A stretch of DNA of 64,000 nt from Bacteroidales bacterium (GTDB taxonomy: Bacteria > Bacteroidota > Bacteroidia > Bacteroidales > UBA10428): positions 8,849 through 72,848 of the forward strand of contig JBGSSF010000033.1 in the NCBI GenBank assembly GCA_041737175.1, read 5' to 3'. The notes below the pieces were generated by a model, which was not told the origin of the DNA, ran no database searches, and saw only the letters and a program-made list of their open reading frames with translations. The number at the start of each line of letters is the position of its first letter. Within the stretch, counting starts at the first letter, position 1. Both the position numbers and the translations under genes were made by a program. Below are positions 1 to 64,000 of the stretch, piece by piece.

Positions 1-662
1 AACAGGGGAATGCTCTGCTGGGAGGGAATTTCAGACCACAACTCGTTTCCGTGCATGATCCTGATGAATACCTTGGAACGGATCCGGACCATGTGGAATT
101 TGGCACACGTTTCAGCCATATTCTCGAGGCCTATAAAGCGCTGTCGGTTTTAAAATCACAGGGAAAGGTAAAAGCGATCGGCGTGGGGGCGAAGAATTGG
201 GAAACCATCCGGAGGATAACGGATGAAGTTGATCTCGATTGGGTGATGTTTGCCAACAGCATGACCATTTACCGGCACCCGAAGGATTTGTTGGATTTCA
301 TGGAAAAGCTTCATAAAAATGGCGTAGCGATCATCAATTCAGCGGTTTTTCATGCCGGATTTCTGACCGGCGGCGATTTCTTTGATTATATCCCCATAAA
401 ACCCGATTCCGATGAGAACAGGTCAAAATTTAAATGGAGGCATGATTTCTTTACCTTATGCAAAGAATATGATGTTGTCCCGGCCAATGCCTGTGTTCAA
501 TTTGCCATGACACCTCCGGGTGTGATCAGCATTTCGCTGAATACATCCAATCCGAACCGGGTGAAAAACAATGTGGAATCCGTTGCGTGCAAAATTCCGG
601 AGGGCTTCTGGAAGGAAATGGTTGAGAAGGGATTGATAGATAAGGAATATCCGCATCTTTGA
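1..662 (+). CDS. Aldo/keto reductase family sugar dehydrogenase, 5'-truncated by the window edge
   Basis: Frame 3 is open from base 3 (QGNALLGGNFRPQLVS precedes the GTG used by the ORF track), so the gene begins upstream of the window. The C-terminal sequence is AKR-like (KAIGVGAKNWE, INSAVFHAGFLTGG, VQFAMTPPGVISISLNTSNP) and resembles aldose/L-fucose 1-dehydrogenase-type AKRs. Confidence 0.75.
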   Translation, partial: QGNALLGGNFRPQLVSVHDPDEYLGTDPDHVEFGTRFSHILEAYKALSVLKSQGKVKAIGVGAKNWETIRRITDEVDLDWVMFANSMTIYRHPKDLLDFMEKLHKNGVAIINSAVFHAGFLTGGDFFDYIPIKPDSDENRSKFKWRHDFFTLCKEYDVVPANACVQFAMTPPGVISISLNTSNPNRVKNNVESVACKIPEGFWKEMVEKGLIDKEYPHL

Positions 663-696
663 TTAACATTGCAGTCTCAGATATAATGATCCCATC

Positions 697-1755
697 ATGA
701 AAAAAATGAATGCCGCGGTTCTGACCGAATACAAAAAGATTGAATGGAGGTCTGTTGATATCCCCCGGGTATCAGGCAACGAAGTTTTAATACAGGTTGG
801 TTATGCCTGCATTTGCGGCAGCGATCAGCATGTTTTCCTGGGTGAGTTTCACCCGCGTACAACTTTGCCCCTGATACAGGGTCATGAATTCGCAGGCACG
901 ATCGTTGAAACCGGTCCCGATGTCAGGAATTATAAATCAGGTGACCGGGTGGCAGTGGATCCCATCATCTGGTGCGGCCACTGTCCGGCCTGCCAAAGAC
1001 ATCATTACCCGGCCTGTTCCTCGTTAAAACTGGTAGGCATTGACCTCGACGGCGGATTCAGTGAATACATGAAAGTGCCGGAGGCCATGCTTTATCGGGT
1101 AACGGATAAAATCCCCGATGAACATGCTGCCCTGGTGGAAGTGCTGTCCATCGGATTTCATGCCTGCAAACGGGCCAAAGTTGGCGCGGGCGACAGGGTG
1201 GTCATCTGGGGTGCCGGTAAAGTGGGACAGAGCATCCTGCAGGCCGTAAAAACAAAAACGCAAAACACGGTCATCCTGGTGGATATTCTTGAAGAAAGGC
1301 TTGCCATCGCGAAAAAAGCCTATAACGATGTATCGATCCTCAATGCATCGAAAGTTAATGCCATCGACAGAATAAAAGAACTTACCGGCGGAGAAGGTGT
1401 TGATATTGCCTTTGAAGCCGTCGGTCACACAAAAGATCTGGCTGGTATCATCAATCCCGTCAGAGGCTGTATACAGGCCATACGGGGAGCCGGAACAGTT
1501 TGTGTGCTGGGCTTGTCTGCCGACCCATCTCCAATCGTAATGCGGGAACTGATCTGGAAAGAAGGAATTATCATGACCTCCCGCGTTTCGCATGGCGAAT
1601 TTGCAGAGACCATCGAAAACATGAACAAGGGAACCCTGAAGCCGGACGCCCTCGTCACCGATATCCTGCACCCATCCATGGCTCAGCAGGCATTTGAAAT
1701 GCTGGAGGAAGAACCCCAAAAACACCTTAAGATCCTGCTAAAATTTTTACCATGA
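697..1755 (+). CDS. Zinc-dependent medium-chain alcohol/polyol dehydrogenase
   Basis: Catalytic-zinc motif GHEFAGTIVETG, structural-zinc Cys cluster CGHCPACQRHHYPAC, and Rossmann motif GAGKVG. 352 aa, ATG start. Confidence 0.85.
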   Translation: MKKMNAAVLTEYKKIEWRSVDIPRVSGNEVLIQVGYACICGSDQHVFLGEFHPRTTLPLIQGHEFAGTIVETGPDVRNYKSGDRVAVDPIIWCGHCPACQRHHYPACSSLKLVGIDLDGGFSEYMKVPEAMLYRVTDKIPDEHAALVEVLSIGFHACKRAKVGAGDRVVIWGAGKVGQSILQAVKTKTQNTVILVDILEERLAIAKKAYNDVSILNASKVNAIDRIKELTGGEGVDIAFEAVGHTKDLAGIINPVRGCIQAIRGAGTVCVLGLSADPSPIVMRELIWKEGIIMTSRVSHGEFAETIENMNKGTLKPDALVTDILHPSMAQQAFEMLEEEPQKHLKILLKFLP

Positions 1756-2588
1756 AACTCGATGCCCATCAGCATTTCTGGTTGTACAGCAGTAGAGATT
1801 TTGACTGGATTGATGACCGGATGCGGGTGTTAAAGCGTAATTACCTTCCCGGGGACCTGCATCCTGAACTGGCGAAAGCCGGGATGTCAGGTTCGGTTGT
1901 TGTTCAGGCCCGACAGACGGCGGAGGAAACCCGCTGGCTGTTGCACCTCGCCGGTCAGAATGGTTTTATTAAGGGAGTGGTAGGCTGGGTGGATCTTTGC
2001 TCTGAAAGTGACTTAAAACGTCAGCTCGATGAGTTCAGCAAATCAAAAAAGTTCATCGGCGTAAGGCATGTGGTGCATGATGAACCAGAAGATAATTTTA
2101 TGCTACGCGATGATTTTCTGAAAGGCCTCAGTCTGTTAAAGGAATATAATCTCACCTATGACTTACTGTTGTTTCCAAAACATCTTCCTGTTGCCGAAGT
2201 CGTTGTAACCCTATTCCCGGAGCAGAAATTCGTACTCGATCATATCTCCAAGCCACTGATCAAAAACCGGATTATAAGTCCATGGAAAGAAGACCTCATC
2301 CGACTGGCAACGCATAAGAATGTATGGTGTAAGATCTCGGGCATGGTTACGGAGACCGACTGGAAAAAACAAAAACCGGAAGACTTTTACCCTTACCTTG
2401 ATATTGTTTTCGAAGCCTATGGCACTGACCGGCTGATGATTGGAAGCGACTGGCCGGTTTGCCTGCTGGCTGGGGAATATGCTGATGTAATAGGCATTGT
2501 GCAAAACTATATTTCAGAAATGCCGGTTGAAGTCCAGCAAAAAATACTGGGAAAAAATTGTATTGAATTTTATGGTTTGGAAGTGTAG
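1752..2588 (+). CDS. Amidohydrolase-2 family protein, probable aldonolactonase (L-fucono/rhamnono-lactonase type)
   Basis: N-terminal metal-binding DAHQHFW motif and C-terminal GSDWPV motif typical of amidohydrolase_2 lactonases. ATGA overlap with the upstream ADH suggests translational coupling. Confidence 0.8.
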   Translation: MKLDAHQHFWLYSSRDFDWIDDRMRVLKRNYLPGDLHPELAKAGMSGSVVVQARQTAEETRWLLHLAGQNGFIKGVVGWVDLCSESDLKRQLDEFSKSKKFIGVRHVVHDEPEDNFMLRDDFLKGLSLLKEYNLTYDLLLFPKHLPVAEVVVTLFPEQKFVLDHISKPLIKNRIISPWKEDLIRLATHKNVWCKISGMVTETDWKKQKPEDFYPYLDIVFEAYGTDRLMIGSDWPVCLLAGEYADVIGIVQNYISEMPVEVQQKILGKNCIEFYGLEV

Positions 2589-2613
2589 CAGCTAATGAAA
2601 ATCCTTTTATGGC

Positions 2614-3228
2614 TTATTTTAGCCCGAATCTGTTTATTATTTCCTGGCGCTCATTTAAGGCATTGGGAGCGAAAACCAATCCGTATTTTTCGTTTAGGAT
2701 ATTCATTTCTTTATTTTTGGCTTCTGAACCATCCGGATAGCCTTTTTCTGCAGTAATTTCATGGAAAATAAGTTCCAGGTATTCTTCAAATGGCTGATTA
2801 AAATACATATCGAGGAATCGCAAAGGCTTGTCCGACGCGTTCCAGAAAGTATGTTTAAGTAAACGGGGCCGCAAATGCCAACCTCCGGCTTGCACTTCCA
2901 CAATATCGTCACCAATCAGAATGCTGGCTGTACCATCAAGTACATACATTAACTCATCCAATTCTTTATGATAATGAGGAGGAGGTCCCATTAATTTTGG
3001 TGCAACTGCAGTTTCAACATTTGAATACATTCCATTTGTCATGGAGGAACGAACCCAAACCCGAATATCCATACCCCCCTTATGCTCCAGAGGAGGTAAT
3101 GAAGGTAACAGAATGGTTTTCAAAGGATCTGCGGACGTTGGACCCTGAGATGCACCCATGGTGGTTTGTGACAAAACGCCAATAGCTGTTAAAATACTTG
3201 ATTTTAAGATAAATTCACGTCTTTCCAT
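2614..3228 (-). CDS. TAT-exported cupin-domain protein
   Basis: Twin-arginine leader MERREFILKSSILTAIGVL. Cupin core motifs PPPHYHKELDELMYVLDGT and VQAGGWHLRPRLLKH. Confidence 0.7.
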   Translation of the reverse strand: MERREFILKSSILTAIGVLSQTTMGASQGPTSADPLKTILLPSLPPLEHKGGMDIRVWVRSSMTNGMYSNVETAVAPKLMGPPPHYHKELDELMYVLDGTASILIGDDIVEVQAGGWHLRPRLLKHTFWNASDKPLRFLDMYFNQPFEEYLELIFHEITAEKGYPDGSEAKNKEMNILNEKYGLVFAPNALNERQEIINRFGLK

Positions 3229-3333
3229 TTTGTTGTAATTTAGATCAATTATGCAAGTTGAAGTATAACAAAAGTTTCTGTTATATTGTTTTCAAGTAGC
3301 ATAAAATAAGTTATTGGCATATTTGATCCCTCA

Positions 3334-3511
3334 GGCGGAGTTACAAACCATAGCCGGCAACTTCAGCTAATTAATACTATTGCAGGACGTTCAGCGAAAT
3401 GATTGTTCTTCAATAGCCCCGGCCTTCAGGCCGGGGATCAAATAGGATTCGTTTATATTTCTGGGGTTTTAACCCCTACCATTTTCCCCGGCCTGAAGGC
3501 CGGGGCTATTG
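3334..3511. repeat. Copy A of a dispersed hairpin-module repeat family
   Basis: 3334-3366 GGCGGAGTTACAAACCATAGCCGGCAACTTCAG matches 27485-27517 and the inverted copy at 27738-27770. An exact 26-nt inverted repeat (CAATAGCCCCGGCCTTCAGGCCGGGG at 3411-3436, reverse complement at 3486-3511) has arms that are each a hairpin. The intervening TATATTTCTGGGGTTTT matches 56662-56676. Confidence 0.7.
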
Positions 3512-3527
3512 ATAAGTGTACTTAAAT

Positions 3528-4118
3528 TTAGTTCACCCTGATTTCCTTGCTGCTAATATTGGCGTTATTCAGGAACTTTGTAACCGCGCCAAAATCACTG
3601 ACATTTACCTTACCCTTCAGTGAGGCTAAGGGAATCCCCTCGATGATCAGCACTTTGAAAGACATAAGCGTTGAAGGCGCAAAGGTGTCATTTACCCCTT
3701 CGAAGACTTCTTTATAGATCAGATCAATGCCGCCAACATAAGCATCAAAATCCATATAAATGAACAGCGCATCATCCACATAAGTATAGGGCAACAGGTT
3801 GAAACTTTTCGGTTCGGTTTCAATTAACCTGTATACCAGAACGGCTCCTTCATAATAAATATCATCCGTTATCTCCGGCACATCAAGCCAGGCCCTGTAT
3901 CCGGAGGCATCTCCCTCCCATTCGGTGGCTTCCACATCATAAATAACGGAGTAGGCATATGCGGTTCCGTCGGCACCATCAATACCGTCATATCCCTGCG
4001 GTCCCTGCGGTCCCATAGGGCCTTCGGGTCCGGAACACTGTACAAGCAGAATTGTCAAAAATGCAAAGGAAAAGATACGGATCAATCTTCCTGTCGATGG
4101 TTGTTTATTTGTTTTCAT
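3528..4118 (-). CDS. Lipoprotein with a short collagen-like Gly-X-Y tract, function unknown
   Basis: Signal peptide with lipobox (LLVQC), followed immediately by seven G-X-Y triplets (GPEGPMGPQGPQGYDGIDGADG). I do not recognise a family for the rest of the protein. Confidence 0.6.
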   Translation of the reverse strand: MKTNKQPSTGRLIRIFSFAFLTILLVQCSGPEGPMGPQGPQGYDGIDGADGTAYAYSVIYDVEATEWEGDASGYRAWLDVPEITDDIYYEGAVLVYRLIETEPKSFNLLPYTYVDDALFIYMDFDAYVGGIDLIYKEVFEGVNDTFAPSTLMSFKVLIIEGIPLASLKGKVNVSDFGAVTKFLNNANISSKEIRVN

Positions 4119-4267
4119 TTGGGGTGATTTTGAAGTTAATGTACATGAAGCACTTGAATATAATATTTGAGAAACAATAATTGTACCACTATGTTCTACC
4201 CGTTTTTCTAAAATGATTTATATTTACGGCATCAACGGTTTCCTATCATCTTCAAATTGCAATAATA

Positions 4268-4465
4268 ATGAATACCAACACCATTACTGAAAAAGACAGG
4301 CAAATGGCCAAACAGTGCCTCGAGTGCCCCGTATGCACGAGGGCAAGAAAAAATCAAAAAGGTTTTTTTTACTGGTTCGTACAACGGATTGAAGGCGGTG
4401 TATGCCCGTATTGCCAGGCTTATGAGAAAGTATACGGTAAGAAGGCGCATGAACGTTTGAATTAA
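4268..4465 (+). CDS. Small Cys-rich (two CxxC pairs) zinc-ribbon-like protein
   Basis: 65 aa with an ATG start. CLECPVC ... CPYC has the spacing of a four-Cys zinc ribbon. There is no other homology signal, and an equally long antisense ORF exists. Confidence 0.4.
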   Translation: MNTNTITEKDRQMAKQCLECPVCTRARKNQKGFFYWFVQRIEGGVCPYCQAYEKVYGKKAHERLN

Positions 4466-4496
4466 AACACCAGAAATCTGATCTTTTCGGTTTTTG

Positions 4497-7400
4497 TTAC
4501 TTCAGTAGCTTAAATACCTGCAGCTCTCCGTTATTCACCGCAGTAACAATATACTTTTTACCGGATACTTCAACAGGTAGTATCCTCCGGCCGTCTCCTT
4601 TTGCGATATAACCGCTTTCCAAGGGCATCAGCGCGGTGTATTTATGATCTGCGCTGCCCAGCAGGCACCAGCCATAGCTGGCATCGTAGCGACCCAGCGA
4701 AGGCCTTACTGCATAATGGTTTCCGATAACGATCAGATCTGCAATGTTGTCGCGGTTGGCATCTTCAACCAATATGTGACGAACCGGGGAAAACTGGACC
4801 GGCGTGGGAAGTTTACTGATCGAAAATGCACCGTTGCCGTTATTGAGGAACACACAGCTTTCAAATAACACGGCTTTTTTTAATGTAGCTTGTTCCAGTA
4901 TATTTTTTCCGAAAATGTCCCTGGCCGTTTTGCCTCCGAAATCGGAATACCTGGGATAGTCTTTTTTCAGTACCGCCAACTGACCGGTCAGTTCATCCAG
5001 GGAAGCCACGGGATAACTGATGCCCTTCTCATAGGAGCAGATGATCTGATCCAGCGATCCGTTGTTGTCAAAGTCGTCGAGGTACATTTCAACGGGCTCC
5101 TTTACGGAAGCTTTCAGCATGGAGTTCAGTCCCAGGTTTCCCCCGACCATGTCCAAATCGCCGTCACGGTCCAGATCCGCCACTTCAATGCAATTCCACC
5201 AGCCTGAGGTTTCAGCCAGACCGGCAATGGCAGTAACGTCGGTGAAATACCCGTTGCTGTTACTGAAGATGGAAACCTTCATCCATTCACCCACCACCAC
5301 CAGATCAGGATCGCCGTCGTGGTCATAATCCATCCAGTTGGCATCAGTCACCATGCCGGCATTCCGGAGTCCTTTCATCCTTTGATCCGTCACATCTTTA
5401 AAATGTCCCCGTCCGTTATTCTCAAGCAGGTAAAGATCCGGGGGCCAGCCATAACCGCCGGGAACGGATCTGGAACCCAGGAACAGGTCAAGATCGCCGT
5501 CGTTGTCAAAATCACCCGGCCGCACACAGGATCCATTGTGGGAAATAAAAGGCAGGGATCCTTTTTCGCACGCGGCAAAACCTCCCTTGCCGTCATTGAT
5601 CAGCAACCTGTCAGCCAGCAAAGGATGGCCGATGAGTAACTCATTGCCTCCCCTTACGATATATAGATCGAGATCGCCATCCTGGTCAGCATCAAAAAAA
5701 GCAGCATCAGTATCTTCGGTATATTGGTCCAGAAGTAACACCGGCACTGGGACCGACCTGAAGCTTCCATTTTTATTCTGCACAAACAACTGTGCAGTCT
5801 GGCCTTTGGCCCCGCCCGTAAACAAATCATCCAACCCGTCGCCGTTTATATCTCCCACGGCCAATGCAGGTCCCTCCGTTGAAAGGCTGTGCGGGATCAG
5901 GTGTTCCCGGTCAAAATCCATGTAGGCATCTTCTTTGTGCCTGAACTCAAGTCCGGGTATTTGTGCAAACGAAAACAACTTAGGATTTTCACCGGTTTCA
6001 GGTGTTTTTGCAGGCCGGCTTGCATGGATCATTTCCAATACGAGGAACTGATCAGCCGCAACATCTTTCAGTATTTGTAAAGAATTGTCAGGCCAGCGCA
6101 CAATCAATGAATCAATGCTGCTCACGGATCCCAGGCCAAAGTGCAGCACATCGGAGGATGCAGACATAAAACCTCTTGTCACAAATTGCTCGGCCACCTG
6201 AATCTGCCCGTTGCTGTATAATGTTACACGCGCTCCGGTACCACGGGTGTTCAGTCCTTTCCCTTTGAATGCCACAGAAAGGAAATGATTACCTGTTTTC
6301 TCTACAGCATTATTCCTGTAGATGTAAGCCGTCTCGTTGATGTTGTTCGTTATAAGATCGAGGTCGCCGTCATTGTCCAGATCCGCATAGGCAGAACCGT
6401 TGGAATAGGAGCGGGTATTGAAGCCCCAGTCTTTGGCCTTATTGGTAAATGTCAGATCGCCGTTGTTTTTAAAGATAAAATTGATGTTCGGATACAGGGG
6501 CATCCTGGAATAAAGCACGCTGTCGGATAAATTGCTGTTATCCTTCCCGGGAAAATACCGGTTGCCGCCGGTAAGGAAATCGAGATAATCCAGGTCATTG
6601 GCCCTGCGGTAAATCCCGTTGGTGATAAAAAGGTCCTTCCACCCGTCATTGTCCACATCGCAAAACAAAGGCGACCAGCTCCAGTCGGTTGCATATACGC
6701 CCGACAACAGTCCGATTTCACTGAACATGCCTCCGCCCAGGTTCAGCTGCAGGTTATTCCGGGTAAACTGATGGTCATAGCCGTATTGTTTCTTGATCTG
6801 ATACAGCTCATAGTCGTCATCCGAGGCGGACTGCTTCCTGATTTTCTCCTCATCGGGCATCATGTCCAAAACAAATACATCCAGAAGACCATCGTTGTTA
6901 AAATCCCCGATGTCATTGCCCATGGAAGACCTGGTGGTATGCCCCATGGATTCAGTCAGGCGTTCAGAGAATGTTCCGTTCCCGTTGTTGATGTACAAAT
7001 AATCATTTTCATGAAAGTCATTGGAGATGTAGATATCGGGTAATCCGTCGTTGCTGACATCGCTGATGTTAATCCCCAGTCCGTAACCGATCTGGCTGCT
7101 GAAAATCCCTGCCTCCCGGGTGACATCCGTGAACACGCGTCGGCCCTCCGCCCCGTCATTCCGGAACAGGCGGTCGCCGGCCAGTTCATCGCGGTCCAGT
7201 CGCAGGGTATACATGCCATAGCTCCGGGAAGTATGCACCGAGTGGTTCAGCAGGTACATATCGAGGTCCCCGTCCGTGTCATAATCAAAAAAGGCTGCCT
7301 GGGTGGAGAATCCCTGGAAGTCAAGCCCGTAATCCTGCGCTTCGTCTTTAAAAGTCAGGTTTCCCTGGTTGATGAACAACTGGTTTCTTCCCTGTAAATT

Positions 7401-7814
7401 TTTGTAATTGCCAACCTGGCAAATATAGATGTCCAGGAATCCATCCCCATTCACGTCGGCCAGGGTGACACCGGTTTTCCAGGAGCCATGGCCTGCAACA
7501 CCGGCCTTGTCGGTGATATCCTCGAACCGGAGATTTCCCCTATTGAGGTATAATTTATTGGAATTTTGATTGGAGGTGAAATAAAGATCTGTCAGACCGT
7601 CGTTGTTGATGTCTCCGGCAGCAACACCTGCCCCGTTGTTGAAATAAAGGTATTTAATGATGTTGAATTCCTCAGTTTCGGTCAGCTGGTTGATGAAATC
7701 CACGCCCGTTATCTCAGCGGGAAGCAGGGAAAGCAGGAAGTCCTGTTCTTCCTTCCCCGGACTGCACGAAGAAAGCAGCATGGGCAACAACAGTATCAGC
7801 GCTGCATTTTTCAT
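4497..7814 (-). CDS. FG-GAP/VCBS-repeat + ASPIC/UnbV-domain lipoprotein (CRTAC1-like), paralogue 1
   Basis: Lipobox LLSSC. More than 10 FG-GAP calcium-loop motifs (DINNDGLTDLY, DVNGDGFLDIY, DYDTDGDLDMY, DLDNDGDLDLI ...). Central UnbV_ASPIC-type segment (GARVTLYSNGQIQVAEQ...VLHFGLG). 1105 aa. Confidence 0.85.
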   Translation of the reverse strand: MKNAALILLLPMLLSSCSPGKEEQDFLLSLLPAEITGVDFINQLTETEEFNIIKYLYFNNGAGVAAGDINNDGLTDLYFTSNQNSNKLYLNRGNLRFEDITDKAGVAGHGSWKTGVTLADVNGDGFLDIYICQVGNYKNLQGRNQLFINQGNLTFKDEAQDYGLDFQGFSTQAAFFDYDTDGDLDMYLLNHSVHTSRSYGMYTLRLDRDELAGDRLFRNDGAEGRRVFTDVTREAGIFSSQIGYGLGINISDVSNDGLPDIYISNDFHENDYLYINNGNGTFSERLTESMGHTTRSSMGNDIGDFNNDGLLDVFVLDMMPDEEKIRKQSASDDDYELYQIKKQYGYDHQFTRNNLQLNLGGGMFSEIGLLSGVYATDWSWSPLFCDVDNDGWKDLFITNGIYRRANDLDYLDFLTGGNRYFPGKDNSNLSDSVLYSRMPLYPNINFIFKNNGDLTFTNKAKDWGFNTRSYSNGSAYADLDNDGDLDLITNNINETAYIYRNNAVEKTGNHFLSVAFKGKGLNTRGTGARVTLYSNGQIQVAEQFVTRGFMSASSDVLHFGLGSVSSIDSLIVRWPDNSLQILKDVAADQFLVLEMIHASRPAKTPETGENPKLFSFAQIPGLEFRHKEDAYMDFDREHLIPHSLSTEGPALAVGDINGDGLDDLFTGGAKGQTAQLFVQNKNGSFRSVPVPVLLLDQYTEDTDAAFFDADQDGDLDLYIVRGGNELLIGHPLLADRLLINDGKGGFAACEKGSLPFISHNGSCVRPGDFDNDGDLDLFLGSRSVPGGYGWPPDLYLLENNGRGHFKDVTDQRMKGLRNAGMVTDANWMDYDHDGDPDLVVVGEWMKVSIFSNSNGYFTDVTAIAGLAETSGWWNCIEVADLDRDGDLDMVGGNLGLNSMLKASVKEPVEMYLDDFDNNGSLDQIICSYEKGISYPVASLDELTGQLAVLKKDYPRYSDFGGKTARDIFGKNILEQATLKKAVLFESCVFLNNGNGAFSISKLPTPVQFSPVRHILVEDANRDNIADLIVIGNHYAVRPSLGRYDASYGWCLLGSADHKYTALMPLESGYIAKGDGRRILPVEVSGKKYIVTAVNNGELQVFKLLK

Positions 7815-7823
7815 ACGATTGCC

Positions 7824-10800
7824 TCATCGGCCCGTTACTTTTAAAACCTGCAGGGCGTCGTTATTTCTGGCGATCAGCAGTATCTTTCCGGTTGGGGTGG
7901 TCACTTGCATGATATCACGGATCTCACCCCGAAGATAAATTCCAGATAATTTTGGCGGAACCAGGCTGAATTCACCTTGGCCGTTACCCAACAAAAGTGA
8001 TCCGTAACCAGCGTCGTATCGTCCCACCTCCGGTTTGACATTGTACAGATTACCCCCCAGCAATATGTCCGGTTTGCCATCACCGTTATAATCACTCACA
8101 TCTGCCGCATAAACCGGTGAGAACTGGACTTCTGCTGACAGTGATTTACGCGTAAATTGCCCTGTACCATCATTGATAAAGAGGGAAGTCTCCAGCATAG
8201 ATACCTCCAGGTGAACGGAATTCTTTAATTGTTCCGGTGTAAATACATCCGTAATCTGCTGGTCTTTGTATAGCTCATACTTGGGATATTTTTGCGCGAG
8301 TGCCGGGATCTGCCCCACCAGATCATGTTTTAAAACCAGCGGATAGGATTGGTCACCGTCATAGGTGCAAATGATCTGCTCCGCGCTGCCGTTCAGGTCA
8401 AAGTCATTGATGTACATACCTACCGGTTTTTCAGGAGAGGCCTTGAACCTGGAATTCAACCCGTGGTTCCCGGCAATGAAATCCATATCGCCATCAGAGT
8501 CGAAATCTCCGGCAGCCAGGCAATTCCACCAGCCCTCCGTTTTTTCGGATCCGAAGGCGTCCTTCTTTTCCGAAAAACGGTTATTCTCATTCAAAAAAAC
8601 TTTCAGGGGCATCCATTCGCCTGCCAGGATCATATCCTGGTCTCCGTCCCCGTCCACGTCTTCCCAGAGCATATCGCGGACCATGCCAACATCCTTCAAT
8701 TCAGGCGCAATCTGTTGGGTTACATTGGTGAATTTACCTTTTCCGTCATTCTCCAGAATGTAGGATGTGACAGGCACGCCATACAGGAAGGGCTTGAGCC
8801 GGATACCGACAAACAATTCCATCACACCGTCGTTGTCAAAATCCTGCGCGCGAACACAAGACGTGCTTTCATATTTCCCGGCCGGCAGGACCTGCTTTGA
8901 TTTCTCAAAATGTCCTTTACCGTTGTTCATATACAAACGATCGGCCAATGCTGAAGAACTCTCCGGAAATTCATTGCTTCCGCTGGCAACATACAAATCG
9001 TTATCACCGTCCCCGTCGGCATCAAAAAGAGCGCAATCCGTGTCTTCTGAAATCTTATCTTCTTCAAACAAAGATTTATCAACTGGTTCAAAAGTGCCAT
9101 TCCTGCGCTGTATCATCAGTTCACCGGGTTGTTCTTTGGCTCCGCCTATAAAAATATCATCCAGACCGTCTCCGTTCACATCCCCCCGGCACATGCGCGG
9201 TCCCTCGGTCGACATCATGTGATAGATCAGCTTATCGCGTTCGAAATCGTTGAAGTCATCCTCGCGATGGACGAACTTGATTCTGTTTTCGACGCTTATG
9301 TCTTTAAAATATTTATTTTCATAGGTTTTCTGTCCTGTTTTTGCCGGAGATGCTGCAACAGCATCTTTCTGATGCAGGGTTAAAACCTGGTTGGTTTCCA
9401 CATTCGTCAGCAGGGTGACCCTGTCATCGGGCCACACAACAACCAGGGAATCCACCATGGTCAGGGAGCCCAGGCCGGCATTGGGACGGGGATCCACGGT
9501 GGATAAATAACCCCGCATGGGCATTTGTTCGAGGTATATCAGTTTGCCTTTATGCCGGATGGTCACTTTGGCTCCGAGGGCATCGGTGTTTCCGGGTTCT
9601 CCCTTAAGTATCAGTTTCAGATAACGATTTTCCGGAAACTGCCGGCTGGTCTCATTGCGGTAAACAAACATGGGCATGTTGACATTATTTACCACAAGGT
9701 CCAGGTCCCCGTCATTATCCAGGTCCCCGTAGGCAGAACCATTGGAAAAGCTGGGCGTATCAAGTCCCCAGTCAGCCGCTGTATTTTCGAACCGGTAATC
9801 CCCCAGGTTTTTAAAAGCGTAACTCGGAATCTTCACCGAAGGAATAGCATCGATCAGGGTCTTGTAATCCACATTATTGCCGGATATCACGGACATGACC
9901 ATATCGCGGTTTGAAAAATACTGAATATAATCCTGGTCGGTGAGGTCCTTGTAAATGCCATTGGCCACAAAGAGATCTTTCAATCCGTCATTATCAAGAT
10001 CCATGATCAGCGCGCCCCACGACCAGTCGGTGGCATTAACGCCGGCAAATCTCCCGATCTCGCTGAAAGTGCCATCCGTATTGTTCAGCTGCAGCATATT
10101 GCGGGTGAACTGGTAATAGTAATCATTTTCCACATAGGCTTTATAGCCCTCCCAGTTATCAAAAGTCGTTTTTGTTTTCAGGCGGTCGTTGTGTTCAGGG
10201 ACCATGTCGGTGGCAAAGATCTCCGGATAATGATCGTTGTTGATATCCGCCATATCTGCACCCATGGAGGCAGCGGAAATCGATGGCATCATCGCGGTGA
10301 GGCATTCCCGGAAGGTTCCGTCATGGTTGTTGATATACAGGTAATCCCGTTCGAAAAAATCATTGGATACATAGATGTCCATCCATCCGTCCTGATCCAA
10401 ATCCCCGACGGTGACACCCAGTCCGAAACTGATCACGCTGCCATAAATGCCTGCTTCCAGGCTAACATCCGTAAATTTTCCGCCATCGTTGCGGAACAGA
10501 TTATCTCCACCGAGAGAATCTCTCACCATGCGCTGATTAACCTTCAGGTTAAAACTGCCGATGGCTTTGGAATAATTGTTCAGCAAATACAGGTCGAGGT
10601 CGCCGTCCTTGTCATAATCAAAGAAAACACCCTGCGTGGAATTCCCGGTACCACCAATGCCATATTTTTCCGCCTGTTCCGTAAAGGTCATGTCACCATT
10701 ATTGATATACAAATTATTCCGGTTGGCTTCACCGGGCAGGTTACCGGAATTACACACATAGATATCCGTCCATCCGTCTCCGTTCACATCGGCAAGGCTA

Positions 10801-11192
10801 ACGCCGGTCGACCATTCGCCTTTGCCACCAATGCCTGCACAGGCGGATATATCTTCGAATACAAAATTGCCTTTGTTCAGATACAGCACATCAGGGCCTG
10901 TGTTGGAAACCATGAACACATCGAGCAGGCTGTCGCGGTTCACATCACCCAGGGCCACGCCCCCGCCATTGTAAAAATTCCGAAAGGTGTAAATGTTGAA
11001 TTTTTTCTTGAGTTGTTCGTCGTAATCGAGGTGATTGACAAAATCAGCATGAGTAACGGATGCCGGCAAAAGGGTAAACAAAGTATTTACTGATTTTTCC
11101 TGGGACTGATCCCTGCACGCAGTAAAAGACAGGAGCAGGAAAAGATGCCCGGCCCAGGACAAAGCCCTGGCAGATGGAGTTATTTTCAACAT
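7824..11192 (-). CDS. FG-GAP/VCBS-repeat + ASPIC/UnbV-domain lipoprotein, paralogue 2
   Basis: Same architecture (DVNRDSLLDVF, DVNGDGWTDIY, DLDNDGDLDLV; GAKVTIRHKGKLIYLEQ...). I moved the start to the ATG at 11192 (MLKITPSARALSWAGHLFLLLSFTAC lipobox). The 11345 start in the ORF track would overlap the upstream lipoprotein gene by 150 nt. Confidence 0.85.
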   Translation of the reverse strand: MLKITPSARALSWAGHLFLLLSFTACRDQSQEKSVNTLFTLLPASVTHADFVNHLDYDEQLKKKFNIYTFRNFYNGGGVALGDVNRDSLLDVFMVSNTGPDVLYLNKGNFVFEDISACAGIGGKGEWSTGVSLADVNGDGWTDIYVCNSGNLPGEANRNNLYINNGDMTFTEQAEKYGIGGTGNSTQGVFFDYDKDGDLDLYLLNNYSKAIGSFNLKVNQRMVRDSLGGDNLFRNDGGKFTDVSLEAGIYGSVISFGLGVTVGDLDQDGWMDIYVSNDFFERDYLYINNHDGTFRECLTAMMPSISAASMGADMADINNDHYPEIFATDMVPEHNDRLKTKTTFDNWEGYKAYVENDYYYQFTRNMLQLNNTDGTFSEIGRFAGVNATDWSWGALIMDLDNDGLKDLFVANGIYKDLTDQDYIQYFSNRDMVMSVISGNNVDYKTLIDAIPSVKIPSYAFKNLGDYRFENTAADWGLDTPSFSNGSAYGDLDNDGDLDLVVNNVNMPMFVYRNETSRQFPENRYLKLILKGEPGNTDALGAKVTIRHKGKLIYLEQMPMRGYLSTVDPRPNAGLGSLTMVDSLVVVWPDDRVTLLTNVETNQVLTLHQKDAVAASPAKTGQKTYENKYFKDISVENRIKFVHREDDFNDFERDKLIYHMMSTEGPRMCRGDVNGDGLDDIFIGGAKEQPGELMIQRRNGTFEPVDKSLFEEDKISEDTDCALFDADGDGDNDLYVASGSNEFPESSSALADRLYMNNGKGHFEKSKQVLPAGKYESTSCVRAQDFDNDGVMELFVGIRLKPFLYGVPVTSYILENDGKGKFTNVTQQIAPELKDVGMVRDMLWEDVDGDGDQDMILAGEWMPLKVFLNENNRFSEKKDAFGSEKTEGWWNCLAAGDFDSDGDMDFIAGNHGLNSRFKASPEKPVGMYINDFDLNGSAEQIICTYDGDQSYPLVLKHDLVGQIPALAQKYPKYELYKDQQITDVFTPEQLKNSVHLEVSMLETSLFINDGTGQFTRKSLSAEVQFSPVYAADVSDYNGDGKPDILLGGNLYNVKPEVGRYDAGYGSLLLGNGQGEFSLVPPKLSGIYLRGEIRDIMQVTTPTGKILLIARNNDALQVLKVTGR

Positions 11193-11193
11193 G

Positions 11194-11823
11194 CTATTTA
11201 TTTTCGAGATCTTTGATGAAATCTTCCGGATCTGGAGGGGTGCCGGGAGCCTGACCGGCAATGTCTTTTTCCACGAGCATATCCGTAAAAATAGCCCAAA
11301 CATAAAGATCATTCTCTTTAAAAATTGTAATGCGGCGGTTGCCATTTAAAAGAACGTAAGCTATGCCTCTTTTGGGATGTTTGACTGCAATAAAACCCTT
11401 ACCATAGACTTTTTCATACCAGTTCAGCACATCTGCCTGAAGGCTATCCGAGGAAAGCGCTTTATTCCAGGGGGCCCATCCTTTATATACAAACTTGACG
11501 GGCATTTCATATATTTCTCCGTTCACAAATGACGGATAAAAGTTCATGGTGGCGGGATATTTCAACTCATTTCTTGTGGAATATTCCACAGTAGTATTGT
11601 TGGATCCCTGCTTGATCAGGCCCGTCTTGTTAAGCTTCCAGCAATGCGTATAAAAATCCTTGTCAGGCATACCGAAGTATATCCCCATAAAGAGGGAGTC
11701 ATATCTTTCACCGCCGGATAGTTCGCGCTTTAACCTGCGTTCATATTTTGCTTTAGGCGAACAACCTGTTAATGCAATACCCAAAACCAGGCAGGACATG
11801 AGCCAAAGAAACACTCTTTTCAT
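11194..11823 (-). CDS. Lipoprotein of unknown function embedded between the FG-GAP paralogues
   Basis: The ORF-track start at 11835 is a TTG. The ATG at 11823 gives a classic lipoprotein leader (MKRVFLWLMSCLVLGIALTGC). The stop lies 1 nt before the next gene's start codon. Confidence 0.6.
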   Translation of the reverse strand: MKRVFLWLMSCLVLGIALTGCSPKAKYERRLKRELSGGERYDSLFMGIYFGMPDKDFYTHCWKLNKTGLIKQGSNNTTVEYSTRNELKYPATMNFYPSFVNGEIYEMPVKFVYKGWAPWNKALSSDSLQADVLNWYEKVYGKGFIAVKHPKRGIAYVLLNGNRRITIFKENDLYVWAIFTDMLVEKDIAGQAPGTPPDPEDFIKDLENK

Positions 11824-11831
11824 ATATATTG

Positions 11832-14800
11832 TCAATATTTGTAAAACTGCAAATTATCATTATTTCTGGCAACTGCAATGATCCGTTGTCCATTTATTTT
11901 CAGAATTGACAGGTCACGGATTTCCCCTCTGGTAAGAAACCCCGATTTCACAGAGGAGGCAGTATGCCAGGTTCCTTTCTTAGTTCCGCGGATCAACATT
12001 CCGTAACTCGCATCATATATTCCGGTCTGGGGTTTCGCCCGGTACTGGTTCCCTCCAACAAGTATATCACATAAGCCGTCGTGATCAAAGTCGTCAACAG
12101 CCAGGGCATAGACCGGAGAGAATTGCGCTTCTGCAGGGAGAGGAGTTATTTGGAAAATCCCCTTGCCGGTATTCATCAAAACACAGCTCTCCATGAAACG
12201 AGCCTGTAAAACAACCGACCGCTGAATAATCTCATCCGGAAAAATATCACTGATGACAGCTTCCTTATAATCAGCATGTTTCTTGTATTTATTCTCCAGG
12301 GAAGGGATCTGTCTGACCAGGTCATCTTTAATGGCCACCGGGTATGATTTTTCACCGTTGAAGGTACAAATGATCTGCTCCACGCTTCCGTTCAGGTCAA
12401 AATCATTCACGTACATGGTGATAGGTTTTGTTTCTGTGGCTTTAAAAAAGGAATTCAATCCGTGGTTGCCCAGCACAAAGTCAACATTTCCGTCTCCGTT
12501 CAGGTCTCTGGCAATGATGGTATGCCACCAGCCTTCTGTATTTTTCAATCCGTAGTGATCGGATTCATCCGTGAAATTCCCGTTGTTATTGATAAAAACT
12601 TTTACCGGCATCCAGTCACCCACGATAACCATATCAGGGTCATTGTCGCTGTCGATATCAGCCCAGCTCATGCCGGTGATCATGCCGATTTCTTTCAATC
12701 CGGGTGCCCGGATGGAGGATACGTTGGTGAATTTACCCTTTCCGTCGTTTTCAAGCAGGTAGCCGTTTACAGGCAAACCATAGGCAAAGGGTCGGAGGCG
12801 AACGCCTACAAAAAGATCCATGTCACCGTCGCGGTCAAAATCTTCGGGTTGCACGCAGGAGGTACTTTCATAGCGTGTAACCGGCAACATCTGTTTCGAT
12901 TTGGAGAAATTTCCATTCCCGTCATTGATATACAGTCTGTCCAGCAAAGCTGATGAACTTGAAGGAAATTCATTTCCCCCGCTGGTTACATAGAGATCAG
13001 CGTCCTGATCACCATCTGCATCAAAAAAAGCACAGTCGGTATCCTCAGAGATCTTATCAGCTTCAAACAGGCCCATATTGGTTTTTTTGAAATTCCCCCG
13101 TTTGACCTGCACGAATAAAGCACCCGGCGAATCCTTGGCGCCGCATACGAACGCATCATCCAACCCATCGCCGTTCACATCTGCAGTGGCCATATGGGGA
13201 CCCTCGTTGGAAAGCATTTCGAAAAGCAGCCGGTCCCGTTCAAAATCCACGAATTCATTCTCTTGATGGGTAAATGCAAAGCCCCCGGGTGGTTCCTGTT
13301 TTTGAAAAACCGATGAAGGTTCCTTACCGGGCATGCCCGGAGGTTTCTGAACAGCTTCTTTCTGCTCCAGCGTCAGGAACTGATTTACCATTATTTTTCG
13401 CAAAACGGTTATACTGCCATCGGGCCATTCGGCAACCAGGGAATCGATGGATGCGGATCTGCCCAGACCAAAATGCAAACGGTTGTCAACGCAGGATTTA
13501 AAACCACGCATGGGTATGTTTTCCTGGTAATTCATTTGGCCATCAGAGTAAAGGGTGACACACGTGCCAATGGCAGCCGTATTTTTCCCGGTACCTTTCA
13601 GGGTAAGCATCAGAAAATTAGCTTCAGGATTTTCCCGGGTTTCATTCTGGTATACGAACGAGGGCATGTTCACATTATTCACAACCATATCTAGGTCCCC
13701 GTCGTTGTCCAGGTCCCCATAGGCAGCTCCATTCGAAAAAGATGGGGTACCCAGGCCCCAGGATGCTGATAAATTGGTGAAGGTCAGATCGTGGTTGTTA
13801 TGAAAGGCATAATTGGGAACGGGCTCCGAAGGGATCATATCAATGACCTTTATGATCGCCTGTTCCTCGGTCCTGATCATATTCCGCATGGCGGCCGGAT
13901 TCGAATAAAAATCAAGGTAATCGCGGTCCAGCAGATCTTTAAAAATGCCATTGGCGACAAAAATGTCCTTCCATCCGTCGTTGTCAAGGTCCATGATCAG
14001 GGCTCCCCAGCTCCAGTCGGTTGTACTGACGCCGCTCAATCTTCCTATTTCACTGAAATGGTTGTTGCACTTGTTCAGTTGCAGCACGTTCCGGGCAAAC
14101 TGCCGGTAATACCCGTTATTCAGTTTCATCTGGTATCTTTCCCAGTCCTCAAACAAAGCTTTTGTTTTCATCCTGGAATTTCCTTCCGGGGTCATTTCCG
14201 TAGCGAAGATCTCCGGCCACGCATCGTTGTTGATATCTGCAATATCAGCTCCCATGGCTCCCAGGCTGATCTCGCGCAGCTGTTCCTCCAGTTGTTCGGA
14301 GAAAGTGCCATTCCTGTTGTTCATATACAGGTAATCGCGTTCAAAAAAATCGTTCGATACATAGATATCCGGCCAGCCATCCCGGTTCAGATCTCCCACA
14401 CTCACACCCAGACCAAAACCGATTTTACTGCCATAGATGCCCGCCTCCTGGCTGACATCTTTAAAATGGCCCCCGTCATTTCTGTACAATTTATTGGCTC
14501 CCAGGCTGTCTCGTAACTGTCGCTGATCCGGTTTGATGTCAAATTCAGTGACGGATTGAAAAGAGTTATTTAACAGGTAGCAATCGAGGTCCCCATCCCG
14601 GTCATAGTCAAAAAATGAAGCGTGATTTGAAAGGCCGAGTACGTCGAGTCCATATTCTGCGGCCTTTTCGGTGAATGTCAGGTCTCCATTGTTGATGAAT
14701 AATTCATTCTGCCGGTGGGTTTCGCCCGGGATACCGGATTTGCAGACATAGATATCCAGCCAGCCATCCCCGTTAATATCCGCAATGCTCACCCCGGTCG

Positions 14801-15170
14801 ACCACACGTCCCTGCACTCCACGCCGGCTTTTTTTGTAATATCCTCAAAAACAAAATTCCCCATGTTCAGGTAAAGCTTGTTGTCAACCAGGTTACCGCA
14901 AAAGTAAATATCGGGCAGGCCATCGTTGTTGAAATCGCCAAGACCGACACCTGCTCCGTTGTAAAAATTCCGGTAAGTGTAAGTATTGTATTCTTCGGTG
15001 AATTCTACCTGATTAACAAAGTCAATATGGGTGCGCTTTGCATCGAGGAGGGTAAACAGAGGATCATATGACTCACCGGGATGTTTGTCACCGCATGCAT
15101 AAAAAGACAGGGCTGTCAGAAGTGACAGTCCTGCCAATGCACCACTATTTCTCCGACTGATCAAACGCAT
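11832..15170 (-). CDS. FG-GAP/VCBS-repeat + ASPIC/UnbV-domain lipoprotein, paralogue 3
   Basis: Lipobox LSFYAC. FG-GAP loops (DFNNDGLPDIY, DINGDGWLDIY, DYDRDGDLDCY, DLDNDGDLDMV). UnbV_ASPIC-like segment (GTCVTLYSDGQMNYQE...RLHFGLG). Collinear with paralogues 1 and 2 over its full length. Confidence 0.85.
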   Translation of the reverse strand: MRLISRRNSGALAGLSLLTALSFYACGDKHPGESYDPLFTLLDAKRTHIDFVNQVEFTEEYNTYTYRNFYNGAGVGLGDFNNDGLPDIYFCGNLVDNKLYLNMGNFVFEDITKKAGVECRDVWSTGVSIADINGDGWLDIYVCKSGIPGETHRQNELFINNGDLTFTEKAAEYGLDVLGLSNHASFFDYDRDGDLDCYLLNNSFQSVTEFDIKPDQRQLRDSLGANKLYRNDGGHFKDVSQEAGIYGSKIGFGLGVSVGDLNRDGWPDIYVSNDFFERDYLYMNNRNGTFSEQLEEQLREISLGAMGADIADINNDAWPEIFATEMTPEGNSRMKTKALFEDWERYQMKLNNGYYRQFARNVLQLNKCNNHFSEIGRLSGVSTTDWSWGALIMDLDNDGWKDIFVANGIFKDLLDRDYLDFYSNPAAMRNMIRTEEQAIIKVIDMIPSEPVPNYAFHNNHDLTFTNLSASWGLGTPSFSNGAAYGDLDNDGDLDMVVNNVNMPSFVYQNETRENPEANFLMLTLKGTGKNTAAIGTCVTLYSDGQMNYQENIPMRGFKSCVDNRLHFGLGRSASIDSLVAEWPDGSITVLRKIMVNQFLTLEQKEAVQKPPGMPGKEPSSVFQKQEPPGGFAFTHQENEFVDFERDRLLFEMLSNEGPHMATADVNGDGLDDAFVCGAKDSPGALFVQVKRGNFKKTNMGLFEADKISEDTDCAFFDADGDQDADLYVTSGGNEFPSSSSALLDRLYINDGNGNFSKSKQMLPVTRYESTSCVQPEDFDRDGDMDLFVGVRLRPFAYGLPVNGYLLENDGKGKFTNVSSIRAPGLKEIGMITGMSWADIDSDNDPDMVIVGDWMPVKVFINNNGNFTDESDHYGLKNTEGWWHTIIARDLNGDGNVDFVLGNHGLNSFFKATETKPITMYVNDFDLNGSVEQIICTFNGEKSYPVAIKDDLVRQIPSLENKYKKHADYKEAVISDIFPDEIIQRSVVLQARFMESCVLMNTGKGIFQITPLPAEAQFSPVYALAVDDFDHDGLCDILVGGNQYRAKPQTGIYDASYGMLIRGTKKGTWHTASSVKSGFLTRGEIRDLSILKINGQRIIAVARNNDNLQFYKY

Positions 15171-15185
15171 TGCAGTTAAAAAGAA

Positions 15186-15212
15186 AGCAGGTAAAATTAA
15201 TAATTACCTGCT
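15186..15212 (-). terminator. Intra-operon hairpin between susD-like and the first FG-GAP gene (attenuator or partial terminator)
   Basis: Perfect 9-bp stem AGCAGGTAA/TTACCTGCT with a 9-nt loop. On the transcribed (minus) strand it is followed by TTTCTTTTT, 15 nt before the ATG at 15170. Confidence 0.4.
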
Positions 15213-15240
15213 CTCCTGAAGAACAATTTATGTTTTAGAA

Positions 15241-16929
15241 TTAGTAACCCGGATTTTGGATAAGGTTCGGGTTAGCGGATAATTTATCCCTGTTGATCGG
15301 GAATATTTTGAGATAATCGTCGCTTTTCAGCACATCGCCGGGATTATTAAAAGGAAGTGTCCATTTGGCATTGTCATCCCAAAATCCCCAGCGGATCAGA
15401 TCCTGTCTACGGTTATGTTCGGCAAACATTTCACGGCCCAGTTCATTGAATAATTCACCACCCGGAACGTCTCCCCCCGTGATGTCAAAACTTACCGGAC
15501 CATCCAGGGACGTCAGGTCAGCTAAACCGGCACGATCGCGGATATCGTTAACCAGCAAAAGGGCAGCAGCGTCTGTTGCACTAGCGCTCACTCTCCAGAG
15601 TGCTTCGGCTTTCATCAGCAGCACATCGGCATAGCGGAATACGGAAAAGTCATTGCTCAAGTTGGGTGTAGCACCGTTAGCAAATTCCCACTTACCGATC
15701 CTAATGCCGGATTGCCGCCAGGATTGAGGGCCAAGTTCATTGATCTGCGGCTGACCCGAATACAGGTTTCCGAAATTAAGAGGAGCGCCGTCCGGATCAC
15801 CTGCATCTGCTGAGCCATCCTGAACAATAACACCGCCTGAGGTGTATTGATAACCGGCCAGGAAATTACCCCGTCTTCCTGCAGGTGCGTCAACCGTACC
15901 GGCATCGCCCTTGCGCAAATCGCCGTCTTCATAAGAGTTGTAAAACTCCTCGAGTGAGCAGAAACCGTTCCAGGGTTGTGCTGTCAGGTCATAGGTAAAC
16001 TGGCTGCCATAGTGCAGGGTCTGCATGGGAAGGTTGAATCCCTGGAAGAAAACTTCGTCATACGGTATGGCAAAGATGAATTCCTTGGAACCGGCATTAT
16101 CCGTGTTGAAGTTGGTAAAGTAATTGTTTTCGAGAGAATACTTACCGGAATTTATTATCTCATCACAGGCTGTGATCACTTTGTTCCACTGTGGTGTACC
16201 GACATAAACCCCTGAATTCAGGTATATTTTGGCCAACAGGGTCATTCCGGCGTAATAATTCATACGTCCATAGGTCGTACCGTCCACTGCTTTTGACAGC
16301 AAAGGCACTGATTCTTCCAGTTCAGCTACAAGGAAATCATAAATTTCCTGCCGTGTTTTTGTCGGTGGTGTAGGATCTGCATTGGCAAAATCGGTAACGA
16401 GAGGCACATTGCCATACAGGTCAACCAGTTGCCAGTAGAAGAAACCACGTAAGGTACGGAGTTCTGCCACATAGGCAGCAGCAATGGCAGGGTCAATCTG
16501 ACCATTATCAGCCAAGGTTTCGAACTGAAAAATCAGCTGATTGGCTGTAGTCACCCCACTGAAGCAGAAGTCCCATGCGCCACCCGTTGCGCCATCTTCG
16601 AATTTCCAGGAATGCAGGTGAAGCCTTCTCCAGTTACCTCCGTCATCCCAGTCGGAACCCCTGGTGGGAACAACCATCTCATCGGTAGTGGTTTCCTGCA
16701 GATTGTTTATATCGCCTGAAGCATAACCTCCAAGCTGTGTATAGGCATTTCCCAAAGCAGCGATGAACTCTTCATCGGTTTTGAAGAAATTGTCAGGTGT
16801 TACCTCACTGTACAGCTCTTCGTCCAGGTTGGTACATGACTGGTTCACAGGCATCACCAATAAAACGGTTATAAAGGCTGTGATCAGAAGGAATGTTTTT
16901 TTCATTTTATTTCTTGCTATTGTTTTCAT
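15241..16929 (-). CDS. SusD/RagB-family outer-membrane nutrient-binding lipoprotein
   Basis: The 16971 start in the ORF track is a TTG. ATGs at 16929 or 16905 give the leader MKKTFLLITAFITVLLVMPVNQSC (lipobox). Conserved RYADVLLMKAEALW and the C-terminal NPNLIQNPGY typical of SusD homologues. Sits directly downstream of a SusC gene. Confidence 0.9.
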   Translation of the reverse strand: MKTIARNKMKKTFLLITAFITVLLVMPVNQSCTNLDEELYSEVTPDNFFKTDEEFIAALGNAYTQLGGYASGDINNLQETTTDEMVVPTRGSDWDDGGNWRRLHLHSWKFEDGATGGAWDFCFSGVTTANQLIFQFETLADNGQIDPAIAAAYVAELRTLRGFFYWQLVDLYGNVPLVTDFANADPTPPTKTRQEIYDFLVAELEESVPLLSKAVDGTTYGRMNYYAGMTLLAKIYLNSGVYVGTPQWNKVITACDEIINSGKYSLENNYFTNFNTDNAGSKEFIFAIPYDEVFFQGFNLPMQTLHYGSQFTYDLTAQPWNGFCSLEEFYNSYEDGDLRKGDAGTVDAPAGRRGNFLAGYQYTSGGVIVQDGSADAGDPDGAPLNFGNLYSGQPQINELGPQSWRQSGIRIGKWEFANGATPNLSNDFSVFRYADVLLMKAEALWRVSASATDAAALLLVNDIRDRAGLADLTSLDGPVSFDITGGDVPGGELFNELGREMFAEHNRRQDLIRWGFWDDNAKWTLPFNNPGDVLKSDDYLKIFPINRDKLSANPNLIQNPGY

Positions 16930-16948
16930 GACATTTTCGTTTTCAGGA

Positions 16949-19900
16949 TTAAAAAACAATGTTTGCACCAAAGGTTACCGATCTGGTCCTGAACCAGGTA
17001 TTCCTTCTGTCGACACCCGGTAAGAGCGGATTCTCAAAGGTCCCTAAATCCCTGTCACCATCTACATATCTCGGGTTTGGATCTACCCCTTTGTACTTGG
17101 TAATATAGAATAAATTGTTACCGGCAAGGTAAAGCCGGATCCTGTTTACCTTCCAGCTTGATGGTACCTTAAAAGTGTAACCTAAGCTGGCATTATCCAG
17201 AGAAACAAAGGATGCGTTTTCAATATGATAATCGGATAACAGATTTGTGGTATTCTTCATTAAGATACCGGTTTCACTGTTTCTCAGGTCCTTGGCGGTG
17301 GTAGGAAGATTATAGGCCGAAATCAAGGCCGGCACTTCATAAAAACCGCGGAAAGAATTGAGGAGGTCATGCCCGAATATTCCACGGAAGAATACATTAA
17401 GGTCCCAATTCTTATAGGTAACGGTGTTGCCAAATCCCATGATGAATTTCGGTAAGCCGTTTCCGATAATAACCCGGTCGGCCTGGTCAACACCTGCACT
17501 TGTGCCGGGTTGATCCACCATAACCAGATCACCGTCAGCATCAACTTCTTTGAATTCCAGTCCCAATAACTGACCGATGGGTTCACCTTCTTCAACCCTA
17601 ACAAGAGGAGTCTGATTCTGACCTGGAGATCCCATATCGCCCAGGTCTTTTACCCCGTATTTCAACTCGGCGCCATTGAATTCTCCTGAAAGAGAAACCA
17701 GCGTATTTTCAAGGGTGTAGGAAGGAGTAAGGCTAAAGGTATAGGAAAGATCGGATTTTTTAACAACATTATAATTAAGTGTCAGTTCCAACCCGCTGCT
17801 CTTTATTTCTCCGATGTTCACCCATGCCGTATTGAAAAGGTTCGGAGGTTTGGGTACTTCAAAATTGAAAATAAGGTCGGTTGTGGTTCTGGTGTAAAAG
17901 TCAAACGATCCATACAACCTGGATTGAAACATCGAAAAGTCAAAACCGGCATCGAATTCACCTTTTCTTTCCCACTTCAGATCGGGATTGGCGTTGCTGG
18001 TGAAACCGTAACTCGGGAGGAATACACCATTGTAGAAGAAGTTATTGCTTTGGGCGCCCAGGCGCAGCAATGACAAATAGCTATCCCTGGGTTCGGCACC
18101 TGTTACACCGTAATTTACCCTTACTTTTAGGTTGTCAATAGCGCTGACATTCAAGAATTTGGCTAGTTCAACACCACCACCAATAGACGGGAACAGACCC
18201 CATTTGTTGTTGGCCCCGAATTTGGAAGAGCCTTCATAACGGGCGCTGGCGCTTAAAAAGTAAGTTTCATCATAATTCAGGTTAATACGTCCGAAGAATG
18301 CGATCAGCTTGTTCGAATTTTTATAACTGGTTATAGTACCCAGGCCATTTTTAAAATCGAGAGCAGCCTCGAGATCATTATAAGTGAATTTGTCATTGAT
18401 AAAATCACCACCCTCGGCCCTGAAACCTTCATTTGTAAAATCCTGGTAGGAATACCCGGCCAAAGCAGTTACATTTAAAGCGGAAGCAACAGTGCCGGTC
18501 CAGCGGCCCGTCATTTCAAAAAGCTGATTGTTGGAATTGTTCTCGGATCTGGAAGCAAGACCATTCCTGCCGTAACCCGATAAATAATCGAATTTGCTGT
18601 TGTACACTCCATTTAGGCCCGAGTAACTCTGCCTGGAATAAAAAGCGTCAACAACAAAACCGTTGAAAATTTCATAGGCGCCCTTCAGGGACAGGTTCAA
18701 CAGGCTGTTTTTCCCTTCGTTGGTATTCTGTTTAAGAATGGCAACAGGATTGTAGTAATCGAATTGCTCCTGCTGATAATACCCGGCATACTTGCTGTAT
18801 AACGGATTAGCTTCGTCAAAAAATACAGGCGCTGTTGGGTTGTAAATTGAGGCATATCGGAACGACTGGTCAAATCCGTATTCGGCTTTCCTTTCTGTAG
18901 CCCCTACGTTAACATCAATGGTTAGTTTGTCATTGAATGCCTTTTGGGTAAAATTGATCCTGCCGCTGAACTGGGTATTTCCTGTGGTAATCATAATACC
19001 ATCGGCATTGCGGTAGTTGATGGATGCCCGGTAATTGGACTTCTCCGATCCACCCGACAGAGAAATATTGTGCACCTGGGATATGGCCGTTTGTTCAATT
19101 TCCTCGAACCAATCGGTGTCAGATCCGAAGTCATTTGCAATGGGTGCCCCCAATTGTTCAGATACTTCCTGGCGCAAAGATCTCCATTCTGAAGCATTCA
19201 TTACATCTGTATTCTTGGCAACAAACTCGGCGGTGACATATCCGTTGTATTCGATCTGGGTTGTACCTGCCCTGCCTTTCTTGGTGGTAACAAGGATTAC
19301 ACCACTGGAGCCTCTTGTTCCGTAAATGGCAGCGCCGGAACCATCCTTTAAAACGCTGATGTTCTCAATATCGTTCGGATCTACATTGTCGAGATTACCT
19401 CCAACAACACCATCAATTACAACCAGCGGTCCAAGATTGGCACCAATGGTGCTCAACCCTCTTAAGCGGATGTCATAAGATCCGTTCGGGTTACCTCCGG
19501 GCCTGCTGATAGCCAACCCGGATACCTTACCCTGGATCAGCTGAACAGGACTATTCACATTACCTTTGTTAAAATCACTCGATTTAACGCTGGCAACAGA
19601 ACTGGTGGTCTCATTTTTTCTCTGGGTTCCATACCCGATGACAACAATTTCACCCAATGCCGTTGAAGAGGATGCGAGCACCACGTCGATCGTTGACTGG
19701 TCGCCAACAGTAACCGACTGACTGGTATAACTCACATAAGAAAAAACAAGAACAGTTTGAGGTCCGGGCACTGTAAGGCTGTAATTACCGTCAGCATCGG
19801 TCACTGTACCCTGCAGTGTTCCCTGGACAACGACGTTGACTCCGGGGAGAGGTCCTTCCTCTTCAGAAGTGACCTTACCTTTAACGGTTCTTTCCTGAGC

Positions 19901-19987
19901 GCTGGCTATGCCGACGGCAAAGCCGAATAAGAGAAGAGTAAGCAAACTCCCCCTTAAAAAGAATGCAGAATTCCGCATGGTTCCCAT
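16949..19987 (-). CDS. SusC/RagA-family TonB-dependent outer-membrane transporter
   Basis: Signal peptide, CarboxypepD_reg-like domain (KGKVTSEEEGPLPGVNVVVQGTLQGTVTDADGNYSL), plug region (VVIGYGTQRK, ISVLKDGSGAAIYGTRGSSGVILVTTKKG), and a long beta-barrel ending ...VTFGANIVF. Confidence 0.92.
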   Translation of the reverse strand: MGTMRNSAFFLRGSLLTLLLFGFAVGIASAQERTVKGKVTSEEEGPLPGVNVVVQGTLQGTVTDADGNYSLTVPGPQTVLVFSYVSYTSQSVTVGDQSTIDVVLASSSTALGEIVVIGYGTQRKNETTSSVASVKSSDFNKGNVNSPVQLIQGKVSGLAISRPGGNPNGSYDIRLRGLSTIGANLGPLVVIDGVVGGNLDNVDPNDIENISVLKDGSGAAIYGTRGSSGVILVTTKKGRAGTTQIEYNGYVTAEFVAKNTDVMNASEWRSLRQEVSEQLGAPIANDFGSDTDWFEEIEQTAISQVHNISLSGGSEKSNYRASINYRNADGIMITTGNTQFSGRINFTQKAFNDKLTIDVNVGATERKAEYGFDQSFRYASIYNPTAPVFFDEANPLYSKYAGYYQQEQFDYYNPVAILKQNTNEGKNSLLNLSLKGAYEIFNGFVVDAFYSRQSYSGLNGVYNSKFDYLSGYGRNGLASRSENNSNNQLFEMTGRWTGTVASALNVTALAGYSYQDFTNEGFRAEGGDFINDKFTYNDLEAALDFKNGLGTITSYKNSNKLIAFFGRINLNYDETYFLSASARYEGSSKFGANNKWGLFPSIGGGVELAKFLNVSAIDNLKVRVNYGVTGAEPRDSYLSLLRLGAQSNNFFYNGVFLPSYGFTSNANPDLKWERKGEFDAGFDFSMFQSRLYGSFDFYTRTTTDLIFNFEVPKPPNLFNTAWVNIGEIKSSGLELTLNYNVVKKSDLSYTFSLTPSYTLENTLVSLSGEFNGAELKYGVKDLGDMGSPGQNQTPLVRVEEGEPIGQLLGLEFKEVDADGDLVMVDQPGTSAGVDQADRVIIGNGLPKFIMGFGNTVTYKNWDLNVFFRGIFGHDLLNSFRGFYEVPALISAYNLPTTAKDLRNSETGILMKNTTNLLSDYHIENASFVSLDNASLGYTFKVPSSWKVNRIRLYLAGNNLFYITKYKGVDPNPRYVDGDRDLGTFENPLLPGVDRRNTWFRTRSVTFGANIVF

Positions 19988-20146
19988 AATGTAGTACTTT
20001 TTAGTTAAGTTAATTAGTATATTAGGTTGATAATGAACGCAAAGTAGTGGGGTTTTTACAATCTTAAAATTTTGTTAAATTATGTTAAAAATAGTGTTAA
20101 TAATGTTATAATCCAAAAATACACGGTCAAAACACGGAAAATCCAC

Positions 20147-20182
20147 GCAAACGATTCCGCAAACGTTTGCGGAATCGTTTGC
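20147..20182. promoter_or_regulatory. 36-bp perfect palindrome, candidate LacI-family operator in the susC/lacI divergent region
   Basis: GCAAACGATTCCGCAAAC|GTTTGCGGAATCGTTTGC is an exact reverse complement. The central GCAAACGTTTGC has the CG-centred AAnCGnTT core typical of LacI/GalR operators. It lies 58 nt upstream of the lacI-type ATG and 160 nt upstream of the susC ATG. Confidence 0.6.
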
Positions 20183-20239
20183 TTTCTAAATTTTTATTAT
20201 CATTACAAGACAAATCACTGAGAACAATTACTTTCTCTC

Positions 20240-21280
20240 ATGAAAATCCACAGGATAACCATCAAGGATATAGCCAGGGAACTGAAGGTTTCCATTTCAA
20301 CTGTCTCCCGGGCATTGACCGATCATCCGGATATAAGTGCGGGCACGAAGCAGTTAGTCAGGGATTTTGTGGAAAAAATGAGGTACAAGCCCAATGCCAT
20401 TGCTCTCAGTCTTCGGAACCAGCGTACCAAAATAATTGGTGTGATTGTACCCGAGATCGTTCATCATTTTTTCTCAGAGGTTATATCGGGTATTGATGAC
20501 GCTGCAGTCAGGGCTGGGTATAATGTCATGTTTTTCCAATCGAATGAGCGTTACGACCGGGAGATCATGAATATCCAGTCCATTTTGGCCAGCAGGGCGG
20601 ATGGTTTGTTGATTTCCTATGCGAAGGATACCCGGAATTTCAACCACATCAGGCAGCTTCTTGAGGATAATATTCCTGTGGTATTTTTCGACCGCGCTAC
20701 GGATGAAATTGCAACCGATAAAGTCATCGTTGATGATTTTGAGGGTGCTTTTAATGCAGTGGAGTACCTGATTAAAACCGGTTGCCGGCGAATCGCACAT
20801 TATGCCGGCCCACAGCACTTACAGATTCATTATCTGCGTAAAAGAGGGTATATTTCTGCACTGGAAAAAAGTGGACTTTCCCCGGATGATAACCTGATCC
20901 TGCCCTGTGATTCCTATGAGTCTGCCCTGGAGGTTACAAGAATTCTGATGGCGAGTCCCAATCCACCTGACGCTATTTTTGCCGTGAACGACATGACAGC
21001 AGTAGGCACCCTTAATGCTCTCAAGGCTATGGGATTCAGAATTCCCGAGGATGTTTCAATTGTGGGTTTCACGAACGGTTTGGTTTCTACTGTCACTGAT
21101 CCGCTCATCACGACTGTTAGTCAGCATGGTTTCGAGATCGGCAGAAAAGCAACTGAAATTCTCATCCAGCGAATCCACGAAGAGGGAAAATCCATCAACC
21201 CTATTACAGAAGTAATTAAAACAGAGCTTATTATCAGGAATTCGACCCGAAAGTTACAGGAACCGACAATGCATTCGTGA
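20240..21280 (+). CDS. LacI-family transcriptional regulator
   Basis: N-terminal HTH (ITIKDIARELKVSISTVSRALTDHPDIS) followed by a periplasmic-binding-protein-like sugar-binding core (GLLISY, VVFFDR, DAIFAVNDMTAVG). Confidence 0.9.
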   Translation: MKIHRITIKDIARELKVSISTVSRALTDHPDISAGTKQLVRDFVEKMRYKPNAIALSLRNQRTKIIGVIVPEIVHHFFSEVISGIDDAAVRAGYNVMFFQSNERYDREIMNIQSILASRADGLLISYAKDTRNFNHIRQLLEDNIPVVFFDRATDEIATDKVIVDDFEGAFNAVEYLIKTGCRRIAHYAGPQHLQIHYLRKRGYISALEKSGLSPDDNLILPCDSYESALEVTRILMASPNPPDAIFAVNDMTAVGTLNALKAMGFRIPEDVSIVGFTNGLVSTVTDPLITTVSQHGFEIGRKATEILIQRIHEEGKSINPITEVIKTELIIRNSTRKLQEPTMHS

Positions 21281-21306
21281 ATTCCGAAGGATCCACTCTG
21301 AACTAT

Positions 21307-24117
21307 TTACTCCTCTTCCGCCTCCCGGATAAGAAATTCCGTGAGATTAACTTTGTGATCAAGACGCATTTTACGGCGTAGGCGGTAACGGCCAATTTCC
21401 ACCGCCCGTCCCGAAATGTTGAGGAGCTGGGCTATTTCCTTGGTGGTGAAATTCATCCGCAGGTAAGATGATAAACGAAGATCGTTGGGTGTGAGGTCGG
21501 GGAATTTTTCCTTGAGTTTCCGGAAGAAACCTTCCTGGGAAAGCTTGAGATTGTTCATGGTATTCTTCCATTCCTCGGTCTGTGAATCCAGGCCTTCATT
21601 AATGATCCGCTCCATTTCCCTGACAAACTTGACCGGATATTTGGAGGAATCTGTTTTCATCGAGTTGATTTGCGTCTGAAGCTCTTTCAGGATTTCTGTT
21701 TTTCGGATCAGGTAACGCATGGTCAGCATCAATTCATAACTCTTATAATCAAGCTCACTCTCCAGCTTATTTTTACGGACCTCATATTCAATGAGCTGAC
21801 GATGGCGGTTGAGTTCAATTGCAAAGATCCTGCGACTAAGCAGGATTAATCCGGCCAACGCCAGGATGTAAAACACAAGCGCTACGATGCTCAGATACCA
21901 GGGCCTTTTAATTGTAAATACCGTTTCAGCGATTTCCTCACCGGTGGCAGAACGTACCTGTAAAAGATAAGTTCCGAATTTCAGTTTCAGAAAGGTGAAA
22001 TTATCCAGAATGGTTCGATGCCAGGTTTCATCGAGATCAGGGATCCTGTAAAGGAATTCCTTATCATCCAGATCAAAATGCGAAGGATCAGCCAGATATA
22101 CTGTGAGGTTATTCTGATCATTCGGAACAACGCTTTTTTTTGAAGTTTGAGGCAGAATCACCTTTGTTTTTGATTTCCCGCTGAATACCAGGCGGACCAT
22201 GACAGGAGCTTTTGTTACTTCTTTTCCATAACGGCGGGCCAGACTGAAAGTAGTAAATGCCTGTCGGGTGGGTATCATCATGGAATTCCCGTCAAGTCTT
22301 ACAATCTGTTGTTCACGGTTGGGAAGATCTGCGTACTTTTGGATTAACTCAGTTATTTTACTTGCTTCAAAAGATTTTGAAATATCAAAAAGGGCGATCT
22401 TGTTTTCAAGCATGAACCAGTAGCTGTTTTTATCATGATGACTGATCTGGGTAGCCTTTATGTATTCGCCCAGGCCGGCCTGTAGTGAGGCCAATGGATA
22501 AAAGGACAGGCTTTCATTGTCAAAGGAATAAATGTTGGATCCTGTCATGAACACAACCTGGTTATTGAGCATGGAAATGCTGTTTTTGGCAGAACTGTCA
22601 GCAATGGCATTGAAATGAAGCGTGTTCAGCACAGAATCTGCTCCTTCGTTAAGCTCAAGCCTGTAGATTCCTTTTTGCGGATGGATGGCCCATACATATC
22701 CCAGGTAATCCACTTCGACATACCGGGTAGGTTCATAAAATCCTTCAACCCTGTCCCGGAAACTCCAATCACCGGCATTGTCTTTCCTGAAGCTGACAAT
22801 GCCTGTATATGTCCCCTCGAGAAGCAGGTCATTGTATCCCGCAAAGCACCACCCACCGGTTACTTCTGAGATTTTCCGGATGGTCTGTTGTTTCACCAGG
22901 AAGGTGCCATCGTTGTGTCCGCAAAGGATCTGATCTCCGAATTCAAAGAGTTTCCATACCTGGCCCTGGGTATTCGGAATCATTCTCAGGTTGGAAAAAA
23001 TGTAATCACTGTTGTCCTCCCTGATATCGGCAACAAAGAGTCCATGATTCGTACCGAGGTACAGCAGGTCATTTTTCCGGACAATGGTATAAACAGTGCC
23101 GAGGATCCCGTCCCTGTCCGTAAATAGCTTGAAAGGAGAGGTTGTGTTGATGTAATTTGCTCCTTCATCGAGACCTATCCATAATCCCTGGTTGTCATCC
23201 CTGTAAAGCGAAAGGACCGTGTTGTTATTTAACCCGCCGGCAGAGTTAAACAGCTTCGTAATTTTTCCCCGATCATCACAAAAGACAATTCCATTGAGGA
23301 TCGTTCCGAAGACAAAAAGGGAATCATGTATGGCCAGACCTGCGTTGCAGGTCTGCAGTTTTAAGAAGCGGGAAACCGGGGTTTCAAGCAAGGAAAATGA
23401 TTGGCCGTCATACTGATAGATACCGTCGTTCGCTGTGCATATCCAAAATGTGCCATCCTTTTTTTCAATAATCGCATGTACTTTCAGGGTACCGAAAACC
23501 TGACTGCCTTCCAAAAGATCGAACCGCTTGCCGTCAAACCAAAACAAACCCCTGCCAAGAGCCTGAACTACAAATCCTTGACTAACCCTGAACATGAATA
23601 GCATTACTGCAGGTCCGCGGATGCTTTTAACCCGGTTTCCGGCATAGGCATATATCGTGGTAAACGATTGAAAATAAATGGTTCCTTCTTTTTCCAGGAT
23701 ATTCCAGATCTCATCGTTCTTCTCAACACGGATTTCCCGGGTGAGTGAGTGGTAGGCTAGTCCGCCCCGTCCGTCATTTTCCCAAAAACCGAAATCTTCG
23801 AATGATCCGCTGTAGATGATACCGGAAGAATCGGCATATACCGACCGGACTCCCTGCCTGAAAGGCAAGGCGAATACCCTTGAACTGATGCCATTGAACT
23901 CAACCAATCCTGCCGAGTTGGCAAAATACACGAAACCAGTCACCGGACTCCGGCTGATTTCCCAGTTCTGGTTTTCAAGCGGCAGATGATTCGAAATTTT
24001 TGTCTGGAGGATGTCATTCTGAAAAAGATCCTGTGCGTGAATGCCAACCCCGGTGATCAGTTGAAGTGATGCGAACAAACTTAACCATCTGTTTAGAAAA
24101 ACTTTACAGCCGGGCAT
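21307..24117 (-). CDS. Membrane-tethered one-component regulator: periplasmic beta-propeller/Y_Y_Y-type sensor, one TM helix, C-terminal LuxR-type HTH
   Basis: Signal peptide, then ~700 aa of repetitive propeller-like sequence (GLWIGLDEG, LYLGTNHGLF). A single TM (WYLSIVALVFYILALAGLILL) is followed by a coiled-coil-like linker and a GerE/LuxR HTH (LTPNDLRLSSYLRMNFTTKEIAQLLNISGRAVEIGRYRLRRKM). No histidine-kinase or receiver motifs are present. Confidence 0.8.
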   Translation of the reverse strand: MPGCKVFLNRWLSLFASLQLITGVGIHAQDLFQNDILQTKISNHLPLENQNWEISRSPVTGFVYFANSAGLVEFNGISSRVFALPFRQGVRSVYADSSGIIYSGSFEDFGFWENDGRGGLAYHSLTREIRVEKNDEIWNILEKEGTIYFQSFTTIYAYAGNRVKSIRGPAVMLFMFRVSQGFVVQALGRGLFWFDGKRFDLLEGSQVFGTLKVHAIIEKKDGTFWICTANDGIYQYDGQSFSLLETPVSRFLKLQTCNAGLAIHDSLFVFGTILNGIVFCDDRGKITKLFNSAGGLNNNTVLSLYRDDNQGLWIGLDEGANYINTTSPFKLFTDRDGILGTVYTIVRKNDLLYLGTNHGLFVADIREDNSDYIFSNLRMIPNTQGQVWKLFEFGDQILCGHNDGTFLVKQQTIRKISEVTGGWCFAGYNDLLLEGTYTGIVSFRKDNAGDWSFRDRVEGFYEPTRYVEVDYLGYVWAIHPQKGIYRLELNEGADSVLNTLHFNAIADSSAKNSISMLNNQVVFMTGSNIYSFDNESLSFYPLASLQAGLGEYIKATQISHHDKNSYWFMLENKIALFDISKSFEASKITELIQKYADLPNREQQIVRLDGNSMMIPTRQAFTTFSLARRYGKEVTKAPVMVRLVFSGKSKTKVILPQTSKKSVVPNDQNNLTVYLADPSHFDLDDKEFLYRIPDLDETWHRTILDNFTFLKLKFGTYLLQVRSATGEEIAETVFTIKRPWYLSIVALVFYILALAGLILLSRRIFAIELNRHRQLIEYEVRKNKLESELDYKSYELMLTMRYLIRKTEILKELQTQINSMKTDSSKYPVKFVREMERIINEGLDSQTEEWKNTMNNLKLSQEGFFRKLKEKFPDLTPNDLRLSSYLRMNFTTKEIAQLLNISGRAVEIGRYRLRRKMRLDHKVNLTEFLIREAEEE

Positions 24118-24166
24118 GCCATCATTTTTTTGTCATCCGGGTAAAAGTACAAAAAAATGAGTATGA

Positions 24167-24306
24167 GATTTAAGATCTAAGATTCAAGATTTAAGATCTA
24201 AGATTCAAGATTTAAGATCTAAGATTCAAGATTCAAGATCTAAGATTCAAGATTTAAGATCTAAGATTCAAGATCTAAGATTCAAGATTCAAGATCCGTG
24301 ATCCGT
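24167..24306. repeat. Heptamer tandem array, 18 x GATYYAA plus 2 x GATCCGT
   Basis: I counted the units directly: GATTTAA/GATCTAA/GATTCAA in the order T C A T C A T C A A C A T C A C A A, then GATCCGT twice. There is a partial 21-bp higher-order period. The array lies 12 nt after the stop of the 24319-25677 gene and 49 nt before the ATG at 24117. Confidence 0.95.
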
Positions 24307-24318
24307 GAAACAGGCAGG

Positions 24319-25677
24319 TTAGTCTTTTACAGTGAATCCCAATCTTTTCAAACCGGTCCTGATTTCCGGGGTTGCCATAAACAGATTCCAGAGCAGGGCA
24401 CTCCGGTAATTCTCGATCATGACCACGATGGGTCCCTGGTCGATGGCCAGGTACCTTTTGGGATACCAGTTCATTTCGATGCTGAATCCATCATAGAATC
24501 CATAAATACCCCAAATGCTGTCTCCCAGCTCATGGTAAAAATGCCGAAGCGCTTTCATGGATTCTTCGGGTGTATAGGGAAAGGATGATAAGGCAGCCGA
24601 AGGGGTGATCACCCCAAGGTCATTTTTCTCTCCCGGTGCATGGGCAGCATAACCCATGGGGGAATAACCTGCGGTGAGACCCCAGCAGGAATCGCTGTAG
24701 CCGGCATGACCCAGGGTATTCTCTTTGCACCATTGCCAGTTGATAAGTGCCAGGTTTCGGTTCAGTTCGATGTAATCGGCGTATCTGTCACTGATCTTCC
24801 AGGGATCCAGTCCCAGGTAGGAGTAATGCGCCCAGAACAACGGTCCGCCGTATTCCTCCGCATAGTTGTATTTAAGGATCAGGGGATGACCATACATTTG
24901 ATTCGTAGAAATCATTCCTCCGCTACGTGCCCATCCTTCGTGATAGGCAGCCGGATCAACGGGATGTGTAGGTGAAGATGCCGCCAGAACATAGGTGATC
25001 AGGCACTCATTGTAACCTTCAATGGGGAAGTTCATTTCCCAGCCGTAGTTGGGGGACCAGTGCCAGTATATTACAGGCTTGCCGCCCTGGGTGAACCAGT
25101 TCCATTCGACCTCCCGCCAAAGCCTGTCAATTTTGCCGGCCAGCGTCTTTTCCGCTTCAGTGCCGCTTTTAAGATATTCACGTACGGTCAGCAATCCCTG
25201 GATTAGGTAAGCTGTTTCAACGATATCGGCACCATTGTCTTTTGGACTGAAAGGTTTGACGCGTCCGGTTTCTCCGTAGAGCCAATGCGGCCAGGCCCCA
25301 TGAAACCTGTCGGATGTTTCCAGAAAATCCACAATACGTTTCAGGCGCTTATAAGCTTCCTGCCGGGTAATAAATCCCCGTTCAATTCCAACCAGGATTG
25401 CCATCAGGCCAAAACCCGTGCCCCCCGTGGTTACTACATTCATATCATTTTCGGGATATACGCCATCGACATGATAGCGCTCACGGGCCATACCCGAATT
25501 GGATTCTGCGCCGTCCCAGAAATACTGAAAGGTCCGGTATTCGGTAAGTGTAAGCAGCGAATCATCGGTTATTCTGGTTTCGACTTTATCGTAAACTGCT
25601 ACGGATATGTTCCTTGTAGTTTTGCAGCTACTCCAGAGCAATCCGGTTAGCAGAAACAGTATCAGAATTTTTTTCAT
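24319..25677 (-). CDS. GH144-like 'putative glucoamylase' family (alpha/alpha)6 glycoside hydrolase, lipoprotein
   Basis: Lipobox LWSSC. Motif string FQYFW...SGMARER...TTGGTGFGLMAILVGIERGFITRQEA...FHGAWPHWLYGETG...DIVETAYLIQGLL, as in Bacteroides 'putative glucoamylase' proteins related to endo-beta-1,2-glucanases. The family call is by recollection of motifs, not by search. Confidence 0.65.
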   Translation of the reverse strand: MKKILILFLLTGLLWSSCKTTRNISVAVYDKVETRITDDSLLTLTEYRTFQYFWDGAESNSGMARERYHVDGVYPENDMNVVTTGGTGFGLMAILVGIERGFITRQEAYKRLKRIVDFLETSDRFHGAWPHWLYGETGRVKPFSPKDNGADIVETAYLIQGLLTVREYLKSGTEAEKTLAGKIDRLWREVEWNWFTQGGKPVIYWHWSPNYGWEMNFPIEGYNECLITYVLAASSPTHPVDPAAYHEGWARSGGMISTNQMYGHPLILKYNYAEEYGGPLFWAHYSYLGLDPWKISDRYADYIELNRNLALINWQWCKENTLGHAGYSDSCWGLTAGYSPMGYAAHAPGEKNDLGVITPSAALSSFPYTPEESMKALRHFYHELGDSIWGIYGFYDGFSIEMNWYPKRYLAIDQGPIVVMIENYRSALLWNLFMATPEIRTGLKRLGFTVKD

Positions 25678-25682
25678 GGCGC

Positions 25683-27326
25683 TTAATAAGTGAATCCAAG
25701 TTTAGTCAATCCGGCCCTGATATCTTCGTCTGTCATAAATAGGTCCCAAAGGAGACCGGTGCGGTAATTTTCTATCATGCAAACGATAGGCCCCTGGTCA
25801 ATGGCCAGGTAGGAAGAAGCAAACCATGGCTCTTCAAGACTGAAAGCATCGTAGAACCCATAATCGCCCCATAGCCTGTCCCCCAGGATGTAATAAAAGA
25901 ACTTCAAAGCATCCATGCTTTCATCCGGTGTGTAAGGGAGTGAGGAAACTGCAGCGGTAGGTGCAATGACACCCAGGTCGTTTGTGGGTGAACTGGCACT
26001 GTAACCGCCGGGGATGTCACTGGCTGTAAGTCCCCAGCAATCAGATCCGTACCCTGTGTAATGCTTTGGATTTGCCTTGCAGTATTCAAAATTGATCCGG
26101 GAATGCGCGGTAAGCTGTGTCCAATAATTGGTGTACTGGTCTCCCAGTTCTCTGGGATCCAGTGCCAGGAATGAATAATGCGCAAAAAAGAGGGGACCTC
26201 CGTAATCGTACCCGAGTGGTAGCAGGATGTTATAAAATGTCTTGTTGTTCATGAAGCCGCCGTTGCGGGTCCATCCTGCATCATACACCTCTTTGGTTAT
26301 TGTGTGCGTAGGGGATGAGGCAGCCAGAACGTATACCATGAGCGCTTCATTCCAGCCCGTGACAGGCATATTCATTTGCCAGGCGTAATTGGGAGACCAG
26401 TGCCAGTACAAACGGTTCTGATCACCGTTCCTGTACCAGTCCCATTCCACACCCTCCCAGATTTTGGTAATGGAATCGCAGAGGGCATTCTCGACAGTTG
26501 ATCCGTTGATAAAATAGGCTTTTACAGTAAGCAATCCCTGTAAAAGGAATGCCGTTTCAACAAGGTCCCCGCCATCATCTTTGGAACTAAACGGGTGTAC
26601 CTTTCCGGTAGTGCCATTCAGCCAGTGTGGAAAGGCACCGTGGAACCTGTCTGTGGACGGATCAATCAGAAAGTTGACGATGGTCTTCAATCTGTCAAAT
26701 CCCTCCTGACGGGTGATGAAGCCTCTTTCGATGCCAGTAATGATGGCCATCAATCCAAATCCACTACCTCCTGAAGTGACAATATCACCCGAACCGAATC
26801 GTTCACGGGCCAGTCCCGAAACCGGGTGACCGTATTCCCAGAAGTAATCGAAGGTTTTCCGTTGCACCAGCGTAAGCAGAGAATCTTCGGTAATGGCAGG
26901 GAACTTGGGTGTCTCATCGAGACGGGTAACAAATACAAAGGAATAGCTTTTATAAATGGTTCCTCCCAGGGTCGGACCCTGGTCAAAGAGAACCCGGTAG
27001 GTTGATAATCCTTCCAGCGGGTCAGAAAGTGTAATGATCAGGGTTTGACTGTCATCCCTGAACCGGTGGTTGTAACTGGTGTCAACACCCCCTGTAATGA
27101 ACAATTTGTCTTTGCTGAATTGCAGGGTGTCTACCCGGGAATGGAACTTCACCCGGATCTCAACGCTGAGATAATCTATATTTTCAATACTGCCATTGTT
27201 GGTAACATAAACATTGTTTATGTAAAGTGAATCTATGAGGATCTCGCCATCCCCGGTGCTTTCCGGATCTTTATTGCAGGCGAAAATGAAAAATATTAAC
27301 GGTAATAAAAGAAGGGCTTTTTTCAC
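25683..27326 (-). CDS. GH144-like 'putative glucoamylase' family glycoside hydrolase with an extra N-terminal beta-sandwich-like domain, lipoprotein
   Basis: GTG start (no in-frame ATG nearby) giving MKKALLLLPLIFFIFAC (lipobox). A ~140-aa N-terminal extension precedes the same motif string as its neighbour (FDYFW...SGLARER...TSGGSGFGLMAIITGIERGFITRQEG...FHGAFPHWLNGTTG...DLVETAFLLQGLL). Confidence 0.65.
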   Translation of the reverse strand: MKKALLLLPLIFFIFACNKDPESTGDGEILIDSLYINNVYVTNNGSIENIDYLSVEIRVKFHSRVDTLQFSKDKLFITGGVDTSYNHRFRDDSQTLIITLSDPLEGLSTYRVLFDQGPTLGGTIYKSYSFVFVTRLDETPKFPAITEDSLLTLVQRKTFDYFWEYGHPVSGLARERFGSGDIVTSGGSGFGLMAIITGIERGFITRQEGFDRLKTIVNFLIDPSTDRFHGAFPHWLNGTTGKVHPFSSKDDGGDLVETAFLLQGLLTVKAYFINGSTVENALCDSITKIWEGVEWDWYRNGDQNRLYWHWSPNYAWQMNMPVTGWNEALMVYVLAASSPTHTITKEVYDAGWTRNGGFMNNKTFYNILLPLGYDYGGPLFFAHYSFLALDPRELGDQYTNYWTQLTAHSRINFEYCKANPKHYTGYGSDCWGLTASDIPGGYSASSPTNDLGVIAPTAAVSSLPYTPDESMDALKFFYYILGDRLWGDYGFYDAFSLEEPWFASSYLAIDQGPIVCMIENYRTGLLWDLFMTDEDIRAGLTKLGFTY

Positions 27327-27396
27327 TTGAATAATTATTTCAGGTAATTTAACAGGTCGCAGCTACGCCGCTTTATCTCTAGCCATTATCGTTTAT

Positions 27397-27455
27397 CTAC
27401 AAACAGGTCAGCCCCAAGGGCTTCCGGCAGCGCCGGAAATGCGACCTGTTTGTAG
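27397..27455 (-). other. Predicted three-way-junction RNA or DNA structure in the leader of the GH144-like genes
   Basis: A 13-bp outer stem (CTACAAACAGGTC 27397-27409 with GACCTGTTTGTAG 27443-27455) encloses two perfect hairpins, AGCCC-CAA-GGGCT and TCCGGC-AGC-GCCGGA. A third copy of the stem strand (AACAGGTCGC, 27351-27360) offers a mutually exclusive pairing 25 nt from the start codon at 27326. Confidence 0.5.
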
Positions 27456-27482
27456 TATATACTTTTTAAAGTATTCTTAAGC

Positions 27483-27772
27483 TCGGCGGAGTTTAAAACC
27501 ATAGCCGTCAACTTTAGATCAAACCGCGTTAGCGGTTAAATGTGAATAGCGCCGGGCGGAGCCCGGTGTAATTGACATTGATGTTTTCTACAACCACGTA
27601 GTGGTTGAATTTAATTGGAATAGCTCTCTCCTGCAATATTCAACCACGCCGTGGTTGTGAAAAATCAACCGCATATATACACCGGGTTATCACCCGGCGC
27701 TATTCAAATTAAAGCACTCCGTGCTTTCTAAAATCGCTTAAGTTGACGGCAATGGTTTTAAAACTCCGCCGA
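27483..27772. mobile_element. MITE-like ~290-bp nested imperfect palindrome (copy B of the hairpin-module family)
   Basis: Terminal inverted repeats: TCGGCGGAGTTTAAAACCATAGCCGTCAACTT at the left end, AAGTTGACGGCAATGGTTTTAAAACTCCGCCGA at the right end. Each ~135-bp arm carries three hairpins in the same order. No ORF and no obvious target-site duplication. Confidence 0.5.
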
Positions 27773-27823
27773 ACAAAAACTGACTGAAAAACTGTCAGCT
27801 TCCACTCCTAACGATTGAGAGAA

Positions 27824-28702
27824 TTAGGGATTGATCTGCGTTACTTCGGCTTGGTACAGAGCAGTAATCTCAGCCTGCGACAACGCCTTGTTATAGATCC
27901 TGAATTCGTCCACCATGCCCTGGTAATAGGTCATCCAGCCTTCGGGTGTACCGGCAATCTGCTGGGTCCATGCGCCAAAGTGGATCTTGGTCATATCCTG
28001 TCCGAGCTTGATGGGGCCCAGTGCCGGCTGTGTGCCACCTGCTTCAGGGCCGGCCCACTTGTTCTGTGAGAACACCTTGGTGCCGTTGGCATAGAATTCC
28101 ATGGTGGAAGTAGTTTTATTGTATAAAGCCACCAGGTGGAACCACATGTCATTCACGAATTTCACGCTATTTTTTCTGAGATCCTGCCCTTTCCATTCCG
28201 GAGATTCACTGTCATACAGGTAGAACTTCATATCCACGGAATCTCCTTCAGCCTGGCTCTCCTGCATAAGTGACAGAGCCCCCATGAAAGCATCACCACC
28301 GTTGATTGTAAAGATTTTGGCTGCACCGCTCGTTGTAAGAGGGGTTTTTACCCAGCAGGACATGGTAATTTCATCCAGGGTTTTCAGTGCCGTCCCGGAA
28401 GCGACATCGTATTCAAAGTAAGCTTCGCTTGTACTTCCCTTGTAGGCATTGCCTCTTCTTCCAACTGCCAGGGTTGCGCCACCAACGTCATCACTGAATG
28501 TGATGGTGTTGTTAGAATACTCAACTTCCTCATCAAGCGTTTCAAACGGGAAATAGGCAATCAGGCTGGAAGTTGCAATTGTGTTGGGATCGATCTTTCC
28601 GTCATCACCACCATCATCATCATCATCGGAACAGGAAACCATCACTCCGCCGAGGAGAAGAGTTCCGAACAAGAAACCAAATAAACCGAATTTGTTTTTC
28701 AT
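27824..28702 (-). CDS. LamG/concanavalin-A-like lectin-domain lipoprotein, candidate surface glycan-binding protein
   Basis: Lipobox VMVSC followed by an acidic linker (SDDDDDGGDDG). C-terminal VDEFRIYNKALSQAEI is the Laminin_G_3-type signature. It occupies the position directly after susD that is typical of SGBPs. Confidence 0.7.
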   Translation of the reverse strand: MKNKFGLFGFLFGTLLLGGVMVSCSDDDDDGGDDGKIDPNTIATSSLIAYFPFETLDEEVEYSNNTITFSDDVGGATLAVGRRGNAYKGSTSEAYFEYDVASGTALKTLDEITMSCWVKTPLTTSGAAKIFTINGGDAFMGALSLMQESQAEGDSVDMKFYLYDSESPEWKGQDLRKNSVKFVNDMWFHLVALYNKTTSTMEFYANGTKVFSQNKWAGPEAGGTQPALGPIKLGQDMTKIHFGAWTQQIAGTPEGWMTYYQGMVDEFRIYNKALSQAEITALYQAEVTQINP

Positions 28703-28739
28703 AATAGTCGTATTAGATTAAACATAAAATTGATTAAAA

Positions 28740-30233
28740 TTAATATCCGTTGTTTTGCACAAGATTCGGATTTAATTGTCTTTGGGCAGCAGGTATGGGA
28801 TATACTTCATGTTTGCCGGAAACAAATTTACCGGCCAGGGCAGTTGCTGCCTGTTCGGTCCTGATCAGGTCAAAGAACCTGTCTTCTTCCAGTGCCAGTT
28901 CTGCGCGCCGCTCGTCCCAGATTTGCTGCAGTGTTGCTCCTGAAAGTTCTTCCAGTCCTGCTCTTTCACGCACCAGGTTAATGGCATTGTCGGCGGTCAT
29001 TCCGCTTACAGTGGCAAATCCCGCTCCCCGCGCTTTGGCTTCGGCATACATGAGCAGTACATCGGCATAACGGAGTATCCTCACATTGTGATCGAAGCCG
29101 TATCCGTTGTAATTCCAGTTGTTGTATACCGATGGTGTATATACTTTTCCGTTGTAGACCGGGTTGATGCAAATCGACTTGATACTGTCACCCTCCGGGG
29201 TCATAGTGCCTCTGTAAAGTAATGTTGTTGCAGGTCTTATCACTTCACCTCTTGCCGTGTAGAAATCGATGAGTTTCCGGCTGGGTACGCAGAACCCCCA
29301 ACCCTGCATATTGCTGGGGTAGTTGGCGCGTGGTCCCTGGACATATGCATATTCTATAAAGGTTTGTTCACCAATTGTCTTACCAAGAGTGGAGCTTTGC
29401 AGCTCAAAAATGGATTCTTCGCTGTTTTCGCCATCGATGCTGAAAACTTCGCGAAAGTCTTCGAGCAGATCAAATCTACCCGATGCGATGATCCGATCGG
29501 TCAGAGAGGCTACCGAGTCCCATTCTGCCTGATACAGGTGTGCCTTGGCCTTTAGCGCCATTGCAGTGTATTTCGTGATCCGGCCAGCCCATTCGTTGGT
29601 GTAGCCTGCCGGCAGCACGCGTATGGCATCGCCGAGATCTTTCTCAATAAATTCATAAAGCTGTGCGGTTGAGGCCTGACCCACAGAGGCAAGTTGTTCT
29701 GCGGTCAGCAAGGTATCGATGATGGGTACCCTGCCGAATAAACGGGTCAGGTTGAAATAAGCATAAGCCCGTATTGTTTTCACTTCACCCTGGCATTGCA
29801 GGGCGTAAAGTTTGTCTGTGCTGTTCAGTAAGGTTCGTTCGAACAGGGGCATCTGGTGTATGGCATAATTGGACCCGCTGACTATATTATAATAGGCCAC
29901 CCAAAGATCATTGATAAGACCATTGTCGGCTTCATAGGTAAGATTATCCAGTTCGAGCATGGGTGGATTGTCCTCGGGCGTACTGCCCTTGTCGGCATTA
30001 TCAGATGCGATCTCAAAGGCGCCGATGTAAGGGAATACGTGGGCTCCGTAACTACGGAGGCTGGCATAGGACGCACTGACTGAAAGAAAAATATTCTCAG
30101 ACTTTGAATAATCAATGCCTGTAGTAGGCATGGTGGCTTCCGGGCGAATTTCAAGGAAGTCTTCGCAGCCTGTCAGCAACAACAGGGCTGTTATAACGGG
30201 GATGATACTGATTCTTTTCATTTTCTGACTCAT
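28740..30233 (-). CDS. SusD/RagB-family outer-membrane nutrient-binding lipoprotein
   Basis: Lipobox LLLTGC, conserved RYADVLLMYAEAKA, C-terminal NPNLVQNNGY. Lies 6 nt downstream of a SusC gene. Confidence 0.9.
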   Translation of the reverse strand: MSQKMKRISIIPVITALLLLTGCEDFLEIRPEATMPTTGIDYSKSENIFLSVSASYASLRSYGAHVFPYIGAFEIASDNADKGSTPEDNPPMLELDNLTYEADNGLINDLWVAYYNIVSGSNYAIHQMPLFERTLLNSTDKLYALQCQGEVKTIRAYAYFNLTRLFGRVPIIDTLLTAEQLASVGQASTAQLYEFIEKDLGDAIRVLPAGYTNEWAGRITKYTAMALKAKAHLYQAEWDSVASLTDRIIASGRFDLLEDFREVFSIDGENSEESIFELQSSTLGKTIGEQTFIEYAYVQGPRANYPSNMQGWGFCVPSRKLIDFYTARGEVIRPATTLLYRGTMTPEGDSIKSICINPVYNGKVYTPSVYNNWNYNGYGFDHNVRILRYADVLLMYAEAKARGAGFATVSGMTADNAINLVRERAGLEELSGATLQQIWDERRAELALEEDRFFDLIRTEQAATALAGKFVSGKHEVYPIPAAQRQLNPNLVQNNGY

Positions 30234-30239
30234 AAACTG

Positions 30240-33200
30240 TTAAAAATTAGCTTTGATGCCAACGGTATAAACCGACTGGAGTGGGTATACCGAATTATCA
30301 ATACCGCTTGAAATAGGACTTCCTCCAATCTCAGGCGTAAATCCGTTATAGGTGAAAAAGGTATAAGGCCGTTGAGCAGCGATGTAAATCCTCAGTTGGG
30401 GAATAAACGGTATTTTTGTGGTGGTGAAACCTGCCTGGATATTCTGGATCCGGATATACGATCCGCTTTCGACAAAAAAGTCATTGGCCTGTTGGATGAA
30501 AGAGTAATTATAGGCTGTGGCCGAAGGATACTCATCTGATGGGTTGTCCTTTGTCCAGCGGTTTTCATAAAAATCCTGATCGTAATTGCCATCGGTAAAA
30601 ACGTCCCTGTTCATCCTTTTTGCATTCAGGATCTTGTTTCCCAGCTGTCCCATGAGAGAGATATTCAGGTCGAAGTTTCTATAGGTAATCCCGACATCAA
30701 CACCCGAAATAAGCCATGGTATTGCACTTCCAAGGTATACCTTATCTTCTTCATTGATCACCTGGTCGCCGTTCTGATCTTTATACCTGAAGAATCCTTC
30801 ATTTTTTATGGTCTGATCGATCGGATCGAGCAATGCTTCACTTTCACTTTTGTAAACTCCGGTTATTTCATACCCGTAAAAGGAACCAATGGGATGGCCC
30901 ACAGCGGTACGGGTGGTATAATTTCCTCTCACGTAAGCGCCCGGAATGTAATTTCGGCCATCGAGCCTGGTTACTTCATTGTGGACCGTGGTTGCATTGA
31001 AACCGGCATTCATGGCGATGCCGTTCTTAAATTCCCTGGACCACCTTAAACTGAGTTCAATCCCGGCATTCACAACACTTCCATTGTTGTCGAGCAGCTC
31101 AGCCACTCCTCCACCTGTTGCGATGGGCGCAAAAAACACAACGTTGTTTGTCGTTCTGTGATAAAAGTCGAGATTACCCGATAGCTTATTGCCGGTCAGG
31201 GTAAAGTCAAAACCAACATCGTACTCATTCACCACCTCCCACCGCAGGTAATTCTGAACCACGGTCTGCGCTCCCATTCCGTCTATCAGCTGGTTATTGA
31301 AAATGGCTGAACTTCCGGCTCCGGATTGCCCCAGGATAACCGAGGAATTCGCCGGCACATTGTCGTTGCCAAGCAGGCCCCAACTGGCCCTGGCTTTCAG
31401 ATAACTGAAAATTTTCTGATTTTCCATGAATCTTTCCTGGGTTAGATTCCAACCCAGACCAACAGAAGGGAAATAGCCCCATTTTTCCTGGTATTTTGAA
31501 CTGGCATCTGCCCTGAAGGTCAGGGTGGCCAGGTATTTATCACTGATATTGAATATGCCCCGGGTAAAAAAAGAAAGGCCGTTGTACCTGTCAGCGCCGT
31601 CCCAGGCATAACGATCCCTGAATGAACCCGTGACCAGGTATTTCGACTGATCATCAAGGCCTGAAACATCAATGGCGGAGCCCGACAGATATTCTGATTT
31701 TTCCATACGGGTCGACTGTCCGATCATGATGGAGTAGTTGACTTTACCTGACTGGTCCTTATAAGTAAGGAGGTTGTCGATGATCTGCTTGGATCCGTTG
31801 CCTGAGGTCTTGGACAGGGAAGATTTTCTTACACCCTGTGAACCACCCACGTTGAAAGCTGGCGTATAATTCCGGGTTGTCCAGTTGCTGACATCCTGGT
31901 TGTATGAAATTTTAAAGGTCAGCTTGTCCTTCACCGGATAGAATTCAGCATATCCATTGAATACAAGCTTATTCCCCTTTTCATAGTTGTCGTTGTAATA
32001 AGCTGCAGCTACGGGATTGCCATACTGGTTACCAAAACCATAGGTCTGTGGTGATCCAAACAATACCGGGTAGGCTTCCGTGTTATCGGAATCGTATACA
32101 GGGTAAACGGGCGGATTCACATAAGCATTGAAAAATGCACCCTGATTGGGATTGTACTTATCGTAACGTGAAACAATGGTATTCAGGCCGATTTTTAGGT
32201 ATGCATTAACAGTCTGCTCAAGTCTTCCGCGGATATTGAAGCGGTTAAAATCATTTTGGGTATCCATAATTCCATCCTGGTAAAGGTAACTCCCTCCGAA
32301 TGAATAGGATGTTTTATCAGCAGCGCCTGAAATGTCAATGCTGTGACCACTCATGGGTGCGGGTCTCACCAGTTCCTGGTACCAGTCGGTACTTACCGGA
32401 TAATCGTCAGGGTTTTTGGGAATATAGCCTGTGGCTTCTGCATTGGCTTCATTCATGAGTTCAACGTACTGATTTTTGGAGGCCATTTTCAGAATATTCA
32501 CGGGGATCTGCATACCATAATATCCCTCATAGCTGATGGATGGCTTTTGTTCGATGCCTCTCCTGGTGGTGATCAGTATTACCCCGTTGGCAGCCCGCAC
32601 GCCGTATATGGCTGCTGCTGAAGCATCCTTAAGCACGGTAATGTCTTCAATGTCACCGGCACCGAGGAAATCAATATTGTCAACGAATACGCCGTCAACA
32701 ACATAAAGGGGATTGGCAAAATCGCCAATGGAACCAACACCGCGTATTTTTACGGAAGCCCCGCTGCCCGGAACTCCGCTGGTGATGATCTGCAGACCGG
32801 CTACCTTCCCCTGCAGGGCCTGCATGGCATTGGATGTGATCTGCCGTGAGAGATCCTCGCCCTTTACCGTAACAATGGGTGCGGTAAGGTCCTTGGCTCT
32901 CTGGGTTCCGTAGCCAATTACCACAACTTCATCCATAAGGGTTGCCTGGGTTGCCAGTATGATATCGATCACAGTCTGGTTACCTACAGCAACCTGCTGA
33001 GGTTCCATTCCAACCATGGTGAAAATTAGCGTGTCTACCGGCTGGGCCGATATCGAGAAACTACCGTCACCATCGGTAACCGTACCTCTCAGGGTATTCT
33101 TTACCTGAACTGCAACGCCCGGCAATGATATTTTCTGATCATCCACCACGCGTCCCCTTATTAATACCTGACCGTTCAGCGGTTGCAGAAGAAAAATGAC

Positions 33201-33245
33201 AAATATTGTTGCAAACAGTTCTTTCATGGGTAAGAGATATTTCAT
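30240..33245 (-). CDS. SusC/RagA-family TonB-dependent outer-membrane transporter
   Basis: CarboxypepD_reg-like domain (RGRVVDDQKISLPGVAVQVKNTLRGTVTDGDGSFSI), plug (VVVIGYGTQRAKDLT, ITVLKDASAAAIYGVRAANGVILITTRRG), and a barrel ending ...YTVGIKANF. Confidence 0.92.
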   Translation of the reverse strand: MKYLLPMKELFATIFVIFLLQPLNGQVLIRGRVVDDQKISLPGVAVQVKNTLRGTVTDGDGSFSISAQPVDTLIFTMVGMEPQQVAVGNQTVIDIILATQATLMDEVVVIGYGTQRAKDLTAPIVTVKGEDLSRQITSNAMQALQGKVAGLQIITSGVPGSGASVKIRGVGSIGDFANPLYVVDGVFVDNIDFLGAGDIEDITVLKDASAAAIYGVRAANGVILITTRRGIEQKPSISYEGYYGMQIPVNILKMASKNQYVELMNEANAEATGYIPKNPDDYPVSTDWYQELVRPAPMSGHSIDISGAADKTSYSFGGSYLYQDGIMDTQNDFNRFNIRGRLEQTVNAYLKIGLNTIVSRYDKYNPNQGAFFNAYVNPPVYPVYDSDNTEAYPVLFGSPQTYGFGNQYGNPVAAAYYNDNYEKGNKLVFNGYAEFYPVKDKLTFKISYNQDVSNWTTRNYTPAFNVGGSQGVRKSSLSKTSGNGSKQIIDNLLTYKDQSGKVNYSIMIGQSTRMEKSEYLSGSAIDVSGLDDQSKYLVTGSFRDRYAWDGADRYNGLSFFTRGIFNISDKYLATLTFRADASSKYQEKWGYFPSVGLGWNLTQERFMENQKIFSYLKARASWGLLGNDNVPANSSVILGQSGAGSSAIFNNQLIDGMGAQTVVQNYLRWEVVNEYDVGFDFTLTGNKLSGNLDFYHRTTNNVVFFAPIATGGGVAELLDNNGSVVNAGIELSLRWSREFKNGIAMNAGFNATTVHNEVTRLDGRNYIPGAYVRGNYTTRTAVGHPIGSFYGYEITGVYKSESEALLDPIDQTIKNEGFFRYKDQNGDQVINEEDKVYLGSAIPWLISGVDVGITYRNFDLNISLMGQLGNKILNAKRMNRDVFTDGNYDQDFYENRWTKDNPSDEYPSATAYNYSFIQQANDFFVESGSYIRIQNIQAGFTTTKIPFIPQLRIYIAAQRPYTFFTYNGFTPEIGGSPISSGIDNSVYPLQSVYTVGIKANF

Positions 33246-33438
33246 GAAAATTTAGGGAGAGTTACTAGATATTAAACAAATGGGAAGGCTCTTTGATTTT
33301 CTCAACAGCAGAAAAAGTTTATAAATAACCTTCATTTTACCACAACAGGAAAGAGTAAGAAATTAGAATTCAACGATATATTCAAATAGAATTTTCATTT
33401 TTTATTTTATGGAGTATCGTCATGAATAAAAAGCGATT

Positions 33439-33563
33439 ATGTCGCACCTACGGCGCTTTTTTGTGGGATCACAACAATTTTTTCTACCGTAATGTCGCAC
33501 CTCTGGTGCTTATCAACCGGATCACAACAATTTTTTCTACCGTAATGTCACATCTACGGCGCT
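33439..33563. repeat. 53-bp tandem direct repeat, ~2.4 copies
   Basis: The unit is ATGTCGCACCTACGGCGCT + ~8 nt + GGATCACAACAATTTTTTCTACCGTA, with copies starting at 33439, 33492 and 33545. The 37-nt cores at 33466-33502 and 33519-33555 differ at 2 positions. Copy 2 carries a perfect GCACC-TCT-GGTGC hairpin. Confidence 0.85.
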
Positions 33564-33585
33564 TTCATTTAAGATATATCGATTT

Positions 33586-33669
33586 AAGCCCCATTAGGGG
33601 CGATATTTTGGTAGAAGAATTATAAAGCAATTCTTTAAAAGCCCCATAGGGGCGACATTCTGGTCAGGG
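33586..33669. repeat. Two copies of a hairpin + GAYATTYTGGT module (hairpin-module family, copy C)
   Basis: AAGCCCCATTAGGGGCGATATTTTGGTAGAAG (33586-33617) and AAGCCCCATAGGGGCGACATTCTGGTCAGGG (33639-33669), separated by the 7-bp hairpin AAGAATT/AATTCTT. The tail motif resembles 3467-3481 and 56661-56676. Confidence 0.75.
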
Positions 33670-33779
33670 ATATTTGCCTTATTATCAATTATATATTATT
33701 ATTGATTACAGATAATCCTTTTCATTTTTAACATACTAAATGACTGCTACAATTACATCTACATCGCAAAAGAATACCA

Positions 33780-33810
33780 TTTGCTATTCTGGTAGTTTGT
33801 TCTAACTTTG
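33780..33810 (+). promoter_or_regulatory. Candidate Bacteroidota sigma-A promoter for the cold-shock-domain gene
   Basis: TTTG (33780-33783), a 19-nt spacer, then TAACTTTG (33803-33810). This matches the -33 TTTG / -7 TAnnTTTG consensus and leaves a ~50-nt leader before the ATG at 33869. Confidence 0.4.
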
Positions 33811-33868
33811 CCCAATTAAAATTTGAGAATCTTCGCTTACCGGAATAGTTTAATAACTAATATTAATT

Positions 33869-34324
33869 ATGGCTAAAACACAGGAAACCTATAACAAAAA
33901 GGAAGTTAGAAACAAGAAAGAAAAGAAGAGGAAAGAGAAGGAACAGAAAAGGCTTGAAAGAAGAGAAAATGCCAATGAGAGCAGAAGCTTCGAAGATATG
34001 ATAGCCTATGTTGACGAGAATGGAAGACTTACTTCCACCCCCCCTGATCCGAACATGAAAAAGAAGGTGAAAGTCGAAGATATTGAGATCAGCGTTCCCA
34101 AAAGGCTGACCGATGAAAAGGCTGACACTACCAGAACAGGCATTGTTACCTTCTTTAATGAATCAAAAGGCTTTGGTTTCATCAGGGATCTGGGGAATCA
34201 ACAAAGTGTTTTTGTCCATATCAATGATATGCTTGAGAACATTATTGAAAACAACAAGGTTACTTTCAAGGTAGAGATGGGACCTAAAGGAGCCAAGGCT
34301 GTTCAGGTCAAACTCGATAAATAA
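33869..34324 (+). CDS. Cold-shock-domain protein with an N-terminal Lys/Glu-rich extension
   Basis: C-terminal CSD with RNP1/RNP2-like motifs (GIVTFFNESKGFGFI, VFVHIND). N-terminal ~85 aa are highly charged (KKEVRNKKEKKRKEKEQKRLERRE). Confidence 0.85.
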   Translation: MAKTQETYNKKEVRNKKEKKRKEKEQKRLERRENANESRSFEDMIAYVDENGRLTSTPPDPNMKKKVKVEDIEISVPKRLTDEKADTTRTGIVTFFNESKGFGFIRDLGNQQSVFVHINDMLENIIENNKVTFKVEMGPKGAKAVQVKLDK

Positions 34325-34335
34325 CAAGATACACT

Positions 34336-34749
34336 TTATACAAGACTTGCTTCCAGGTGAATCTCCAGGTTCAGCACTTTGGATACCGGACAGGTCAATT
34401 TGGTTTCCCGGGCATATTTCTCGAAATCTGCTTTGCTGAGTCCGGGAACTTTAGCTTTCACAACCAGATTTGATGTTTTAATCACGCCATCCTCCAGGGT
34501 AATGGTGCACGTTGTTTCAACATTTTCAGGGATTATGCCGTCTTTGCCAAGCCCGGCGCTCAATGCCATACTGTAACATCCGGCATGGGCTGCTGCTATA
34601 AGTTCTTCAGGATTTGTACCTCCGGTACCATTCCCAAATCGTGAATTGAATGTATAAGGTAGATTTGCGAAAAAAGCACTTGCGGAACTGAGATGTCCGG
34701 CACCTTCCTTCAGAGAACCTTTCCAAATTGCTGTGGCTGTACTTTTCAT
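34336..34749 (-). CDS. OsmC/Ohr-family peroxiredoxin-like protein
   Basis: 137 aa. Carries the two conserved Cys contexts of OsmC (AAHAGCYSMAL and KLTCPVSKVL). Confidence 0.85.
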   Translation of the reverse strand: MKSTATAIWKGSLKEGAGHLSSASAFFANLPYTFNSRFGNGTGGTNPEELIAAAHAGCYSMALSAGLGKDGIIPENVETTCTITLEDGVIKTSNLVVKAKVPGLSKADFEKYARETKLTCPVSKVLNLEIHLEASLV

Positions 34750-34851
34750 AGGTTGGTTTTGATGTTGATGAATGCTTGTCTTTTATATCAGGAGAACACG
34801 CTGTCAGGCATTTTGTTCAACCGGGCGAATTTCACCGTTCTTTTGGCCCTC

Positions 34852-35805
34852 TTACACCTCAGGGTTCATCCAGATTACTTTTTGGAAGGATTGGTGTGGT
34901 CCGCCAATGATATCTTTGTACAATTCGGGCCGTCTGGCCATTCTGTAACGGTAACCGCCTGACTGGGTCAGCTTCTCAGGGGTGAGTACTGCCGTAACAA
35001 AATCATCACCCAGGGTACGGCACTCGGCAATGATATCACCAAAAGGATCGATGATCATGGAACAACCGTTCAACAAAAGATCATCATCCATACCTATGGG
35101 ATTGGAAAAGATCACGTAAACGCCATTGTCATAAGCCCTTGAAGGAAGCCATTTTATAAGCCAGCTCCTTCCTTTCATCCCGTCAAATTCCAGGCGCAAC
35201 GAGGTAGGATCAGCTTCCCGGTTTTCCCATAAAGCAGGATCAATGATCCCGGCACCGGGCCGGGTTGAAGGAGTACACATGGTGAAATGCGGCATAAAGA
35301 TTATTTCAGCACCCATCAGGGCAGTAGCACGGACATTTTCAATTATATTGTTGTCATAACAGATCAGGATCCCGCATTTACAGCCGTGCAGATCAAATAC
35401 ACAGTATTGATCGCCAGGTGTGAGGTACGGATTGATGAATGGGTGCAGTTTTCTGAATTTTGCCACCAATCCTGTTTTATCTACACAAACATAGGTTTTA
35501 TATAGTCTATCTTCGGAATCTTTCTCAAAAAGTCCGGCGAGGACTGATATACCATATCTGGCAGAAATATCCACCAGCTTTTTTATGCTGTCTCCCTCGG
35601 GGATATACTCAGCCAGTTCAAGCATTTGCTCTTTTGAAAGACGACGGGCAAAGTAATAGCCTGTTAAAGCACATTCATGAAAAGCAATTGCCTGAGAGCC
35701 CTGCAGGGCTGCTTTATGCGAAAGGGTATCTATAACCGACAGGTTATAAGCCTTGTCACCGCTTTTGTTTTCAAACTGGGCGGTTGAAATTTTAATTTTT
35801 TCCAT
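34852..35805 (-). CDS. Carbon-nitrogen hydrolase (nitrilase superfamily) protein
   Basis: Contexts of the Glu-Lys-Cys catalytic triad are present: AFHECALTGY, FRKLHPF, CGILICYD. Confidence 0.85.
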   Translation of the reverse strand: MEKIKISTAQFENKSGDKAYNLSVIDTLSHKAALQGSQAIAFHECALTGYYFARRLSKEQMLELAEYIPEGDSIKKLVDISARYGISVLAGLFEKDSEDRLYKTYVCVDKTGLVAKFRKLHPFINPYLTPGDQYCVFDLHGCKCGILICYDNNIIENVRATALMGAEIIFMPHFTMCTPSTRPGAGIIDPALWENREADPTSLRLEFDGMKGRSWLIKWLPSRAYDNGVYVIFSNPIGMDDDLLLNGCSMIIDPFGDIIAECRTLGDDFVTAVLTPEKLTQSGGYRYRMARRPELYKDIIGGPHQSFQKVIWMNPEV

Positions 35806-35828
35806 GCACTAAAATTAGTGCAATTTTG

Positions 35829-38153
35829 TTATTCGTAACGTATTGATAACACCGGATCACTCATGGCCACCTTCCAGGTCTGCCAGCTCACCGTTGCAAG
35901 CAGTATGATTACCATGAATAAACCTCCCAGCAGGAAGTATAAAATTCCGGGTTCAACATGTTGCGGGAAAACAGAAAGGTATGCCCCGGTGACGAAATAG
36001 GATATCGGTGTGGCAATTGCGATAGCAGCAAATGTTTGCAGTAAAAGGCCTCGGGAAAGTGTAAACATCATGCCGGTAACATTCGCGCCGAATACCTTAC
36101 GAATACCTATTTGTCTGCGGTACCGCCGGGCAATAAAGACCGACAATCCGAAAATCCCGATAAGGGAGTTGAGAATGGTGAGCAGAAAGAAAAGATGCAT
36201 CAGCCTGCTGGCGGATCCATAGGATTTAGCCTCTTTCGTGTCCATCAGGACATCCTCATGATACTTGATCTCAACAGGATAATCCGGATTGAATTTTCGG
36301 AGCGTGCCGATGATGAATTCGTGGGTTGACTCCCGTTCTTCCGGACTGATACGTATGAGAAAGTATTGATCGGAATTACCACTGCAGGTGATAAGAGCCG
36401 GCAACTGATCCACGATCGGCGGAACTGCCCGGTAGGCATCCACTATACCGATGATGGTATATTGTTTTCCCCTGAATAATACTTGTTTATGAATCGGATC
36501 GACATGTCCCAGTTCGAAGGCCGTTTTTTCATTGATCACCATGGAAGACTCTTTATCAGAGGGGTATTCCTCTGAAAAGAAACGTCCACTGAGTAACTTG
36601 ATTTGATAGACCTCGAGATAATCGGGTTCAAAGGTATAATCAACTGCCATGGTCGTGTTTTTTTCATCCTTCCATTCCATGGTGAGTCGATAGCCCATTG
36701 GTGGAATGGTGGATCCCCAGGAAACTGCTTCTACCCTGGGATTCTTTTTAAGTTCATCTTTTACCCGGGTTAAATCGCCCCAGGGGTGACCCGGAAGGCA
36801 GATTACGTATTCCCCGTCATACTTTGCAATATCTTTTCTGTCGAGATACATGTTCTGCCTGTCCATCACCATGATAACCTGGATGAAAACAACGCTCAGG
36901 AACAACTGCAAGGTTGTAAGGATCCATCTTGAGTATGCCCCGGACTGATTGGGCGTATTGTCGGATTTCATCAGAAGAACCGGTTTCACCGCGGAGTATC
37001 TGAAGGCAGGATAAAGACCGGAAAGCAAGGTGATGACTACAAACAATATTGTCCCCGACAGCAGAAACTGTTTGCTGGCCGCTAGATGTATATTGGTATA
37101 CATCTGCGCATTAAACCAGGGAAGAAATATCTTAAGCAACACGATTGCCAGGTTAAAACTGATCAGTGTATAGAGCAAGGTATCCGTTAAAAACTGGGTC
37201 AATATATGCATTTGTGTGGCGCCGTTGACTTTATGTAATCCGGTTTCACGGGTTCGGGTAGAAAACAGTATCGAAGTCAGGTTAATAAAATTCACACAGG
37301 AAATCAGCAACACAAACAGGCCTCCCAACAGGAAAACCAGGAGTTTCCCCTTGGTATTTTCATAAGTCCCCCGGAAATGGATTTCTTTCAGGGGCAGAAG
37401 AAAGACTGATATATTTTCAATTTCGACGGGTATTTTGTAGGACTGCAGTATCTTTTCGTTCAATTGTTTCACATCGGCTCCCGGTTTTAACAGCACATAT
37501 GAGTTGTATTCTGCTGAATGGTATTCCCTGTATCTCCAGTTATCAAACCTGGAGGCAAAGGAAAAAGGGATGAAAAATTCAGCCCGGACAATGGTATTGG
37601 AAGGCAATTCCTCGAAGACTCCTGTTACGGTGAAATCAACCTGCTCACCATCGCAATTGATCCTTAAGGATTTTCCAAGCGGACTGTTGCGGCCAAAATA
37701 CCGGTTTGCTGCCTGCTCTGATATAACAATGCTTTGGGGATCATAAACCGGAAAACCTTCTATGAAAGGGATGGTGAAAATCTTAAAGAATGTGGAATCC
37801 GCAAAAGTGATGTCATCTTCAATAAACAGATTCTCTCCGGCGCGCACGGTGGACGAAAATCTTCTGGACAGGGTGTGTGCCTCGATTTCTGGGAACATAT
37901 TCTGCAATGCCTCTCCCTCAGGGCCATATGAAGCAGGCAGAAAAGTAAGTTCACCAAATTTGCCATTCAGAAAAACAGTTGAAATCCGTTCAAGCTTTTC
38001 ATGGCATTCCTCATAGGAAAGTTCATATTGCGCATAGGCAATGGCTATTACGGCGGAGGCCAGGCCAAGGGTGAGCCCCACGATATTGATAACAGAGACC
38101 ATCCTGTTCTTCAACAGGTTCCTCCAGGCGGTGATTAGGTAATGCAAAAACAT
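35829..38153 (-). CDS. FtsX/MacB-type ABC transporter permease (double FtsX domain)
   Basis: ~780 aa with an N-terminal TM, a large extracytoplasmic domain and two FtsX-like 3-4 TM blocks. I took the start at the second ATG (MFLHYLITAWRNLLKNRM, the typical N-terminus of this family); the ATG at 38177 is also possible. No cognate ATPase is adjacent. Confidence 0.8.
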   Translation of the reverse strand: MFLHYLITAWRNLLKNRMVSVINIVGLTLGLASAVIAIAYAQYELSYEECHEKLERISTVFLNGKFGELTFLPASYGPEGEALQNMFPEIEAHTLSRRFSSTVRAGENLFIEDDITFADSTFFKIFTIPFIEGFPVYDPQSIVISEQAANRYFGRNSPLGKSLRINCDGEQVDFTVTGVFEELPSNTIVRAEFFIPFSFASRFDNWRYREYHSAEYNSYVLLKPGADVKQLNEKILQSYKIPVEIENISVFLLPLKEIHFRGTYENTKGKLLVFLLGGLFVLLISCVNFINLTSILFSTRTRETGLHKVNGATQMHILTQFLTDTLLYTLISFNLAIVLLKIFLPWFNAQMYTNIHLAASKQFLLSGTILFVVITLLSGLYPAFRYSAVKPVLLMKSDNTPNQSGAYSRWILTTLQLFLSVVFIQVIMVMDRQNMYLDRKDIAKYDGEYVICLPGHPWGDLTRVKDELKKNPRVEAVSWGSTIPPMGYRLTMEWKDEKNTTMAVDYTFEPDYLEVYQIKLLSGRFFSEEYPSDKESSMVINEKTAFELGHVDPIHKQVLFRGKQYTIIGIVDAYRAVPPIVDQLPALITCSGNSDQYFLIRISPEERESTHEFIIGTLRKFNPDYPVEIKYHEDVLMDTKEAKSYGSASRLMHLFFLLTILNSLIGIFGLSVFIARRYRRQIGIRKVFGANVTGMMFTLSRGLLLQTFAAIAIATPISYFVTGAYLSVFPQHVEPGILYFLLGGLFMVIILLATVSWQTWKVAMSDPVLSIRYE

Positions 38154-38198
38154 GGTTCGTAATTGTAAAGGAAACATATGGATTCAGGTGAAGACGTG

Positions 38199-38213
38199 AC
38201 AAGGTTTATGCCA
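38199..38213 (-). promoter_or_regulatory. Candidate sigma-54 (-24/-12) promoter for the FtsX-permease/C-N hydrolase operon
   Basis: The minus strand reads TGGCATAAACCTTGT against the consensus TGGCAC-N5-TTGC. Spacing is correct, with one mismatch in each element (the -12 GC is GT). It lies 22-46 nt upstream of the candidate start codons and next to an NtrC-type activator gene. It is embedded in the 17-bp palindrome GGTTTATGCCATAAACC. Confidence 0.35.
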
Positions 38214-38366
38214 TAAACCATAATAACTAGTAAATCAGAATTATACGAATCAGAAACTCTTCGATTTCCAAAAATATGTACCAAAGTGATACACTCTGTG
38301 GATGTTCCTGGTACATATTTCTTAATTTTAACCTGGTTTTATGCTTCATTAAAAATAATCCTGATC

Positions 38367-39740
38367 ATGTCAAAAATTGCAGGCCATGTTCTCATTGTTG
38401 ATGACAATACCAGTGTATTGAATTCACTCGAGCTTTTCCTGAAATATCAGTTTGAGCGGATCAGCACACTCCGCAATCCAAACCTTCTTCCTGGCTTCCT
38501 GGAGAAGGAGTCTCCTGATATCATCCTGCTCGATATGAACTTTGCAGCGGGTATCAACACAGGAAACGAGGGCATATTCTGGCTCAACAATATTCTTAAG
38601 GCTGATCCGGATGCTGCTGTGGTAATGATCACAGCATATGGTGATATTGAACTTGCCATTAAAGCCATTAAGGAAGGTGCTTCGGATTTTATACTGAAAC
38701 CGTGGGATAACAACAAGTTGTTGGCTACTTTGCAATCGGCAATGAGACTGCATCATTCAAAAACGCAGGTCAGGTATCTGCAGCTGAAAGAAAAGCAATT
38801 GAAAGAAGATATCAGCAAGGGCTTTTCGGGAATTATAGGAGATTCACCGGTTATGAACGAACTTTTGAAAACCATACAAAAAGTGGCCAAAACGGATGCC
38901 AGTGTTTTACTGACCGGTGAGAATGGCACTGGAAAAGAACTGGTCGCCCGGGAAATTCACAGGTTGTCAGATCGTCATAAAAACGATTTTATATCGGTCG
39001 ACCTGGGAGCCCTGCCCGACACGTTAATTGAAAGCGAATTGTTCGGTCATGTGAAAGGTGCCTTTACCGATGCCCGCGAAGACCGGATGGGGCGTTTCGA
39101 ATCTGCCAACGGAGGAACGCTCTTCCTCGATGAAATCGGGAATCTCGGTTATACACTTCAGCCAAAACTGCTCACGGCAATAGAGCAAAGGAAGATCACA
39201 CCACTTGGCTCAAACAGGCAACATGATGTGAATATCCGGATAATCTGCGCAACCAATAAGGATATGAATTCGCTGGTAAAGCAGAAACTCTTTCGGGAGG
39301 ACTTGTTTTACAGGATCAATACCATTCAGATTGAAATACCTCCCTTGCGTTTTCGAGGAGATGATATAATTATGCTGGCAGAGCATTATCTGGCAGAGTT
39401 TGCGTCACGGTATGGCCGTGAGGGAATAAAAATTTCGAATAAATCTGCTGAAAAGCTCAAGGCCTATGCATGGCCCGGAAATGTCAGGGAACTTCGCCAC
39501 ACCATTGAAAAGGCTGTAATACTAACTGATTCAGCAAATCTTGTTCCGGAAGATTTTTCCTTTGATTCGGATAATCTGAACCTGGATATTGTTTTACCCG
39601 GCTTGAAACTCGAAGAGGTTGAAAAAAAAGCCATAGCACTTTCCCTCAAAAACCACAGCTGGAATATTGCGGAAGTTGCCAGGGAATTGGGTATTGGAAG
39701 GCAAACCCTGTATCGCAAAATCGCCAAATACAAAATCTGA
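38367..39740 (+). CDS. Sigma-54-dependent response regulator (NtrC family)
   Basis: Start moved to the ATG at 38367 (MSKIAGHVLIVDDN). REC domain, AAA+ domain with Walker A GENGTGKE, GAFTDA (GAFTGA-type sigma-54 contact loop), ESELFGH, and a C-terminal Fis-type HTH (NIAEVARELGIGRQTLYRKI). Confidence 0.9.
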   Translation: MSKIAGHVLIVDDNTSVLNSLELFLKYQFERISTLRNPNLLPGFLEKESPDIILLDMNFAAGINTGNEGIFWLNNILKADPDAAVVMITAYGDIELAIKAIKEGASDFILKPWDNNKLLATLQSAMRLHHSKTQVRYLQLKEKQLKEDISKGFSGIIGDSPVMNELLKTIQKVAKTDASVLLTGENGTGKELVAREIHRLSDRHKNDFISVDLGALPDTLIESELFGHVKGAFTDAREDRMGRFESANGGTLFLDEIGNLGYTLQPKLLTAIEQRKITPLGSNRQHDVNIRIICATNKDMNSLVKQKLFREDLFYRINTIQIEIPPLRFRGDDIIMLAEHYLAEFASRYGREGIKISNKSAEKLKAYAWPGNVRELRHTIEKAVILTDSANLVPEDFSFDSDNLNLDIVLPGLKLEEVEKKAIALSLKNHSWNIAEVARELGIGRQTLYRKIAKYKI

Positions 39741-39767
39741 ACTTTTAAAACAGAAATCTATCTAGCC

Positions 39768-41126
39768 ATGATCCACCATAGGTTTTATATCAATGTGATC
39801 TTCCGGGTAATTCTTCTTACCGCCACCAGTCTGGTTCTCGCCTATGCATTTATTCAGAAGAATGACCTGTATATCACAGTGAATGTTTTATTGCTGCTTA
39901 TCATTCAGGTTTTTCTCCTGTTATTTTATATTAACCGGATCAACCGTGATCTGACCAACTTCTTTAGCGCTGTATCCAGTGACGAAACTACGGTTTCATA
40001 TACAAAAGCCGCACCCGGCAGTTCATTTGTGAAACTTTATGAGCTTTTTGATGAGGTTAACCAAAGAATACAGCAACTTAAACTGGAAAGCAGCAGGCGT
40101 TCATTCTACCTGCAGCACCTTGTGGATAATGCTGGCATCGGAATCCTGTCCATTACATCAGAGGACATGATTGACATCATTAATCCGGCTGCCAGACAAT
40201 TACTGAATCTTTCATCCAAAAACGGAACACAATATTTCAGTGATATCGGTAAATCAATTGTGGCACAGCTTAAGGAAATCAAGCCCGGTGAACAACGCTT
40301 GCTGAAAACGGCAACGGGTCATGATACCCTTCCTCTCGCGATAAGGGCCAGTGATTTTACTTTCCGCGGTGATACCATCCGATTGTTCACCTTTCAGAGT
40401 ATAAAAAATGAATTGGAGGAAAATGAACAAGCATCATGGCAAAAACTTATCCGTACCCTGACGCATGAAATCATGAATTCCGTTGGTCCCATCTCATCCA
40501 CCATAAAGACAATCCGTTCATTCTATGAAAAAAAGGCCGGGGAATTATACGGGGAATCTCCAGAGTTCCCCAAAGAAACATTGACGGATACTTTACATGG
40601 ACTGGATATTATTGATGAAAGGGCCCAGGGGATGCTTGACTTTGTGAGCAAATTCCGCAGTCTTACAATACTCCCCACACTCAATCTTACCAAATTAGAG
40701 GTCAAAGAGCTTTTAAGCGGGATTGAATGCTTGTTTTCGTCGGAAATTCTGAATCTCCGCATTCAGATGTCTGTTGTGGTCAATCCTGAATCGCTTTCGA
40801 TAACTGCGGATAAACAGTTGATAGAGCAGGTTTTAATAAATCTTGTAACCAATGCAATACAGGCTCTTCCTGAAATATTCCCGAGAAAAATAAAAATGGC
40901 TGCTTTTAGCGATTATGCTGGCAAGGTATTCATTCAGATAGCAGATAATGGAACAGGTATCAGTGAAGAAATCAGGGACCGGATATTCATACCTTTTTTT
41001 TCAACCAAAGAAAAGGGATCAGGAATAGGACTAAGTCTGTCGCGCCAGATCATGATGCTGCACAACGGTAAAATAGCTTTTCATTCGGTTCCGGGAGTTG
41101 AAACAGTTTTCACACTGGTGTTTTAG
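39768..41126 (+). CDS. Sensor histidine kinase (two TM helices, PAS-like, HisKA, HATPase_c)
   Basis: Two N-terminal TM helices, H-box LTHEIMNSVGPI, N-box LINLVTNAIQA, G-boxes DNGTGI and GSGIGLSLSRQI. Lies 27 nt downstream of the NtrC-type gene. Confidence 0.88.
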   Translation: MIHHRFYINVIFRVILLTATSLVLAYAFIQKNDLYITVNVLLLLIIQVFLLLFYINRINRDLTNFFSAVSSDETTVSYTKAAPGSSFVKLYELFDEVNQRIQQLKLESSRRSFYLQHLVDNAGIGILSITSEDMIDIINPAARQLLNLSSKNGTQYFSDIGKSIVAQLKEIKPGEQRLLKTATGHDTLPLAIRASDFTFRGDTIRLFTFQSIKNELEENEQASWQKLIRTLTHEIMNSVGPISSTIKTIRSFYEKKAGELYGESPEFPKETLTDTLHGLDIIDERAQGMLDFVSKFRSLTILPTLNLTKLEVKELLSGIECLFSSEILNLRIQMSVVVNPESLSITADKQLIEQVLINLVTNAIQALPEIFPRKIKMAAFSDYAGKVFIQIADNGTGISEEIRDRIFIPFFSTKEKGSGIGLSLSRQIMMLHNGKIAFHSVPGVETVFTLVF

Positions 41127-42358
41127 GCAATTTCTTCCACATAATCCAATTCCTTTCCATAGGTTTCCTCCGTGAGGAATACCGACCACAAGGCAACTCC
41201 GATAAAGATCACCCCGACTATCACTCCGGAGGTCCACAATCCCGTCACCGGGGTAAGTGTGCCCAGGAGAAAGGTCATCAGTATGGTGGCGCCCCGCACA
41301 AAATTCGGAGCTGTTGTTGTAACCGTGGCCCTAATGTTCGTGCCAAACTGTTCAGATGCAGCGGCCACAAAAATCGCCCACAAACCACCCATGGGGATAC
41401 CCAGAATGAACAAATCGAGGTAAAGCATGAAAGGAGCGGCATCAAAAAGTGAGAAATACACGATGGTGAAAATGGCGATACAGGATGTGGCCAGAACAAT
41501 CGCTTTTTTGCGTGACCGGAAAATCATGGACAGGTAACCGAAGAGGAAGCTTCCGATGGCGGCCCCGGTATAATGGAGCATCACCGAGGTAGATCCCTTG
41601 ACCGTACCGGTTATCCTGAGGGCATCCTGCGCAAATGACGGCGCGTTAATGGTAAGCACACTCACCGTATACCAGCAGGGAAGTGCAAGCAAAGTGGCAA
41701 AAAGGAATTTCCGGAACCTGGTTTTATGGGTAAACAAGGCGAGAAAATTACCCTTGCTGACTTTCTGCGCTTTTGTTTTTTCATACATCCCTGATTCATA
41801 AACTGCCAGTCTCAGAAAAAGTAATGCCAGTCCCAATCCTCCGCCTGCCCAATAAGCCGTTCGCCAGCTGAAACGTTCGGCAACCACAAAAGCCAGCACA
41901 GCACCCAGAATGCCAATACCTGAAACGATGCTGGCCCCCAGCCCTCTCTTTTCCTTCGACATAACCTCGGATATAAGTGTCACGCCCAGACCGAATTCCC
42001 CCGAGAGTCCGAATCCTGCCACAAACCTCAGCCAGGCGTATTGATGTATGCTGGTTACAAAACCATTGGCGATATTGGCCACCGAATAAAGCAGGATTGT
42101 CAGGAACAGGATGGAAAGCCTGCCTTTCTTATCGCCCAGCACTCCCCACACAATCCCGCCAATCAGCATGCCGGCCATTTGCATGCTCAGAATAAAATTG
42201 CCGGTATTGAATAAATCAGCGCTGCTGGTAAGTCCCAGGTCAGTGAGGCTAGGATTCTTGACAATTCCGAAAATAATCAGGTCATAGATGTCAACGAAGT
42301 AACCCAGGGAGGCTACGATCACAAGAATATTGAACAGTTTGGGCGGGCGGGTTTGCAT
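41123..42358 (-). CDS. MFS transporter
   Basis: 411 aa, ~12 predicted TM helices, MFS loop-2/3 motif GVLGDKKGR. Its 3' end overlaps the convergent kinase gene by 4 nt. Confidence 0.8.
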   Translation of the reverse strand: MQTRPPKLFNILVIVASLGYFVDIYDLIIFGIVKNPSLTDLGLTSSADLFNTGNFILSMQMAGMLIGGIVWGVLGDKKGRLSILFLTILLYSVANIANGFVTSIHQYAWLRFVAGFGLSGEFGLGVTLISEVMSKEKRGLGASIVSGIGILGAVLAFVVAERFSWRTAYWAGGGLGLALLFLRLAVYESGMYEKTKAQKVSKGNFLALFTHKTRFRKFLFATLLALPCWYTVSVLTINAPSFAQDALRITGTVKGSTSVMLHYTGAAIGSFLFGYLSMIFRSRKKAIVLATSCIAIFTIVYFSLFDAAPFMLYLDLFILGIPMGGLWAIFVAAASEQFGTNIRATVTTTAPNFVRGATILMTFLLGTLTPVTGLWTSGVIVGVIFIGVALWSVFLTEETYGKELDYVEEIA

Positions 42359-42485
42359 GGTCTGTAGAATTTATTCCATGCATCAAAGTTAGCATTTGGA
42401 TGATTCGGTGGTACTTTATGATGATCTGCATTAACATTTTTATAGGGTAGTTGTTATTCCTTTAAACCTTAAATGCATCAACATT

Positions 42486-42962
42486 ATGCCACAAAAAGCA
42501 CCCAAACCAGTACCTGAAGGCATGAATACTGTCACCACACACCTGTTGTTCAACGGTAACTGCCGGCAGGCAATCGAGTTTTATGAAAAAACCTTTAACG
42601 CTTCCGTGGTCGGAGAAATCATGGATGGTCCGGGCGGAAAGACCGTAATGCACGCTCTTATGAAATTTGGTGACACATTTATCATGATGGCGGATGGCAT
42701 GCCGGGAAGCTGGGAGAAAGGCCCGGCTGATCACACTACGGCAAGCCTGTTCATGTATGTGAATGATTGTGATGCCGTGTATAACAAAGCTCTTGCCGCA
42801 GGATGCAAGGTTGAACATCCGATGATGGATGCTTTCTGGGGTGACCGGATGGGCAACATCATTGATCCCTTTGGTCATGCCTGGGGAATTGCCTCGCACC
42901 TTTGGGATCTTACGCCTGAAGAAATGGCGAAGGGGTATGAGGAGTGGATTAGGGAAATGTAA
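42486..42962 (+). CDS. VOC/glyoxalase-superfamily (PhnB-like) protein
   Basis: 158 aa. LLFNGNCRQAIEFYEKTF...FMMADG...DAFWGDRMGNIIDPFGHAW is the characteristic PhnB/3-demethylubiquinone methyltransferase-like VOC pattern. Confidence 0.8.
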   Translation: MPQKAPKPVPEGMNTVTTHLLFNGNCRQAIEFYEKTFNASVVGEIMDGPGGKTVMHALMKFGDTFIMMADGMPGSWEKGPADHTTASLFMYVNDCDAVYNKALAAGCKVEHPMMDAFWGDRMGNIIDPFGHAWGIASHLWDLTPEEMAKGYEEWIREM

Positions 42963-43102
42963 CTTCGTAATTCTTAAATCGGTGTTCCTTGTTCAATATT
43001 CTTATGAACGCTTATATTATTTTGACCTCCCAATTCTATTGATTTGGCCCCCTTTATTTTTAAGGATTATTGCGTGTAATCAGAAAAAAAATTCTAACTT
43101 GC

Positions 43103-43116
43103 CGTGAACGTACACG
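43103..43116. promoter_or_regulatory. Candidate LacI-type operator upstream of the hexuronate-locus regulator
   Basis: CGTGAACGTACACG is a 14-bp imperfect palindrome (12 of 14 positions symmetric) centred on ACGT, 19 nt upstream of the ATG at 43135. Confidence 0.3.
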
Positions 43117-43134
43117 AGATTAACTCCGCACGGG

Positions 43135-44235
43135 ATGAGCAAGAACGTCAGGGCACAGCAAAAACGCGTTACCATCAAGGACATCGCTGCGCTTTCACAT
43201 GTATCTATCGGGACAGTTGATCGTGTTTTGCATAATCGCGGTGAGGTTAACCAGGAAACCCATGAAAGGGTTATGTCGTTTGTGGAGGAGCTGGGCTATA
43301 CGCCTAACCTGCTTGCCAAATCACTTGCTTTAAAGAAGAGTTTTACCATTGCTGCCCTGATTCCGGAGACAGGCCCTGGCAATCCCTATTGGGGAATGCC
43401 CTTGGCCGGTATTAGCAAAGCCGTTGAAGAACTTAAAGATTTCAATACCCGGATATCAGTTTTCCATTTCGATATGGGAGATGAGACATCTTTTATCAGA
43501 CAATTCGACAATGTCCTGGATATTCATCCCCAGGGCATCATCATGGCGCCTACCTTTCATGAAACTGCGATGCGTTATTTGTCAAAATGTGAAGAATTAA
43601 ATATTCCGCTGATTTTGATAGACAATAACCTGGACGCCGGCACAAGACTGGGTTATTTCGGACAGGACGCCCTGCAGAGCGGCTATGTGGCGGCCAAGTT
43701 GATGAATTACGGATTGCCGGGCTGTTCAACGGTGCTCATCCTTAACCTGGCGCAGAATAAGGTTATCACGCGGCATATGAACCGGAGGGAACAGGGATTC
43801 AGGGAGTATTTTCAAAAGATAGTTCCCGGCAATTGCATTGAGGCAGTGTCGGTTGAAATTGATCTGATCCGTCAGGATGAACCTGAAAGAAGCCTGAAGG
43901 AAATCTTCGGCAGGTATTCCGATATTTCGGGGATCTTTGTTACCAATTCCAGGGTCCACAAGGTGGCCAGGTACTTTACCCAACACAAAAAAGGAGGCAT
44001 TCTTCTTGTTGGGTACGACCTGATTAATGCCAACATGGAATTTGTGGAGAACGGGATCGTGGATTTTCTGATTTGCCAGAAACCCGAAGATCAGGGATAC
44101 AAATCTGCCATGGCGATGTTTAATTATCTGCTTACCGGTAAGCCGGTTGAAAAAGTTAACTACAGCCCTATTGATATCATCATTAAAGAAAATTCAGGGT
44201 ATTATAAAAACATAAACAATTCTTACCGTGCATGA
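43135..44235 (+). CDS. LacI-family transcriptional regulator heading the hexuronate locus
   Basis: HTH VTIKDIAALSHVSIGTVDRVLHNRGEV followed by a PBP-like sugar-binding core. Its stop overlaps the next gene's start (ATGA). Confidence 0.88.
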   Translation: MSKNVRAQQKRVTIKDIAALSHVSIGTVDRVLHNRGEVNQETHERVMSFVEELGYTPNLLAKSLALKKSFTIAALIPETGPGNPYWGMPLAGISKAVEELKDFNTRISVFHFDMGDETSFIRQFDNVLDIHPQGIIMAPTFHETAMRYLSKCEELNIPLILIDNNLDAGTRLGYFGQDALQSGYVAAKLMNYGLPGCSTVLILNLAQNKVITRHMNRREQGFREYFQKIVPGNCIEAVSVEIDLIRQDEPERSLKEIFGRYSDISGIFVTNSRVHKVARYFTQHKKGGILLVGYDLINANMEFVENGIVDFLICQKPEDQGYKSAMAMFNYLLTGKPVEKVNYSPIDIIIKENSGYYKNINNSYRA

Positions 44236-45080
44236 AAAAGCTGGATTTTTCTGATCTCGAAGGTAAAGTTTGTGTCATTACCGGGGGCGCAGGGGTAATT
44301 GGCAGAGCCATTTGTGAAGCCCTGGCTGCAAACGGAATAAAAACCGCCGTCAGCGATATGAAACTGGATGCGGCGGAGGAAATGGCCGGGAATCTTACAG
44401 GCAGATATGGCACCAAGTGCATCGGGGTGCAAGCCAATGTGCTTGATAAAGAATCACTGATCAAAGCCAGAGATCTGATCCATGAAAAACTCGGTCCCAT
44501 TGACATCTTAATCAATGGCGCAGGAGGCAATTCACCCGATGCTACTACCCGGCTGGAACAGATTTCTGATTCAGAAGCTCAGCTCGACGACAGCTTCTTT
44601 GGATTGGGCATGGCCGGATTTGACAAGGTATTTGCGTTGAATTTCACAGGGACACTTTTACCAACCCTTGTTTTTGCCAGGGAAATGGTTGAAAACGGGA
44701 AAGGTGTGATTTTGAACATCTCGTCCATGAACTCATTCAGGCCACTCACAAAAATTCCCGCATATTCAGCTGCCAAAGCATCTGTGAATAATTTTACCCA
44801 GTGGTTGTCAGTTCACCTGGCCAAAACAGGTGTAAGGGTCAATGCGATTGCACCGGGTTTTTTTCTGACCAACCAGAACCGGTTTCTGCTGACCGATGAA
44901 AAAACTGGAGAGGCCACGGCACGCGGCAGGAAAATAATCGGCAATACACCGACGGGCAAATATGGTCAACCTGAAGATCTGCAGGGAGCTGTTCTTTTCC
45001 TGCTGTCTGATTTGTCTTCTTTCATCACCGGGATTGTGTTGCCGGTTGACGGCGGATACAGCGCTTACGGGGGAGTTTAA
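44232..45080 (+). CDS. SDR-family oxidoreductase, probable fructuronate reductase / D-mannonate oxidoreductase (short-chain UxuB type)
   Basis: TGGAGVIG cofactor motif and catalytic Y-x3-K (YSAAKASV). The GFFLTNQNRFLL tail is characteristic of the short-chain mannonate oxidoreductases found in uronate loci. The functional assignment rests on locus context. Confidence 0.65.
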   Translation: MKKLDFSDLEGKVCVITGGAGVIGRAICEALAANGIKTAVSDMKLDAAEEMAGNLTGRYGTKCIGVQANVLDKESLIKARDLIHEKLGPIDILINGAGGNSPDATTRLEQISDSEAQLDDSFFGLGMAGFDKVFALNFTGTLLPTLVFAREMVENGKGVILNISSMNSFRPLTKIPAYSAAKASVNNFTQWLSVHLAKTGVRVNAIAPGFFLTNQNRFLLTDEKTGEATARGRKIIGNTPTGKYGQPEDLQGAVLFLLSDLSSFITGIVLPVDGGYSAYGGV

Positions 45081-45133
45081 GCGGCGGGGGATATGGATAC
45101 TTTTTACTATATTCGGTTTAAAATAATTGCCAA

Positions 45134-46429
45134 ATGATATATTTTGAGCAGGGATCCGAAAATACAGTTCTGTCAGACAGTGATCTGAAGAAGGGACTGT
45201 TCAGTGCTCTTGACAAACTGGGAAAACGGGAAAAGGTGCTGGCCATTCCCCCCGACTTTACCCGTTTTCATTCTCATGCCGGGGAGCTCACTTCAATGTT
45301 GTACGAATATTACGGCGATAAGCTGACAGATGTACTTCCGGCGTTGGGAACCCATTCACCCATGACGCCGGATCAATTGAGCGCCATGTTTCCGGGCATA
45401 CCGGAAGAGCTCTTCAGAGTGCATTACTGGCGCAGTGATGTTCTCACTTTAGGAAGAGTTCCGGGGGACTATATTGCCGAGATTACCGATAATGCCCTGA
45501 ATTACGATTGGCCGGCCCAGCTGAATAAACTGGTTTGCCAGGGCGGGCACGATCTGATATTGTCCCTGGGACAGGTTGTTCCCCACGAGGTCATCGGAAT
45601 GGCCAACTATAACAAGAATCTTTTTGTTGGTACCGGAGGAGCCGAGGGTATCAACAAAAGCCACTTTGTGGGCGCTGTTTATGGAATGGAACGCATGATG
45701 GGCCGGGCAGATAATCCGGTGCGGAAAATACTCAATTATGCATCATCACATTTTATAAGTGACCTGCCCGTTGTATATGTGCATACCGTTGTAGGCAGAG
45801 ATGACAATGAGAACCTGGTGGTGAGGGGCCTTTATATCGGGGATGATGAACAGGTTTTCACCCGTGCTGCCGACTTATCACTCAAGGTGAATTTCACCGT
45901 GCTTGATAAACCGGTCAAAAAGGTAGTCGTCTACCTCGATCCTGCAGAATTTAAAAGCACATGGCTGGGCAATAAAAGCATTTACCGCACCCGGATGGCC
46001 ATTGCGGATGGAGGTGAACTTCTGGTGCTTGCCCCGGGAGTGAAGGAATTCGGGGAAGACCCGGAGATCGACCAGTTGATCAGGAAGTACGGGTACTTTG
46101 GAACCGCGGAAACTCTTCAGAACCTGAAAGAAAACAAGGACCTGGAGGGTAACCTCAGTGCAGCCGCCCATCTTATTCATGGCAGTTCCGAAGGCAGGTT
46201 CACCATCACCTATTGTCCCGGTCACCTGACCAAGCGGGAAATCGAAAAGGTGAATTTCAGGTACGGTTCCCTGAAGAATATGCTCGTGAAGTACAATCCG
46301 GCAAGCATGAAGGAAGGCTACAATTTGCAGGAGGACGGTGAAGTGGTCTTTTATATTTCCAATCCTGCGCTAGGGCTTTGGGCTTGTAAGGAGAGGCTGC
46401 AGACCAAAGACCTAAGTCCAAAGGCCTAA
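45134..46429 (+). CDS. LarA-like (DUF2088 / lactate-racemase N-terminal domain) protein, putative nickel-pincer-dependent 2-hydroxyacid epimerase
   Basis: 431 aa, the size of the LarA family. Has an N-terminal PPDFTRFHS (D-x-T-R) motif, VVPHEVIGMANYNKN, and a GTGGAEGINKSH Gly-rich/Lys-His region. The last 9 codons and the stop are encoded by the heptamer array at 46401-46477. Confidence 0.55.
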   Translation: MIYFEQGSENTVLSDSDLKKGLFSALDKLGKREKVLAIPPDFTRFHSHAGELTSMLYEYYGDKLTDVLPALGTHSPMTPDQLSAMFPGIPEELFRVHYWRSDVLTLGRVPGDYIAEITDNALNYDWPAQLNKLVCQGGHDLILSLGQVVPHEVIGMANYNKNLFVGTGGAEGINKSHFVGAVYGMERMMGRADNPVRKILNYASSHFISDLPVVYVHTVVGRDDNENLVVRGLYIGDDEQVFTRAADLSLKVNFTVLDKPVKKVVVYLDPAEFKSTWLGNKSIYRTRMAIADGGELLVLAPGVKEFGEDPEIDQLIRKYGYFGTAETLQNLKENKDLEGNLSAAAHLIHGSSEGRFTITYCPGHLTKREIEKVNFRYGSLKNMLVKYNPASMKEGYNLQEDGEVVFYISNPALGLWACKERLQTKDLSPKA

Positions 46430-46477
46430 GACTAAAGACCAAAGACCAAAGACCAAAGACCTAAGACGAAAGGCGAA
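46401..46477. repeat. Heptamer tandem array, 11 x AGNCNWA (consensus AGACCAA)
   Basis: Units counted directly: AGACCAA AGACCTA AGTCCAA AGGCCTA AGACTAA AGACCAA AGACCAA AGACCAA AGACCTA AGACGAA AGGCGAA. The array contains the TAA stop (46427-46429) of the LarA-like gene and ends 51 nt before the MFS ATG. Confidence 0.95.
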
Positions 46478-46528
46478 GATTGATTCTTACGATTTAATGA
46501 CTAATAAAATACGCTAACAAGTAACTCC

Positions 46529-47923
46529 ATGACAACAATCTCCGAGCAAATCGGAAAATACCGATGGACGATCTGCACCCTTGTATTTTTTGCTACCACA
46601 GTTAACTATTTTGATCGCAATGTTTTGGGACTTTTGAAGCCCATCCTGTCTGATGCAGGTATGTTCGGCGCGGACAAACCCAACCAGGAGTTGTATTATT
46701 CCTATGTGGTGATGAGTTTTCAGATTGCTTACGCTATTGGCATGCTGCTGGCAGGAAGGCTTATCGACTGGTTCGGGACAAGAAAAGGATATGCCTTTTC
46801 ATTGCTGGGATGGAGCATTGCTGCCATAGGCCACGCCCTCGCCCAGAATACCTTTACATTTGGTTTTTGGCGGGCCGCGCTGGGTTTTACCGAATCAGGC
46901 AATTTCCCGGCAGCCAACAAGACCATGGCAGAATGGTTTCCGAAGAAGGAAAGGGCATTTGCCACAGGTATTTATAATTCCGGCGCCAATGTGGGTGCCA
47001 TCGTTACTCCGTTGTTTGTTCCCTGGATGGCCAGGGAATGGGGATGGCAATGGGCTTTTATTTTTGTGGGTGCCATCGGTCTGATCTGGCTGTATTTCTG
47101 GTTTCGCATTTATGGTTCACCTGAACAAAAGCTGAAAGCAGGCGTTCTTTCGCAGGCAGAATATGATTATATTCACAGCGACCTGGATGAGCAGGCTGAA
47201 GAGAAAAAAAGCGGCGACAAGGTATCATGGTTTAAGCTTCTGACCTATCGCCAGACCTGGTCATTCTTTTTTGGAAAATTTCTGACTGACGGGGTATGGT
47301 GGTTCTATCTTTTCTGGCTTCCAGCTTTTCTGAGTGGTGAAAACACCCGGAAAATCCAGGAATACATGGCAGCTCATCCGGATTTCACAGGCGATCAGTC
47401 CGCCGTACCGGGGATTATCAGCTGGACCCTGGCGGTAGCTGTGGTTTACACGATTTCAACCATTGGTTCGGTCTATGGAGGTTGGCTTCCCAAAAGATTC
47501 ATTAATAATGGAATGGCTGCGTACAAAGCGCGTAAAACATCCATGTTTATTTATGCTTTATTTCCGCTTACCGTATTGTTAGCCAGCAGGCTGGGCCATA
47601 TTAACACATGGTATGCAGTTCTCGTCATTGGTATTGCCTGCGCAGCTCACCAGGCCTGGTCGGCAAACATTTTCACCACGGTCACCGATATGTTCCCCAA
47701 AAGGGCCGTGGCATCTGTCACCGGCATTGGGGGAATGGCGGGAGCTGTAGGTGGCATACTGATCGCACAGTCAGCCGGGCTGATTTTGAAACATTATTCA
47801 GCGCTCGGAAATATCCAGGCAGGCTACGGGTACCTGTTCATCTTCTGCGGAATTGCCTACATCGCAGCCTGGCTCCTCATGCATTTTATGGTGCCTAAAT
47901 TAAAGCGCGTTGAAAATTTGTAA
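46529..47923 (+). CDS. MFS transporter, ExuT-like hexuronate transporter (anion:cation symporter subfamily)
   Basis: 464 aa, 12 TM helices. The N-terminal FFATTVNYFDRNVLG motif is typical of the ACS/ExuT family. Located immediately upstream of uxaC. Confidence 0.75.
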   Translation: MTTISEQIGKYRWTICTLVFFATTVNYFDRNVLGLLKPILSDAGMFGADKPNQELYYSYVVMSFQIAYAIGMLLAGRLIDWFGTRKGYAFSLLGWSIAAIGHALAQNTFTFGFWRAALGFTESGNFPAANKTMAEWFPKKERAFATGIYNSGANVGAIVTPLFVPWMAREWGWQWAFIFVGAIGLIWLYFWFRIYGSPEQKLKAGVLSQAEYDYIHSDLDEQAEEKKSGDKVSWFKLLTYRQTWSFFFGKFLTDGVWWFYLFWLPAFLSGENTRKIQEYMAAHPDFTGDQSAVPGIISWTLAVAVVYTISTIGSVYGGWLPKRFINNGMAAYKARKTSMFIYALFPLTVLLASRLGHINTWYAVLVIGIACAAHQAWSANIFTTVTDMFPKRAVASVTGIGGMAGAVGGILIAQSAGLILKHYSALGNIQAGYGYLFIFCGIAYIAAWLLMHFMVPKLKRVENL

Positions 47924-47935
47924 ACAAGGATTAGG

Positions 47936-49336
47936 ATGAAAGGCTTTTTAGATTCCAATTTCCTTCTGCATACAAAAACTGCGGAATATCTTTACCATCA
48001 GCATGCGGCCGGGATGCCCATCATCGACTACCACTGTCATCTCTCCCCGAAACAAATTGCTGAAAATAAGAATTTTGACAACCTTACCCAGCCCTGGCTG
48101 TACGGTGACCATTATAAATGGCGCGCCATGCGCTCCAACGGAATTGATGAACGGTATTGCTCGGGCAATGCTTCAGACTGGGAAAAGTTTGAGAAATGGG
48201 CGGAAACCGTGCCCTTTACCATGAGGAACCCGCTTTATCACTGGACGCATCTTGAACTTCAGCGGTATTTTGGTATTACTGATCTTTTAAGTCTGCACAC
48301 TGCTGCCTCCATATACGAAAAGACGTCGGGCATGCTCGGACAGAAAGACTTTAGTCCCGTTGGCCTTATTAAAAGGATGAACGTAGAGATTGTCTGCACC
48401 ACGGATGACCCGGTGGATTCGCTGGAATATCACCGTAAGATCAAGGAAACCACAACCGGGATCCGTGTAATTCCTGCCTGGAGACCGGATAAAGTGCTCA
48501 TGGCGGATAATCCGACAGGATTTAATGAATACATCGGCAAACTGGCGGTTGTATCGGGAATTGATATTACCAGTTATGGCCATTTACTGGAAGCTTTGGA
48601 CAAAAGGCACGAATTCTTTCATGACTCCGGATGCCGGCTCTCCGACCATGGTTTGGAAAGCTTCTATTGCGACAGTTATACGCTGCCTGAGATAAATGCG
48701 ATTTTTGGCAGAATCAGGAAGGGTTTCGATCTGGCTCCCGCTGAGGTTTCCAAATTCAGGTCAGCCATGCTTTATGACCTGGCCGTAATGGATTGTGAGA
48801 GAGGCTGGACCCAGCAATTCCACGTAGGAGCCATGCGCAATAACAATGCCCGGATGTTCATAACCTACGGACCTGATGGCGGCTTCGATTCCATAGGTGA
48901 TTATGCGGTCGCCATTCCTACGTCACGTTTTCTCGACAGGCTCGATAAGGAAGGCAAACTGGCCAAGACGATATTGTATAACCTGAACCCTTCGGATAAT
49001 GAGGTAATGGCAACCATGATCGGGAATTTCCAGGACGGTACGGTACCGGGTAAAATTCAATGGGGTTCGGGATGGTGGTTCCTGGATCAGAAGGACGGCA
49101 TGGAGAAACAACTGAATGCACTCTCTAACCTGGGATTGCTCAGCCGGTTTGTCGGTATGCTCACCGATTCACGCAGCCTGCTCTCTTACCCCCGCCATGA
49201 ATATTTCCGCAGGGTACTTTGCAACCTGATCGGGAATGACGTTGAAAACGGAGAACTGCCGGATGATAAAACCTGGCTGGGCAAAATCGTGGAGGATGTA
49301 TGCTATAATAATGCACGAAATTATTTCAATTTTTAA
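47936..49336 (+). CDS. uxaC: Glucuronate isomerase (uronate isomerase)
   Basis: Full-length 466-aa match to the UxaC pattern: FLLHTKTAEYLYH..., PIIDYHCHLSPKQI, DHYKWRAMRSNG, NPLYHWTHLELQRYFG, GMLTDSRSLLSYPRHEYFRR. Confidence 0.95.
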   Translation: MKGFLDSNFLLHTKTAEYLYHQHAAGMPIIDYHCHLSPKQIAENKNFDNLTQPWLYGDHYKWRAMRSNGIDERYCSGNASDWEKFEKWAETVPFTMRNPLYHWTHLELQRYFGITDLLSLHTAASIYEKTSGMLGQKDFSPVGLIKRMNVEIVCTTDDPVDSLEYHRKIKETTTGIRVIPAWRPDKVLMADNPTGFNEYIGKLAVVSGIDITSYGHLLEALDKRHEFFHDSGCRLSDHGLESFYCDSYTLPEINAIFGRIRKGFDLAPAEVSKFRSAMLYDLAVMDCERGWTQQFHVGAMRNNNARMFITYGPDGGFDSIGDYAVAIPTSRFLDRLDKEGKLAKTILYNLNPSDNEVMATMIGNFQDGTVPGKIQWGSGWWFLDQKDGMEKQLNALSNLGLLSRFVGMLTDSRSLLSYPRHEYFRRVLCNLIGNDVENGELPDDKTWLGKIVEDVCYNNARNYFNF

Positions 49337-49358
49337 AACACCCTAAAAAGAAAATACT

Positions 49359-50714
49359 GTGAAATCTGAAAAAAAACACAATTCCCGTCGTAATTTCATT
49401 AAGAAAGCGGTACTGGGTACGGCATCACTGACCCTGGGCGGACTGGGATTATCTGCCTCATCCTATGCACGTATCAGGGGCGCAAACGAACGGATGAACA
49501 TTGCCATCCTTGGCTGTTACAGGCGGTTTAATGCGCTTATGGAATCATTGCCCAAACTAAGTGACGACATAAACATAGCCTTTGTTTGTGATGTTGATCA
49601 GAAGAGGTTATCGGAAGCGCAGGCTAAAGTGAAAGAGAAGATGGGCATGATGCCGGGCGGAGAGGAGGATCTGCGAAAAATACTGGAAAACAAAGGTGTG
49701 GATGCCATCATCAATGCCACACCGGATCACTGGCATGCTCCGGCAACCTTCCTGGCGCTTCAGGCCGGAAAGCATGTTTACCTGGAGAAACCATGTTCTC
49801 ACAATCCCCGTGAGGGTGAACTGCTGGTTGATTTCCAGAAGAAATACAACAAAGTAATACAAATGGGATCACAGCAGCGTTCAGCGCCTGATACAAGGGA
49901 GATTGTCGATGAAATACACAAAGGACTGATTGGGGACCCTTATCTGGGGGTTGCATTTTATGCCAACAGCAGGGGTCGTGTGCCTAATCCCCGGCAGGTT
50001 CCTCCCCCGCTTACACTTAACTGGGAACTTTTCCAGGGGCCAGCTCCGCGTGAACCGTATATGGATATTTATTTTGATTACAACTGGCACTGGTTCTGGC
50101 AGTATGGCACCGGTGAGACCGGGAACAATGCCGTGCATGAACTCGATGTATGCCGCTGGGCGCTGCAACTCGATTACCCGAAACAGGTCATCGTGAACGC
50201 CGCAAAGCAACATTATCGCGACGATGGATGGCAGATGTATGATACCATGGATGCGGATTTTATTTTCGGGAACGGAAAGACCATAAAATGGGACGGCAAG
50301 AGCCGCACAAATTACTATACCTATGGCATGGACCGGGGCAGTATCATTTACGGATCAACGGGAACGGCAGTGGTTAACCGGAATGGTTACAGGGTATTTG
50401 ATTTGCTGGGTAAGCTTACCCGTGAGCGGAAAGCCGATGAGGTTGCACAGACTACGCAGCCTGGCGGAGCCGGAGGTATGGATGGGCTGCATATCATGAA
50501 CTTCATCAATACAATACGCGGTACTGCTTTATTGCAGCACCAGCCCATAACGGAGGGAGCCAAAAGCACGCTGCTCGGACATCTGGCCAACATCTCCTTC
50601 CGGGTGAATGCTCCGCTCACCATGGATGAAAGCAACGGTCGCATTCTGAACAATCCGGAAGCCATGAAACTTTGGGACAGGCAATATGAAAAAGGGTGGG
50701 AACCGAAAATTTAA
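49359..50714 (+). CDS. TAT-exported Gfo/Idh/MocA-family oxidoreductase (GH109-like architecture)
   Basis: GTG start. Twin-arginine leader NSRRNFIKKAVLGTASLTLGG. N-terminal Rossmann domain and the PDHWHA / YLEKP motifs of the Gfo/Idh/MocA fold. Confidence 0.8.
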   Translation: MKSEKKHNSRRNFIKKAVLGTASLTLGGLGLSASSYARIRGANERMNIAILGCYRRFNALMESLPKLSDDINIAFVCDVDQKRLSEAQAKVKEKMGMMPGGEEDLRKILENKGVDAIINATPDHWHAPATFLALQAGKHVYLEKPCSHNPREGELLVDFQKKYNKVIQMGSQQRSAPDTREIVDEIHKGLIGDPYLGVAFYANSRGRVPNPRQVPPPLTLNWELFQGPAPREPYMDIYFDYNWHWFWQYGTGETGNNAVHELDVCRWALQLDYPKQVIVNAAKQHYRDDGWQMYDTMDADFIFGNGKTIKWDGKSRTNYYTYGMDRGSIIYGSTGTAVVNRNGYRVFDLLGKLTRERKADEVAQTTQPGGAGGMDGLHIMNFINTIRGTALLQHQPITEGAKSTLLGHLANISFRVNAPLTMDESNGRILNNPEAMKLWDRQYEKGWEPKI

Positions 50715-50727
50715 AAAATAGGATGCC

Positions 50728-52032
50728 ATGAATTCAACACGCAGAGGTTTTATTAAAAATGCTTCCCTGCTGGCTGCCGGGGCGGCTCTTCCTTTTGATG
50801 CATTATCCTTCATCCAAAGGAAAGTCGCAGCAACCGATAAAATCCGCGTGGCGCTTATTGGTGCCAACGGTATGGGATTTAATAACCTGGCTTCCTTTCT
50901 GAAAAATCCCGAAATCGCATGTACCGCCCTGTGCGATGTGGATAAGAATGTGCTGGACAAGCGGACAAAAGACCTTACGGAACTTGGCGCGCCTGCGCCG
51001 AAGCATTTTGCTGATTACAGGAAGATGCTGGAGTACAAGGATATCGATGTAGTAATCATAGGCACTCCTGATCACTGGCACTGCATGCAGTTTGTCGATT
51101 CTTTGGAGGCCGGGAAACATGTGTATGTTGAGAAACCTTTGGGCAACTCAATTGCTGAGATCAATATCATGCAAAAGGCGGCAAGGCGGTATGGTACAAT
51201 GGTGCAGGTAGGGCAGTGGCAAAGAAGCCAGCCCCATTTCGTGGATGCCATCCGTTTTCTGAAGACGGGAACCCTGGGTCGCATACGCACATGCAAAGCC
51301 TGGTCGTATGTCGACTGGAAGGGGCCGGTTCCCAAAGTACCGGACACACCTGTACCTGAAGGAGTGGATTACGACATGTGGCTGGGACCCGCTCCCAAAC
51401 GTCCCTTTAATAAAAACCGGTTTCATTTTACATGGCGCTGGTACTGGGAATATGCCGGCGGCTTGATGACCGACTGGGGAGTGCACCTGATTGATTACAT
51501 TTTGTATGGAATGGATAAATCAATTCCGGTATCAGTGATGGCAACCGGCGGGAAATACGCCTATCCCGAGGATGACATGGTTACGCCGGATACAATGACC
51601 GCCGTATATGATTTCAAGGATTTCACCATGATCTGGGAGCATACCATTGGCATCGGGCTTGGGAACTGGAGAAGGCCTCATGGTATGGCTTACATTGGCG
51701 AGAACGGCACCCTGGTACTGGATCGTAACGGATGGGAAGTAGTGCCGGAAAAGCAAAAAATAGAAGCCATTCCCGTACAAAAGAATGTGGGCGTAGGTCT
51801 CGACCTGCATGGGCGGAATTTTATCGATTGCCTTAAAAACAATGTGCCCGGGGATCTTCATGCTGGCATTGACGCGGGCAGGAACGTGGCTCTTGTGGCG
51901 CAAATGGGAAATATTGCATACAGAACAGGAGAAAAAGTATACTGGGACGATGACAAACAATTGTTCAGCACTCCCGCGGCCAATGAACTGATTATACCAG
52001 AGTACCAGAATGGCTGGAAATTGCCTCAATGA
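50728..52032 (+). CDS. TAT-exported Gfo/Idh/MocA-family oxidoreductase, second paralogue
   Basis: Twin-arginine leader MNSTRRGFIKNASLLAAGAALP. Rossmann motif IGANGMGFNN, and the PDHWHC and YVEKP motifs. Confidence 0.8.
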   Translation: MNSTRRGFIKNASLLAAGAALPFDALSFIQRKVAATDKIRVALIGANGMGFNNLASFLKNPEIACTALCDVDKNVLDKRTKDLTELGAPAPKHFADYRKMLEYKDIDVVIIGTPDHWHCMQFVDSLEAGKHVYVEKPLGNSIAEINIMQKAARRYGTMVQVGQWQRSQPHFVDAIRFLKTGTLGRIRTCKAWSYVDWKGPVPKVPDTPVPEGVDYDMWLGPAPKRPFNKNRFHFTWRWYWEYAGGLMTDWGVHLIDYILYGMDKSIPVSVMATGGKYAYPEDDMVTPDTMTAVYDFKDFTMIWEHTIGIGLGNWRRPHGMAYIGENGTLVLDRNGWEVVPEKQKIEAIPVQKNVGVGLDLHGRNFIDCLKNNVPGDLHAGIDAGRNVALVAQMGNIAYRTGEKVYWDDDKQLFSTPAANELIIPEYQNGWKLPQ

Positions 52033-52039
52033 TAAGCGT

Positions 52040-53287
52040 ATGAAAATTGAAAAATACTCCTTCGGAACAGGCGACCGCTTTGGAAAAGAAGGCCTTGCCC
52101 AATTACAGGCCATACAGGATATCAACCGCCTCGGGATACCGGTGGTGCCTGTCTGGAACAAGTCCAACCGGGAGCATTCCATTATACATTCCGTTCCTTC
52201 CGATGTAAAGCAGGAAGCGGCCACAGCAGTTGCAGAAGGCAGGTATACCGGCAATTACTATGTTGATGCGGATCATATCAATATGGATACGGTGGACAGA
52301 TTTGTCAGCAGCAGCAATTTCTTTACCATTGATGTGGCGCATTTCATTGGCAGGAAAGCATCACAGGAAGCCATTGCTGATTTTCAAACAAGGTACTCGA
52401 AATACCTGGGTGATATGAGCATTCCGGGTATCGAACAAAAGCTGAATGTCACCGCCGGCTTTTTGACTCACCTTGCCGAAGACTATCTTGTAGCCATTGC
52501 GGAAGTAAAAAAGATCTATGATCACATTTGCACGATTAAGGGTCAGTCAAACTTCGTAGCGGAAGTATCCGTTGACGAGGCAGAAATAGTGCAGGGGCCG
52601 CTGGAACTGTTTTTTATACTCGCTGAATTAAAAGAAAAGGGCGTGGAGGTTCAGACCATTGCACCCAAGTTCTCAGGCTTGTTTGCCAAGGGCGTCGATT
52701 ATATCGGAGACGTGCAGGGATTTGCCAGAGAATTTGAACAGGATGTAGCTGTAGTTAAGCATGCGGTAAAAGAACTGGGATTACCGGAAAGCCTCAAGTT
52801 AAGCGTGCACAGCGGCAGCGACAAGTTTTCGATTTATCCTGCCATCCGGGCGGCCATCCGGAAATTTGATGCAGGGATACATGTGAAAACAGCCGGCACA
52901 AACTGGCTGGAGGAAGTGATCGGACTGGCTGAAGCGGGTGATGACGGTCTTGAGATCGCCAGGGCTGTATACGCGAAATCCATGGATCGTTATGATGAAC
53001 TCACCGGACCCTATGCCACAGTATTAAACATAAACCGGCAATTGCTTCCGGAAGTTGCCACGGTAAATTCATGGAACAGCAAACAATTCAGTGAAGCACT
53101 TACACACGATCAAAGCTGCAAAAATTACAACCCGCATTTCAGGCAGCTGATCCATGTAGGATACAAGATTGCCGCGGAAATGGGAGATCGTTTTCTCTCA
53201 ACCCTGGATAAGCATCATGAGATCATTGCCGGCAAAGTGAAGTATAATTTGCTGGAGAGGCATCTGAAACCCTTGTTTAAAGCTTAA
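52040..53287 (+). CDS. uxaE: Tagaturonate/fructuronate epimerase family protein
   Basis: Start set at the ATG at 52040 (MKIEKYSFGTGDRFG). Collinear conserved blocks shared with Thermotoga-type UxaE: SFGTGDR, DADH, EVSVDE, LSVHSGSDKFSIYPA, HVKTAGTNWLE, RQLIHVGY. No signal peptide. Confidence 0.85.
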   Translation: MKIEKYSFGTGDRFGKEGLAQLQAIQDINRLGIPVVPVWNKSNREHSIIHSVPSDVKQEAATAVAEGRYTGNYYVDADHINMDTVDRFVSSSNFFTIDVAHFIGRKASQEAIADFQTRYSKYLGDMSIPGIEQKLNVTAGFLTHLAEDYLVAIAEVKKIYDHICTIKGQSNFVAEVSVDEAEIVQGPLELFFILAELKEKGVEVQTIAPKFSGLFAKGVDYIGDVQGFAREFEQDVAVVKHAVKELGLPESLKLSVHSGSDKFSIYPAIRAAIRKFDAGIHVKTAGTNWLEEVIGLAEAGDDGLEIARAVYAKSMDRYDELTGPYATVLNINRQLLPEVATVNSWNSKQFSEALTHDQSCKNYNPHFRQLIHVGYKIAAEMGDRFLSTLDKHHEIIAGKVKYNLLERHLKPLFKA

Positions 53288-55256
53288 CCAGCTTATTCAC
53301 GGCAATTAACCTGTCACTTTCTACAATATGAAGAAAGTATATACCTGAAGGCAGGTCAGAAATATTCAGGTCCTTTTCCGTAAAAATGCGTGTCTCCATG
53401 CGAATTCTGCCTGTATTGTCAATGATCCTGGCATATAAGGGATCGTTTGTCCTGCTGGAAATAAAGAGAAAATCATGTACCGGGTTGGGATATATCCGGA
53501 TATCCCGGATTGGGTTTATAAAATCCGTACGGTACGAAAAATAGGATTCTTCAAAAACCCTGGCAGTATCCAGATTGGCAATATGAATATTGTCGAACCA
53601 CAAATCCTTACCTGACAGGCTTTGCTGCTCCGATACGATTTCCACCCTGTCAATGGCCTTCCAGTCGAATTTACCCTCAGGATTGTACCAGGTATTGTTA
53701 TCCCATGACCCCTGTTCCGTAAAACTGCTCAAGGGGATATGGAAATGATGCCATCGACCGTCAAAAGTGGAATTTGTTCCGTTGAAAGTGTAGCGCATTC
53801 GCCAGGGATGATCGGCAGGATCCGTTGTTTTGGTATCCATGAACCTGATATCGAAACTGATGGAAGATGAACTTCCCCGCAGCATCAGGTCGAGTGAATA
53901 ACCTTCACTGACAAGTCGCGACAGGTCTTTATCCGGCTGAAAATCAAATCCGACCGTATTGTATTGCGCGGCCCCGCTCCAGGAAAGGCAGTAGTTGTCG
54001 TTGTTGGGTTTGCCTGTGGAATAAAAGCTGAGAACGTGGCTGCCATAGCCTGATTCAAATATCCGGCTGCCGATATAGTCGGTGTAAAGCATAAAACCCA
54101 CGCTGTCTGCCTTCTGAACATAAATCGTTTGTTCCGGTATATTCATTCCCAGAGAATCGAGAAGGGGAACGTTCAGATCATGGTCAAACATCCCGTTCCC
54201 GTCTTCCTCGAACAGGCCGAATCCACCGTGATAATCCCAGACAGTCCAGGCGATCCCGTTTTCCTCGAGGTATTTTCGCACGATACTATACCAATAGTTA
54301 CGGGAATAATTGTTGCTGTTGGGAATGTACACGCCGAATTCTCCGCAATAAACCGGAACATTCTTGGCATTTTTAAACTGTATGGCAATGTCTAACCATG
54401 ATTTTACCCTGGCTGCCGTGCCCTGGTTCTGGTAATCATTAAAGTTTTGCTGTATCCAGGTTCCGTTCAGGCTTGAAGGAAAGACCGGCATACTGTCGGG
54501 ATGGTAAGGGAAAGGGACGCCGCTTAATGGTACCATGGAAGGATCAACCCAGCTTGCACCCTGGTGGGTGAAGATAAATGGATCATAGTAGTGGAATGTG
54601 TAAATCAGCTTGCTGTCGGTATAAACCGGCATGTCGTCGAGATTGTTGTAACTGTTCCAACCGGCCGGTCCGATAACAATAAAATGTTTTGTATCCACTT
54701 CACGGATCGCTTCGATGACCTGCTGCTGAATCGTATTCCACAAGTTATCGCTGATCCCGTGGGGTTCATTCAACACTTCATAATAAAGCAATTCAGTAGC
54801 ATCTTTATAATGAGAGGCCATTTGCGTCCACACCTTTTCCAGGACAGGGCCGATATCGGGATCTGTGTCTGAAGTAACATCAAAGGTGTGGTTATCCAGG
54901 ATCAGATGTATCTCCAGCTCTTCAGCCCAGCTGACAACTTCATCCAGAAATTCATAAAACAAGGGTTCAATAATATAATCGGGTGCCCCCCTGGTCATAT
55001 AATGCAGATTGATAGGCAGGCGGATCACATCGCAACCCAGACTTTTTATCTGTTCGAAGTCAGTTTTTGTATACCGGGTAAACTGGATCTGACCGGCGCC
55101 GGAGACCTGGAACCAGCCTGTGAGGTTAACACCGCGGTGAAAAGGGACTTCCTGGGATTGGAGGGGATAGGAGATGGATATCAGCAATAGCCAGAGCAGG
55201 GACAAAAGACCACCTCGCGACAGTCTCTTGCCGAAGAGATTGGCAGAATAAAGCAT
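53277..55256 (-). CDS. GH5-family glycoside hydrolase (cellulase/mannanase-type) with a C-terminal beta-sandwich region and a T9SS sorting domain
   Basis: Signal peptide. GH5 blocks RGVNLTGWF, VIRLPI, ILDNHTF, acid/base YEVLNEPHG, nucleophile VYCGEFG. C-terminal T9SS type-A CTD (IYPNPVHDFLFI...GIYFLHIV...KLVKL). The 3' end overlaps uxaE by 11 nt. Confidence 0.85.
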   Translation of the reverse strand: MLYSANLFGKRLSRGGLLSLLWLLLISISYPLQSQEVPFHRGVNLTGWFQVSGAGQIQFTRYTKTDFEQIKSLGCDVIRLPINLHYMTRGAPDYIIEPLFYEFLDEVVSWAEELEIHLILDNHTFDVTSDTDPDIGPVLEKVWTQMASHYKDATELLYYEVLNEPHGISDNLWNTIQQQVIEAIREVDTKHFIVIGPAGWNSYNNLDDMPVYTDSKLIYTFHYYDPFIFTHQGASWVDPSMVPLSGVPFPYHPDSMPVFPSSLNGTWIQQNFNDYQNQGTAARVKSWLDIAIQFKNAKNVPVYCGEFGVYIPNSNNYSRNYWYSIVRKYLEENGIAWTVWDYHGGFGLFEEDGNGMFDHDLNVPLLDSLGMNIPEQTIYVQKADSVGFMLYTDYIGSRIFESGYGSHVLSFYSTGKPNNDNYCLSWSGAAQYNTVGFDFQPDKDLSRLVSEGYSLDLMLRGSSSSISFDIRFMDTKTTDPADHPWRMRYTFNGTNSTFDGRWHHFHIPLSSFTEQGSWDNNTWYNPEGKFDWKAIDRVEIVSEQQSLSGKDLWFDNIHIANLDTARVFEESYFSYRTDFINPIRDIRIYPNPVHDFLFISSRTNDPLYARIIDNTGRIRMETRIFTEKDLNISDLPSGIYFLHIVESDRLIAVNKLVKL

Positions 55257-55285
55257 GCAATATCAGTTTTAAGGTTCTACGACCT

Positions 55286-56491
55286 CTAAGTTAATAAAAA
55301 TTCCCTGGGTACATCTTTCAGCCTGGCGATATTCCGGATCCTGTCCTTCACATCAAAGCCCGAAGCGCAGTTGACCTGGCATACATCGCACTGTTCACAC
55401 GGTTTGCCGGATAAATCAGCCAGGTTGAGGGTTTGCTGCGCATGATCAAGATTTCTGTATCCGTAGGCATACATAAAACTTCGCATAATGGTGGGAATAT
55501 CGAGGCCATGCGGACACTGACTGCTGCACTTCCTGCACTGCAGGCAGTAAAGGCTTTGTCCGGCTTGCGCCAGTTTTAAATCCTTCAGTTCGTCATCCGT
55601 GATTTTAAGATCCCCCATCATGGTTATATTATGCTGCAATTCCTCGAAGTTGGTCATGCCTGACATCAGGGTATGAACATTTTCATTTTGGGCTACCCAT
55701 TTAAGTGCTGCTTTTGAACTGATCGGTTCTGTACGGTTCTGATCCCAAAAGCCGCCTGCCATTGTCTTCATGGCAATGATACCCAGGCCGGTTGATGCGC
55801 CGTATTGAACGGCTTCATTCACCTCCTGCAATTTCTGGAGCCGGAAATTGTAAGCTGCCATGGCCACATCATAAATACCTGTGTCTGCAGCAGCACGGAT
55901 GGCTTCATCCACATAGCTGTGCGTTGCAATACCTATGAAACGCGCCTTGCCGCTCTTTTTAAAATCCTCCATCACCCTGAGCAGGGGTTCGAAAAACACC
56001 GATTCACGTTTGGCTGCAAAGGGTAAAAAGAGAATATCCAGGTAGTCGACTCCGAGACGCTTCATGCTGTTCTCGATATCACTCTTAAAATCAGATCCGG
56101 CATTCGGATCAGTAAAAACTCCCTTCTGATGATCTGTTCCTTTGGGCATGGAACTGGTGGCAATCAGGTAGGATTCCCTGGGGAGGTTTTTGAGCACTCC
56201 TCCGAGCATGGTTTCGTTGTTGCCGTTTCCATAGTAAGTGGAGGTTCCCAGCAACCTGACACCCTTTTCCAGGGCAGCCTGAACCAGAGCGGGATTGTTG
56301 GTGTCCCCGGTTCCCATGCTCAACAGGGGAATCTTCAGGCCGGTTTTACCAAGTGTTCTTAAAGGCATTGCCAGAGAAGGATCAGCAGCGGATTGCGGGG
56401 CAAAAGCTTTTAACGATCCGGGGACCAGGACTGTTCCTGAAAGCCCCAGGATACTTTTTTTCAGAAAATCACGTCGATGATTGGGTTTCAT
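55286..56491 (-). CDS. TAT-exported aldo/keto reductase fused to a C-terminal 2x[4Fe-4S] ferredoxin-like domain
   Basis: Twin-arginine leader HRRDFLKKSILGLSG. AKR core (GTSTYYGNGNNE, LDILFLPF). Two ferredoxin Cys motifs: CLQCRKCSSQCP and CEQCDVCQVNC. Confidence 0.8.
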   Translation of the reverse strand: MKPNHRRDFLKKSILGLSGTVLVPGSLKAFAPQSAADPSLAMPLRTLGKTGLKIPLLSMGTGDTNNPALVQAALEKGVRLLGTSTYYGNGNNETMLGGVLKNLPRESYLIATSSMPKGTDHQKGVFTDPNAGSDFKSDIENSMKRLGVDYLDILFLPFAAKRESVFFEPLLRVMEDFKKSGKARFIGIATHSYVDEAIRAAADTGIYDVAMAAYNFRLQKLQEVNEAVQYGASTGLGIIAMKTMAGGFWDQNRTEPISSKAALKWVAQNENVHTLMSGMTNFEELQHNITMMGDLKITDDELKDLKLAQAGQSLYCLQCRKCSSQCPHGLDIPTIMRSFMYAYGYRNLDHAQQTLNLADLSGKPCEQCDVCQVNCASGFDVKDRIRNIARLKDVPREFLLT

Positions 56492-56643
56492 TTTGGGTAT
56501 TTTTTTGGGTAATGAGAAATTCTGGCTAAACGAAGTTTGTTTAAAAGTGTTGGAAATTTACTAAACATTGCCGGATTGATGTTTTTTATATCACGAGTAT
56601 TTTGTTAAAGGATAGTTAAATCTTTGAATCAATTGTAATAATT

Positions 56644-56702
56644 CAGCCCGCTTCGGGGCTGATATATCTGGGGTTTGTTTTACCGTGGGCTTCACCCACG
56701 GT
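56644..56702. repeat. Copy D of the hairpin-module family
   Basis: Hairpin CAGCCC-GCTTCG-GGGCTG, followed by GATATATCTGGGGTTTG (compare 3467-3481), then an 8-bp hairpin ACCGTGGG-CTTCA-CCCACGGT followed by TATTGAAAA (compare CTATTGATAA at 3506). Confidence 0.6.
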
Positions 56703-56796
56703 TATTGAAAATAAATCCCTTTCGGAATTAAAAAAATACCCAAATGATTTTTACCAGTGAGCATTTGTGTCGTATCATTGGTAAAAATAACAGCCT

Positions 56797-57384
56797 TTGG
56801 AGTCTTTAACAGTTAACATTCATAAAGGCACTAGTGATGAAAAACTGGTTGAAATGACTATTAATGGTAATACATTGGCCTTCAGGATGCTCATAGAAAA
56901 ACACAGCGGTTATGTGGCGGGCATAGCTTCGCGGTTTCTGCTCAGCCATGAAGATACCCGCGATGTGGTGCAGGATACTTTTATCAGGATATGGAAACAT
57001 CTGGGCAGTTATGATAAACGTTCTCTATTTACAACCTGGCTCTATGCGATTGCTTTTAATCTATGCCTGGACAAGCTTCGGATTAACCGCAGAAGAATGG
57101 AGATCAGCCTGACAGAGGAACATATGAATGAACCCGGAAGAAAGACCGATACAGAGAACACATCGCAAAACATGGACTCCGGAACTATTTCAAGGGCCAT
57201 TGGCATGTATTCGGAAAAATTAAGTGCCATTCAGAAACAGGTATTTGTTTTAAGGGACCTGCAGGATCTTCCTGTGGATGAAGTATGCAGGATAACAGGT
57301 TATGATACGGATAAGGTAAAATCCAATCTCTATCATGCCAGGAAATTCATGCGTGAAAAATTACTGAAGGGAGGATATTTATGA
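56797..57384 (+). CDS. ECF-type RNA polymerase sigma-70 family factor
   Basis: Region 2 (DVVQDTFIRIWKHL, FTTWLYAIAFNLCLDKLR) and region 4 (QKQVFVLRDLQDLPVDEVCRITGYDTDKVKSNLYHARKFM). A TTG start is needed to retain the conserved N-terminal SDEKLVE...GN..AF segment. Confidence 0.85.
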   Translation: MESLTVNIHKGTSDEKLVEMTINGNTLAFRMLIEKHSGYVAGIASRFLLSHEDTRDVVQDTFIRIWKHLGSYDKRSLFTTWLYAIAFNLCLDKLRINRRRMEISLTEEHMNEPGRKTDTENTSQNMDSGTISRAIGMYSEKLSAIQKQVFVLRDLQDLPVDEVCRITGYDTDKVKSNLYHARKFMREKLLKGGYL

Positions 57385-58007
57385 AATGCAAGGAAATAGA
57401 GCCTCTTATATACCTGATAAGGGAAGGAGAGCTTTCAGCAAGTGAAAAAACAGAACTCGAAAGACACCTGGTTTTTTGTGAAAACTGCAGAAACCTTTAT
57501 GATTCGGTAAACAGGATGACTACGCTGATCGGACAAATTAATTTCAGATCCGGGAGGGAATCTGGTGAGGAAATGACAGGAACCATTATGGACAGGATTG
57601 AAAAATTAAAGGTGGGGGGAAAGAATAGTGGTCATTCCAATGGATATGACCTTTTATTGAAGGTTGTGGCTGCTTCATTGTTGCTGTTCATGATCTTAAG
57701 TTTTATAAGGGAGCAGACCAGTTTTAACAGTCAGAAATCAGCCATGCAAGCACGCCTGGAAGAATCCGCCATTCTTGCAGGAAATGAAGATCCGGCTGTT
57801 GATTGCATCCAGGAACTGGAAAGAAAGATCAGGATCAGCAAACGATCTTCCTTTCTTCAGGCCGATATGACAGCCTTCAACCCGGTGAATGAAGATCAGC
57901 TGGCCCAATATATCCATGAGATATGCGGACAGAAAACCGGAAATGTTAATCGCATGAAGCAAATGCTTCAACAGGCCGGCATATTGACAAATTCCACAAC
58001 AAATTAA
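57381..58007 (+). CDS. Anti-sigma factor (zf-HC2 type, single-pass membrane protein)
   Basis: ATGA overlap with the sigma gene. H-x3-C-x2-C motif (HLVFCENC) and one TM helix (LLLKVVAASLLLFMILSFI). Confidence 0.75.
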   Translation: MKCKEIEPLIYLIREGELSASEKTELERHLVFCENCRNLYDSVNRMTTLIGQINFRSGRESGEEMTGTIMDRIEKLKVGGKNSGHSNGYDLLLKVVAASLLLFMILSFIREQTSFNSQKSAMQARLEESAILAGNEDPAVDCIQELERKIRISKRSSFLQADMTAFNPVNEDQLAQYIHEICGQKTGNVNRMKQMLQQAGILTNSTTN

Positions 58008-58017
58008 ACAGACACCC

Positions 58018-59148
58018 ATGAAAAAGATTTTTTTTATTTTCAGAAGCCGTTATCTGGCTTTTTCAATGCTATTGATTCTGGCAGGTTCGTGCTTGGATTA
58101 TACCGTGAAAACCAAAGTGAACAAAGACGGATCCATTTACCGGGAATACCTGGTGAGGGGAGACTCTGCCGATGTTTTCAAGGGTTCATTGAGAATACCA
58201 TCGGATAATCTATGGCGGGTTAGTCATATATATGATCATAAGGACAAGAACGACTCTGCTTCCGAAAAGTCGCAATATGTTTATAAGGCTTCCAGAACCT
58301 TTAAAAATCTTCATGAACTGAACGATTGGTTGGCATCCGACACTTCCCGGAAAACGGAAAAAGCCCAGGTAAGCCTGAAAAGAAGTTTTCGGTGGTTCTA
58401 TACGTATTATGATTACAGAGAAACGTTTCCCATGTCGTTTCCATTCCAAAGAATCCCGGTGGACAGTTTCCTGACGGATCTGGAGCAAGCAATGGTCATC
58501 TATGATACAAAGGTGGCATATTCTCCGGCAGAAAGAAAAATGATATGGAAAAAAGATACAGTAGATTTTCATTACAGTCCGGAGGACAGCCTCGAAATGA
58601 AGAGGATCTCTGAACAAGTCAATGAAAAAATGCTCCGTTGGATGACATCCTCTTTCGTTGAGGAGTTCATCAGTTTGCTGGAAGCTGATTTTAGCGACTA
58701 TAAAGCCACAAAGCCAATTCGTCAAAATGCGGATCAGTTTGCAGATGTCGTTTTTAAGAAGAAGGCTTTTGATGACTTTGATTCCCTGGATATCCAATTA
58801 TTTATTGTCACAGGCGATTCTTTAATTGGTACAGATGATTTAACAGAACTTTACACCGGCAACCCGGCTGCTTTTGTGCCTTTAAACGAAAAACTGGAAC
58901 AATTGGATTTCCTGGAAAATACGGATGATTATTTCCAAAGCCTAACCATGCCCGGAACTGTTTTTTCGACCAATGCGGATGAAGTCAGAGGAACAACATT
59001 AAATTGGGATTTTGAACCGGAAAGCTTTATGATGAAAGATTATGTAATGCTCGCTTCCTCGCGTACCGTAAATCCCTGGATCATGGCAGTGACCGGAGTT
59101 CTGGCAGTATTCCTCATGGTGGTTCTACTATTGAGGCGAAAGAAATAA
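58018..59148 (+). CDS. Hypothetical lipoprotein with a C-terminal TM anchor, third gene of the ECF module
   Basis: Lipobox LILAGSC, a ~330-aa domain I do not recognise, then a C-terminal TM (WIMAVTGVLAVFLMVVLLL) followed by RRKK. Lies 10 nt downstream of the anti-sigma gene. Confidence 0.55.
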   Translation: MKKIFFIFRSRYLAFSMLLILAGSCLDYTVKTKVNKDGSIYREYLVRGDSADVFKGSLRIPSDNLWRVSHIYDHKDKNDSASEKSQYVYKASRTFKNLHELNDWLASDTSRKTEKAQVSLKRSFRWFYTYYDYRETFPMSFPFQRIPVDSFLTDLEQAMVIYDTKVAYSPAERKMIWKKDTVDFHYSPEDSLEMKRISEQVNEKMLRWMTSSFVEEFISLLEADFSDYKATKPIRQNADQFADVVFKKKAFDDFDSLDIQLFIVTGDSLIGTDDLTELYTGNPAAFVPLNEKLEQLDFLENTDDYFQSLTMPGTVFSTNADEVRGTTLNWDFEPESFMMKDYVMLASSRTVNPWIMAVTGVLAVFLMVVLLLRRKK

Positions 59149-59151
59149 TCG

Positions 59152-59823
59152 CTATTTCTTATACTTTTTGGCTATTTCAAGTACTTTTTTACAGGTGTCT
59201 GTAATTTGACCGAAATCACCGCTTTCAATCCATGATTTTACGAAGAGCTGCGAGCCCATGCCTACACAGGCTGCTCCTGCCTGAAACCAGGCCTTTAGAT
59301 TCTCTTCAGAGGTGTCAACGCCACCGGTTGGCATGATATGTGTCCAAGGCATCGGACCTTTCATAGCTTCAATGAACTTTGGTCCGCCCACCTGGCTCCC
59401 CGGAAATATTTTAACGATCTCGGCACCGAGCTCTTCAGCCCGGGAGATTTCCGATATCGATCCGCATCCGGGAGACCAGAGAATCTTACGCCGGTTGCAT
59501 ACTTTGGCCATATCCTCATTCAGAACCGGCGATACAATAAAAGCAGCTCCCAGCTGGATATAGAGGGAAGCTGTCCCTGCTTCCACAACCGAACCCGCAC
59601 CCATGATCATCCCGGGCAATTCCTGGGCAGCATACTTGTTCAGATCTCTGAAAACCTCATGGGCGAAATCGCCCCGGTTGGTGAATTCAAAAACCCTGAT
59701 GCCGCCTTCATAACAGGCTTTCAGCACGTTTTTACAGGTCATCAGATCTTTGTGATAAAACACAGGTATAATACCTGTTTCTAGCATGGTGGTGGCTACC
59801 TGGAGACGGGAGAAGAGGGGCAT
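59152..59823 (-). CDS. eda: 2-dehydro-3-deoxyphosphogluconate / 4-hydroxy-2-oxoglutarate aldolase
   Basis: 223 aa. Typical Eda blocks GIIPVFYH, GIRVFEFTNR, VSPVLN, the Schiff-base Lys context (VKIFPG), and MPTGGV. Confidence 0.88.
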   Translation of the reverse strand: MPLFSRLQVATTMLETGIIPVFYHKDLMTCKNVLKACYEGGIRVFEFTNRGDFAHEVFRDLNKYAAQELPGMIMGAGSVVEAGTASLYIQLGAAFIVSPVLNEDMAKVCNRRKILWSPGCGSISEISRAEELGAEIVKIFPGSQVGGPKFIEAMKGPMPWTHIMPTGGVDTSEENLKAWFQAGAACVGMGSQLFVKSWIESGDFGQITDTCKKVLEIAKKYKK

Positions 59824-59851
59824 AGCAGTATGATTTAAGTTTGCAGTTTGA

Positions 59852-60023
59852 GGTTGTATGTTGTATGTTGTGGTTGTTGTGATTGTTGTGGTTGTTGTGA
59901 TTGTTGTGGTTGTTGTGGTTGTTGTGATTGTTGTGGTTGTTGTGATTGTTGAAATGGTTATACCTACAGCCTATAGCCTATAGCCTATAGCCTATAGCCT
60001 ATAGCCTATAGCCTATAGCCTAT
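59852..60023. repeat. Composite tandem array: ~10 x 9-mer TGRTTGTTG followed by 8 x heptamer CCTAYAG
   Basis: 59871-59951 holds nine exact-length 9-mers alternating TGGTTGTTG/TGATTGTTG, preceded by degenerate units from 59852. 59963-60018 holds CCTACAG then 7 x CCTATAG, and a partial unit supplies the kdgK stop codon (CTA at 60020-60022). On the transcribed strand this reads (CTATAGG)n(CAACAAYCA)n. Confidence 0.95.
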
Positions 60024-61054
60024 CTCGCTACTCTCCCCGATGCATCCCCTCCCATCAGCTTCTCCACTTCCTCCACCGATACGAGGTTAAAATCACCCGG
60101 TATGGTGTGTTTCAGGCAGGAGGCGGCCACCGCGAAATTCAGGGCTTTCTGGTCATCACCCGGGTAAGTAATCAATCCGTAAATCAATCCACCCATGAAT
60201 GAATCACCTCCACCTACGCGGTCCACGATGTGCGTGATGTCATAGGTCGGAGCCTGTAAAAGTCTTTTTCCATCCCACAGCACACCGCTCCAGGTATTGT
60301 GGCTGGCGCTGATTGATCCGCGAAGCGTAATGATCACCTTTTTGGACTTTGGGAACTTTTGCATCAGCTGCCGGCAGACAGATTCATAGGCCGATGCTTC
60401 AACGTGTCCGCCGGTAACATTCCCATGATCCGGTTTAATGCCGAATACCTTCTCCGCATCTTCTTCGTTGCCGAGGATAATGTCACAGCCGGCAACCAGA
60501 TCAGGCATCACTTCAGAAACTTTTTTTCCGTATTTCCAGAGGTTCTTTCTGTAATTCAGATCAGTTGAAACCGTGATCCCCTTTTTGCCGGCAGCCTGAA
60601 TGGCTTCCAGGCATACCTTTGCCGTTCCTTCGGCAATGGCCGGAGTGATACCGGTCCAGTGAAACCAGGAAACGCCGTCAAATGCCATTTCCCAATCGAT
60701 CATTCCCGGCTGAATGGTGGCAATGGAGGAATGTGCACGGTCGTAAATGACTTTGCTGGCCCGGGCCACAGCACCACTCTCGAGGAAGTAAATGCCCAGG
60801 CGTTCGCCGCCATAAGCAATTTTTCCGGTGCCCACGCCATATCTTTTTAATTCCATTACACACGCCTGTGCCAAATCGTTTTGCGGCAGGCGGGTAATAA
60901 AATCCACCGGAATGCCGAAATTGGCCAGAGATACGGCCACGTTGGCCTCACCACCGCCAAACTGGATGTTGAATTGCCGCGATTGGGAGAATCTTTCATA
61001 ACCCGGTGTGGAAAGCCGGAGCATGATCTCACCGAAAGTGATAACCTTGGTCAT
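60020..61054 (-). CDS. kdgK: 2-dehydro-3-deoxygluconokinase (PfkB family)
   Basis: N-terminus VITFGEIMLRLSTPGYERFSQSRQFNIQFGGGEANVAVSLANFG is the KdgK hallmark. C-terminal PfkB motif DRVGGGDSFMGGLIYG. Located upstream of eda. Confidence 0.9.
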   Translation of the reverse strand: MTKVITFGEIMLRLSTPGYERFSQSRQFNIQFGGGEANVAVSLANFGIPVDFITRLPQNDLAQACVMELKRYGVGTGKIAYGGERLGIYFLESGAVARASKVIYDRAHSSIATIQPGMIDWEMAFDGVSWFHWTGITPAIAEGTAKVCLEAIQAAGKKGITVSTDLNYRKNLWKYGKKVSEVMPDLVAGCDIILGNEEDAEKVFGIKPDHGNVTGGHVEASAYESVCRQLMQKFPKSKKVIITLRGSISASHNTWSGVLWDGKRLLQAPTYDITHIVDRVGGGDSFMGGLIYGLITYPGDDQKALNFAVAASCLKHTIPGDFNLVSVEEVEKLMGGDASGRVAR

Positions 61055-61133
61055 TGGTTTGATTTTGAAAACAATGAATAAGCCCTAAAGATAGCATTCC
61101 CGAGACAAACTTACAAACCCAAATCAAACCTCT

Positions 61134-61919
61134 TCATGGAAGAGGCAGTCTGCAGCTGATTCCGAAACTGATGAAATAATCCAGTGCCTCTTCATTCAGT
61201 CCCAATCCGCCGGATGCATCCAGTTGCAGGTTTGGGTTAATTAAAAAGGTAATACCTCCGTCAATCAAATGGGTCGAATTTCCTTTTTCCGGAACTAATC
61301 CGAAAAACTCGATAAATGCTCCTGCTTTTCCGGTTATACTTAAACCCAATGCAACCGAATAAAAATAGGAAGGAACCGGTGTATCGCCGTCCCATTCCGC
61401 TCCAAGGTTATACCCCAATGAAAACCTTTCGGATAATGTATGCGACAGTGAAAAGCGCATATTTGCTGCGGTATGGGATGTCTTAAATGTTTTGTGGGCT
61501 GTAAAGGGCAGTTCCAGACCAGCCAGAAAAGCTACTTCAGGTAATAGGCCTCTCTCATGAGCAACCTGGATTTTAATTCCGGTGTAAAGCGGGCAAAAAC
61601 CATTGGAGGAGGTCTTTGTCTCCATGTTTTTATCCAGGGTTTCTTCACCGGCATATTCAATACCCAGGCGCAGCTCCATATTTTCGAGCAAGCCATACCG
61701 CATGAGGGTGGTATTATAGCTTATATTCTTCTCTCTGGTGAGCGTGTTTTCATCCATAGCATAAACGAATCCCGATTCTATCTGGAGCGATTTCAAAGGA
61801 ACAACAATTGAAGATTCAGTTTGATCGGGTCTGTCGGTTACCATTTCCGTTGCATTCTCCTGTGCTTTAACCTGAAAAAAAGCAAAACCAGACAGAAGGC
61901 AAATCCATAGTGTTTTCAT
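61134..61919 (-). CDS. Outer-membrane beta-barrel protein (MetA/phenol-degradation-like 'transporter' family)
   Basis: The ORF-track start at 61964 is a TTG. The ATG at 61919 gives the signal peptide MKTLWICLLSGFAFFQVKAQ. Alternating amphipathic beta-strand pattern throughout. Last gene of an ABC-2 exporter operon. Confidence 0.55.
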   Translation of the reverse strand: MKTLWICLLSGFAFFQVKAQENATEMVTDRPDQTESSIVVPLKSLQIESGFVYAMDENTLTREKNISYNTTLMRYGLLENMELRLGIEYAGEETLDKNMETKTSSNGFCPLYTGIKIQVAHERGLLPEVAFLAGLELPFTAHKTFKTSHTAANMRFSLSHTLSERFSLGYNLGAEWDGDTPVPSYFYSVALGLSITGKAGAFIEFFGLVPEKGNSTHLIDGGITFLINPNLQLDASGGLGLNEEALDYFISFGISCRLPLP

Positions 61920-61960
61920 ACTGATTAAACAACCGTTATCAGAAAAGTATACAATTTTCT

Positions 61961-63277
61961 TCAACCTTTTAACGCATAACGGATCAGATTGGCAAGTGTT
62001 GGTTTCTGACCCTGCAAAAGGATACCTGTCCGGAAGATCCTCCCGCCGATCCAGACTGACAGAATGGTGAATAAAACCACACCGGCCAGTCCCACGTATG
62101 GCTGCCAGGCGGGTATGGTCACAGGCGTAGCGAGTCTGGCCAGCATCAGCATGGGTGTGAAAGGGGGGAAAAGCGATAACCAGGTGGAAAGACTGCCTGT
62201 GGGATTTTGCATAACCGGAACCATGACGAATAACGGAAGAAGAATCGGCAACATGGCCGGGAACTGCAGGTTCTGGGAATCCTTGTTATCATTGCAGGCA
62301 GAACCCAGGGCTGCCATCCCGGAGCCCGTCATGATTACAGACAGAATGAGGTAAATAAAGAACCAGGGAATCACATGGTACGGTATGGCTGAGTCCATGC
62401 CAATTTGTTTCATGGTGATGACGGAGCCTAAAATATATATGGCAGCTGTTGTAAGCGAAACACTTATACTGCCCAGAATTTTGCCCACCATAAACTGGAA
62501 AGGCGTTATGGATGCAAGAAGCACTTCTGCAATTCTTTCCATTTTCTCCTCCATCACGGCAGTGAGTAATGGCATTGAACCACCCATAACCAGCATAAAC
62601 ATGAGTAAAACCATGAAATAAGGAACCAGGAACGATTCAAGTTCATTTGTTTTTTGTGCATCCTGCACATCACCGGTCCTTTTATCCACCTCCACCAGGC
62701 CCATGCCCTCCACATTGATATAGTAAAACAAATCCCTGGTTTCTTCAGGCGAAAGGTTCATTTCATTGATTCTTAGCTGGCGGATATGATTGTTTACAGG
62801 ATCAGAGAACCAGTACCGTACATCGTCCATAAAAGAATGTTCGGAATAATACCGGATTAATGAGTTTTCAAGGGTACTGTCGGGATGCAGAATCGAAGAT
62901 CCAATCTCAACGAAGGCATGCAGTTCGCCCGACCTGATACGGTTAGACAGATCAAGTCTCAGTTGGAAAGCATTTACAGTATCAGGTTGTATAAAATCCA
63001 GAATATAAGCCGGTTTGACCTTTTCTCCGGTTTCTTTGTCAAAGATCTCATTTTCATTCCTGTACCTGGCTCTTTCTTCGAGGGATTCCCGTATGATTTT
63101 CGAGTGATCTATCACTGCAATTTTTAGATCATCAGTATCAACCTTATTCCTGAAGATCATAAAGGCCGCCATTCCGCCACCCATTAAAACAGGCATCAGC
63201 ACCAGACCCAGAATAAAGCTTTTTGTTTTTACAGCCTCTTTGTATTCGCGGAGGGCTATGATCCATATCTTACGCAT
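61961..63277 (-). CDS. ABC-2 type transporter permease (NatB-like)
   Basis: Start set at the ATG at 63277 (MRKIWIIALREYKEAVKTKSF), overlapping the ATPase stop by 8 nt. N-terminal TM, a ~190-aa extracytoplasmic loop, then 5 C-terminal TM helices. Confidence 0.8.
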   Translation of the reverse strand: MRKIWIIALREYKEAVKTKSFILGLVLMPVLMGGGMAAFMIFRNKVDTDDLKIAVIDHSKIIRESLEERARYRNENEIFDKETGEKVKPAYILDFIQPDTVNAFQLRLDLSNRIRSGELHAFVEIGSSILHPDSTLENSLIRYYSEHSFMDDVRYWFSDPVNNHIRQLRINEMNLSPEETRDLFYYINVEGMGLVEVDKRTGDVQDAQKTNELESFLVPYFMVLLMFMLVMGGSMPLLTAVMEEKMERIAEVLLASITPFQFMVGKILGSISVSLTTAAIYILGSVITMKQIGMDSAIPYHVIPWFFIYLILSVIMTGSGMAALGSACNDNKDSQNLQFPAMLPILLPLFVMVPVMQNPTGSLSTWLSLFPPFTPMLMLARLATPVTIPAWQPYVGLAGVVLFTILSVWIGGRIFRTGILLQGQKPTLANLIRYALKG

Positions 63278-64000
63278 AAAGGTCCTCCTTTCTGTCAGGA
63301 GCTGCAATCCGGATAAATATATCCTGCAATGATGGCCTGGTAACCTCAAACCTGAGCACCCGCGATCTGTTCATAATATCTGTAAGTATGGCTTGAGAAT
63401 CTGCCTTCGGACTTAGCCGCACTTCCTGAACCTGTCCGAAATCATTGATCTTTTCAATACCCTTTATACCATCCAGGGCCTCGGCTCCCAGTTCAGTCCG
63501 GATTCTGATAGTATCATTTCCATAATGATCCTGGATATCCGTCAGCGTGCCATCCAGAACCTTTCGGCCTTTATGGATCATAAAAATGTAATCACACATC
63601 TTTTCAGCCATATTCATATCATGGGTACTGAAAATGATGGTGGCACCGGCCTTCTGCAATTCAAGCAAGGACTCCCTGAGTATCTCGGCATTGACCGGGT
63701 CCAGTCCGCTGAAGGGTTCATCAAGGATAATAATCCCGGGCCTGTCGATTACAGTGGCAATGAACTGCAGTTTTTGTGTCATGCCTTTGCTGAGTGATTC
63801 TACTTTTTTATCCCGCCAAGCTGATAAATCCAGTTTTTTGAGCCAGTAATCAATTTCCTGTCTGATGTTTTTCCCGTTTTTGAGTTCTCCGTGGAACTTT
63901 AAAACATCATAAACCTTCATTTTCTTGTACAATCCTCTTTCTTCAGGCAGATAACCGACATGATCAAGGCGCTGATCCTTTTGTTTTTTGCCAAAGAGAA
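63270..64000 (-). CDS. ABC transporter ATP-binding protein, 5'-truncated by the window edge
   Basis: The frame stays open to base 64000 (LFGKKQKDQRLDHVGYLPEERGLY precedes the Met used by the ORF track). Signature-like LSKGMTQKL, Walker B IIILDEPFSGLD, H-loop FSTHDM. Confidence 0.88.
   Translation of the reverse strand, partial: LFGKKQKDQRLDHVGYLPEERGLYKKMKVYDVLKFHGELKNGKNIRQEIDYWLKKLDLSAWRDKKVESLSKGMTQKLQFIATVIDRPGIIILDEPFSGLDPVNAEILRESLLELQKAGATIIFSTHDMNMAEKMCDYIFMIHKGRKVLDGTLTDIQDHYGNDTIRIRTELGAEALDGIKGIEKINDFGQVQEVRLSPKADSQAILTDIMNRSRVLRFEVTRPSLQDIFIRIAAPDRKEDLYA

Follow-up and report, generated by a model that had tools for sequence, protein, structure and literature searches.

The six minus-strand genes described here form a genuine operon, as an earlier note on this DNA had observed, in which a SusC and a SusD gene are followed by a terminator-like hairpin and then by four lipoprotein genes. 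With confidence that stands about evenly balanced, we read the locus as a self-contained module, conserved widely, that takes up a carbohydrate-type nutrient through a TonB-dependent SusC/SusD system; its large FG-GAP/ASPIC propeller proteins (F proteins) would act as surface capture components and might be catalytic. Positions below are those of the window, i.e. the whole 64-kb stretch of DNA that was analysed.

20240-21280, plus strand: LacI-family regulator, divergent from susC; Pfam LacI HTH and Peripla_BP_1/3/4
20147-20182, no strand: putative LacI operator, a perfect 36-nt palindrome with core CCGCAAACGTTTGCGG
16949-19987, minus strand: susC, SusC/RagA-type TonB-dependent transporter, 1012 aa
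15241-16905 (likely start, MKKTF), minus strand: susD, SusD-family lipoprotein, 554 aa, lipobox NQSC
15174-15215, minus strand: terminator-like hairpin and T-run in the 70-nt gap after susD; arms 15183-15194 and 15204-15215, -20 kcal/mol
11832-15170, minus strand: F3 (paralogue 3), A-type FG-GAP/UnbV_ASPIC double-propeller lipoprotein, 1112 aa, lipobox FYAC
11194-11823, minus strand: small lipoprotein sm, 209 aa from MKRV, lipobox LTGC, basic residues after the Cys
7824-11192, minus strand: F2 (paralogue 2), A-type FG-GAP/UnbV_ASPIC double-propeller lipoprotein, 1122 aa from MLKIT, lipobox FTAC
4497-7814, minus strand: F1 (paralogue 1), B-type FG-GAP/UnbV_ASPIC double-propeller lipoprotein, 1105 aa, lipobox LSSC
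3528-4118, minus strand: 196-aa lipoprotein, possibly the last member of the operon; collagen-like G-x-y stretch; translation shows lipobox LVQC and GPEGPMGPQGPQGYDGIDGADG

The full susD ORF spans 15241-16971 and is shortened by its likely start, while the mechanical ORF of paralogue 2 extends to 11345 and overlaps the small lipoprotein gene. The gaps between F3, sm, F2 and F1 measure 8, 1 and 9 nt, matching the earlier note, and direct reading of the translations bears out its lipoboxes in all four cargo proteins; sm, previously given 213 aa, is indeed a lipoprotein with lipobox LTGC, but its length is now called as 209 aa. Also upheld is the claim that the operon is devoid of degradative enzymes, as Pfam and NCBIfam searches returned no match to a glycoside hydrolase, lyase, esterase, sulfatase or peptidase, or to any known CAZyme family, in any operon protein. 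SusC scores 695 bits against TIGR04056 (cut-off 368; E 2.5e-208) and contains the Pfam domains CarbopepD_reg_2, Plug and TonB_dep_Rec_b-barrel. SusD matches SusD_RagB, SusD-like_3 and SusD-like_2, its closest solved chains are SusD homologues (among them B. thetaiotaomicron SusD 3ck7), and its best NCBIfam match, at a score under the model's cut-off, is the starch SusD model, from which a carbohydrate theme also emerges. The small lipoprotein matched neither Pfam nor NCBIfam, and a PDB fold search with its AF2 model (pLDDT 73) gave no match (TM <= 0.25); none of its 1396 homologues carries a name, and it adjoins F genes in 34 related loci, its canonical place being between two A-type genes.

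A scan of species-representative genomes yielded 582 confirmed relatives, spread over several bacterial phyla (at least six), and synteny was surveyed at 80 species-level related loci with 10-kb flanks. SusD lies directly upstream of an FG-GAP/ASPIC gene, or one gene away, in 46 of these 80; 14 loci show the exact order C-D-F3-sm-F2-F1 and many more a part of it, and the order recurs in Bacteroidales, Cytophagales, Chitinophagales and Balneolales, while Gemmatimonadota and Calditrichota possess reduced forms. Orthology between loci extends to SusC, SusD, sm and the F proteins alike, the SusC orthologues sharing 59-73% identity in Bacteroidales and 29-47% in other orders or phyla, and the orthologous SusD accompanies the module across related loci. 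The proposal of a dedicated SusCD and FG-GAP/ASPIC system is thereby strengthened, with SusD linkage, a recurrent full order across orders and phyla and no classical CAZyme consistently adjacent; our literature search found no paper linking UnbV/ASPIC proteins to SusCD. Since the gene order recurs in this manner without a consistent CAZyme, the operon is not merely a truncated PUL. The 87%-identity relatives do have a second SusC paralogue after F1, a single additional gene that this copy lacks, and a few distant loci have GH65, GH31, GH32, GH37 or GH13 nearby (single lineages each), but truncation of this copy after CAZyme loss is highly improbable and is contradicted by the survey: the same CAZyme-free core is the rule in the 80 loci, no CAZyme family is common to more than 5 of them, and the 1-9 nt intergenic gaps hold no CAZyme remnant.

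Each large protein matches FG-GAP_3 over 9-10 stretches with E values of 1e-78 to 1e-85 (F3, 3.5e-78; F2, 1.6e-85; F1, 3.9e-79) and has one central UnbV_ASPIC domain (E 1e-17 to 1e-21; residues 533-600 in F3 and 526-591 in F1), which splits the repeats as had been described; the reported count of more than ten calcium loops holds as well, the strict D-x-[DN]-x-[DN]-G motif occurring 11-12 times in each protein. A relaxed pattern finds 14 loops in paralogue 1, which we read as two seven-bladed propellers because seven loops lie on either side of the ASPIC module, and each F protein would have its ASPIC beta-sandwich between an N-terminal seven-bladed Ca2+-loop propeller and a second one, likewise seven-bladed. 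Pairwise identity among the three paralogues is 44-56% (F2 versus F3, 56%), and they represent two ancient types: A, duplicated here as F3 (which comes first after susD when the order is conserved) and F2, and B, i.e. F1, which falls in its own distinct orthogroup. Of the 53 loci in which two or more F genes are full-length, 50 have both types.

Mammalian CRTAC1 is the sole specific structural relative of the F proteins. The AF2 model of F1 (pLDDT 76) has murine CRTAC1 9etn as its best Foldseek match (E 4.5e-27, TM 0.73 on the target, 636 columns), and the sequence profile reaches CRTAC1 at E 6e-19; integrin alpha chains are the only other profile matches, and generic multi-propeller proteins make up the other matches among the best 50 of Foldseek. 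Public names of F homologues are 'CRTAC1 family', 'VCBS repeat-containing' and 'enediyne biosynthesis protein E4'. Like CRTAC1 and UnbV/E4 of the enediyne cassette, the F proteins have an FG-GAP Ca2+-loop propeller followed by a UnbV_ASPIC beta-sandwich; unlike them, they add the second seven-bladed propeller (residues ~615-1105) and are lipoproteins found in A/B pairs within SusCD operons. We know of no biochemical role for this family or for its bacterial F members. CRTAC1 and integrin alpha are binding proteins of the extracellular matrix or of adhesion, CRTAC1 being non-enzymatic, and this kinship, together with F1-type genes that occur alone without SusCD, for example in two related loci (L003/L005) and in Chondrinema, would also suit integrin-like adhesins or cell-surface matrix proteins that share the operon with SusCD while taking no part in uptake. 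We consider this improbable, however, given that the SusCD linkage described above is far above chance, that the F genes co-evolve with a SusC/SusD lineage of their own, orthologous between loci, and that the neighbourhood is catabolic.

The idea that the propellers are lyases is left unsupported, because propeller lyases were matched neither by sequence profile (E <= 1) nor among the best 50 Foldseek matches. PL11, PL22, PL24/25, PL42 and the double-propeller GH74 share with the F proteins a beta-propeller architecture (two propellers in GH74), and PL11 depends on Ca2+; yet no F-protein profile matched them at E <= 1, and GH74 alone appears among the Foldseek best 50, at TM 0.20-0.27 only. 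It is possible, though rather unlikely, that the F proteins are instead surface enzymes of a new, Ca2+-dependent class (lyase, hydrolase or phosphoesterase), which would cut a polymer of uniform chemistry ahead of its import by SusCD; types A and B would then perform different steps or form a heteromeric enzyme. The F proteins are the most conserved parts of the module across phyla, above SusC and SusD (F2 orthologues share 71-75% identity in Bacteroidales and 52-60% in Cytophagales), and across 153 sequences 157 positions show an invariance of 95% or more, many polar or aromatic residues beyond the Ca loops among them, e.g. NDFxExDYLYxNN, TDWSW and HxE. Surface glycan-binding proteins are usually the least conserved parts of PULs, and on this count enzymes or obligate complex subunits are a better fit than capture proteins because the F proteins are the most conserved; moreover, the operon offers no other candidate endo-enzyme, and Ca2+ propellers are catalytic in PL11 lyases, beta-propeller phytases and paraoxonases. 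Conversely, sequence and profile searches found CRTAC1 and integrin alpha but no solved lyase or hydrolase, the Foldseek matches point the same way, and FG-GAP/ASPIC proteins have, to our knowledge, no catalytic motif.

On the capture reading that we favour, the A and B types and sm would cooperate at the outer membrane, perhaps as a complex, and might capture the ligand and pass it to SusCD in the manner of the surface glycan-binding proteins of Sus-like 'utilisomes'. Surface export is not assured, since behind the lipobox Cys the F proteins show no more than moderate acidity and sm has basic residues. Sus-like PULs (SusCD, surface glycan-binding lipoproteins and a surface enzyme) resemble the operon in their adjacent susC and susD, lipoprotein genes directly downstream of susD, hairpin after susD, dedicated regulator and catabolic neighbours; in contrast, the present operon has no classical CAZyme, two or three CRTAC1-like double propellers of ~1100 aa, conserved above SusCD, make up its cargo, its regulator is of the LacI family rather than a hybrid two-component sensor or ECF/anti-sigma pair, and the module spans several phyla. 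In the Bacteroides systems BtuG-BtuB and XusB-XusA a beta-propeller surface lipoprotein captures the ligand for a TonB-dependent transporter, and the likeness, one of architecture, lies in a propeller lipoprotein gene beside such a transporter and in the proposed capture of a scarce ligand; those systems, however, have single small propellers without SusD, and they serve cofactors or siderophores, in contrast to the sugar-catabolic context here.

The hairpin noted between susD and paralogue 3 is real, and a strong hairpin with a T-run, its stem unrelated in sequence from locus to locus, stands there in almost every related locus of the various phyla; it may keep the SusCD message higher than that of the cargo genes. 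Control by LacI, likewise suggested beforehand, is supported because the palindrome is unique in the window, where its core is the single exact CGCAAACGTTTGCG, and because gene and site are kept in L085 and in Hydrotalea flava. L085, an 87-89% relative, has the LacI orthologue (89%) at the same place and keeps the central 16 bp of the palindrome; in Hydrotalea flava, whose LacI gene is 31% identical, a 12-bp core GCAAACGTTTGC lies between lacI and susC, and in Hydrotalea L078 the LacI gene adjoins susC. Two distant lineages, the present one and Hydrotalea, hence have a LacI gene with a GCAAACGTTTGC operator independently of each other. The regulator, which scores under the cut-offs of all NCBIfam equivalogs, would sit on this predicted operator and repress the operon until a small sugar-like effector arrives; locus L081 has a NUDIX/AraR-type sugar regulator.

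No accessory gene is universal across the related loci and the sets vary by lineage, most being sugar or glycerol catabolic, and these genes suggest small glucosides or alpha-glucosides as the substrate. The earlier hint at a deoxy-sugar loses its support, because none of the 80 species-level loci has the AKR/ADH/Amidohydro_2 genes next to the module; beyond the window, the 87% relative alone shows them there. In all four Bacteroidales long contigs GFO, 3keto-disac_hyd, Khk and a Glucosamine_iso-family (PF01182) protein surround the module, with an MFS gene near it in one, and the GFO protein bears a twin-arginine signal; L054 and L073 have a GMC oxidoreductase and 3keto-disac_hyd between F genes. 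Oxidative 3-keto-glycoside pathways pair a glucoside 3-dehydrogenase with a 3-keto-disaccharide hydrolase, and glycoside cleavage can be GFO/IDH/MocA-based; similarly, genes for TAT-exported GFO/IDH/MocA or GMC oxidoreductases and for PF06439 proteins lie beside the module or within it in Bacteroidales, Chitinophagaceae and Balneolales, although such genes are absent beside the operon in the 64-kb window and are tied to the F proteins by neighbourhood alone. The imported molecule would be cleaved by something other than classical glycoside hydrolases in the operon, and for most Bacteroidales relatives we propose a redox-based, hydrolase-independent periplasmic processing, because the neighbours encode TAT-exported GFO/IDH/MocA oxidoreductases, 3-keto-disaccharide-hydrolase-family proteins, an MFS transporter and a ketohexokinase.

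A vanadium haloperoxidase homologue is present in 13 of the 80 loci and is associated with the module in Cytophagales, a link for which a simple sugar-uptake model gives no explanation. In Marinoscillum the gene after F1, which it overlaps by 4 nt, encodes a homologue of the Zobellia vanadium iodoperoxidase (E 1e-148) that has a lipobox and keeps motifs that we take to be the vanadate site; L057 has a GMC oxidoreductase and a haloperoxidase homologue together after F1; and when the haloperoxidase is the starting point, it lies directly after an F gene in 2 of 3 genomes, once without SusCD nearby. These observations would fit a module for a non-carbohydrate ligand or oxidative chemistry (a metal, iodine or halide species, or halogenated or phenolic organic matter) whose propellers need Ca2+ to bind and whose haloperoxidase acts in aerobes, and so would iodine uptake by Arenibacter C-21, which requires glucose, O2 and Ca2+ and for which glucose oxidase and a haloperoxidase have been proposed (PMC5064120). 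We attach little probability to this alternative, as the window and all Bacteroidales loci keep the module core without a haloperoxidase, the regulators are of sugar type (LacI and NUDIX/AraR-like) and the accessory genes are mostly sugar or glycerol catabolic. The 196-aa trailing lipoprotein, which had no match in family searches, is also placed after the module in the 87% relative.

The tight minus-strand operon described in the earlier note, in which a SusC/SusD pair is followed by lipoprotein genes, is borne out by the ORF listing and the translations: a 70-nt interval between susD and F3 gives way to gaps of 8, 1 and 9 nt down the row, and lipoboxes can be read in all four cargo proteins as well as in SusD. 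We refer to the three proteins of about 1100 residues, paralogues 1, 2 and 3, as F1, F2 and F3 (the F proteins) and to the 209-aa small lipoprotein as sm.

Genes of the operon, in order of transcription
16949-19987, minus strand: susC, from ORF listing and translation; TIGR04056 match of 695 bits (cut-off 368)
15241-16905, minus strand: susD (mechanical ORF up to 16971); Pfam SusD_RagB and SusD-like_3
11832-15170, minus strand: F3, FG-GAP/UnbV_ASPIC lipoprotein
11194-11823, minus strand: sm, small lipoprotein; no Pfam match, no NCBIfam named family
7824-11192, minus strand: F2; the mechanical ORF runs to 11345, 51 codons longer and overlapping sm, the real start being 11192 (MLKIT), in agreement with gene calls in public assemblies
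4497-7814, minus strand: F1, FG-GAP/UnbV_ASPIC lipoprotein

Pfam finds the expected domains in SusC, SusD and LacI, NCBIfam confirms SusC, and no named NCBIfam family is assigned to the cargo proteins. Each F protein carries FG-GAP_3 in 9-10 stretches (E 1e-78 to 1e-85) and a single central UnbV_ASPIC domain, with FG-GAP_3, FG-GAP and UnbV_ASPIC exceeding the Pfam cut-offs in all three; the paralogues are 44-56% identical pairwise, and the strict D-x-[DN]-x-[DN]-G motif occurs 11-12 times in each. The proposed arrangement of calcium-loop repeats around a central UnbV/ASPIC module holds for every large protein. A relaxed loop pattern yields 14 loops in F1, seven on either side of the ASPIC module, from which count we read F1 as two putative seven-bladed propellers. 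Also as proposed, Pfam and NCBIfam scans return zero matches to hydrolase, lyase, esterase, sulfatase or peptidase families among the operon proteins. The operon shares with polysaccharide utilization loci (PULs) the adjacent susC (TonB-dependent, SusC/RagA subfamily) and susD and a regulator beside the locus, here a divergent LacI with a putative operator, and with loci encoding surface glycan-binding proteins (SGBPs) in the SusE/F position the lipoproteins directly downstream of susD; the substrate-defining CAZymes typical of PULs are lacking, no GH, PL, CE or sulfatase being co-localised in the operon by Pfam and NCBIfam models. Here and in an 87% relative the module is followed by a 196-aa lipoprotein (3528-4118, minus strand; lipobox LVQC) in which GPEGPMGPQGPQGYDGIDGADG forms a short collagen-like stretch and which matches no family.

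The fold search for propeller lyases suggested in the earlier note was run on the whole F1 model and led elsewhere. The AlphaFold2 model (mean pLDDT 76) consists of all-beta repeats flanking a beta-sandwich at about 510-595, and its best PDB match in Foldseek, by far, is murine CRTAC1 (9etn; E 4.5e-27, target-normalised TM 0.73, 636 columns), which also matches in sequence (phmmer E 1.4e-15) and spans the N-terminal half of the F protein only. The remaining top matches are generic multi-propeller proteins (DDB1, SF3b130), and GH74 stands at rank 28 with TM 0.20-0.27. Sequence and profile searches over all PDB chains return, apart from CRTAC1, only weak matches to integrin alpha; no PL11, PL22, PL24, PL25 or PL42 entry appears in the single-sequence, C-terminal-half or profile searches of PDB sequences, and no propeller lyase is among the Foldseek top 50. 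Membership of the F proteins in the propeller polysaccharide lyases therefore finds no support in these searches, from which it follows instead that they are a CRTAC1-like unit joined to a second FG-GAP propeller, sharing with the CRTAC1/ASPIC-UnbV family the succession of FG-GAP calcium-loop repeats and a UnbV_ASPIC domain. For sm, modelled at pLDDT 73, the PDB fold search gave nothing convincing (TM at most 0.25).

The database holds more than 8000 relatives of F1 at E < 1e-10, the best 120 of which show 68% identity or more and go under the names 'VCBS repeat-containing', 'CRTAC1 family' or 'enediyne biosynthesis protein E4'; the 1396 relatives of sm are all unnamed. A scan with one genome per species gave at least 582 confirmed relatives, and 80 loci were kept, in which ORFs were called and labelled by phmmer against the window proteins. 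These loci belong to Bacteroidales, Cytophagales, Chitinophagales/Saprospiraceae/Sphingobacteriales, Balneolales, Ignavibacteria-like 'Chlorobiota', Calditrichota, Marinimicrobia and Gemmatimonadota. At least two F genes are present in 65 of the 80 and at least three in 36; SusD lies directly upstream of an F gene, or one gene off, in 46, and SusC or SusD occurs somewhere in the fragment in 63. Since only a small share of the genes in any genome code for SusD, adjacency this frequent far exceeds chance. The exact order SusC-SusD-F3-sm-F2-F1 is found in 14 of the 80 loci and F3-sm-F2 in 22, many of the loci without the full order being short contigs. The expectation that SusCD and FG-GAP/ASPIC genes would recur together without CAZymes is thereby upheld, and the alternative that the window holds merely a truncated PUL is contradicted, a CAZyme-free core being the rule across the 80 loci.

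Identity to the window proteins, by lineage
Bacteroidales: SusC 59-73%, SusD 62-73%, sm 59-65%, F proteins 65-75%
Cytophagales and Balneolales: SusC 37-47%, SusD 38-45%, sm 36-45%, F proteins 46-60%
Gemmatimonadota and Calditrichota: SusC 30-34%, SusD 30-36%, sm not detected, F proteins 47-50%

By these identities the F proteins are the most conserved components of the module, above SusC and SusD, and the module co-evolves as a unit. Bit scores tell apart two ancient types of F protein, B (F1-like) and A (F2/F3-like), in every phylum, Gemmatimonadota and Calditrichota included, and place the split between F2 and F3 after that between A and B. Two or more full-length F genes are present in 53 loci, and 50 of these have both types, a figure in which the presence of the B type is partly built in by the ranking of loci on similarity to F1, the informative part being that its F neighbour belongs to type A. 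This leaves SusC-SusD-A-(sm)-B as the smallest conserved core. An ORF of about 166 aa between the Gemmatimonadota F genes was considered as a divergent sm and proved unrelated (hhalign probability 0.1).

Conservation above that of SusC and SusD, together with the many invariant polar and aromatic residues that lie outside the calcium loops, would suit a catalytic or obligate-complex role, and some of these residues fall in conserved segments poorly modelled by AlphaFold (e.g. 51-60, 401-410 and 631-640). E269, D271, Y272, K327, Q349, N353, D377, W378, W380, H626 and E628 are among the invariant residues that take no part in calcium loops. That the F proteins are new enzymes is nevertheless a reading we consider unlikely; readings as adhesins or as a system for non-carbohydrate ligands receive small weights. 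A role in capture or as a scaffold, to which we give even chances, is favoured by the binding-protein fold class, by their being lipoproteins encoded after susD, and by regulators and neighbours of sugar type. As to surface exposure, the residues that follow the lipobox cysteine are only moderately acidic.

The earlier note had also pointed to a hairpin after susD and to a perfect 36-nt palindrome at 20147-20182, both of which are real. The hairpin (window 15174-15215) is a strong stem-loop with a T-run directly after susD, and a strong stem-loop followed by a T-run occupies the SusD-F intergenic region in almost every locus with such a junction (most of the related loci L001-L082). Its position is kept even in Gemmatimonadota and Calditrichota, the stem sequences being unrelated between lineages; conservation of position and shape, and not of sequence, argues for a functional element. 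We infer that it may act by partial termination or transcript processing, which would set SusCD above the cargo; a hairpin so conserved in position points to controlled read-through from susCD into the cargo genes.

The regulator encoded at 20240-21280 (plus strand) combines a PF00356 helix-turn-helix with a PF00532/PF13377 effector domain and reaches no NCBIfam equivalog cut-off for specificity. The palindrome between its gene and susC has the central CG of a palindromic LacI operator: its centre reads CCGCAAACGTTTGCGG, and its core, CGCAAACGTTTGCG, has a single exact occurrence in the window, no further operator copies of a LacI regulon being found there. In the relative L085 (GCA_040961665.1; 87-89% identical) a LacI orthologue occupies the same place, with the central CCGCAAACGTTTGCGG kept and the outer arms drifted. 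In Hydrotalea flava (Chitinophagales) the orthologous susC faces a divergently oriented LacI gene of 31% identity, and the same 12-bp core, GCAAACGTTTGC, lies in the intergenic region beside a second half-matching site. As the core is unique here and kept in both relatives, the dedicated LacI control put forward before is well supported for the window as a prediction from sequence, and it recurs without being universal: no LacI accompanies the module in the other Bacteroidales carriers examined (four long contigs), and a NUDIX/AraR-like regulator is present in one unclassified Bacteroidota locus.

Neighbouring genes were surveyed by clustering unlabelled ORFs and scanning the representatives, and all 116 same-strand contiguous partners were scanned as well. 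No consistent CAZyme was found across the 80 related loci, and no family is common to more than about one tenth of them.

Partner families (count)
PAP2-type (haloperoxidase homologue): 8 partners at E <= 1e-5; by phmmer, 13 loci
Non-SusC TonB receptor with DUF4249: 6
GH65: 4-5
3keto-disac_hyd: 5
GMC oxidoreductase: 4

Several Cytophagales have GlpK, GlpD and MIP near the module; GH31 (between the F genes of one Calditrichota locus), GH37, GH32 and GH13 are each confined to single lineages. The four Bacteroidales long contigs (L086-L089), picked only for being long, all carry a PF06439 '3-keto-disaccharide hydrolase' and a GFO/IDH/MocA oxidoreductase of about 498 aa upstream and divergent, and a ketohexokinase, a PF01182 protein and a second GFO/IDH/MocA downstream and convergent; the one locus with a flank long enough has PF06439 and an MFS transporter further downstream. 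The GFO protein bears a twin-arginine signal and the PF06439 proteins Sec or lipoprotein signals. In two Chitinophagaceae-type loci (L054, L073) a GMC oxidoreductase and a PF06439 protein stand between the A and B genes, and lone F1 copies in Bacteroidales are back to back with SusCD, PF06439 and GFO. Sets of oxidoreductases and 3-keto-glycoside enzymes cleave glycosides without classical hydrolases, and such redox cleavage, linked to the module by neighbourhood only, would explain how a SusCD operon can be CAZyme-free. The GFO/PF06439 flank is absent at the window operon, the sole GFO genes of the window lying about 30 kb off in another LacI cluster.

Other clusters of the window
43135-52032, plus strand: second LacI cluster, headed by a LacI-family regulator, with SDR, Lar_N-like protein, MFS sugar transporter, UxaC (glucuronate isomerase) and two GFO/IDH/MocA
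21307-33245, minus strand: separate PUL immediately upstream, with Reg_prop and GerE regulator, two PF10091 proteins, Laminin_G_3 protein, SusD and SusC

We take PF10091 to be GH144, endo-beta-1,2-glucanase; in the 87% relative a GH144 gene directly abuts the LacI gene. The hint at a deoxy-sugar substrate that had been drawn from the AKR/ADH/Amidohydro_2 flank did not survive, and as a general clue it is rejected, since this flank accompanies the module only in the 87% relative.

The last FG-GAP/ASPIC gene is followed, in many Cytophagales, by a PAP2 partner of about 450 aa with a lipobox, a close homologue of the vanadium iodoperoxidase of Zobellia galactanivorans (4cit, E 1e-148).

Haloperoxidase homologue in related loci
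L047:13291-14649; also L080, L026, L064, L079, L037, L057, L032, L063, L074, L090 and L091

Its alignment with Zg-VIPO1 conserves WDEKxRSxLIRPET, PEYTSGHS and ISRxYGGIHY, presumably the vanadate site of that enzyme. In Marinoscillum the gene overlaps the F1 stop by 4 nt. Searched from the haloperoxidase (VHPO) side, Imperialibacter roseus (L090) shows F-sm-F-F-VHPO and Chondrinema litorale (L091) a single F gene then VHPO, with SusCD not nearby; in a third genome VHPO is accompanied by a TonB receptor, DUF4249, trehalase, GlpK/GlpD and GH13, and there is no F gene. The homologue is absent from the window and from the Bacteroidales loci examined. Iodine uptake by Arenibacter C-21 depends on Ca2+, glucose and O2 and has been attributed to glucose oxidase and haloperoxidase (PMC5064120); a connection of the haloperoxidase-F association with uptake of this type would be speculative.

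Taken together, the results show a SusCD module that is ancient and coherent and is defined by its cargo, CRTAC1-like double propellers paired as A and B together with a small lipoprotein; it is best filed as a Sus-like locus with an unusually conserved cargo of a kind not characterised before; no paper linking UnbV/ASPIC, FG-GAP, VCBS or CRTAC1-family proteins with SusC, SusD, PULs or TonB was found in the full-text literature searched, most subscription journals lying outside it. Possible, if rather doubtful, is an unrecognised outer-membrane system spanning phyla, with SusC-SusD-A-sm-B as its core, in which the obligate double-propeller pair would form a novel Ca2+-dependent machine for capture or catalysis, feeding redox glycoside catabolism that needs no hydrolase, coupled in aerobic Cytophagales also to vanadium haloperoxidase. 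If true, this would be the first biochemical role for the ASPIC/UnbV fold common to mammalian CRTAC1 and enediyne protein E4, and a role would follow for a fold uncharacterised in bacteria, enediyne biosynthesis and mammals alike. PUL prediction reads the substrate from CAZymes, of which the module has none, and hundreds of species carry the module, in Bacteroidota and neighbouring phyla from soils, sediments, fresh water and the sea. It could reveal either surface enzymes of a new class or a new type of partner that captures ligands for SusCD, and would put to the test whether import through SusCD is regularly tied to a redox-based breakdown of glycosides that does without hydrolases; culturable carriers (Imperialibacter roseus, Hydrotalea flava, Fodinibius, Algoriphagus, Pontibacter, Emticicia, Aquirufa) make it directly testable.

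In two long-read metagenome contigs (L088, L089), susC, susD and the F genes are split into many short called genes, which look like assembly frameshifts and not true pseudogenes. A second SusC paralogue, of which neither gene nor remnant is found in the window, directly follows F1 in several Bacteroidales loci (L001:13331-16204 and L085:17340-20213; also L006, L038, L044, L046 and L066); that of L001 is 62% identical to the window SusC and has no annotated N-terminal CarboxypepD_reg domain.

Follow-up and report, generated by a model that had tools for sequence, protein, structure and literature searches.

Intergenic simple-sequence repeats (SSRs) with heptameric units were described by Rehm et al. 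(2015), with GGGAATC as the unit in Xanthomonas and GGGGAYT in Nostoc PCC 7120 (PMC4692102). Under-represented between divergent ORFs, these repeats are found no more than 50 bp from a stop codon, which some of them overlap, and their length varies between Xcc and Xac (PMC4692102). Prokaryotic long SSRs with units of 5–11 nt were surveyed by Mrazek, Guo and Shah in 2007 (as represented in PMC4679880 and PMC4692102), and TAACTGA direct repeats were reported by MacGregor (2015) from marine Beggiatoaceae, some Cyanobacteria and five Bacteroidetes (PMC4679880). A protein-coding element that becomes relevant below is the intervening sequence (IVS) of the Coxiella burnetii 23S rRNA, which carries an S23p ORF (PMC4990558).

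The locus described here is a heptamer array, referred to as the focal array, that lies between a GH144-like gene and a regulator gene of an uncultured Bacteroidales genus. The arrays of this genome share with the heptamers of Rehm et al. the head-to-tail 7-nt units, an abundance of hundreds of arrays per genome, the intergenic and stop-proximal location, the rarity between divergent ORFs, the coincidence of the G-rich strand with the coding strand (a genome-wide property here), the occurrence of some inverted pairs, and a gene context that is kept while length and sequence vary in close species. They differ in the presence of dozens of unit families with periods of 7, 8 and 9 instead of one G-rich unit, in that most units cannot form G-quadruplexes, in that the sense strand of the focal array is not G-rich, and in the host itself. 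With the long SSRs of Mrazek et al., as far as that survey is represented in the two later papers, they have in common that heptamers are the commonest class, that the phylogenetic distribution is sporadic, that the repeats are intergenic and that slippage is proposed as their origin; stop anchoring, a fixed orientation of each family and a link to S23p, all found here, do not appear in that representation. Like the TAACTGA repeats and the cyanobacterial STRR heptamers, the arrays are intergenic and contain stop triplets, and like the TAACTGA repeats they reach considerable length in a few Bacteroidetes and change along strain-specific paths. The TAACTGA repeats, however, mostly comprise 2–6 copies in forward orientation immediately upstream of start codons, whereas the arrays in this genome are longer and stop-anchored. 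The likeness to the Coxiella IVS consists of S23p (PF05635) genes that are located in the loop between inverted arms, but the cassettes in this genome follow stop codons of protein-coding genes and not 23S rRNA sequence, their arms are tandem arrays of 7–10-nt units, and both a partner arm and an S23p gene are missing from the focal array. The phase-variable contingency SSRs known from Haemophilus, Neisseria and Helicobacter have units of 1–5 nt and act as expression switches from positions within ORFs or between the −35 and −10 elements. They resemble the focal array as copy-number-labile tandem repeats beside genes and differ from it in unit length (7 nt here) and position (past the stop codon and upstream of the promoter core). 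The focal array thus most likely fits the known class of intergenic, stop-proximal heptamer SSRs. The original prediction had held that arrays of this kind are not an ordinary bacterial feature, a view that goes too far, as intergenic stop-proximal heptamer SSRs are already on record (PMC4692102, PMC4679880).

Composition and position of the focal array

The analysed stretch of 64,000 nt (the window) corresponds to C31:8849-72848 of a 4.32-Mb assembly with 36 contigs, 44% G+C and 97.6% completeness, and the relatives of the source genome are uncultured Bacteroidales metagenome-assembled genomes (MAGs). The features of the locus are listed in Table 1. Positions 24167-24306 had been predicted to comprise 18 GATYYAA-type units and two GATCCGT units with a partial 21-bp super-period, in agreement with both the direct count and Tandem Repeats Finder (TRF). 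The 20 head-to-tail heptamers are GATTCAA (8), GATCTAA (6), GATTTAA (4) and GATCCGT (2). TRF reported 18.6 copies of period 7 at 24166-24295 (score 162), a 21-bp period with a 95% match (score 232) and 2.3 copies of GATCCGT at 24293-24308. The 21-nt higher-order repeat has the form TTA-CTA-TCA, and the complete unit order is (TTA-CTA-TCA)x3, TCA-CTA-TCA, TTA-CTA-TCA, CTA-TCA, TCA. The array is therefore a near-perfect head-to-tail repeat of a unit within the 5–11-nt range, far beyond chance length.

The distances predicted for the array, 12 nt from the stop codon of the GH144-like gene and 49 nt to the ATG of the regulator, are exact. On the transcribed (minus) strand the units read CTTGAAT, CTTAGAT and CTTAAAT, and it is also correct that each contains a stop triplet; every 21 nt of the array closes all three frames of the minus strand. 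The sense strand contains 22 C and 18 G, and the G-rich strand is not the coding strand of the abutting ORF. The array is in the minority orientation of its family: the AAGATYN strand is antisense to the GH144-like gene, whereas the ~20 AAGATYN arrays normally follow a stop in the AAGATYN sense. The sites that had been attributed to the GATCTAA units amount to 8 GATC and 6 AGATCT. A significance of these sites for Dam methylation was considered and rejected (the genome-wide observed/expected ratio of GATC is 1.05, and the GATC sites represent one unit variant only). The octamer cctgcctg by the stop codon, a possible half of the GC palindrome CCTGCCTGCCGGCAGGCAGG, was treated as a chance occurrence because the genome contains 7 full copies of the palindrome and >200 half-sites.

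Two further arrays of the window had been described as lying at the stop codon of the upstream gene, and this placement is confirmed, with the stop codon falling inside the array in both cases (46401-46472 and 59959-60023). The next ORF past the first of them starts at 46529. The stop codon within the second belongs to the minus-strand ORF 60020-61054, and the next gene starts at 59823. The three loci of the window are typical of the ~290 array-bearing spacers of the genome.

Table 1. Coordinates of the focal array, its flanking elements and related features (positions refer to the window, except for the S23p cassette on contig C1)
Feature	Position	Strand	Method
Downstream gene: 936-aa membrane-anchored regulator with Reg_prop (PF07494) and GerE/LuxR HTH	21307-24117	-	
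12-bp A/T inverted repeat TCATTTTTTTGT-N15-ACAAAAAAATGA; encloses the box and ends 4 nt before the ATG	24122-24160	-	RNA fold
T-run + TAnnTTTAY box (TTTTTTTGTACTTTTAC); presumptive Bacteroidota -7-type promoter element of the regulator	24141-24157	-	
18 heptamers; AAGATYN family on + strand	24167-24292	.	TRF + unit count
GATCCGT x2 variant mini-array at stop-proximal end; unchanged in sister species	24293-24306	.	
12-nt unique linker between stop and array (cctgcctgtttc on minus strand)	24307-24318	-	
Upstream gene: GH144-like putative glucoamylase (PF10091, E=7.8e-78), stop TAA 24319-24321	24319-25677	-	
Sibling array, AGACCAA-type x10.3; holds last codons + TAA of ORF 45134-46429	46401-46472	+	
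Sibling composite array, (GTTGTAT)2.7 + (TTGTGRTTG)~10 + (CCTATAG)9	59848-60023	-	
S23p cassette with arms of focal unit family: stop, (AAGATCG)17, (ATCTTAG)11, S23p (C1:34251-34622), (TCTTAGA)13.6	C1:34031-34730		

Promoter-like box and RNA signals

The T-run and TAnnTTTAY box between the array and the regulator are kept in all ten species that have the GH144–regulator gene pair, ~25–35 nt before the ATG. We take the box to resemble the Bacteroidota −7 element with the consensus TAnnTTTG, and by this analogy it is the presumptive promoter element of the regulator. The A/T inverted repeat that surrounds the box is kept in the nearest species (with one G-U pair) and approximately in G031, at 71% amino acid identity. 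The focal array lies wholly upstream of the T-run and box and ends 10 nt before the T-run, so it is found neither inside an ORF nor between promoter hexamers, the positions that are characteristic of contingency SSRs. The sole sigma-70-like match in a promoter scan was weak and lay on the wrong strand.

A role of the array as an RNA processing or stability element had also been put forward and is not borne out by the RNA-level features of the locus. The 201-nt gap (24118-24318) contains no terminator-like site (a U-tract preceded by a G+C-rich hairpin), neither strand of 23800-24700 matches Rfam at E<=1, and the sense RNA of the array forms only weak structure, by pairing of AGAUCU with itself (z = −2.1). 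The GH144 message probably includes the array as its 3′ tail.

Comparison with congeners and the sister species

Ten species of the genus retain the GH144–regulator synteny, and the spacer between the two genes differs among them. In this genome it measures 201 nt and contains 18.6 units followed by two GATCCGT units. In the nearest species (G014, a JAFGGU01 MAG with ~91% amino acid identity) it measures 104 nt, with 4.6 units and the same two GATCCGT units. The relative at 71% identity (G031) has a 92-nt spacer with two CCTGATT units only, and in the seven other, more distant congeners the spacer is 37–67 nt long and contains no tandem repeat. The linker, the GATCCGT pair and the downstream junction of G014 are identical to those of this genome, and the units between them are ordered TTA-CTA-TCA-TCA. 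In the seven congeners without an array, the GH144 stop codon is located 0–40 nt upstream of the box, which in several species begins 0–1 nt past the stop codon. As judged by this sequence comparison, the focal array is lineage-specific, labile and dispensable across congeners; its dispensability for the regulator follows from the congeners that keep the gene pair and the box in its absence. Between the sister species it has evidently changed through duplication or deletion of blocks of 1–3 units.

Variability of copy number, which had been proposed, is thus apparent from the sister species (18.6 versus 4.6 units), with the 18-unit count being that of the assembly, as the Logan k=31 contigs end inside the array and do so also against the short allele of the sister. 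It extends to all three arrays of the window. C31 has a syntenic counterpart in G014, an 85-kb contig with ~90–92% identity, and every array of the window is present on this contig in a different form. The array at 46401 has ~10 units here and 3–5 in G014, and the composite at 59848-60023 is built of the same three blocks in both species, with 2.7/10/9 units here and 9.7/3/4.6 in G014. When 20 orthologous array sites were compared over ~400 kb of G014 sequence, 1 was identical, 1 was absent and 18 were different. The absence is precise: a 171-bp array is missing at the orthologous site of the other genome. The differing sites vary in copy number and often in the dominant unit, for example the 9-mer GTTGTGGTT versus the 7-mer GTTGTAT. 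The turnover between the sister species looks like differential amplification from a shared library of units. On a wider scale, 12 of the 35 genomes from the genus have arrays of AAGACTGC, compared with 0 of 26 other genera sampled, and AAGATYN arrays have a sporadic distribution (11 of 167 Bacteroidales genera); arrays of a control heptamer were present in other genomes as well.

The proximity of the array to the box could be taken to mean that it is a copy-number-tunable element upstream of the promoter, a rheostat or contingency locus whose length sets transcription of the regulator and whose 21-bp super-period (two helical turns) confers phased curvature or an UP-like or protein-binding platform. 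The array covers the −33 region and the DNA beyond it, its 21-nt higher-order repeat has a 95% match, and its copy number differs four-fold between sister species; an SSR in H. pylori reportedly acts as such a rheostat and would be a precedent for length-tuned expression. Nevertheless, seven congeners operate the orthologous regulator behind the same box across a 37–67-nt gap that lacks an array, the AAGATYN family is mostly located after stop codons and not upstream of promoters at ~20 other loci, and a change of unit number upstream of the box leaves the spacing between −33 and −7 unaltered. We therefore regard promoter tuning, which had been part of the original prediction, as improbable. 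The array would not set promoter spacing, and its influence on the regulator would amount to a spacer effect at most.

The comparison also bears on the integrity of the assembly. The Logan k=31 contigs of four runs (X1–X4) all break inside the array, and 24 arrays are located at contig ends of the assembly, which could point to an artefact. However, G014 was assembled independently from another site and has the array in the same place with the same flanks, and the contigs of the four runs enter the array from both sides; for these two reasons we do not consider the array an assembly artefact, which would be a very remote explanation. Depth on a 46-nt unitig from within the array is ~2.5 times that of the flanks, in agreement with the repeat order of the assembly. 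A 906-nt contig of run X2 replaces 368 nt by 291 nt. An exact-protein look-up of the GH144-like gene returned a contig of the source run as the sole match, and this contig ends in the array. Public RNA runs contain at most 7% of the sampled words.

Genome-wide population of 7–9-nt arrays

TRF identified 555 tandem arrays in the genome, among which periods 7 (209), 8 (101) and 9 (48) are prominent and periods of 5 or less are almost absent. The 358 arrays of period 7–9 correspond to ~83 per Mb and to 96 canonical units, several of which recur at many unrelated loci (AAGGGAC, ACAGCCT and AAACAGT 20 times each, AAGACTGC 18 times, AAGATYN ~20 times). Placement was analysed with crude ORF calls (3290 ORFs, ~92% of the genome). 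Only 23 of the 358 arrays are inside called ORFs; nearly all are intergenic, in ~290 regions, and the majority are found directly at a stop codon. Spacers between convergent genes are occupied at 16–18%, co-directional spacers at ~8% and divergent spacers, the least occupied per base, at 7%.

The arrays had been predicted to be placed non-randomly at stop codons and cistron junctions, and the genome-wide scan confirms this. In 145 of 180 co-directional spacers the array block is nearer to the upstream stop than to the downstream start (p=4e-17), with a median gap of 2 nt to the stop and 54.5 nt to the next start, and in 44% of the co-directional cases the stop codon is within the array. The same population is at odds with the proposal of a spacer device specific to the polysaccharide utilization locus (PUL) regulator, as arrays are carried by ~290 regions and the unit family of the focal array is found at ~20 other loci. 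The presence of this family at ~20 unrelated gene ends also speaks against an operator that is specific to the regulator. Two candidate origins of the population were considered and rejected. Arrays with the same unit have no flanking sequence in common, unlike a MITE-type mobile element with conserved flanks, and the genome (97.6% complete) has no match to PF00078, as would be required for reverse-transcriptase-based repeat synthesis.

Strand polarity of the arrays

Orientation was assigned relative to the gene whose stop codon each array abuts; an orientation test that ignored the abutting gene gave no bias. With this assignment, 187 of 207 arrays follow the majority strand of their own family, compared with 153 ± 4 in simulations (maximum 167). 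The sense strand of stop-abutting arrays is poor in C (A 525, G 453, T 399, C 170), with G exceeding C in 170 arrays and C exceeding G in 33 (p=2e-23), while C and G both have a frequency of 0.19 in post-stop DNA that carries no arrays. Viewed along the G-rich strand, arrays are abutted by a sense-oriented stop at their 5′ side in 164 of 186 cases and by an antisense stop at their 3′ side in 35 of 146.

This polarity is relevant to the idea that the array functions at the RNA level in the 3′ UTR, as a wall of stop codons, a stability or processing signal, or an insulator that separates the PUL operon transcript from the regulator. The closure of all frames in the focal array would suit a stop-codon wall, and 116 of 207 stop-abutting arrays close all sense frames, compared with 41 that close all antisense frames. 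An array that overlaps a stop codon is, moreover, necessarily in the 3′ UTR. However, among the 81 arrays that close all frames in neither orientation, the sense strand remains the C-poor one by 64 to 16. Since the polarity persists in arrays that do not close the frames, the content of stop triplets is not its main cause. The abundant families AAGGGAC and GCAGTCTT, judged from their unit sequences, have no stop triplets in either strand, and the focal array has no equivalent in the congeners. Together with the weak folding and the lack of a hairpin and U-tract in the gap, these observations make an RNA-level function quite unlikely.

Association of arrays with S23p genes

The genome contains 12 genes of the S23p family (PF05635, 23S_rRNA_IVP; four-helix-bundle proteins), and 9 or 10 of them are flanked on each side, at a distance of up to 150 nt, by arrays of 7–10-nt units that are mostly inverted. 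The background of such bracketing is 51 of 3290 genes, and the enrichment at S23p genes has a P of about 2e-17. Seven of the bracketed S23p genes are located between housekeeping genes at C10:2-27 kb, for example between dxr and rseP, where the 5′ arm of the cassette begins at the dxr stop codon. The S23p proteins are mutually 13–48% identical and have different arms, with the exception of two close pairs (90% and 74%) that carry the same or related arm units. The solved structures nearest to these proteins are 2GSC (Xanthomonas campestris XCC0516) and 2RLD (B. thetaiotaomicron), with five chains each. Two observations at these genes are left unexplained by local slippage: post-stop spacers are replaced as a whole in G014 by other arrays or S23p cassettes, and the arrays that bracket S23p genes belong to the unit families also seen as solo arrays.

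The association raises the possibility that the focal array is a solo arm, relic or trans-target of an S23p IVS-like cassette system, in a lineage with AAGATCN arms. A cassette of this system would be unit-specific, would consist of a tandem-repeat arm, an S23p ORF and an inverted arm, and would insert right after stop codons; the dispersed solo arrays would be remnants of such cassettes or sites of recognition and homology for them. Besides the bracketing itself and the arms shared by close protein pairs, several findings are in line with such a system. The cassette at C1:34031-34730 starts at a stop codon and its arm units (AAGATCG, AAGATCT, AAGATCC) are within the focal family, most major solo array families have a cognate S23p cassette, and in another genome (G013) an S23p gene is located 69 nt from an AAGATCY array. 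Three S23p cassettes of G014 are, in addition, missing at the orthologous sites of this genome, where the whole post-stop spacer is filled by other arrays or hairpins. The evidence at the focal locus itself is contrary. The focal array has no inverted partner arm within 700 nt, contig C31 carries none of the 12 PF05635 matches, and no S23p cassette is found at the GH144–regulator junction in the 10 congeners. Elsewhere in the genome just 29–41 of 353 arrays have an inverted partner within 700 nt, the abundant families ACAGCCT and AAATGTGC have no cassette, and the genome has no reverse transcriptase; the link between S23p genes and arrays is correlative. A derivation of the focal array from such cassettes is accordingly possible but rather unlikely. 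As a tentative extension to the whole class, for which we would claim low probability, the ~350 stop-anchored arrays of the genus, instead of being independent products of slippage, could be cis-elements of a protein–repeat system in which each of the divergent S23p proteins is paired with its own unit. On the same reading, and just as doubtfully, IVS-like cassettes might insert, swap and decay after stop codons, with solo arrays as their footprints or landing pads.

Origin and significance of the focal array

The explanation we favor, and consider reasonably probable, is that the focal array is a solo, non-coding long SSR with a 7-nt unit, a member of the stop-proximal class that has been expanded by slippage. 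We hold it similarly probable that the array belongs to a genome- and genus-wide population of 7–9-nt arrays that accumulate directly after stop codons. It would date back to the ancestor shared by this species and its nearest sister and would occupy the sole permissive slot of an originally 37–67-nt spacer, between the GH144 stop codon and the TAnnTTTAY box. Growth from ~4 to ~18 units may have proceeded by slipped-strand mispairing or unequal exchange in steps of 7, 14 and 21 nt, which would give rise to the TTA-CTA-TCA higher-order repeat. Loops of at least 7 nt presumably escape mismatch repair, and this would explain the bias toward periods 7–9. For the class as a whole, the recurrence of units, the strand polarity and the S23p association indicate that local slippage by itself is an incomplete explanation.

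For the locus itself the result is deflationary: the PUL regulator is not under the control of an exotic iteron or spacer, and annotators may treat the focal array as a hypervariable simple-sequence repeat. Such arrays have practical consequences, as they break short-read assemblies and alter the C-terminal ends of proteins. Stop-anchored, polar arrays of 7-, 8- and 9-mers are unusually abundant and varied in this genome, with dozens of unit families, whereas only single unit families were previously known from Bacteroidales, such as TAACTGA in five Bacteroidetes. The genome adds quantitative support for two properties of the class, namely strand polarity and a library-like turnover between sister species. 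The statistical link between S23p genes and arrays provides a testable handle on the origin of this repeat class, and if the pairing of S23p proteins with their units is true, the STRR, long SSR and Xanthomonas GGGAATC repeats would gain a mechanism and a protein partner.

Inverted repeat upstream of the regulator gene

Just upstream of the Reg_prop/LuxR regulator gene is a perfect 12-bp A/T inverted repeat (TCATTTTTTTGT-N15-ACAAAAAAATGA, window 24122-24160, minus strand). It encloses a TAnnTTTAC box, and 4 nt separate its end from the ATG of the regulator. The repeat is retained with one G-U pair in the sister species (G014) and is approximate in the congener G031. Possible roles are those of an operator or of a leader hairpin for the regulator gene.

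Elsewhere in the window, a heptamer array (46401-46472) encodes the last nine codons and the TAA of the ORF at 45134-46429. Its counterpart in the sister species is shorter and built of other units, so the C-terminal tail of the encoded protein differs between the species. A 53-bp tandem repeat (33439-33565, 2.4 copies, 79% match in TRF) has a period that is unrelated to the heptamer class. Across the whole source genome (G000), the tetranucleotide CTAG is strongly depleted (752 observed, ∼2126 expected from trinucleotides), and GATC occurs at its expected frequency.

Arrays elsewhere in the genome

In convergent spacers of G000, (GTAAACA)n following one gene lies opposite (TGTTTAC)n following the opposing gene, so that each array is sense-oriented relative to its own gene and the two jointly form long potential hairpins. 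Of the seven genomic copies of a 20-nt GC palindrome, CCYGCCTGCCGGCRGGCAGG, three are embedded within arrays of 7-8-nt units or lie at the margin of one; G014 likewise has the palindrome within an array. At the ends of G000 contigs, 24 arrays (of 7-9-nt and other units) are present, and the same octamer, AGTCTTGC, occurs at the end of contig C25 and at the start of C23, which together make the arrays a leading cause of the assembly's breaks.

Positions of array-associated features in G000
Feature	Position
Junction orthologous to a G014 cassette locus	C2:51806-52115
Junction orthologous to a G014 cassette locus	C10:110016-110132
Junction orthologous to a G014 cassette locus	C29:112525-112755
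Array at contig end (example)	C23:1-128
Array at contig end (example)	C25:89801-89926
Array at contig end (example)	C34:1-142
Facing arrays (example)	C13:70184-70381
Facing arrays (example)	C29:329137
Facing arrays (example)	C34:39577
Array-associated palindrome	C2:100447
Array-associated palindrome	C4:66009
Array-associated palindrome	C14:48108

S23p cassettes and spacer replacement

Outside the window, the region C10:2200-27300 of G000 contains seven S23p (PF05635) genes, all of them with long arrays of 7-9-nt units on their flanks. These insertions lie between housekeeping genes (wecB-like epimerase, serB, ribE, ileS, lspA, metG, dxr, rseP and purF), and the 5′ arm of one cassette contains the dxr stop codon. 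In a further cassette (C1:34031-34730), the arms belong to the AAGATCN unit family, like the focal array, and the TGA of the gene upstream marks the start of the first arm. In the congener G013, 69 nt separate an S23p gene from an AAGATCY array.

Three S23p cassettes of G014 (loci L050, L051 and L055) are missing from the orthologous G000 junctions, which carry another array or a hairpin element immediately 3′ of the stop codon. The different post-stop DNA at these three junctions shows that whole spacers have been replaced between genomes that are ∼91% identical.

Follow-up and report, generated by a model that had tools for sequence, protein, structure and literature searches.

A 290-base palindrome in a Bacteroidales PUL operon, read as an IS4/IS231-ended MITE carrying Y1-type hairpin arms

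What is a 290-base palindrome, itself built of smaller hairpins, doing between the genes of a PUL operon: is it an RNA structure that serves the operon, or a mobile element that happened to land there? The question was raised by a preliminary description of a 64,000-nucleotide stretch of Bacteroidales DNA (hereafter, the window), which had proposed a MITE-like element kept under selection for its structure. We consider it very probable that the palindrome is a nest of three layers, in which a MITE with IS4/IS231-type ends sits inside a copy of a short hairpin repeat and carries the hairpin arms of a Y1 transposase. The layers are of known kinds (MITE, REP-targeting IS, REPtron-like arms), and it is their three-layer composite that is unusual.

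The window corresponds to C31:8849-72848 of genome G000 (4.32 Mb, 36 contigs, 97.6% complete). It was compared with a sister species (G013), with a congener (G015) and, more widely, across 77 genomes of the family. The palindrome lies 52 nt downstream of the stop codon of a LamG-like gene, and its location between this gene and two GH144-like genes of the operon was borne out, all neighbours lying on the minus strand:

30240-33245, minus strand, SusC-like gene
28740-30233, minus strand, SusD-like gene
27824-28702, minus strand, Laminin_G_3 (LamG-like) gene
25683-27326, minus strand, GH144-type gene (PF10091)
24319-25677, minus strand, GH144-type gene (PF10091)

Layout of the palindrome and its empty site

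The 290-bp palindrome is present at 27483-27772 with the sequence that had been described. Its inverted repeats at 27492-27517 and 27737-27762 span 26 nt and are 92% complementary, with further arms nested inside. When folded as RNA, either strand forms one long hairpin (-161.6 and -156.8 kcal/mol; z = -17.4 and -16.3), a stability reached by none of 100 shuffles. The two arms, reported as about 70% alike, gave 75% identity when the element was aligned with its own reverse complement, and all three hairpin pairs (H1, H2 and H3) were found in both of them. We assign the parts as follows:

27483-27490, left half-stem TCGGCGGA of an older short palindromic repeat, the insertion target
27491-27499, left copy of the target-site duplication, GTTTAAAAC
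27500-27754, the 255-bp MITE, read as the transposed unit and absent from G013
27500-27520, plus strand, left inverted repeat CATAGCCGTCAACTTTAGATC, of the IS4 family, IS231-subgroup type
27521-27612, plus strand, cargo arm 1: H1, linker TGAATAGC (27543-27550), H2, H3, then GAAT, the order of parts found in the Y1-flanking arms
27522-27537, H1 of arm 1, AACCGC-GTTA-GCGGTT
27552-27566, H2 of arm 1
27591-27607, H3 of arm 1
27608-27640, non-palindromic centre, whose place is taken by the Y1 gene in the gene-bearing copy
27636-27733, minus strand, cargo arm 2
27641-27657, H3 of arm 2
27682-27697, H2 of arm 2
27711-27727, H1 of arm 2, AAAGCAC-TCC-GTGCTTT (minus-strand reading AAAGCAC-GGA-GTGCTTT)
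27734-27754, minus strand, right inverted repeat, reverse complement CATTGCCGTCAACTTAAGCGA
27755-27764, right copy of the target-site duplication, GTTTTAAAAC
27765-27772, right half-stem TCCGCCGA of the target palindrome
3334-3366, plus strand, a second, truncated MITE: half of a short palindrome and a left inverted repeat

This layout replaces the picture of one element bounded by 33-nt terminal inverted repeats with a nest of target palindrome, IS4/IS231-type MITE and Y1-arm doublet. The supposed 33-nt terminus is a composite of a half-stem of about 8 nt, a target duplication of 9 nt and the element's own repeat, which runs from CATAGCC inward. The same distinction applies to 3334-3511, which had been called a single arm-like copy: the first ~33 nt are indeed common to both places (27 of the 30 bases of the search pattern), but the rest, up to 3511, is a different hairpin cargo of the CCCCGGCC-TTCA-GGCCGGGG type, and no right end of the MITE is present within 3334-3511.

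The outer ~17 nt on each side are the two halves into which one member of a family of short palindromes, GCGNAGTT-loop-AACTNCGC, has been split. At least 47 intact copies of the form GCG[GTA]AGTT-loop-AACTNCGC occur in G000, and the one at C18:65235 is a near-perfect look-alike of an empty site. The empty site of the window's copy was recovered from the sister species, which holds the uninterrupted palindrome TCGGCGGAGTTTTAAACTCCGCCGA at the orthologous position, as expected of a true insertion. There, the LamG orthologue is 97% identical, the flanks align at 92% on both sides, and the DNA between them, which holds this uninterrupted palindrome, reads AAGCTCGGCGGAGTTTTAAACTCCGCCGAACAAAAACTGACTG. 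Relative to G013, the window has 255 extra bases and a second copy of the palindrome centre: the empty site can be written TCGGCGGA-GTTTTAAAC-TCCGCCGA, and its centre, GTTTTAAAC, appears in the window as GTTTAAAAC on one side and GTTTTAAAAC on the other, the two copies differing by one T.

Other copies of the element duplicate the centres of their own palindromes (GTTACAAA, GTTAAGAAAAC, GTTTCTGTAAC, GTTTTGTTAAC and GTTTTCAAC). The duplicated segment has the form GTT-loop-AAC and measures 9 or 11 bp, its length following that of the target loop. Since it is alike on both sides within a copy and different between copies, it is a real target-site duplication. HUH/Y1 transposition produces no target duplication. 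We also considered a duplication of 2-5 nt in place of 9-11 nt, as the target stem (GTT/AAC) resembles the repeat tip and makes the boundary ambiguous; we chose the 9/11-bp definition since published IS231 ends begin with CAT. Overall, 13 of 16 true MITE ends in G000 abut a recognizable half of the short palindrome. None of the seven PF01797 matches in G000 is flanked by the short palindrome, and thus no Y1 gene cognate to it was found in that genome.

The suggestion that the palindrome is a non-autonomous mobile element agrees with its copy number: 22 loci in its own genome match it, about 17 of them complete doublets with the layout H1-H2-H3, centre, H3'-H2'-H1'. The nearest copies between transposon ends are at C9:63943 (95.6% identity), C16:33882 (93.5%) and C25 (a half copy, 91.8%), and the first two occupy other short palindromes with other duplications. 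Four doublets have no outer repeats (C1:50651, C2:51842, C22:68807 and C27:68986), and lone single arms lie at C2:9211 and C4:31158. The centres vary among sub-families of the element. Arm haplotypes are mixed among the copies, including between those with and those without IS4 ends; this shuffling, together with the single arms, indicates that the arm behaves as a module. All 16 copies examined are intergenic, and most directly follow the 3' end of a gene, a position explained by the target palindromes, which lie there. We saw no conserved target motif 5' of the arm doublets that lack IS4 ends.

The MITE ends and their IS4-family relatives

Elements of the IS231 subgroup have ends with the signature CAT-------AA--TAA---, and the direct repeats beside them measure 10-12 bp (PMC2266710, Table 1). 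Each end of the MITE, an inverted repeat of ~21 nt, matches this signature exactly, and its 9- or 11-bp duplications overlap in part with the published range. The end motif is found in 29 of the 77 genomes of the family. Within G000, the same ends also wrap C5b-type hairpins at C7:12621 and C20:7510, in addition to the CCCCGGCC-type cargo at window position 3334.

Full-length elements with such ends were found in the congener G015. One of them, IS-B (L066:418-2002), is 1.6 kb long, carries the end motif CCATAGCCGTCAACTTAAG with zero mismatches at either end, and encodes, at L066:507-1826, a 439-aa transposase that scores 184 bits with NF033592, for which the cut-off is 115. The assignment of this transposase to the IS4 family comes from NF033592, and the IS231-subgroup type is read from the end signature. 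The left inverted repeat of the MITE matches the IS-B ends at 18 of 19 bases; its left and right repeats are CATAGCCGTCAACTTTAG and CATTGCCGTCAACTTAAG, compared with CATAGCCGTCAACTTAAG at both IS-B ends. IS-B is inserted in a short palindrome, GGCGTAGTTATGAAAACTACGCC, with an 11-bp duplication, and no arms are present inside its ends. A second element of G015, IS-A, has slightly different ends, encodes a 411-aa IS4 transposase and is present in 10 identical copies. The four copies that we examined lie within MITEs of this kind, at their GCCC..GGGC hairpins, in both orientations and with 9-bp duplications. Both transposases carry the Y-2-R-3-E-6-K motif, as read from their sequences.

A genome-wide search found no relatives of the IS-A or IS-B transposases in G000, so the partner of the MITE is inferred from one congener. 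Such relatives were likewise absent from 33 of the 34 other genomes of the genus that were searched, and G023 holds a lone, decayed IS4 transposase fragment with stop codons. IS copies are often missing from metagenome bins, which may excuse the absent partner and is not evidence for one. Cargo-free, end-to-end MITE palindromes were not found in G000, and the 77 genomes yielded four weak, differently placed ones. We had also considered an end-to-end IS4 palindrome as the site into which arm doublets insert, a route left unsupported by the rarity of cargo-free forms.

Taken together, an IS231-like DDE transposase acting in trans may have bound the inverted repeats and moved the 255-bp unit by cut-and-paste. 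Because the duplication is always GTT-loop-AAC, of 9 or 11 bp depending on the loop, the enzyme is likely to recognize GCGNA|GTT as a pair of half-sites and to cut symmetrically on both strands; symmetric cuts at these positions would make the duplication length follow the loop length.

The cargo arms and their Y1 transposase

The preliminary description had proposed a search for a RAYT/IS200-like gene with matching ends, and one exists at G000:C14:20954-21397. At this locus (20853-21490 of C14), two arms are separated by a 148-aa open reading frame instead of the ~33-nt centre, placed between H3 and H3'. Its product matches Pfam Y1_Tnp (PF01797) with E = 7e-19; against the NCBIfam IS200 model it scores 52 bits with a cut-off of 55, and against REP_Tyr_transpos 17 bits with a cut-off of 80. 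Its best solved relative is the ISHp608 TnpA, with which the HUH and catalytic tyrosine regions were aligned. The outer repeats of the MITE do not flank the Y1 gene in G000, and genome-wide searches place no Y1 gene on the window's own contig. On this comparison, the cargo can be identified as a gene-less pair of Y1-type arms, and not as the remnant of an IS.

The association of gene and arms extends beyond this genome. The same arms flank the orthologues in G005 (81% identity), G008 (80%), G017 (78%, with an internal stop) and G018 (two copies, 67-68%). More distant homologues (45-65%, in G002, G012, G032 and G033), as well as a paralogue on C7 of G000, differ in their stems but not in the order of parts: H1 with a GNA triloop, the linker (A/T)AAnnTGAATA(G/A)C, a GC-rich H2, ~25 variable nucleotides, then C-H3-G followed by AAT, and the gene. 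Within the genus, genomes that have close Y1 orthologues also tend to have many arm copies (Fisher p = 0.012). In G000, the Y1 gene has SOD and KdtA as neighbours, neither of which is found at the orthologous loci of 11 relatives. G000 itself holds five full-length, diverged Y1 paralogues (35-47% identity), all with Y---Q--HH and each with its own flanking hairpins. Dispersed hairpins number 35 of the C14 type, 26 of the C7 type and 57 of the C5b type in this genome. Acido-Lenti-1 was rejected as an identity for the present element; its matches were to the arms of another Y1 paralogue (L035), and these were sub-threshold (30.6 and 22.9 bits; gathering threshold, 37).

Are the stems kept for their pairing? 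The covariation check that had been suggested, carried out over 25 arms, found changes on both sides in 14 of 19 pairs, compared with 6.6 ± 1.4 in shuffles (none of 500 reached this number). Of the cells in this alignment, 93.3% pair, against 78.8% when shuffled and 31-43% with slid partners; most of the unpaired cells of helix 1 result from a register shift that MAFFT introduced at 4-nt loops. Nearly all pairs are of the Watson-Crick type and G-U is very rare among the 475 cells, as expected for DNA palindromes that are read on both strands. The claim of selection on structure therefore stands insofar as compensatory pairing is kept, but the RNA role once attached to it does not: near-pure Watson-Crick stems at many unrelated intergenic sites are better read as DNA hairpins recognized by a transposase. 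Nor did the H1 difference between the arms (AAGCAC versus AACCGC) evolve in this copy, as had been thought; the same left/right difference is present in the gene-bearing master copy, and is thus inherited.

We infer that the hairpins act as single-strand DNA recognition sites of the Y1 enzyme and co-evolve with it, which would explain the compensatory changes in the stems. The arms may spread on their own, as the copies without IS4 ends suggest, and may also spread by riding inside IS4 ends.

The Y1 subclass concerned is itself of interest. TnpAY1 subclass 1.2, an IS200-like clade of Bacteroidetes and Cyanobacteria with a median length of 148 aa, is listed as REP-less, generally without terminal secondary structures and with no DNA partner known (Quentin 2018, PMC6006769). 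The C14 enzyme agrees with this subclass at the level of motifs (148 aa, GWQ and YVKNQEGHH), in its low copy number and in its Bacteroidetes host. We give an even chance to the broader proposal that subclass 1.2 as such has cognate arms of ~90 nt, made of three covarying hairpins (linkers TGAATAGC and GTTGAAT), that flank the gene, spread as gene-less doublets and have repeatedly been packaged in the ends of hairpin-targeting IS231-like elements, so that two unrelated systems, a single-strand HUH and a double-strand DDE one, are coupled via hairpins.

Alternative readings and relation to known systems

Could a single enzyme account for the whole palindrome? A RAYT-like Y1 transposase might have copied all 290 bp, outer repeats included, as a REPIN/BIME-type unit with no DDE enzyme involved. 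Such a history would sit well with the inner arms that flank a Y1 gene, with the four doublets that lack outer repeats and with the lack of an IS4 transposase in G000. However, a Y1/HUH enzyme would not make the copy-specific 9/11-bp duplication, and the outer repeats, which match the IS231 signature and are missing around the Y1 gene in G000, form the ends of two IS4 elements that encode a transposase, and they also enclose at least three cargos of unrelated types. We therefore regard a Y1-only origin as very improbable. The nested reading itself leaves room for debate about how the cargo was acquired, which bears on the origin of the arms and not on the identity of the element. IS4 ends may have passively captured a chromosomal Y1-arm doublet, or two flanking IS copies may have lost their interiors. 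This origin is favoured by the documented cassettes of the MIC231 type, with IS231 ends around a foreign passenger (references in PMC2266710), by the lack of arms within IS-B and by the rarity of cargo-free end-to-end palindromes. Yet these ends enclose three different Y1-arm families, in every case a complete doublet set off by a spacer of only 4-9 nt, and capture would thus need repeated precise events; we consider it unlikely, though it deserves real weight.

The preliminary description had also entertained a structured ncRNA or a transcript-punctuating device, and in its strongest form this explanation makes the palindrome an attenuator, processing site or stabilizer of the PUL operon, which sets the ratio of susCD-LamG to GH144 and for which the hairpins are kept. 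The position between co-directional genes and the very stable RNA hairpin that would form upon transcription speak for such a role, and there are known cases of REPs, BIMEs and MITEs (Correia elements, for instance) that alter the stability or processing of mRNA (reviews: PMC3184786, PMC3733652). Against it, the same operon in G013 is free of the element, about 16 other copies lie in unrelated intergenic contexts, and the stems hold almost all Watson-Crick pairs and few G-U. Moreover, Rfam searches with the region and with the element alone returned chance microRNA-like matches only, no intrinsic terminator was predicted on the transcribed strand, and the distribution of the target repeat accounts for the position after genes. 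A sigma-70 promoter scan of the transcribed strand, with a model not made for Bacteroidetes promoters, found none. We judge an RNA device to be very improbable. The operon transcript could be affected, for instance by RNase III cutting within an RNA hairpin of ~120 bp, but any such effect would be incidental.

The nested mobile element that we favour resembles four known systems and departs from each of them. Its outer shell is closest to the IS231 subgroup and the MIC231 cassettes (De Palmenaer, Siguier & Mahillon 2008, PMC2266710). The ends begin with CAT, with AA following at positions 11-12 and TAA at 15-17; the duplication spans roughly one turn of the helix, the target is palindromic, and gene-less units with foreign DNA rely on a transposase acting in trans. 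The Y-2-R-3-E-6-K motif is likewise present in the transposases encoded by the full-length relatives. However, the host here belongs to the Bacteroidales and theirs to the Bacillus cereus group, the duplication is 9/11 bp instead of 10-12 bp, and the target is a dispersed short palindrome. Unlike in MIC231, the passenger is a non-coding pair of Y1 hairpin arms and not a gene, and no partner IS was found in the same genome. The choice of target recalls the REP-targeting insertion sequences, for example the IS4-family ISRm22 of Sinorhizobium meliloti, and IS1397/ISKpn1 (Tobes & Pareja 2006, PMC1525189): in both cases, insertion takes place at the symmetry axis of a dispersed extragenic palindrome and yields a short direct repeat. 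Here, in contrast, the inserted unit is mostly a non-autonomous MITE, and its duplication is 9 or 11 bp long according to the size of the target loop.

The inner layer resembles the REPIN-RAYT or REPtron systems (Nunvar 2010, PMC2817692; Bertels & Rainey 2011, PMC3116915; Ton-Hoang 2012, PMC3333891) in that inverted hairpin pairs are dispersed in intergenic DNA and also flank a low-copy Y1 gene, and in that every Y1 paralogue of the genome has its own hairpin family. It differs in that the Y1 enzyme is IS200-like, of class 1 (Y---Q--HH) and not class 2 (Y---NP), and in that an arm of ~90 nt holds three different hairpins and conserved linkers instead of a single REP with a GT[AG]G foot; the arms have GGAG and GTAG in the loops of H1 and H3, not at the foot. 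Furthermore, copies number tens rather than hundreds, and the Y1 cassette is non-syntenic between species. Compared with published subclass 1.2 (PMC6006769), the length of 148 aa, the WQ motif, YVKNQEGHH as an instance of Y---Q--HH, the paralogue identity of ~35-47% and the Bacteroidetes host are all shared. In contrast to that account, every paralogue examined here has flanking hairpin arms, with several of the arm families dispersed, and the HuH motif reads DHLH where the paper gives DH[IV]H.

For the operon, the insertion is of little consequence: it is selfish DNA specific to the lineage, and in the sister species the same cluster does without it. Palindromes of this type should not be annotated as riboswitches or small RNAs. 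With the empty site as support, the locus is a clear example of an IS231-type MITE for which a dispersed palindrome serves as landing pad. It also provides evidence that a Y1 subclass regarded as lacking REPs does have hairpin modules of its own that co-evolve with it, and that these modules ride inside the ends of a DDE transposon. The part worth following is the link of subclass 1.2 with hairpin arms.

Further small elements in the window

A second inserted element was identified immediately upstream of the GTG start of the GH144-type gene of the PUL operon:

27345-27460, second inserted element, with inverted repeats CTACAAACAGGTC/GACCTGTTTGTAG

This element is not present in the orthologous spacer of the sister species G013, and relatives of it occur in the window's own genome, G000, at four positions (C5:42540, C5:43358, C7:21518 and C18:103228; C-numbers denote contigs). 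Its multi-copy and lineage-specific nature argues for another small mobile repeat. Elsewhere in the window, a truncated MITE belongs to the same IS4-type family as the unit at 27500-27754:

3334-3511, truncated MITE: half of the short target palindrome and the left inverted repeat, followed by hairpins of the CAATAGCC-CCGGCCTTCAGGCCGG type

No right end of this MITE is present at the locus, and its hairpin family comprises seven hairpins in the G000 genome.

Insertions into hairpins

The congener G015 holds 10 copies of the IS4-family element IS-A, all identical. In each of the four copies examined, IS-A lies inside the GCCC..GGGC hairpins of MITEs, in either orientation, and is accompanied by the 9-bp duplication CCTGTCAGG. 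IS-A-related loci in this genome are L063, L064, L065 and L067. At several G015 loci, some MITE-plus-IS composites share an identical spacing of 1868 bp.

Small insertions of 19-21 nt are placed exactly in the loops or stems of arm hairpins in G000, at the following loci:

C25:~84700
C27:127690-127720
C4:31240

Two arm copies carry TTGAAAATCAGCGAAGCTA in the H2 loop, and one other copy carries CCTGCCTGCCGGCGAGGCAGG in H3.

Other Y1 genes and the paired short palindromes

Among the Y1 transposase genes of G000, the paralogue at C5:5501 has arms that weakly resemble the Rfam family RF01687 (Acido-Lenti-1), in flanks at L035:1975-2018 and 1157-1201, with scores of 30.6 and 22.9 bits that both fall below the gathering score of 37. 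The paralogue at C7:127655-128098 contains an in-frame TAG, despite which 26 of its cognate H2-type hairpins are dispersed in the genome. Another gene has palindromes of its own, CGACTTAGGC..GCCTAAGTCG, on its flanks:

C35:81427-81987, class-2 RAYT-like Y1 gene, 186 aa, motifs NHMH and YIHNNP

The short target palindromes, whose stems contain GTAG/CTAC (the "double foot"), number at least 47 copies in G000, and a search of this genome found no Y1 gene flanked by them. They are often paired, with ~56 bp between members, for example at:

C9:60912-60990
C27:198943-199020
C7:107732-107810

Genome-wide, the pairs are contained in ~110-bp units with the boundaries TTGTATCAAAAG / CTTTTGATACAA, which look like one more family of the MITE or REPIN-like kind.
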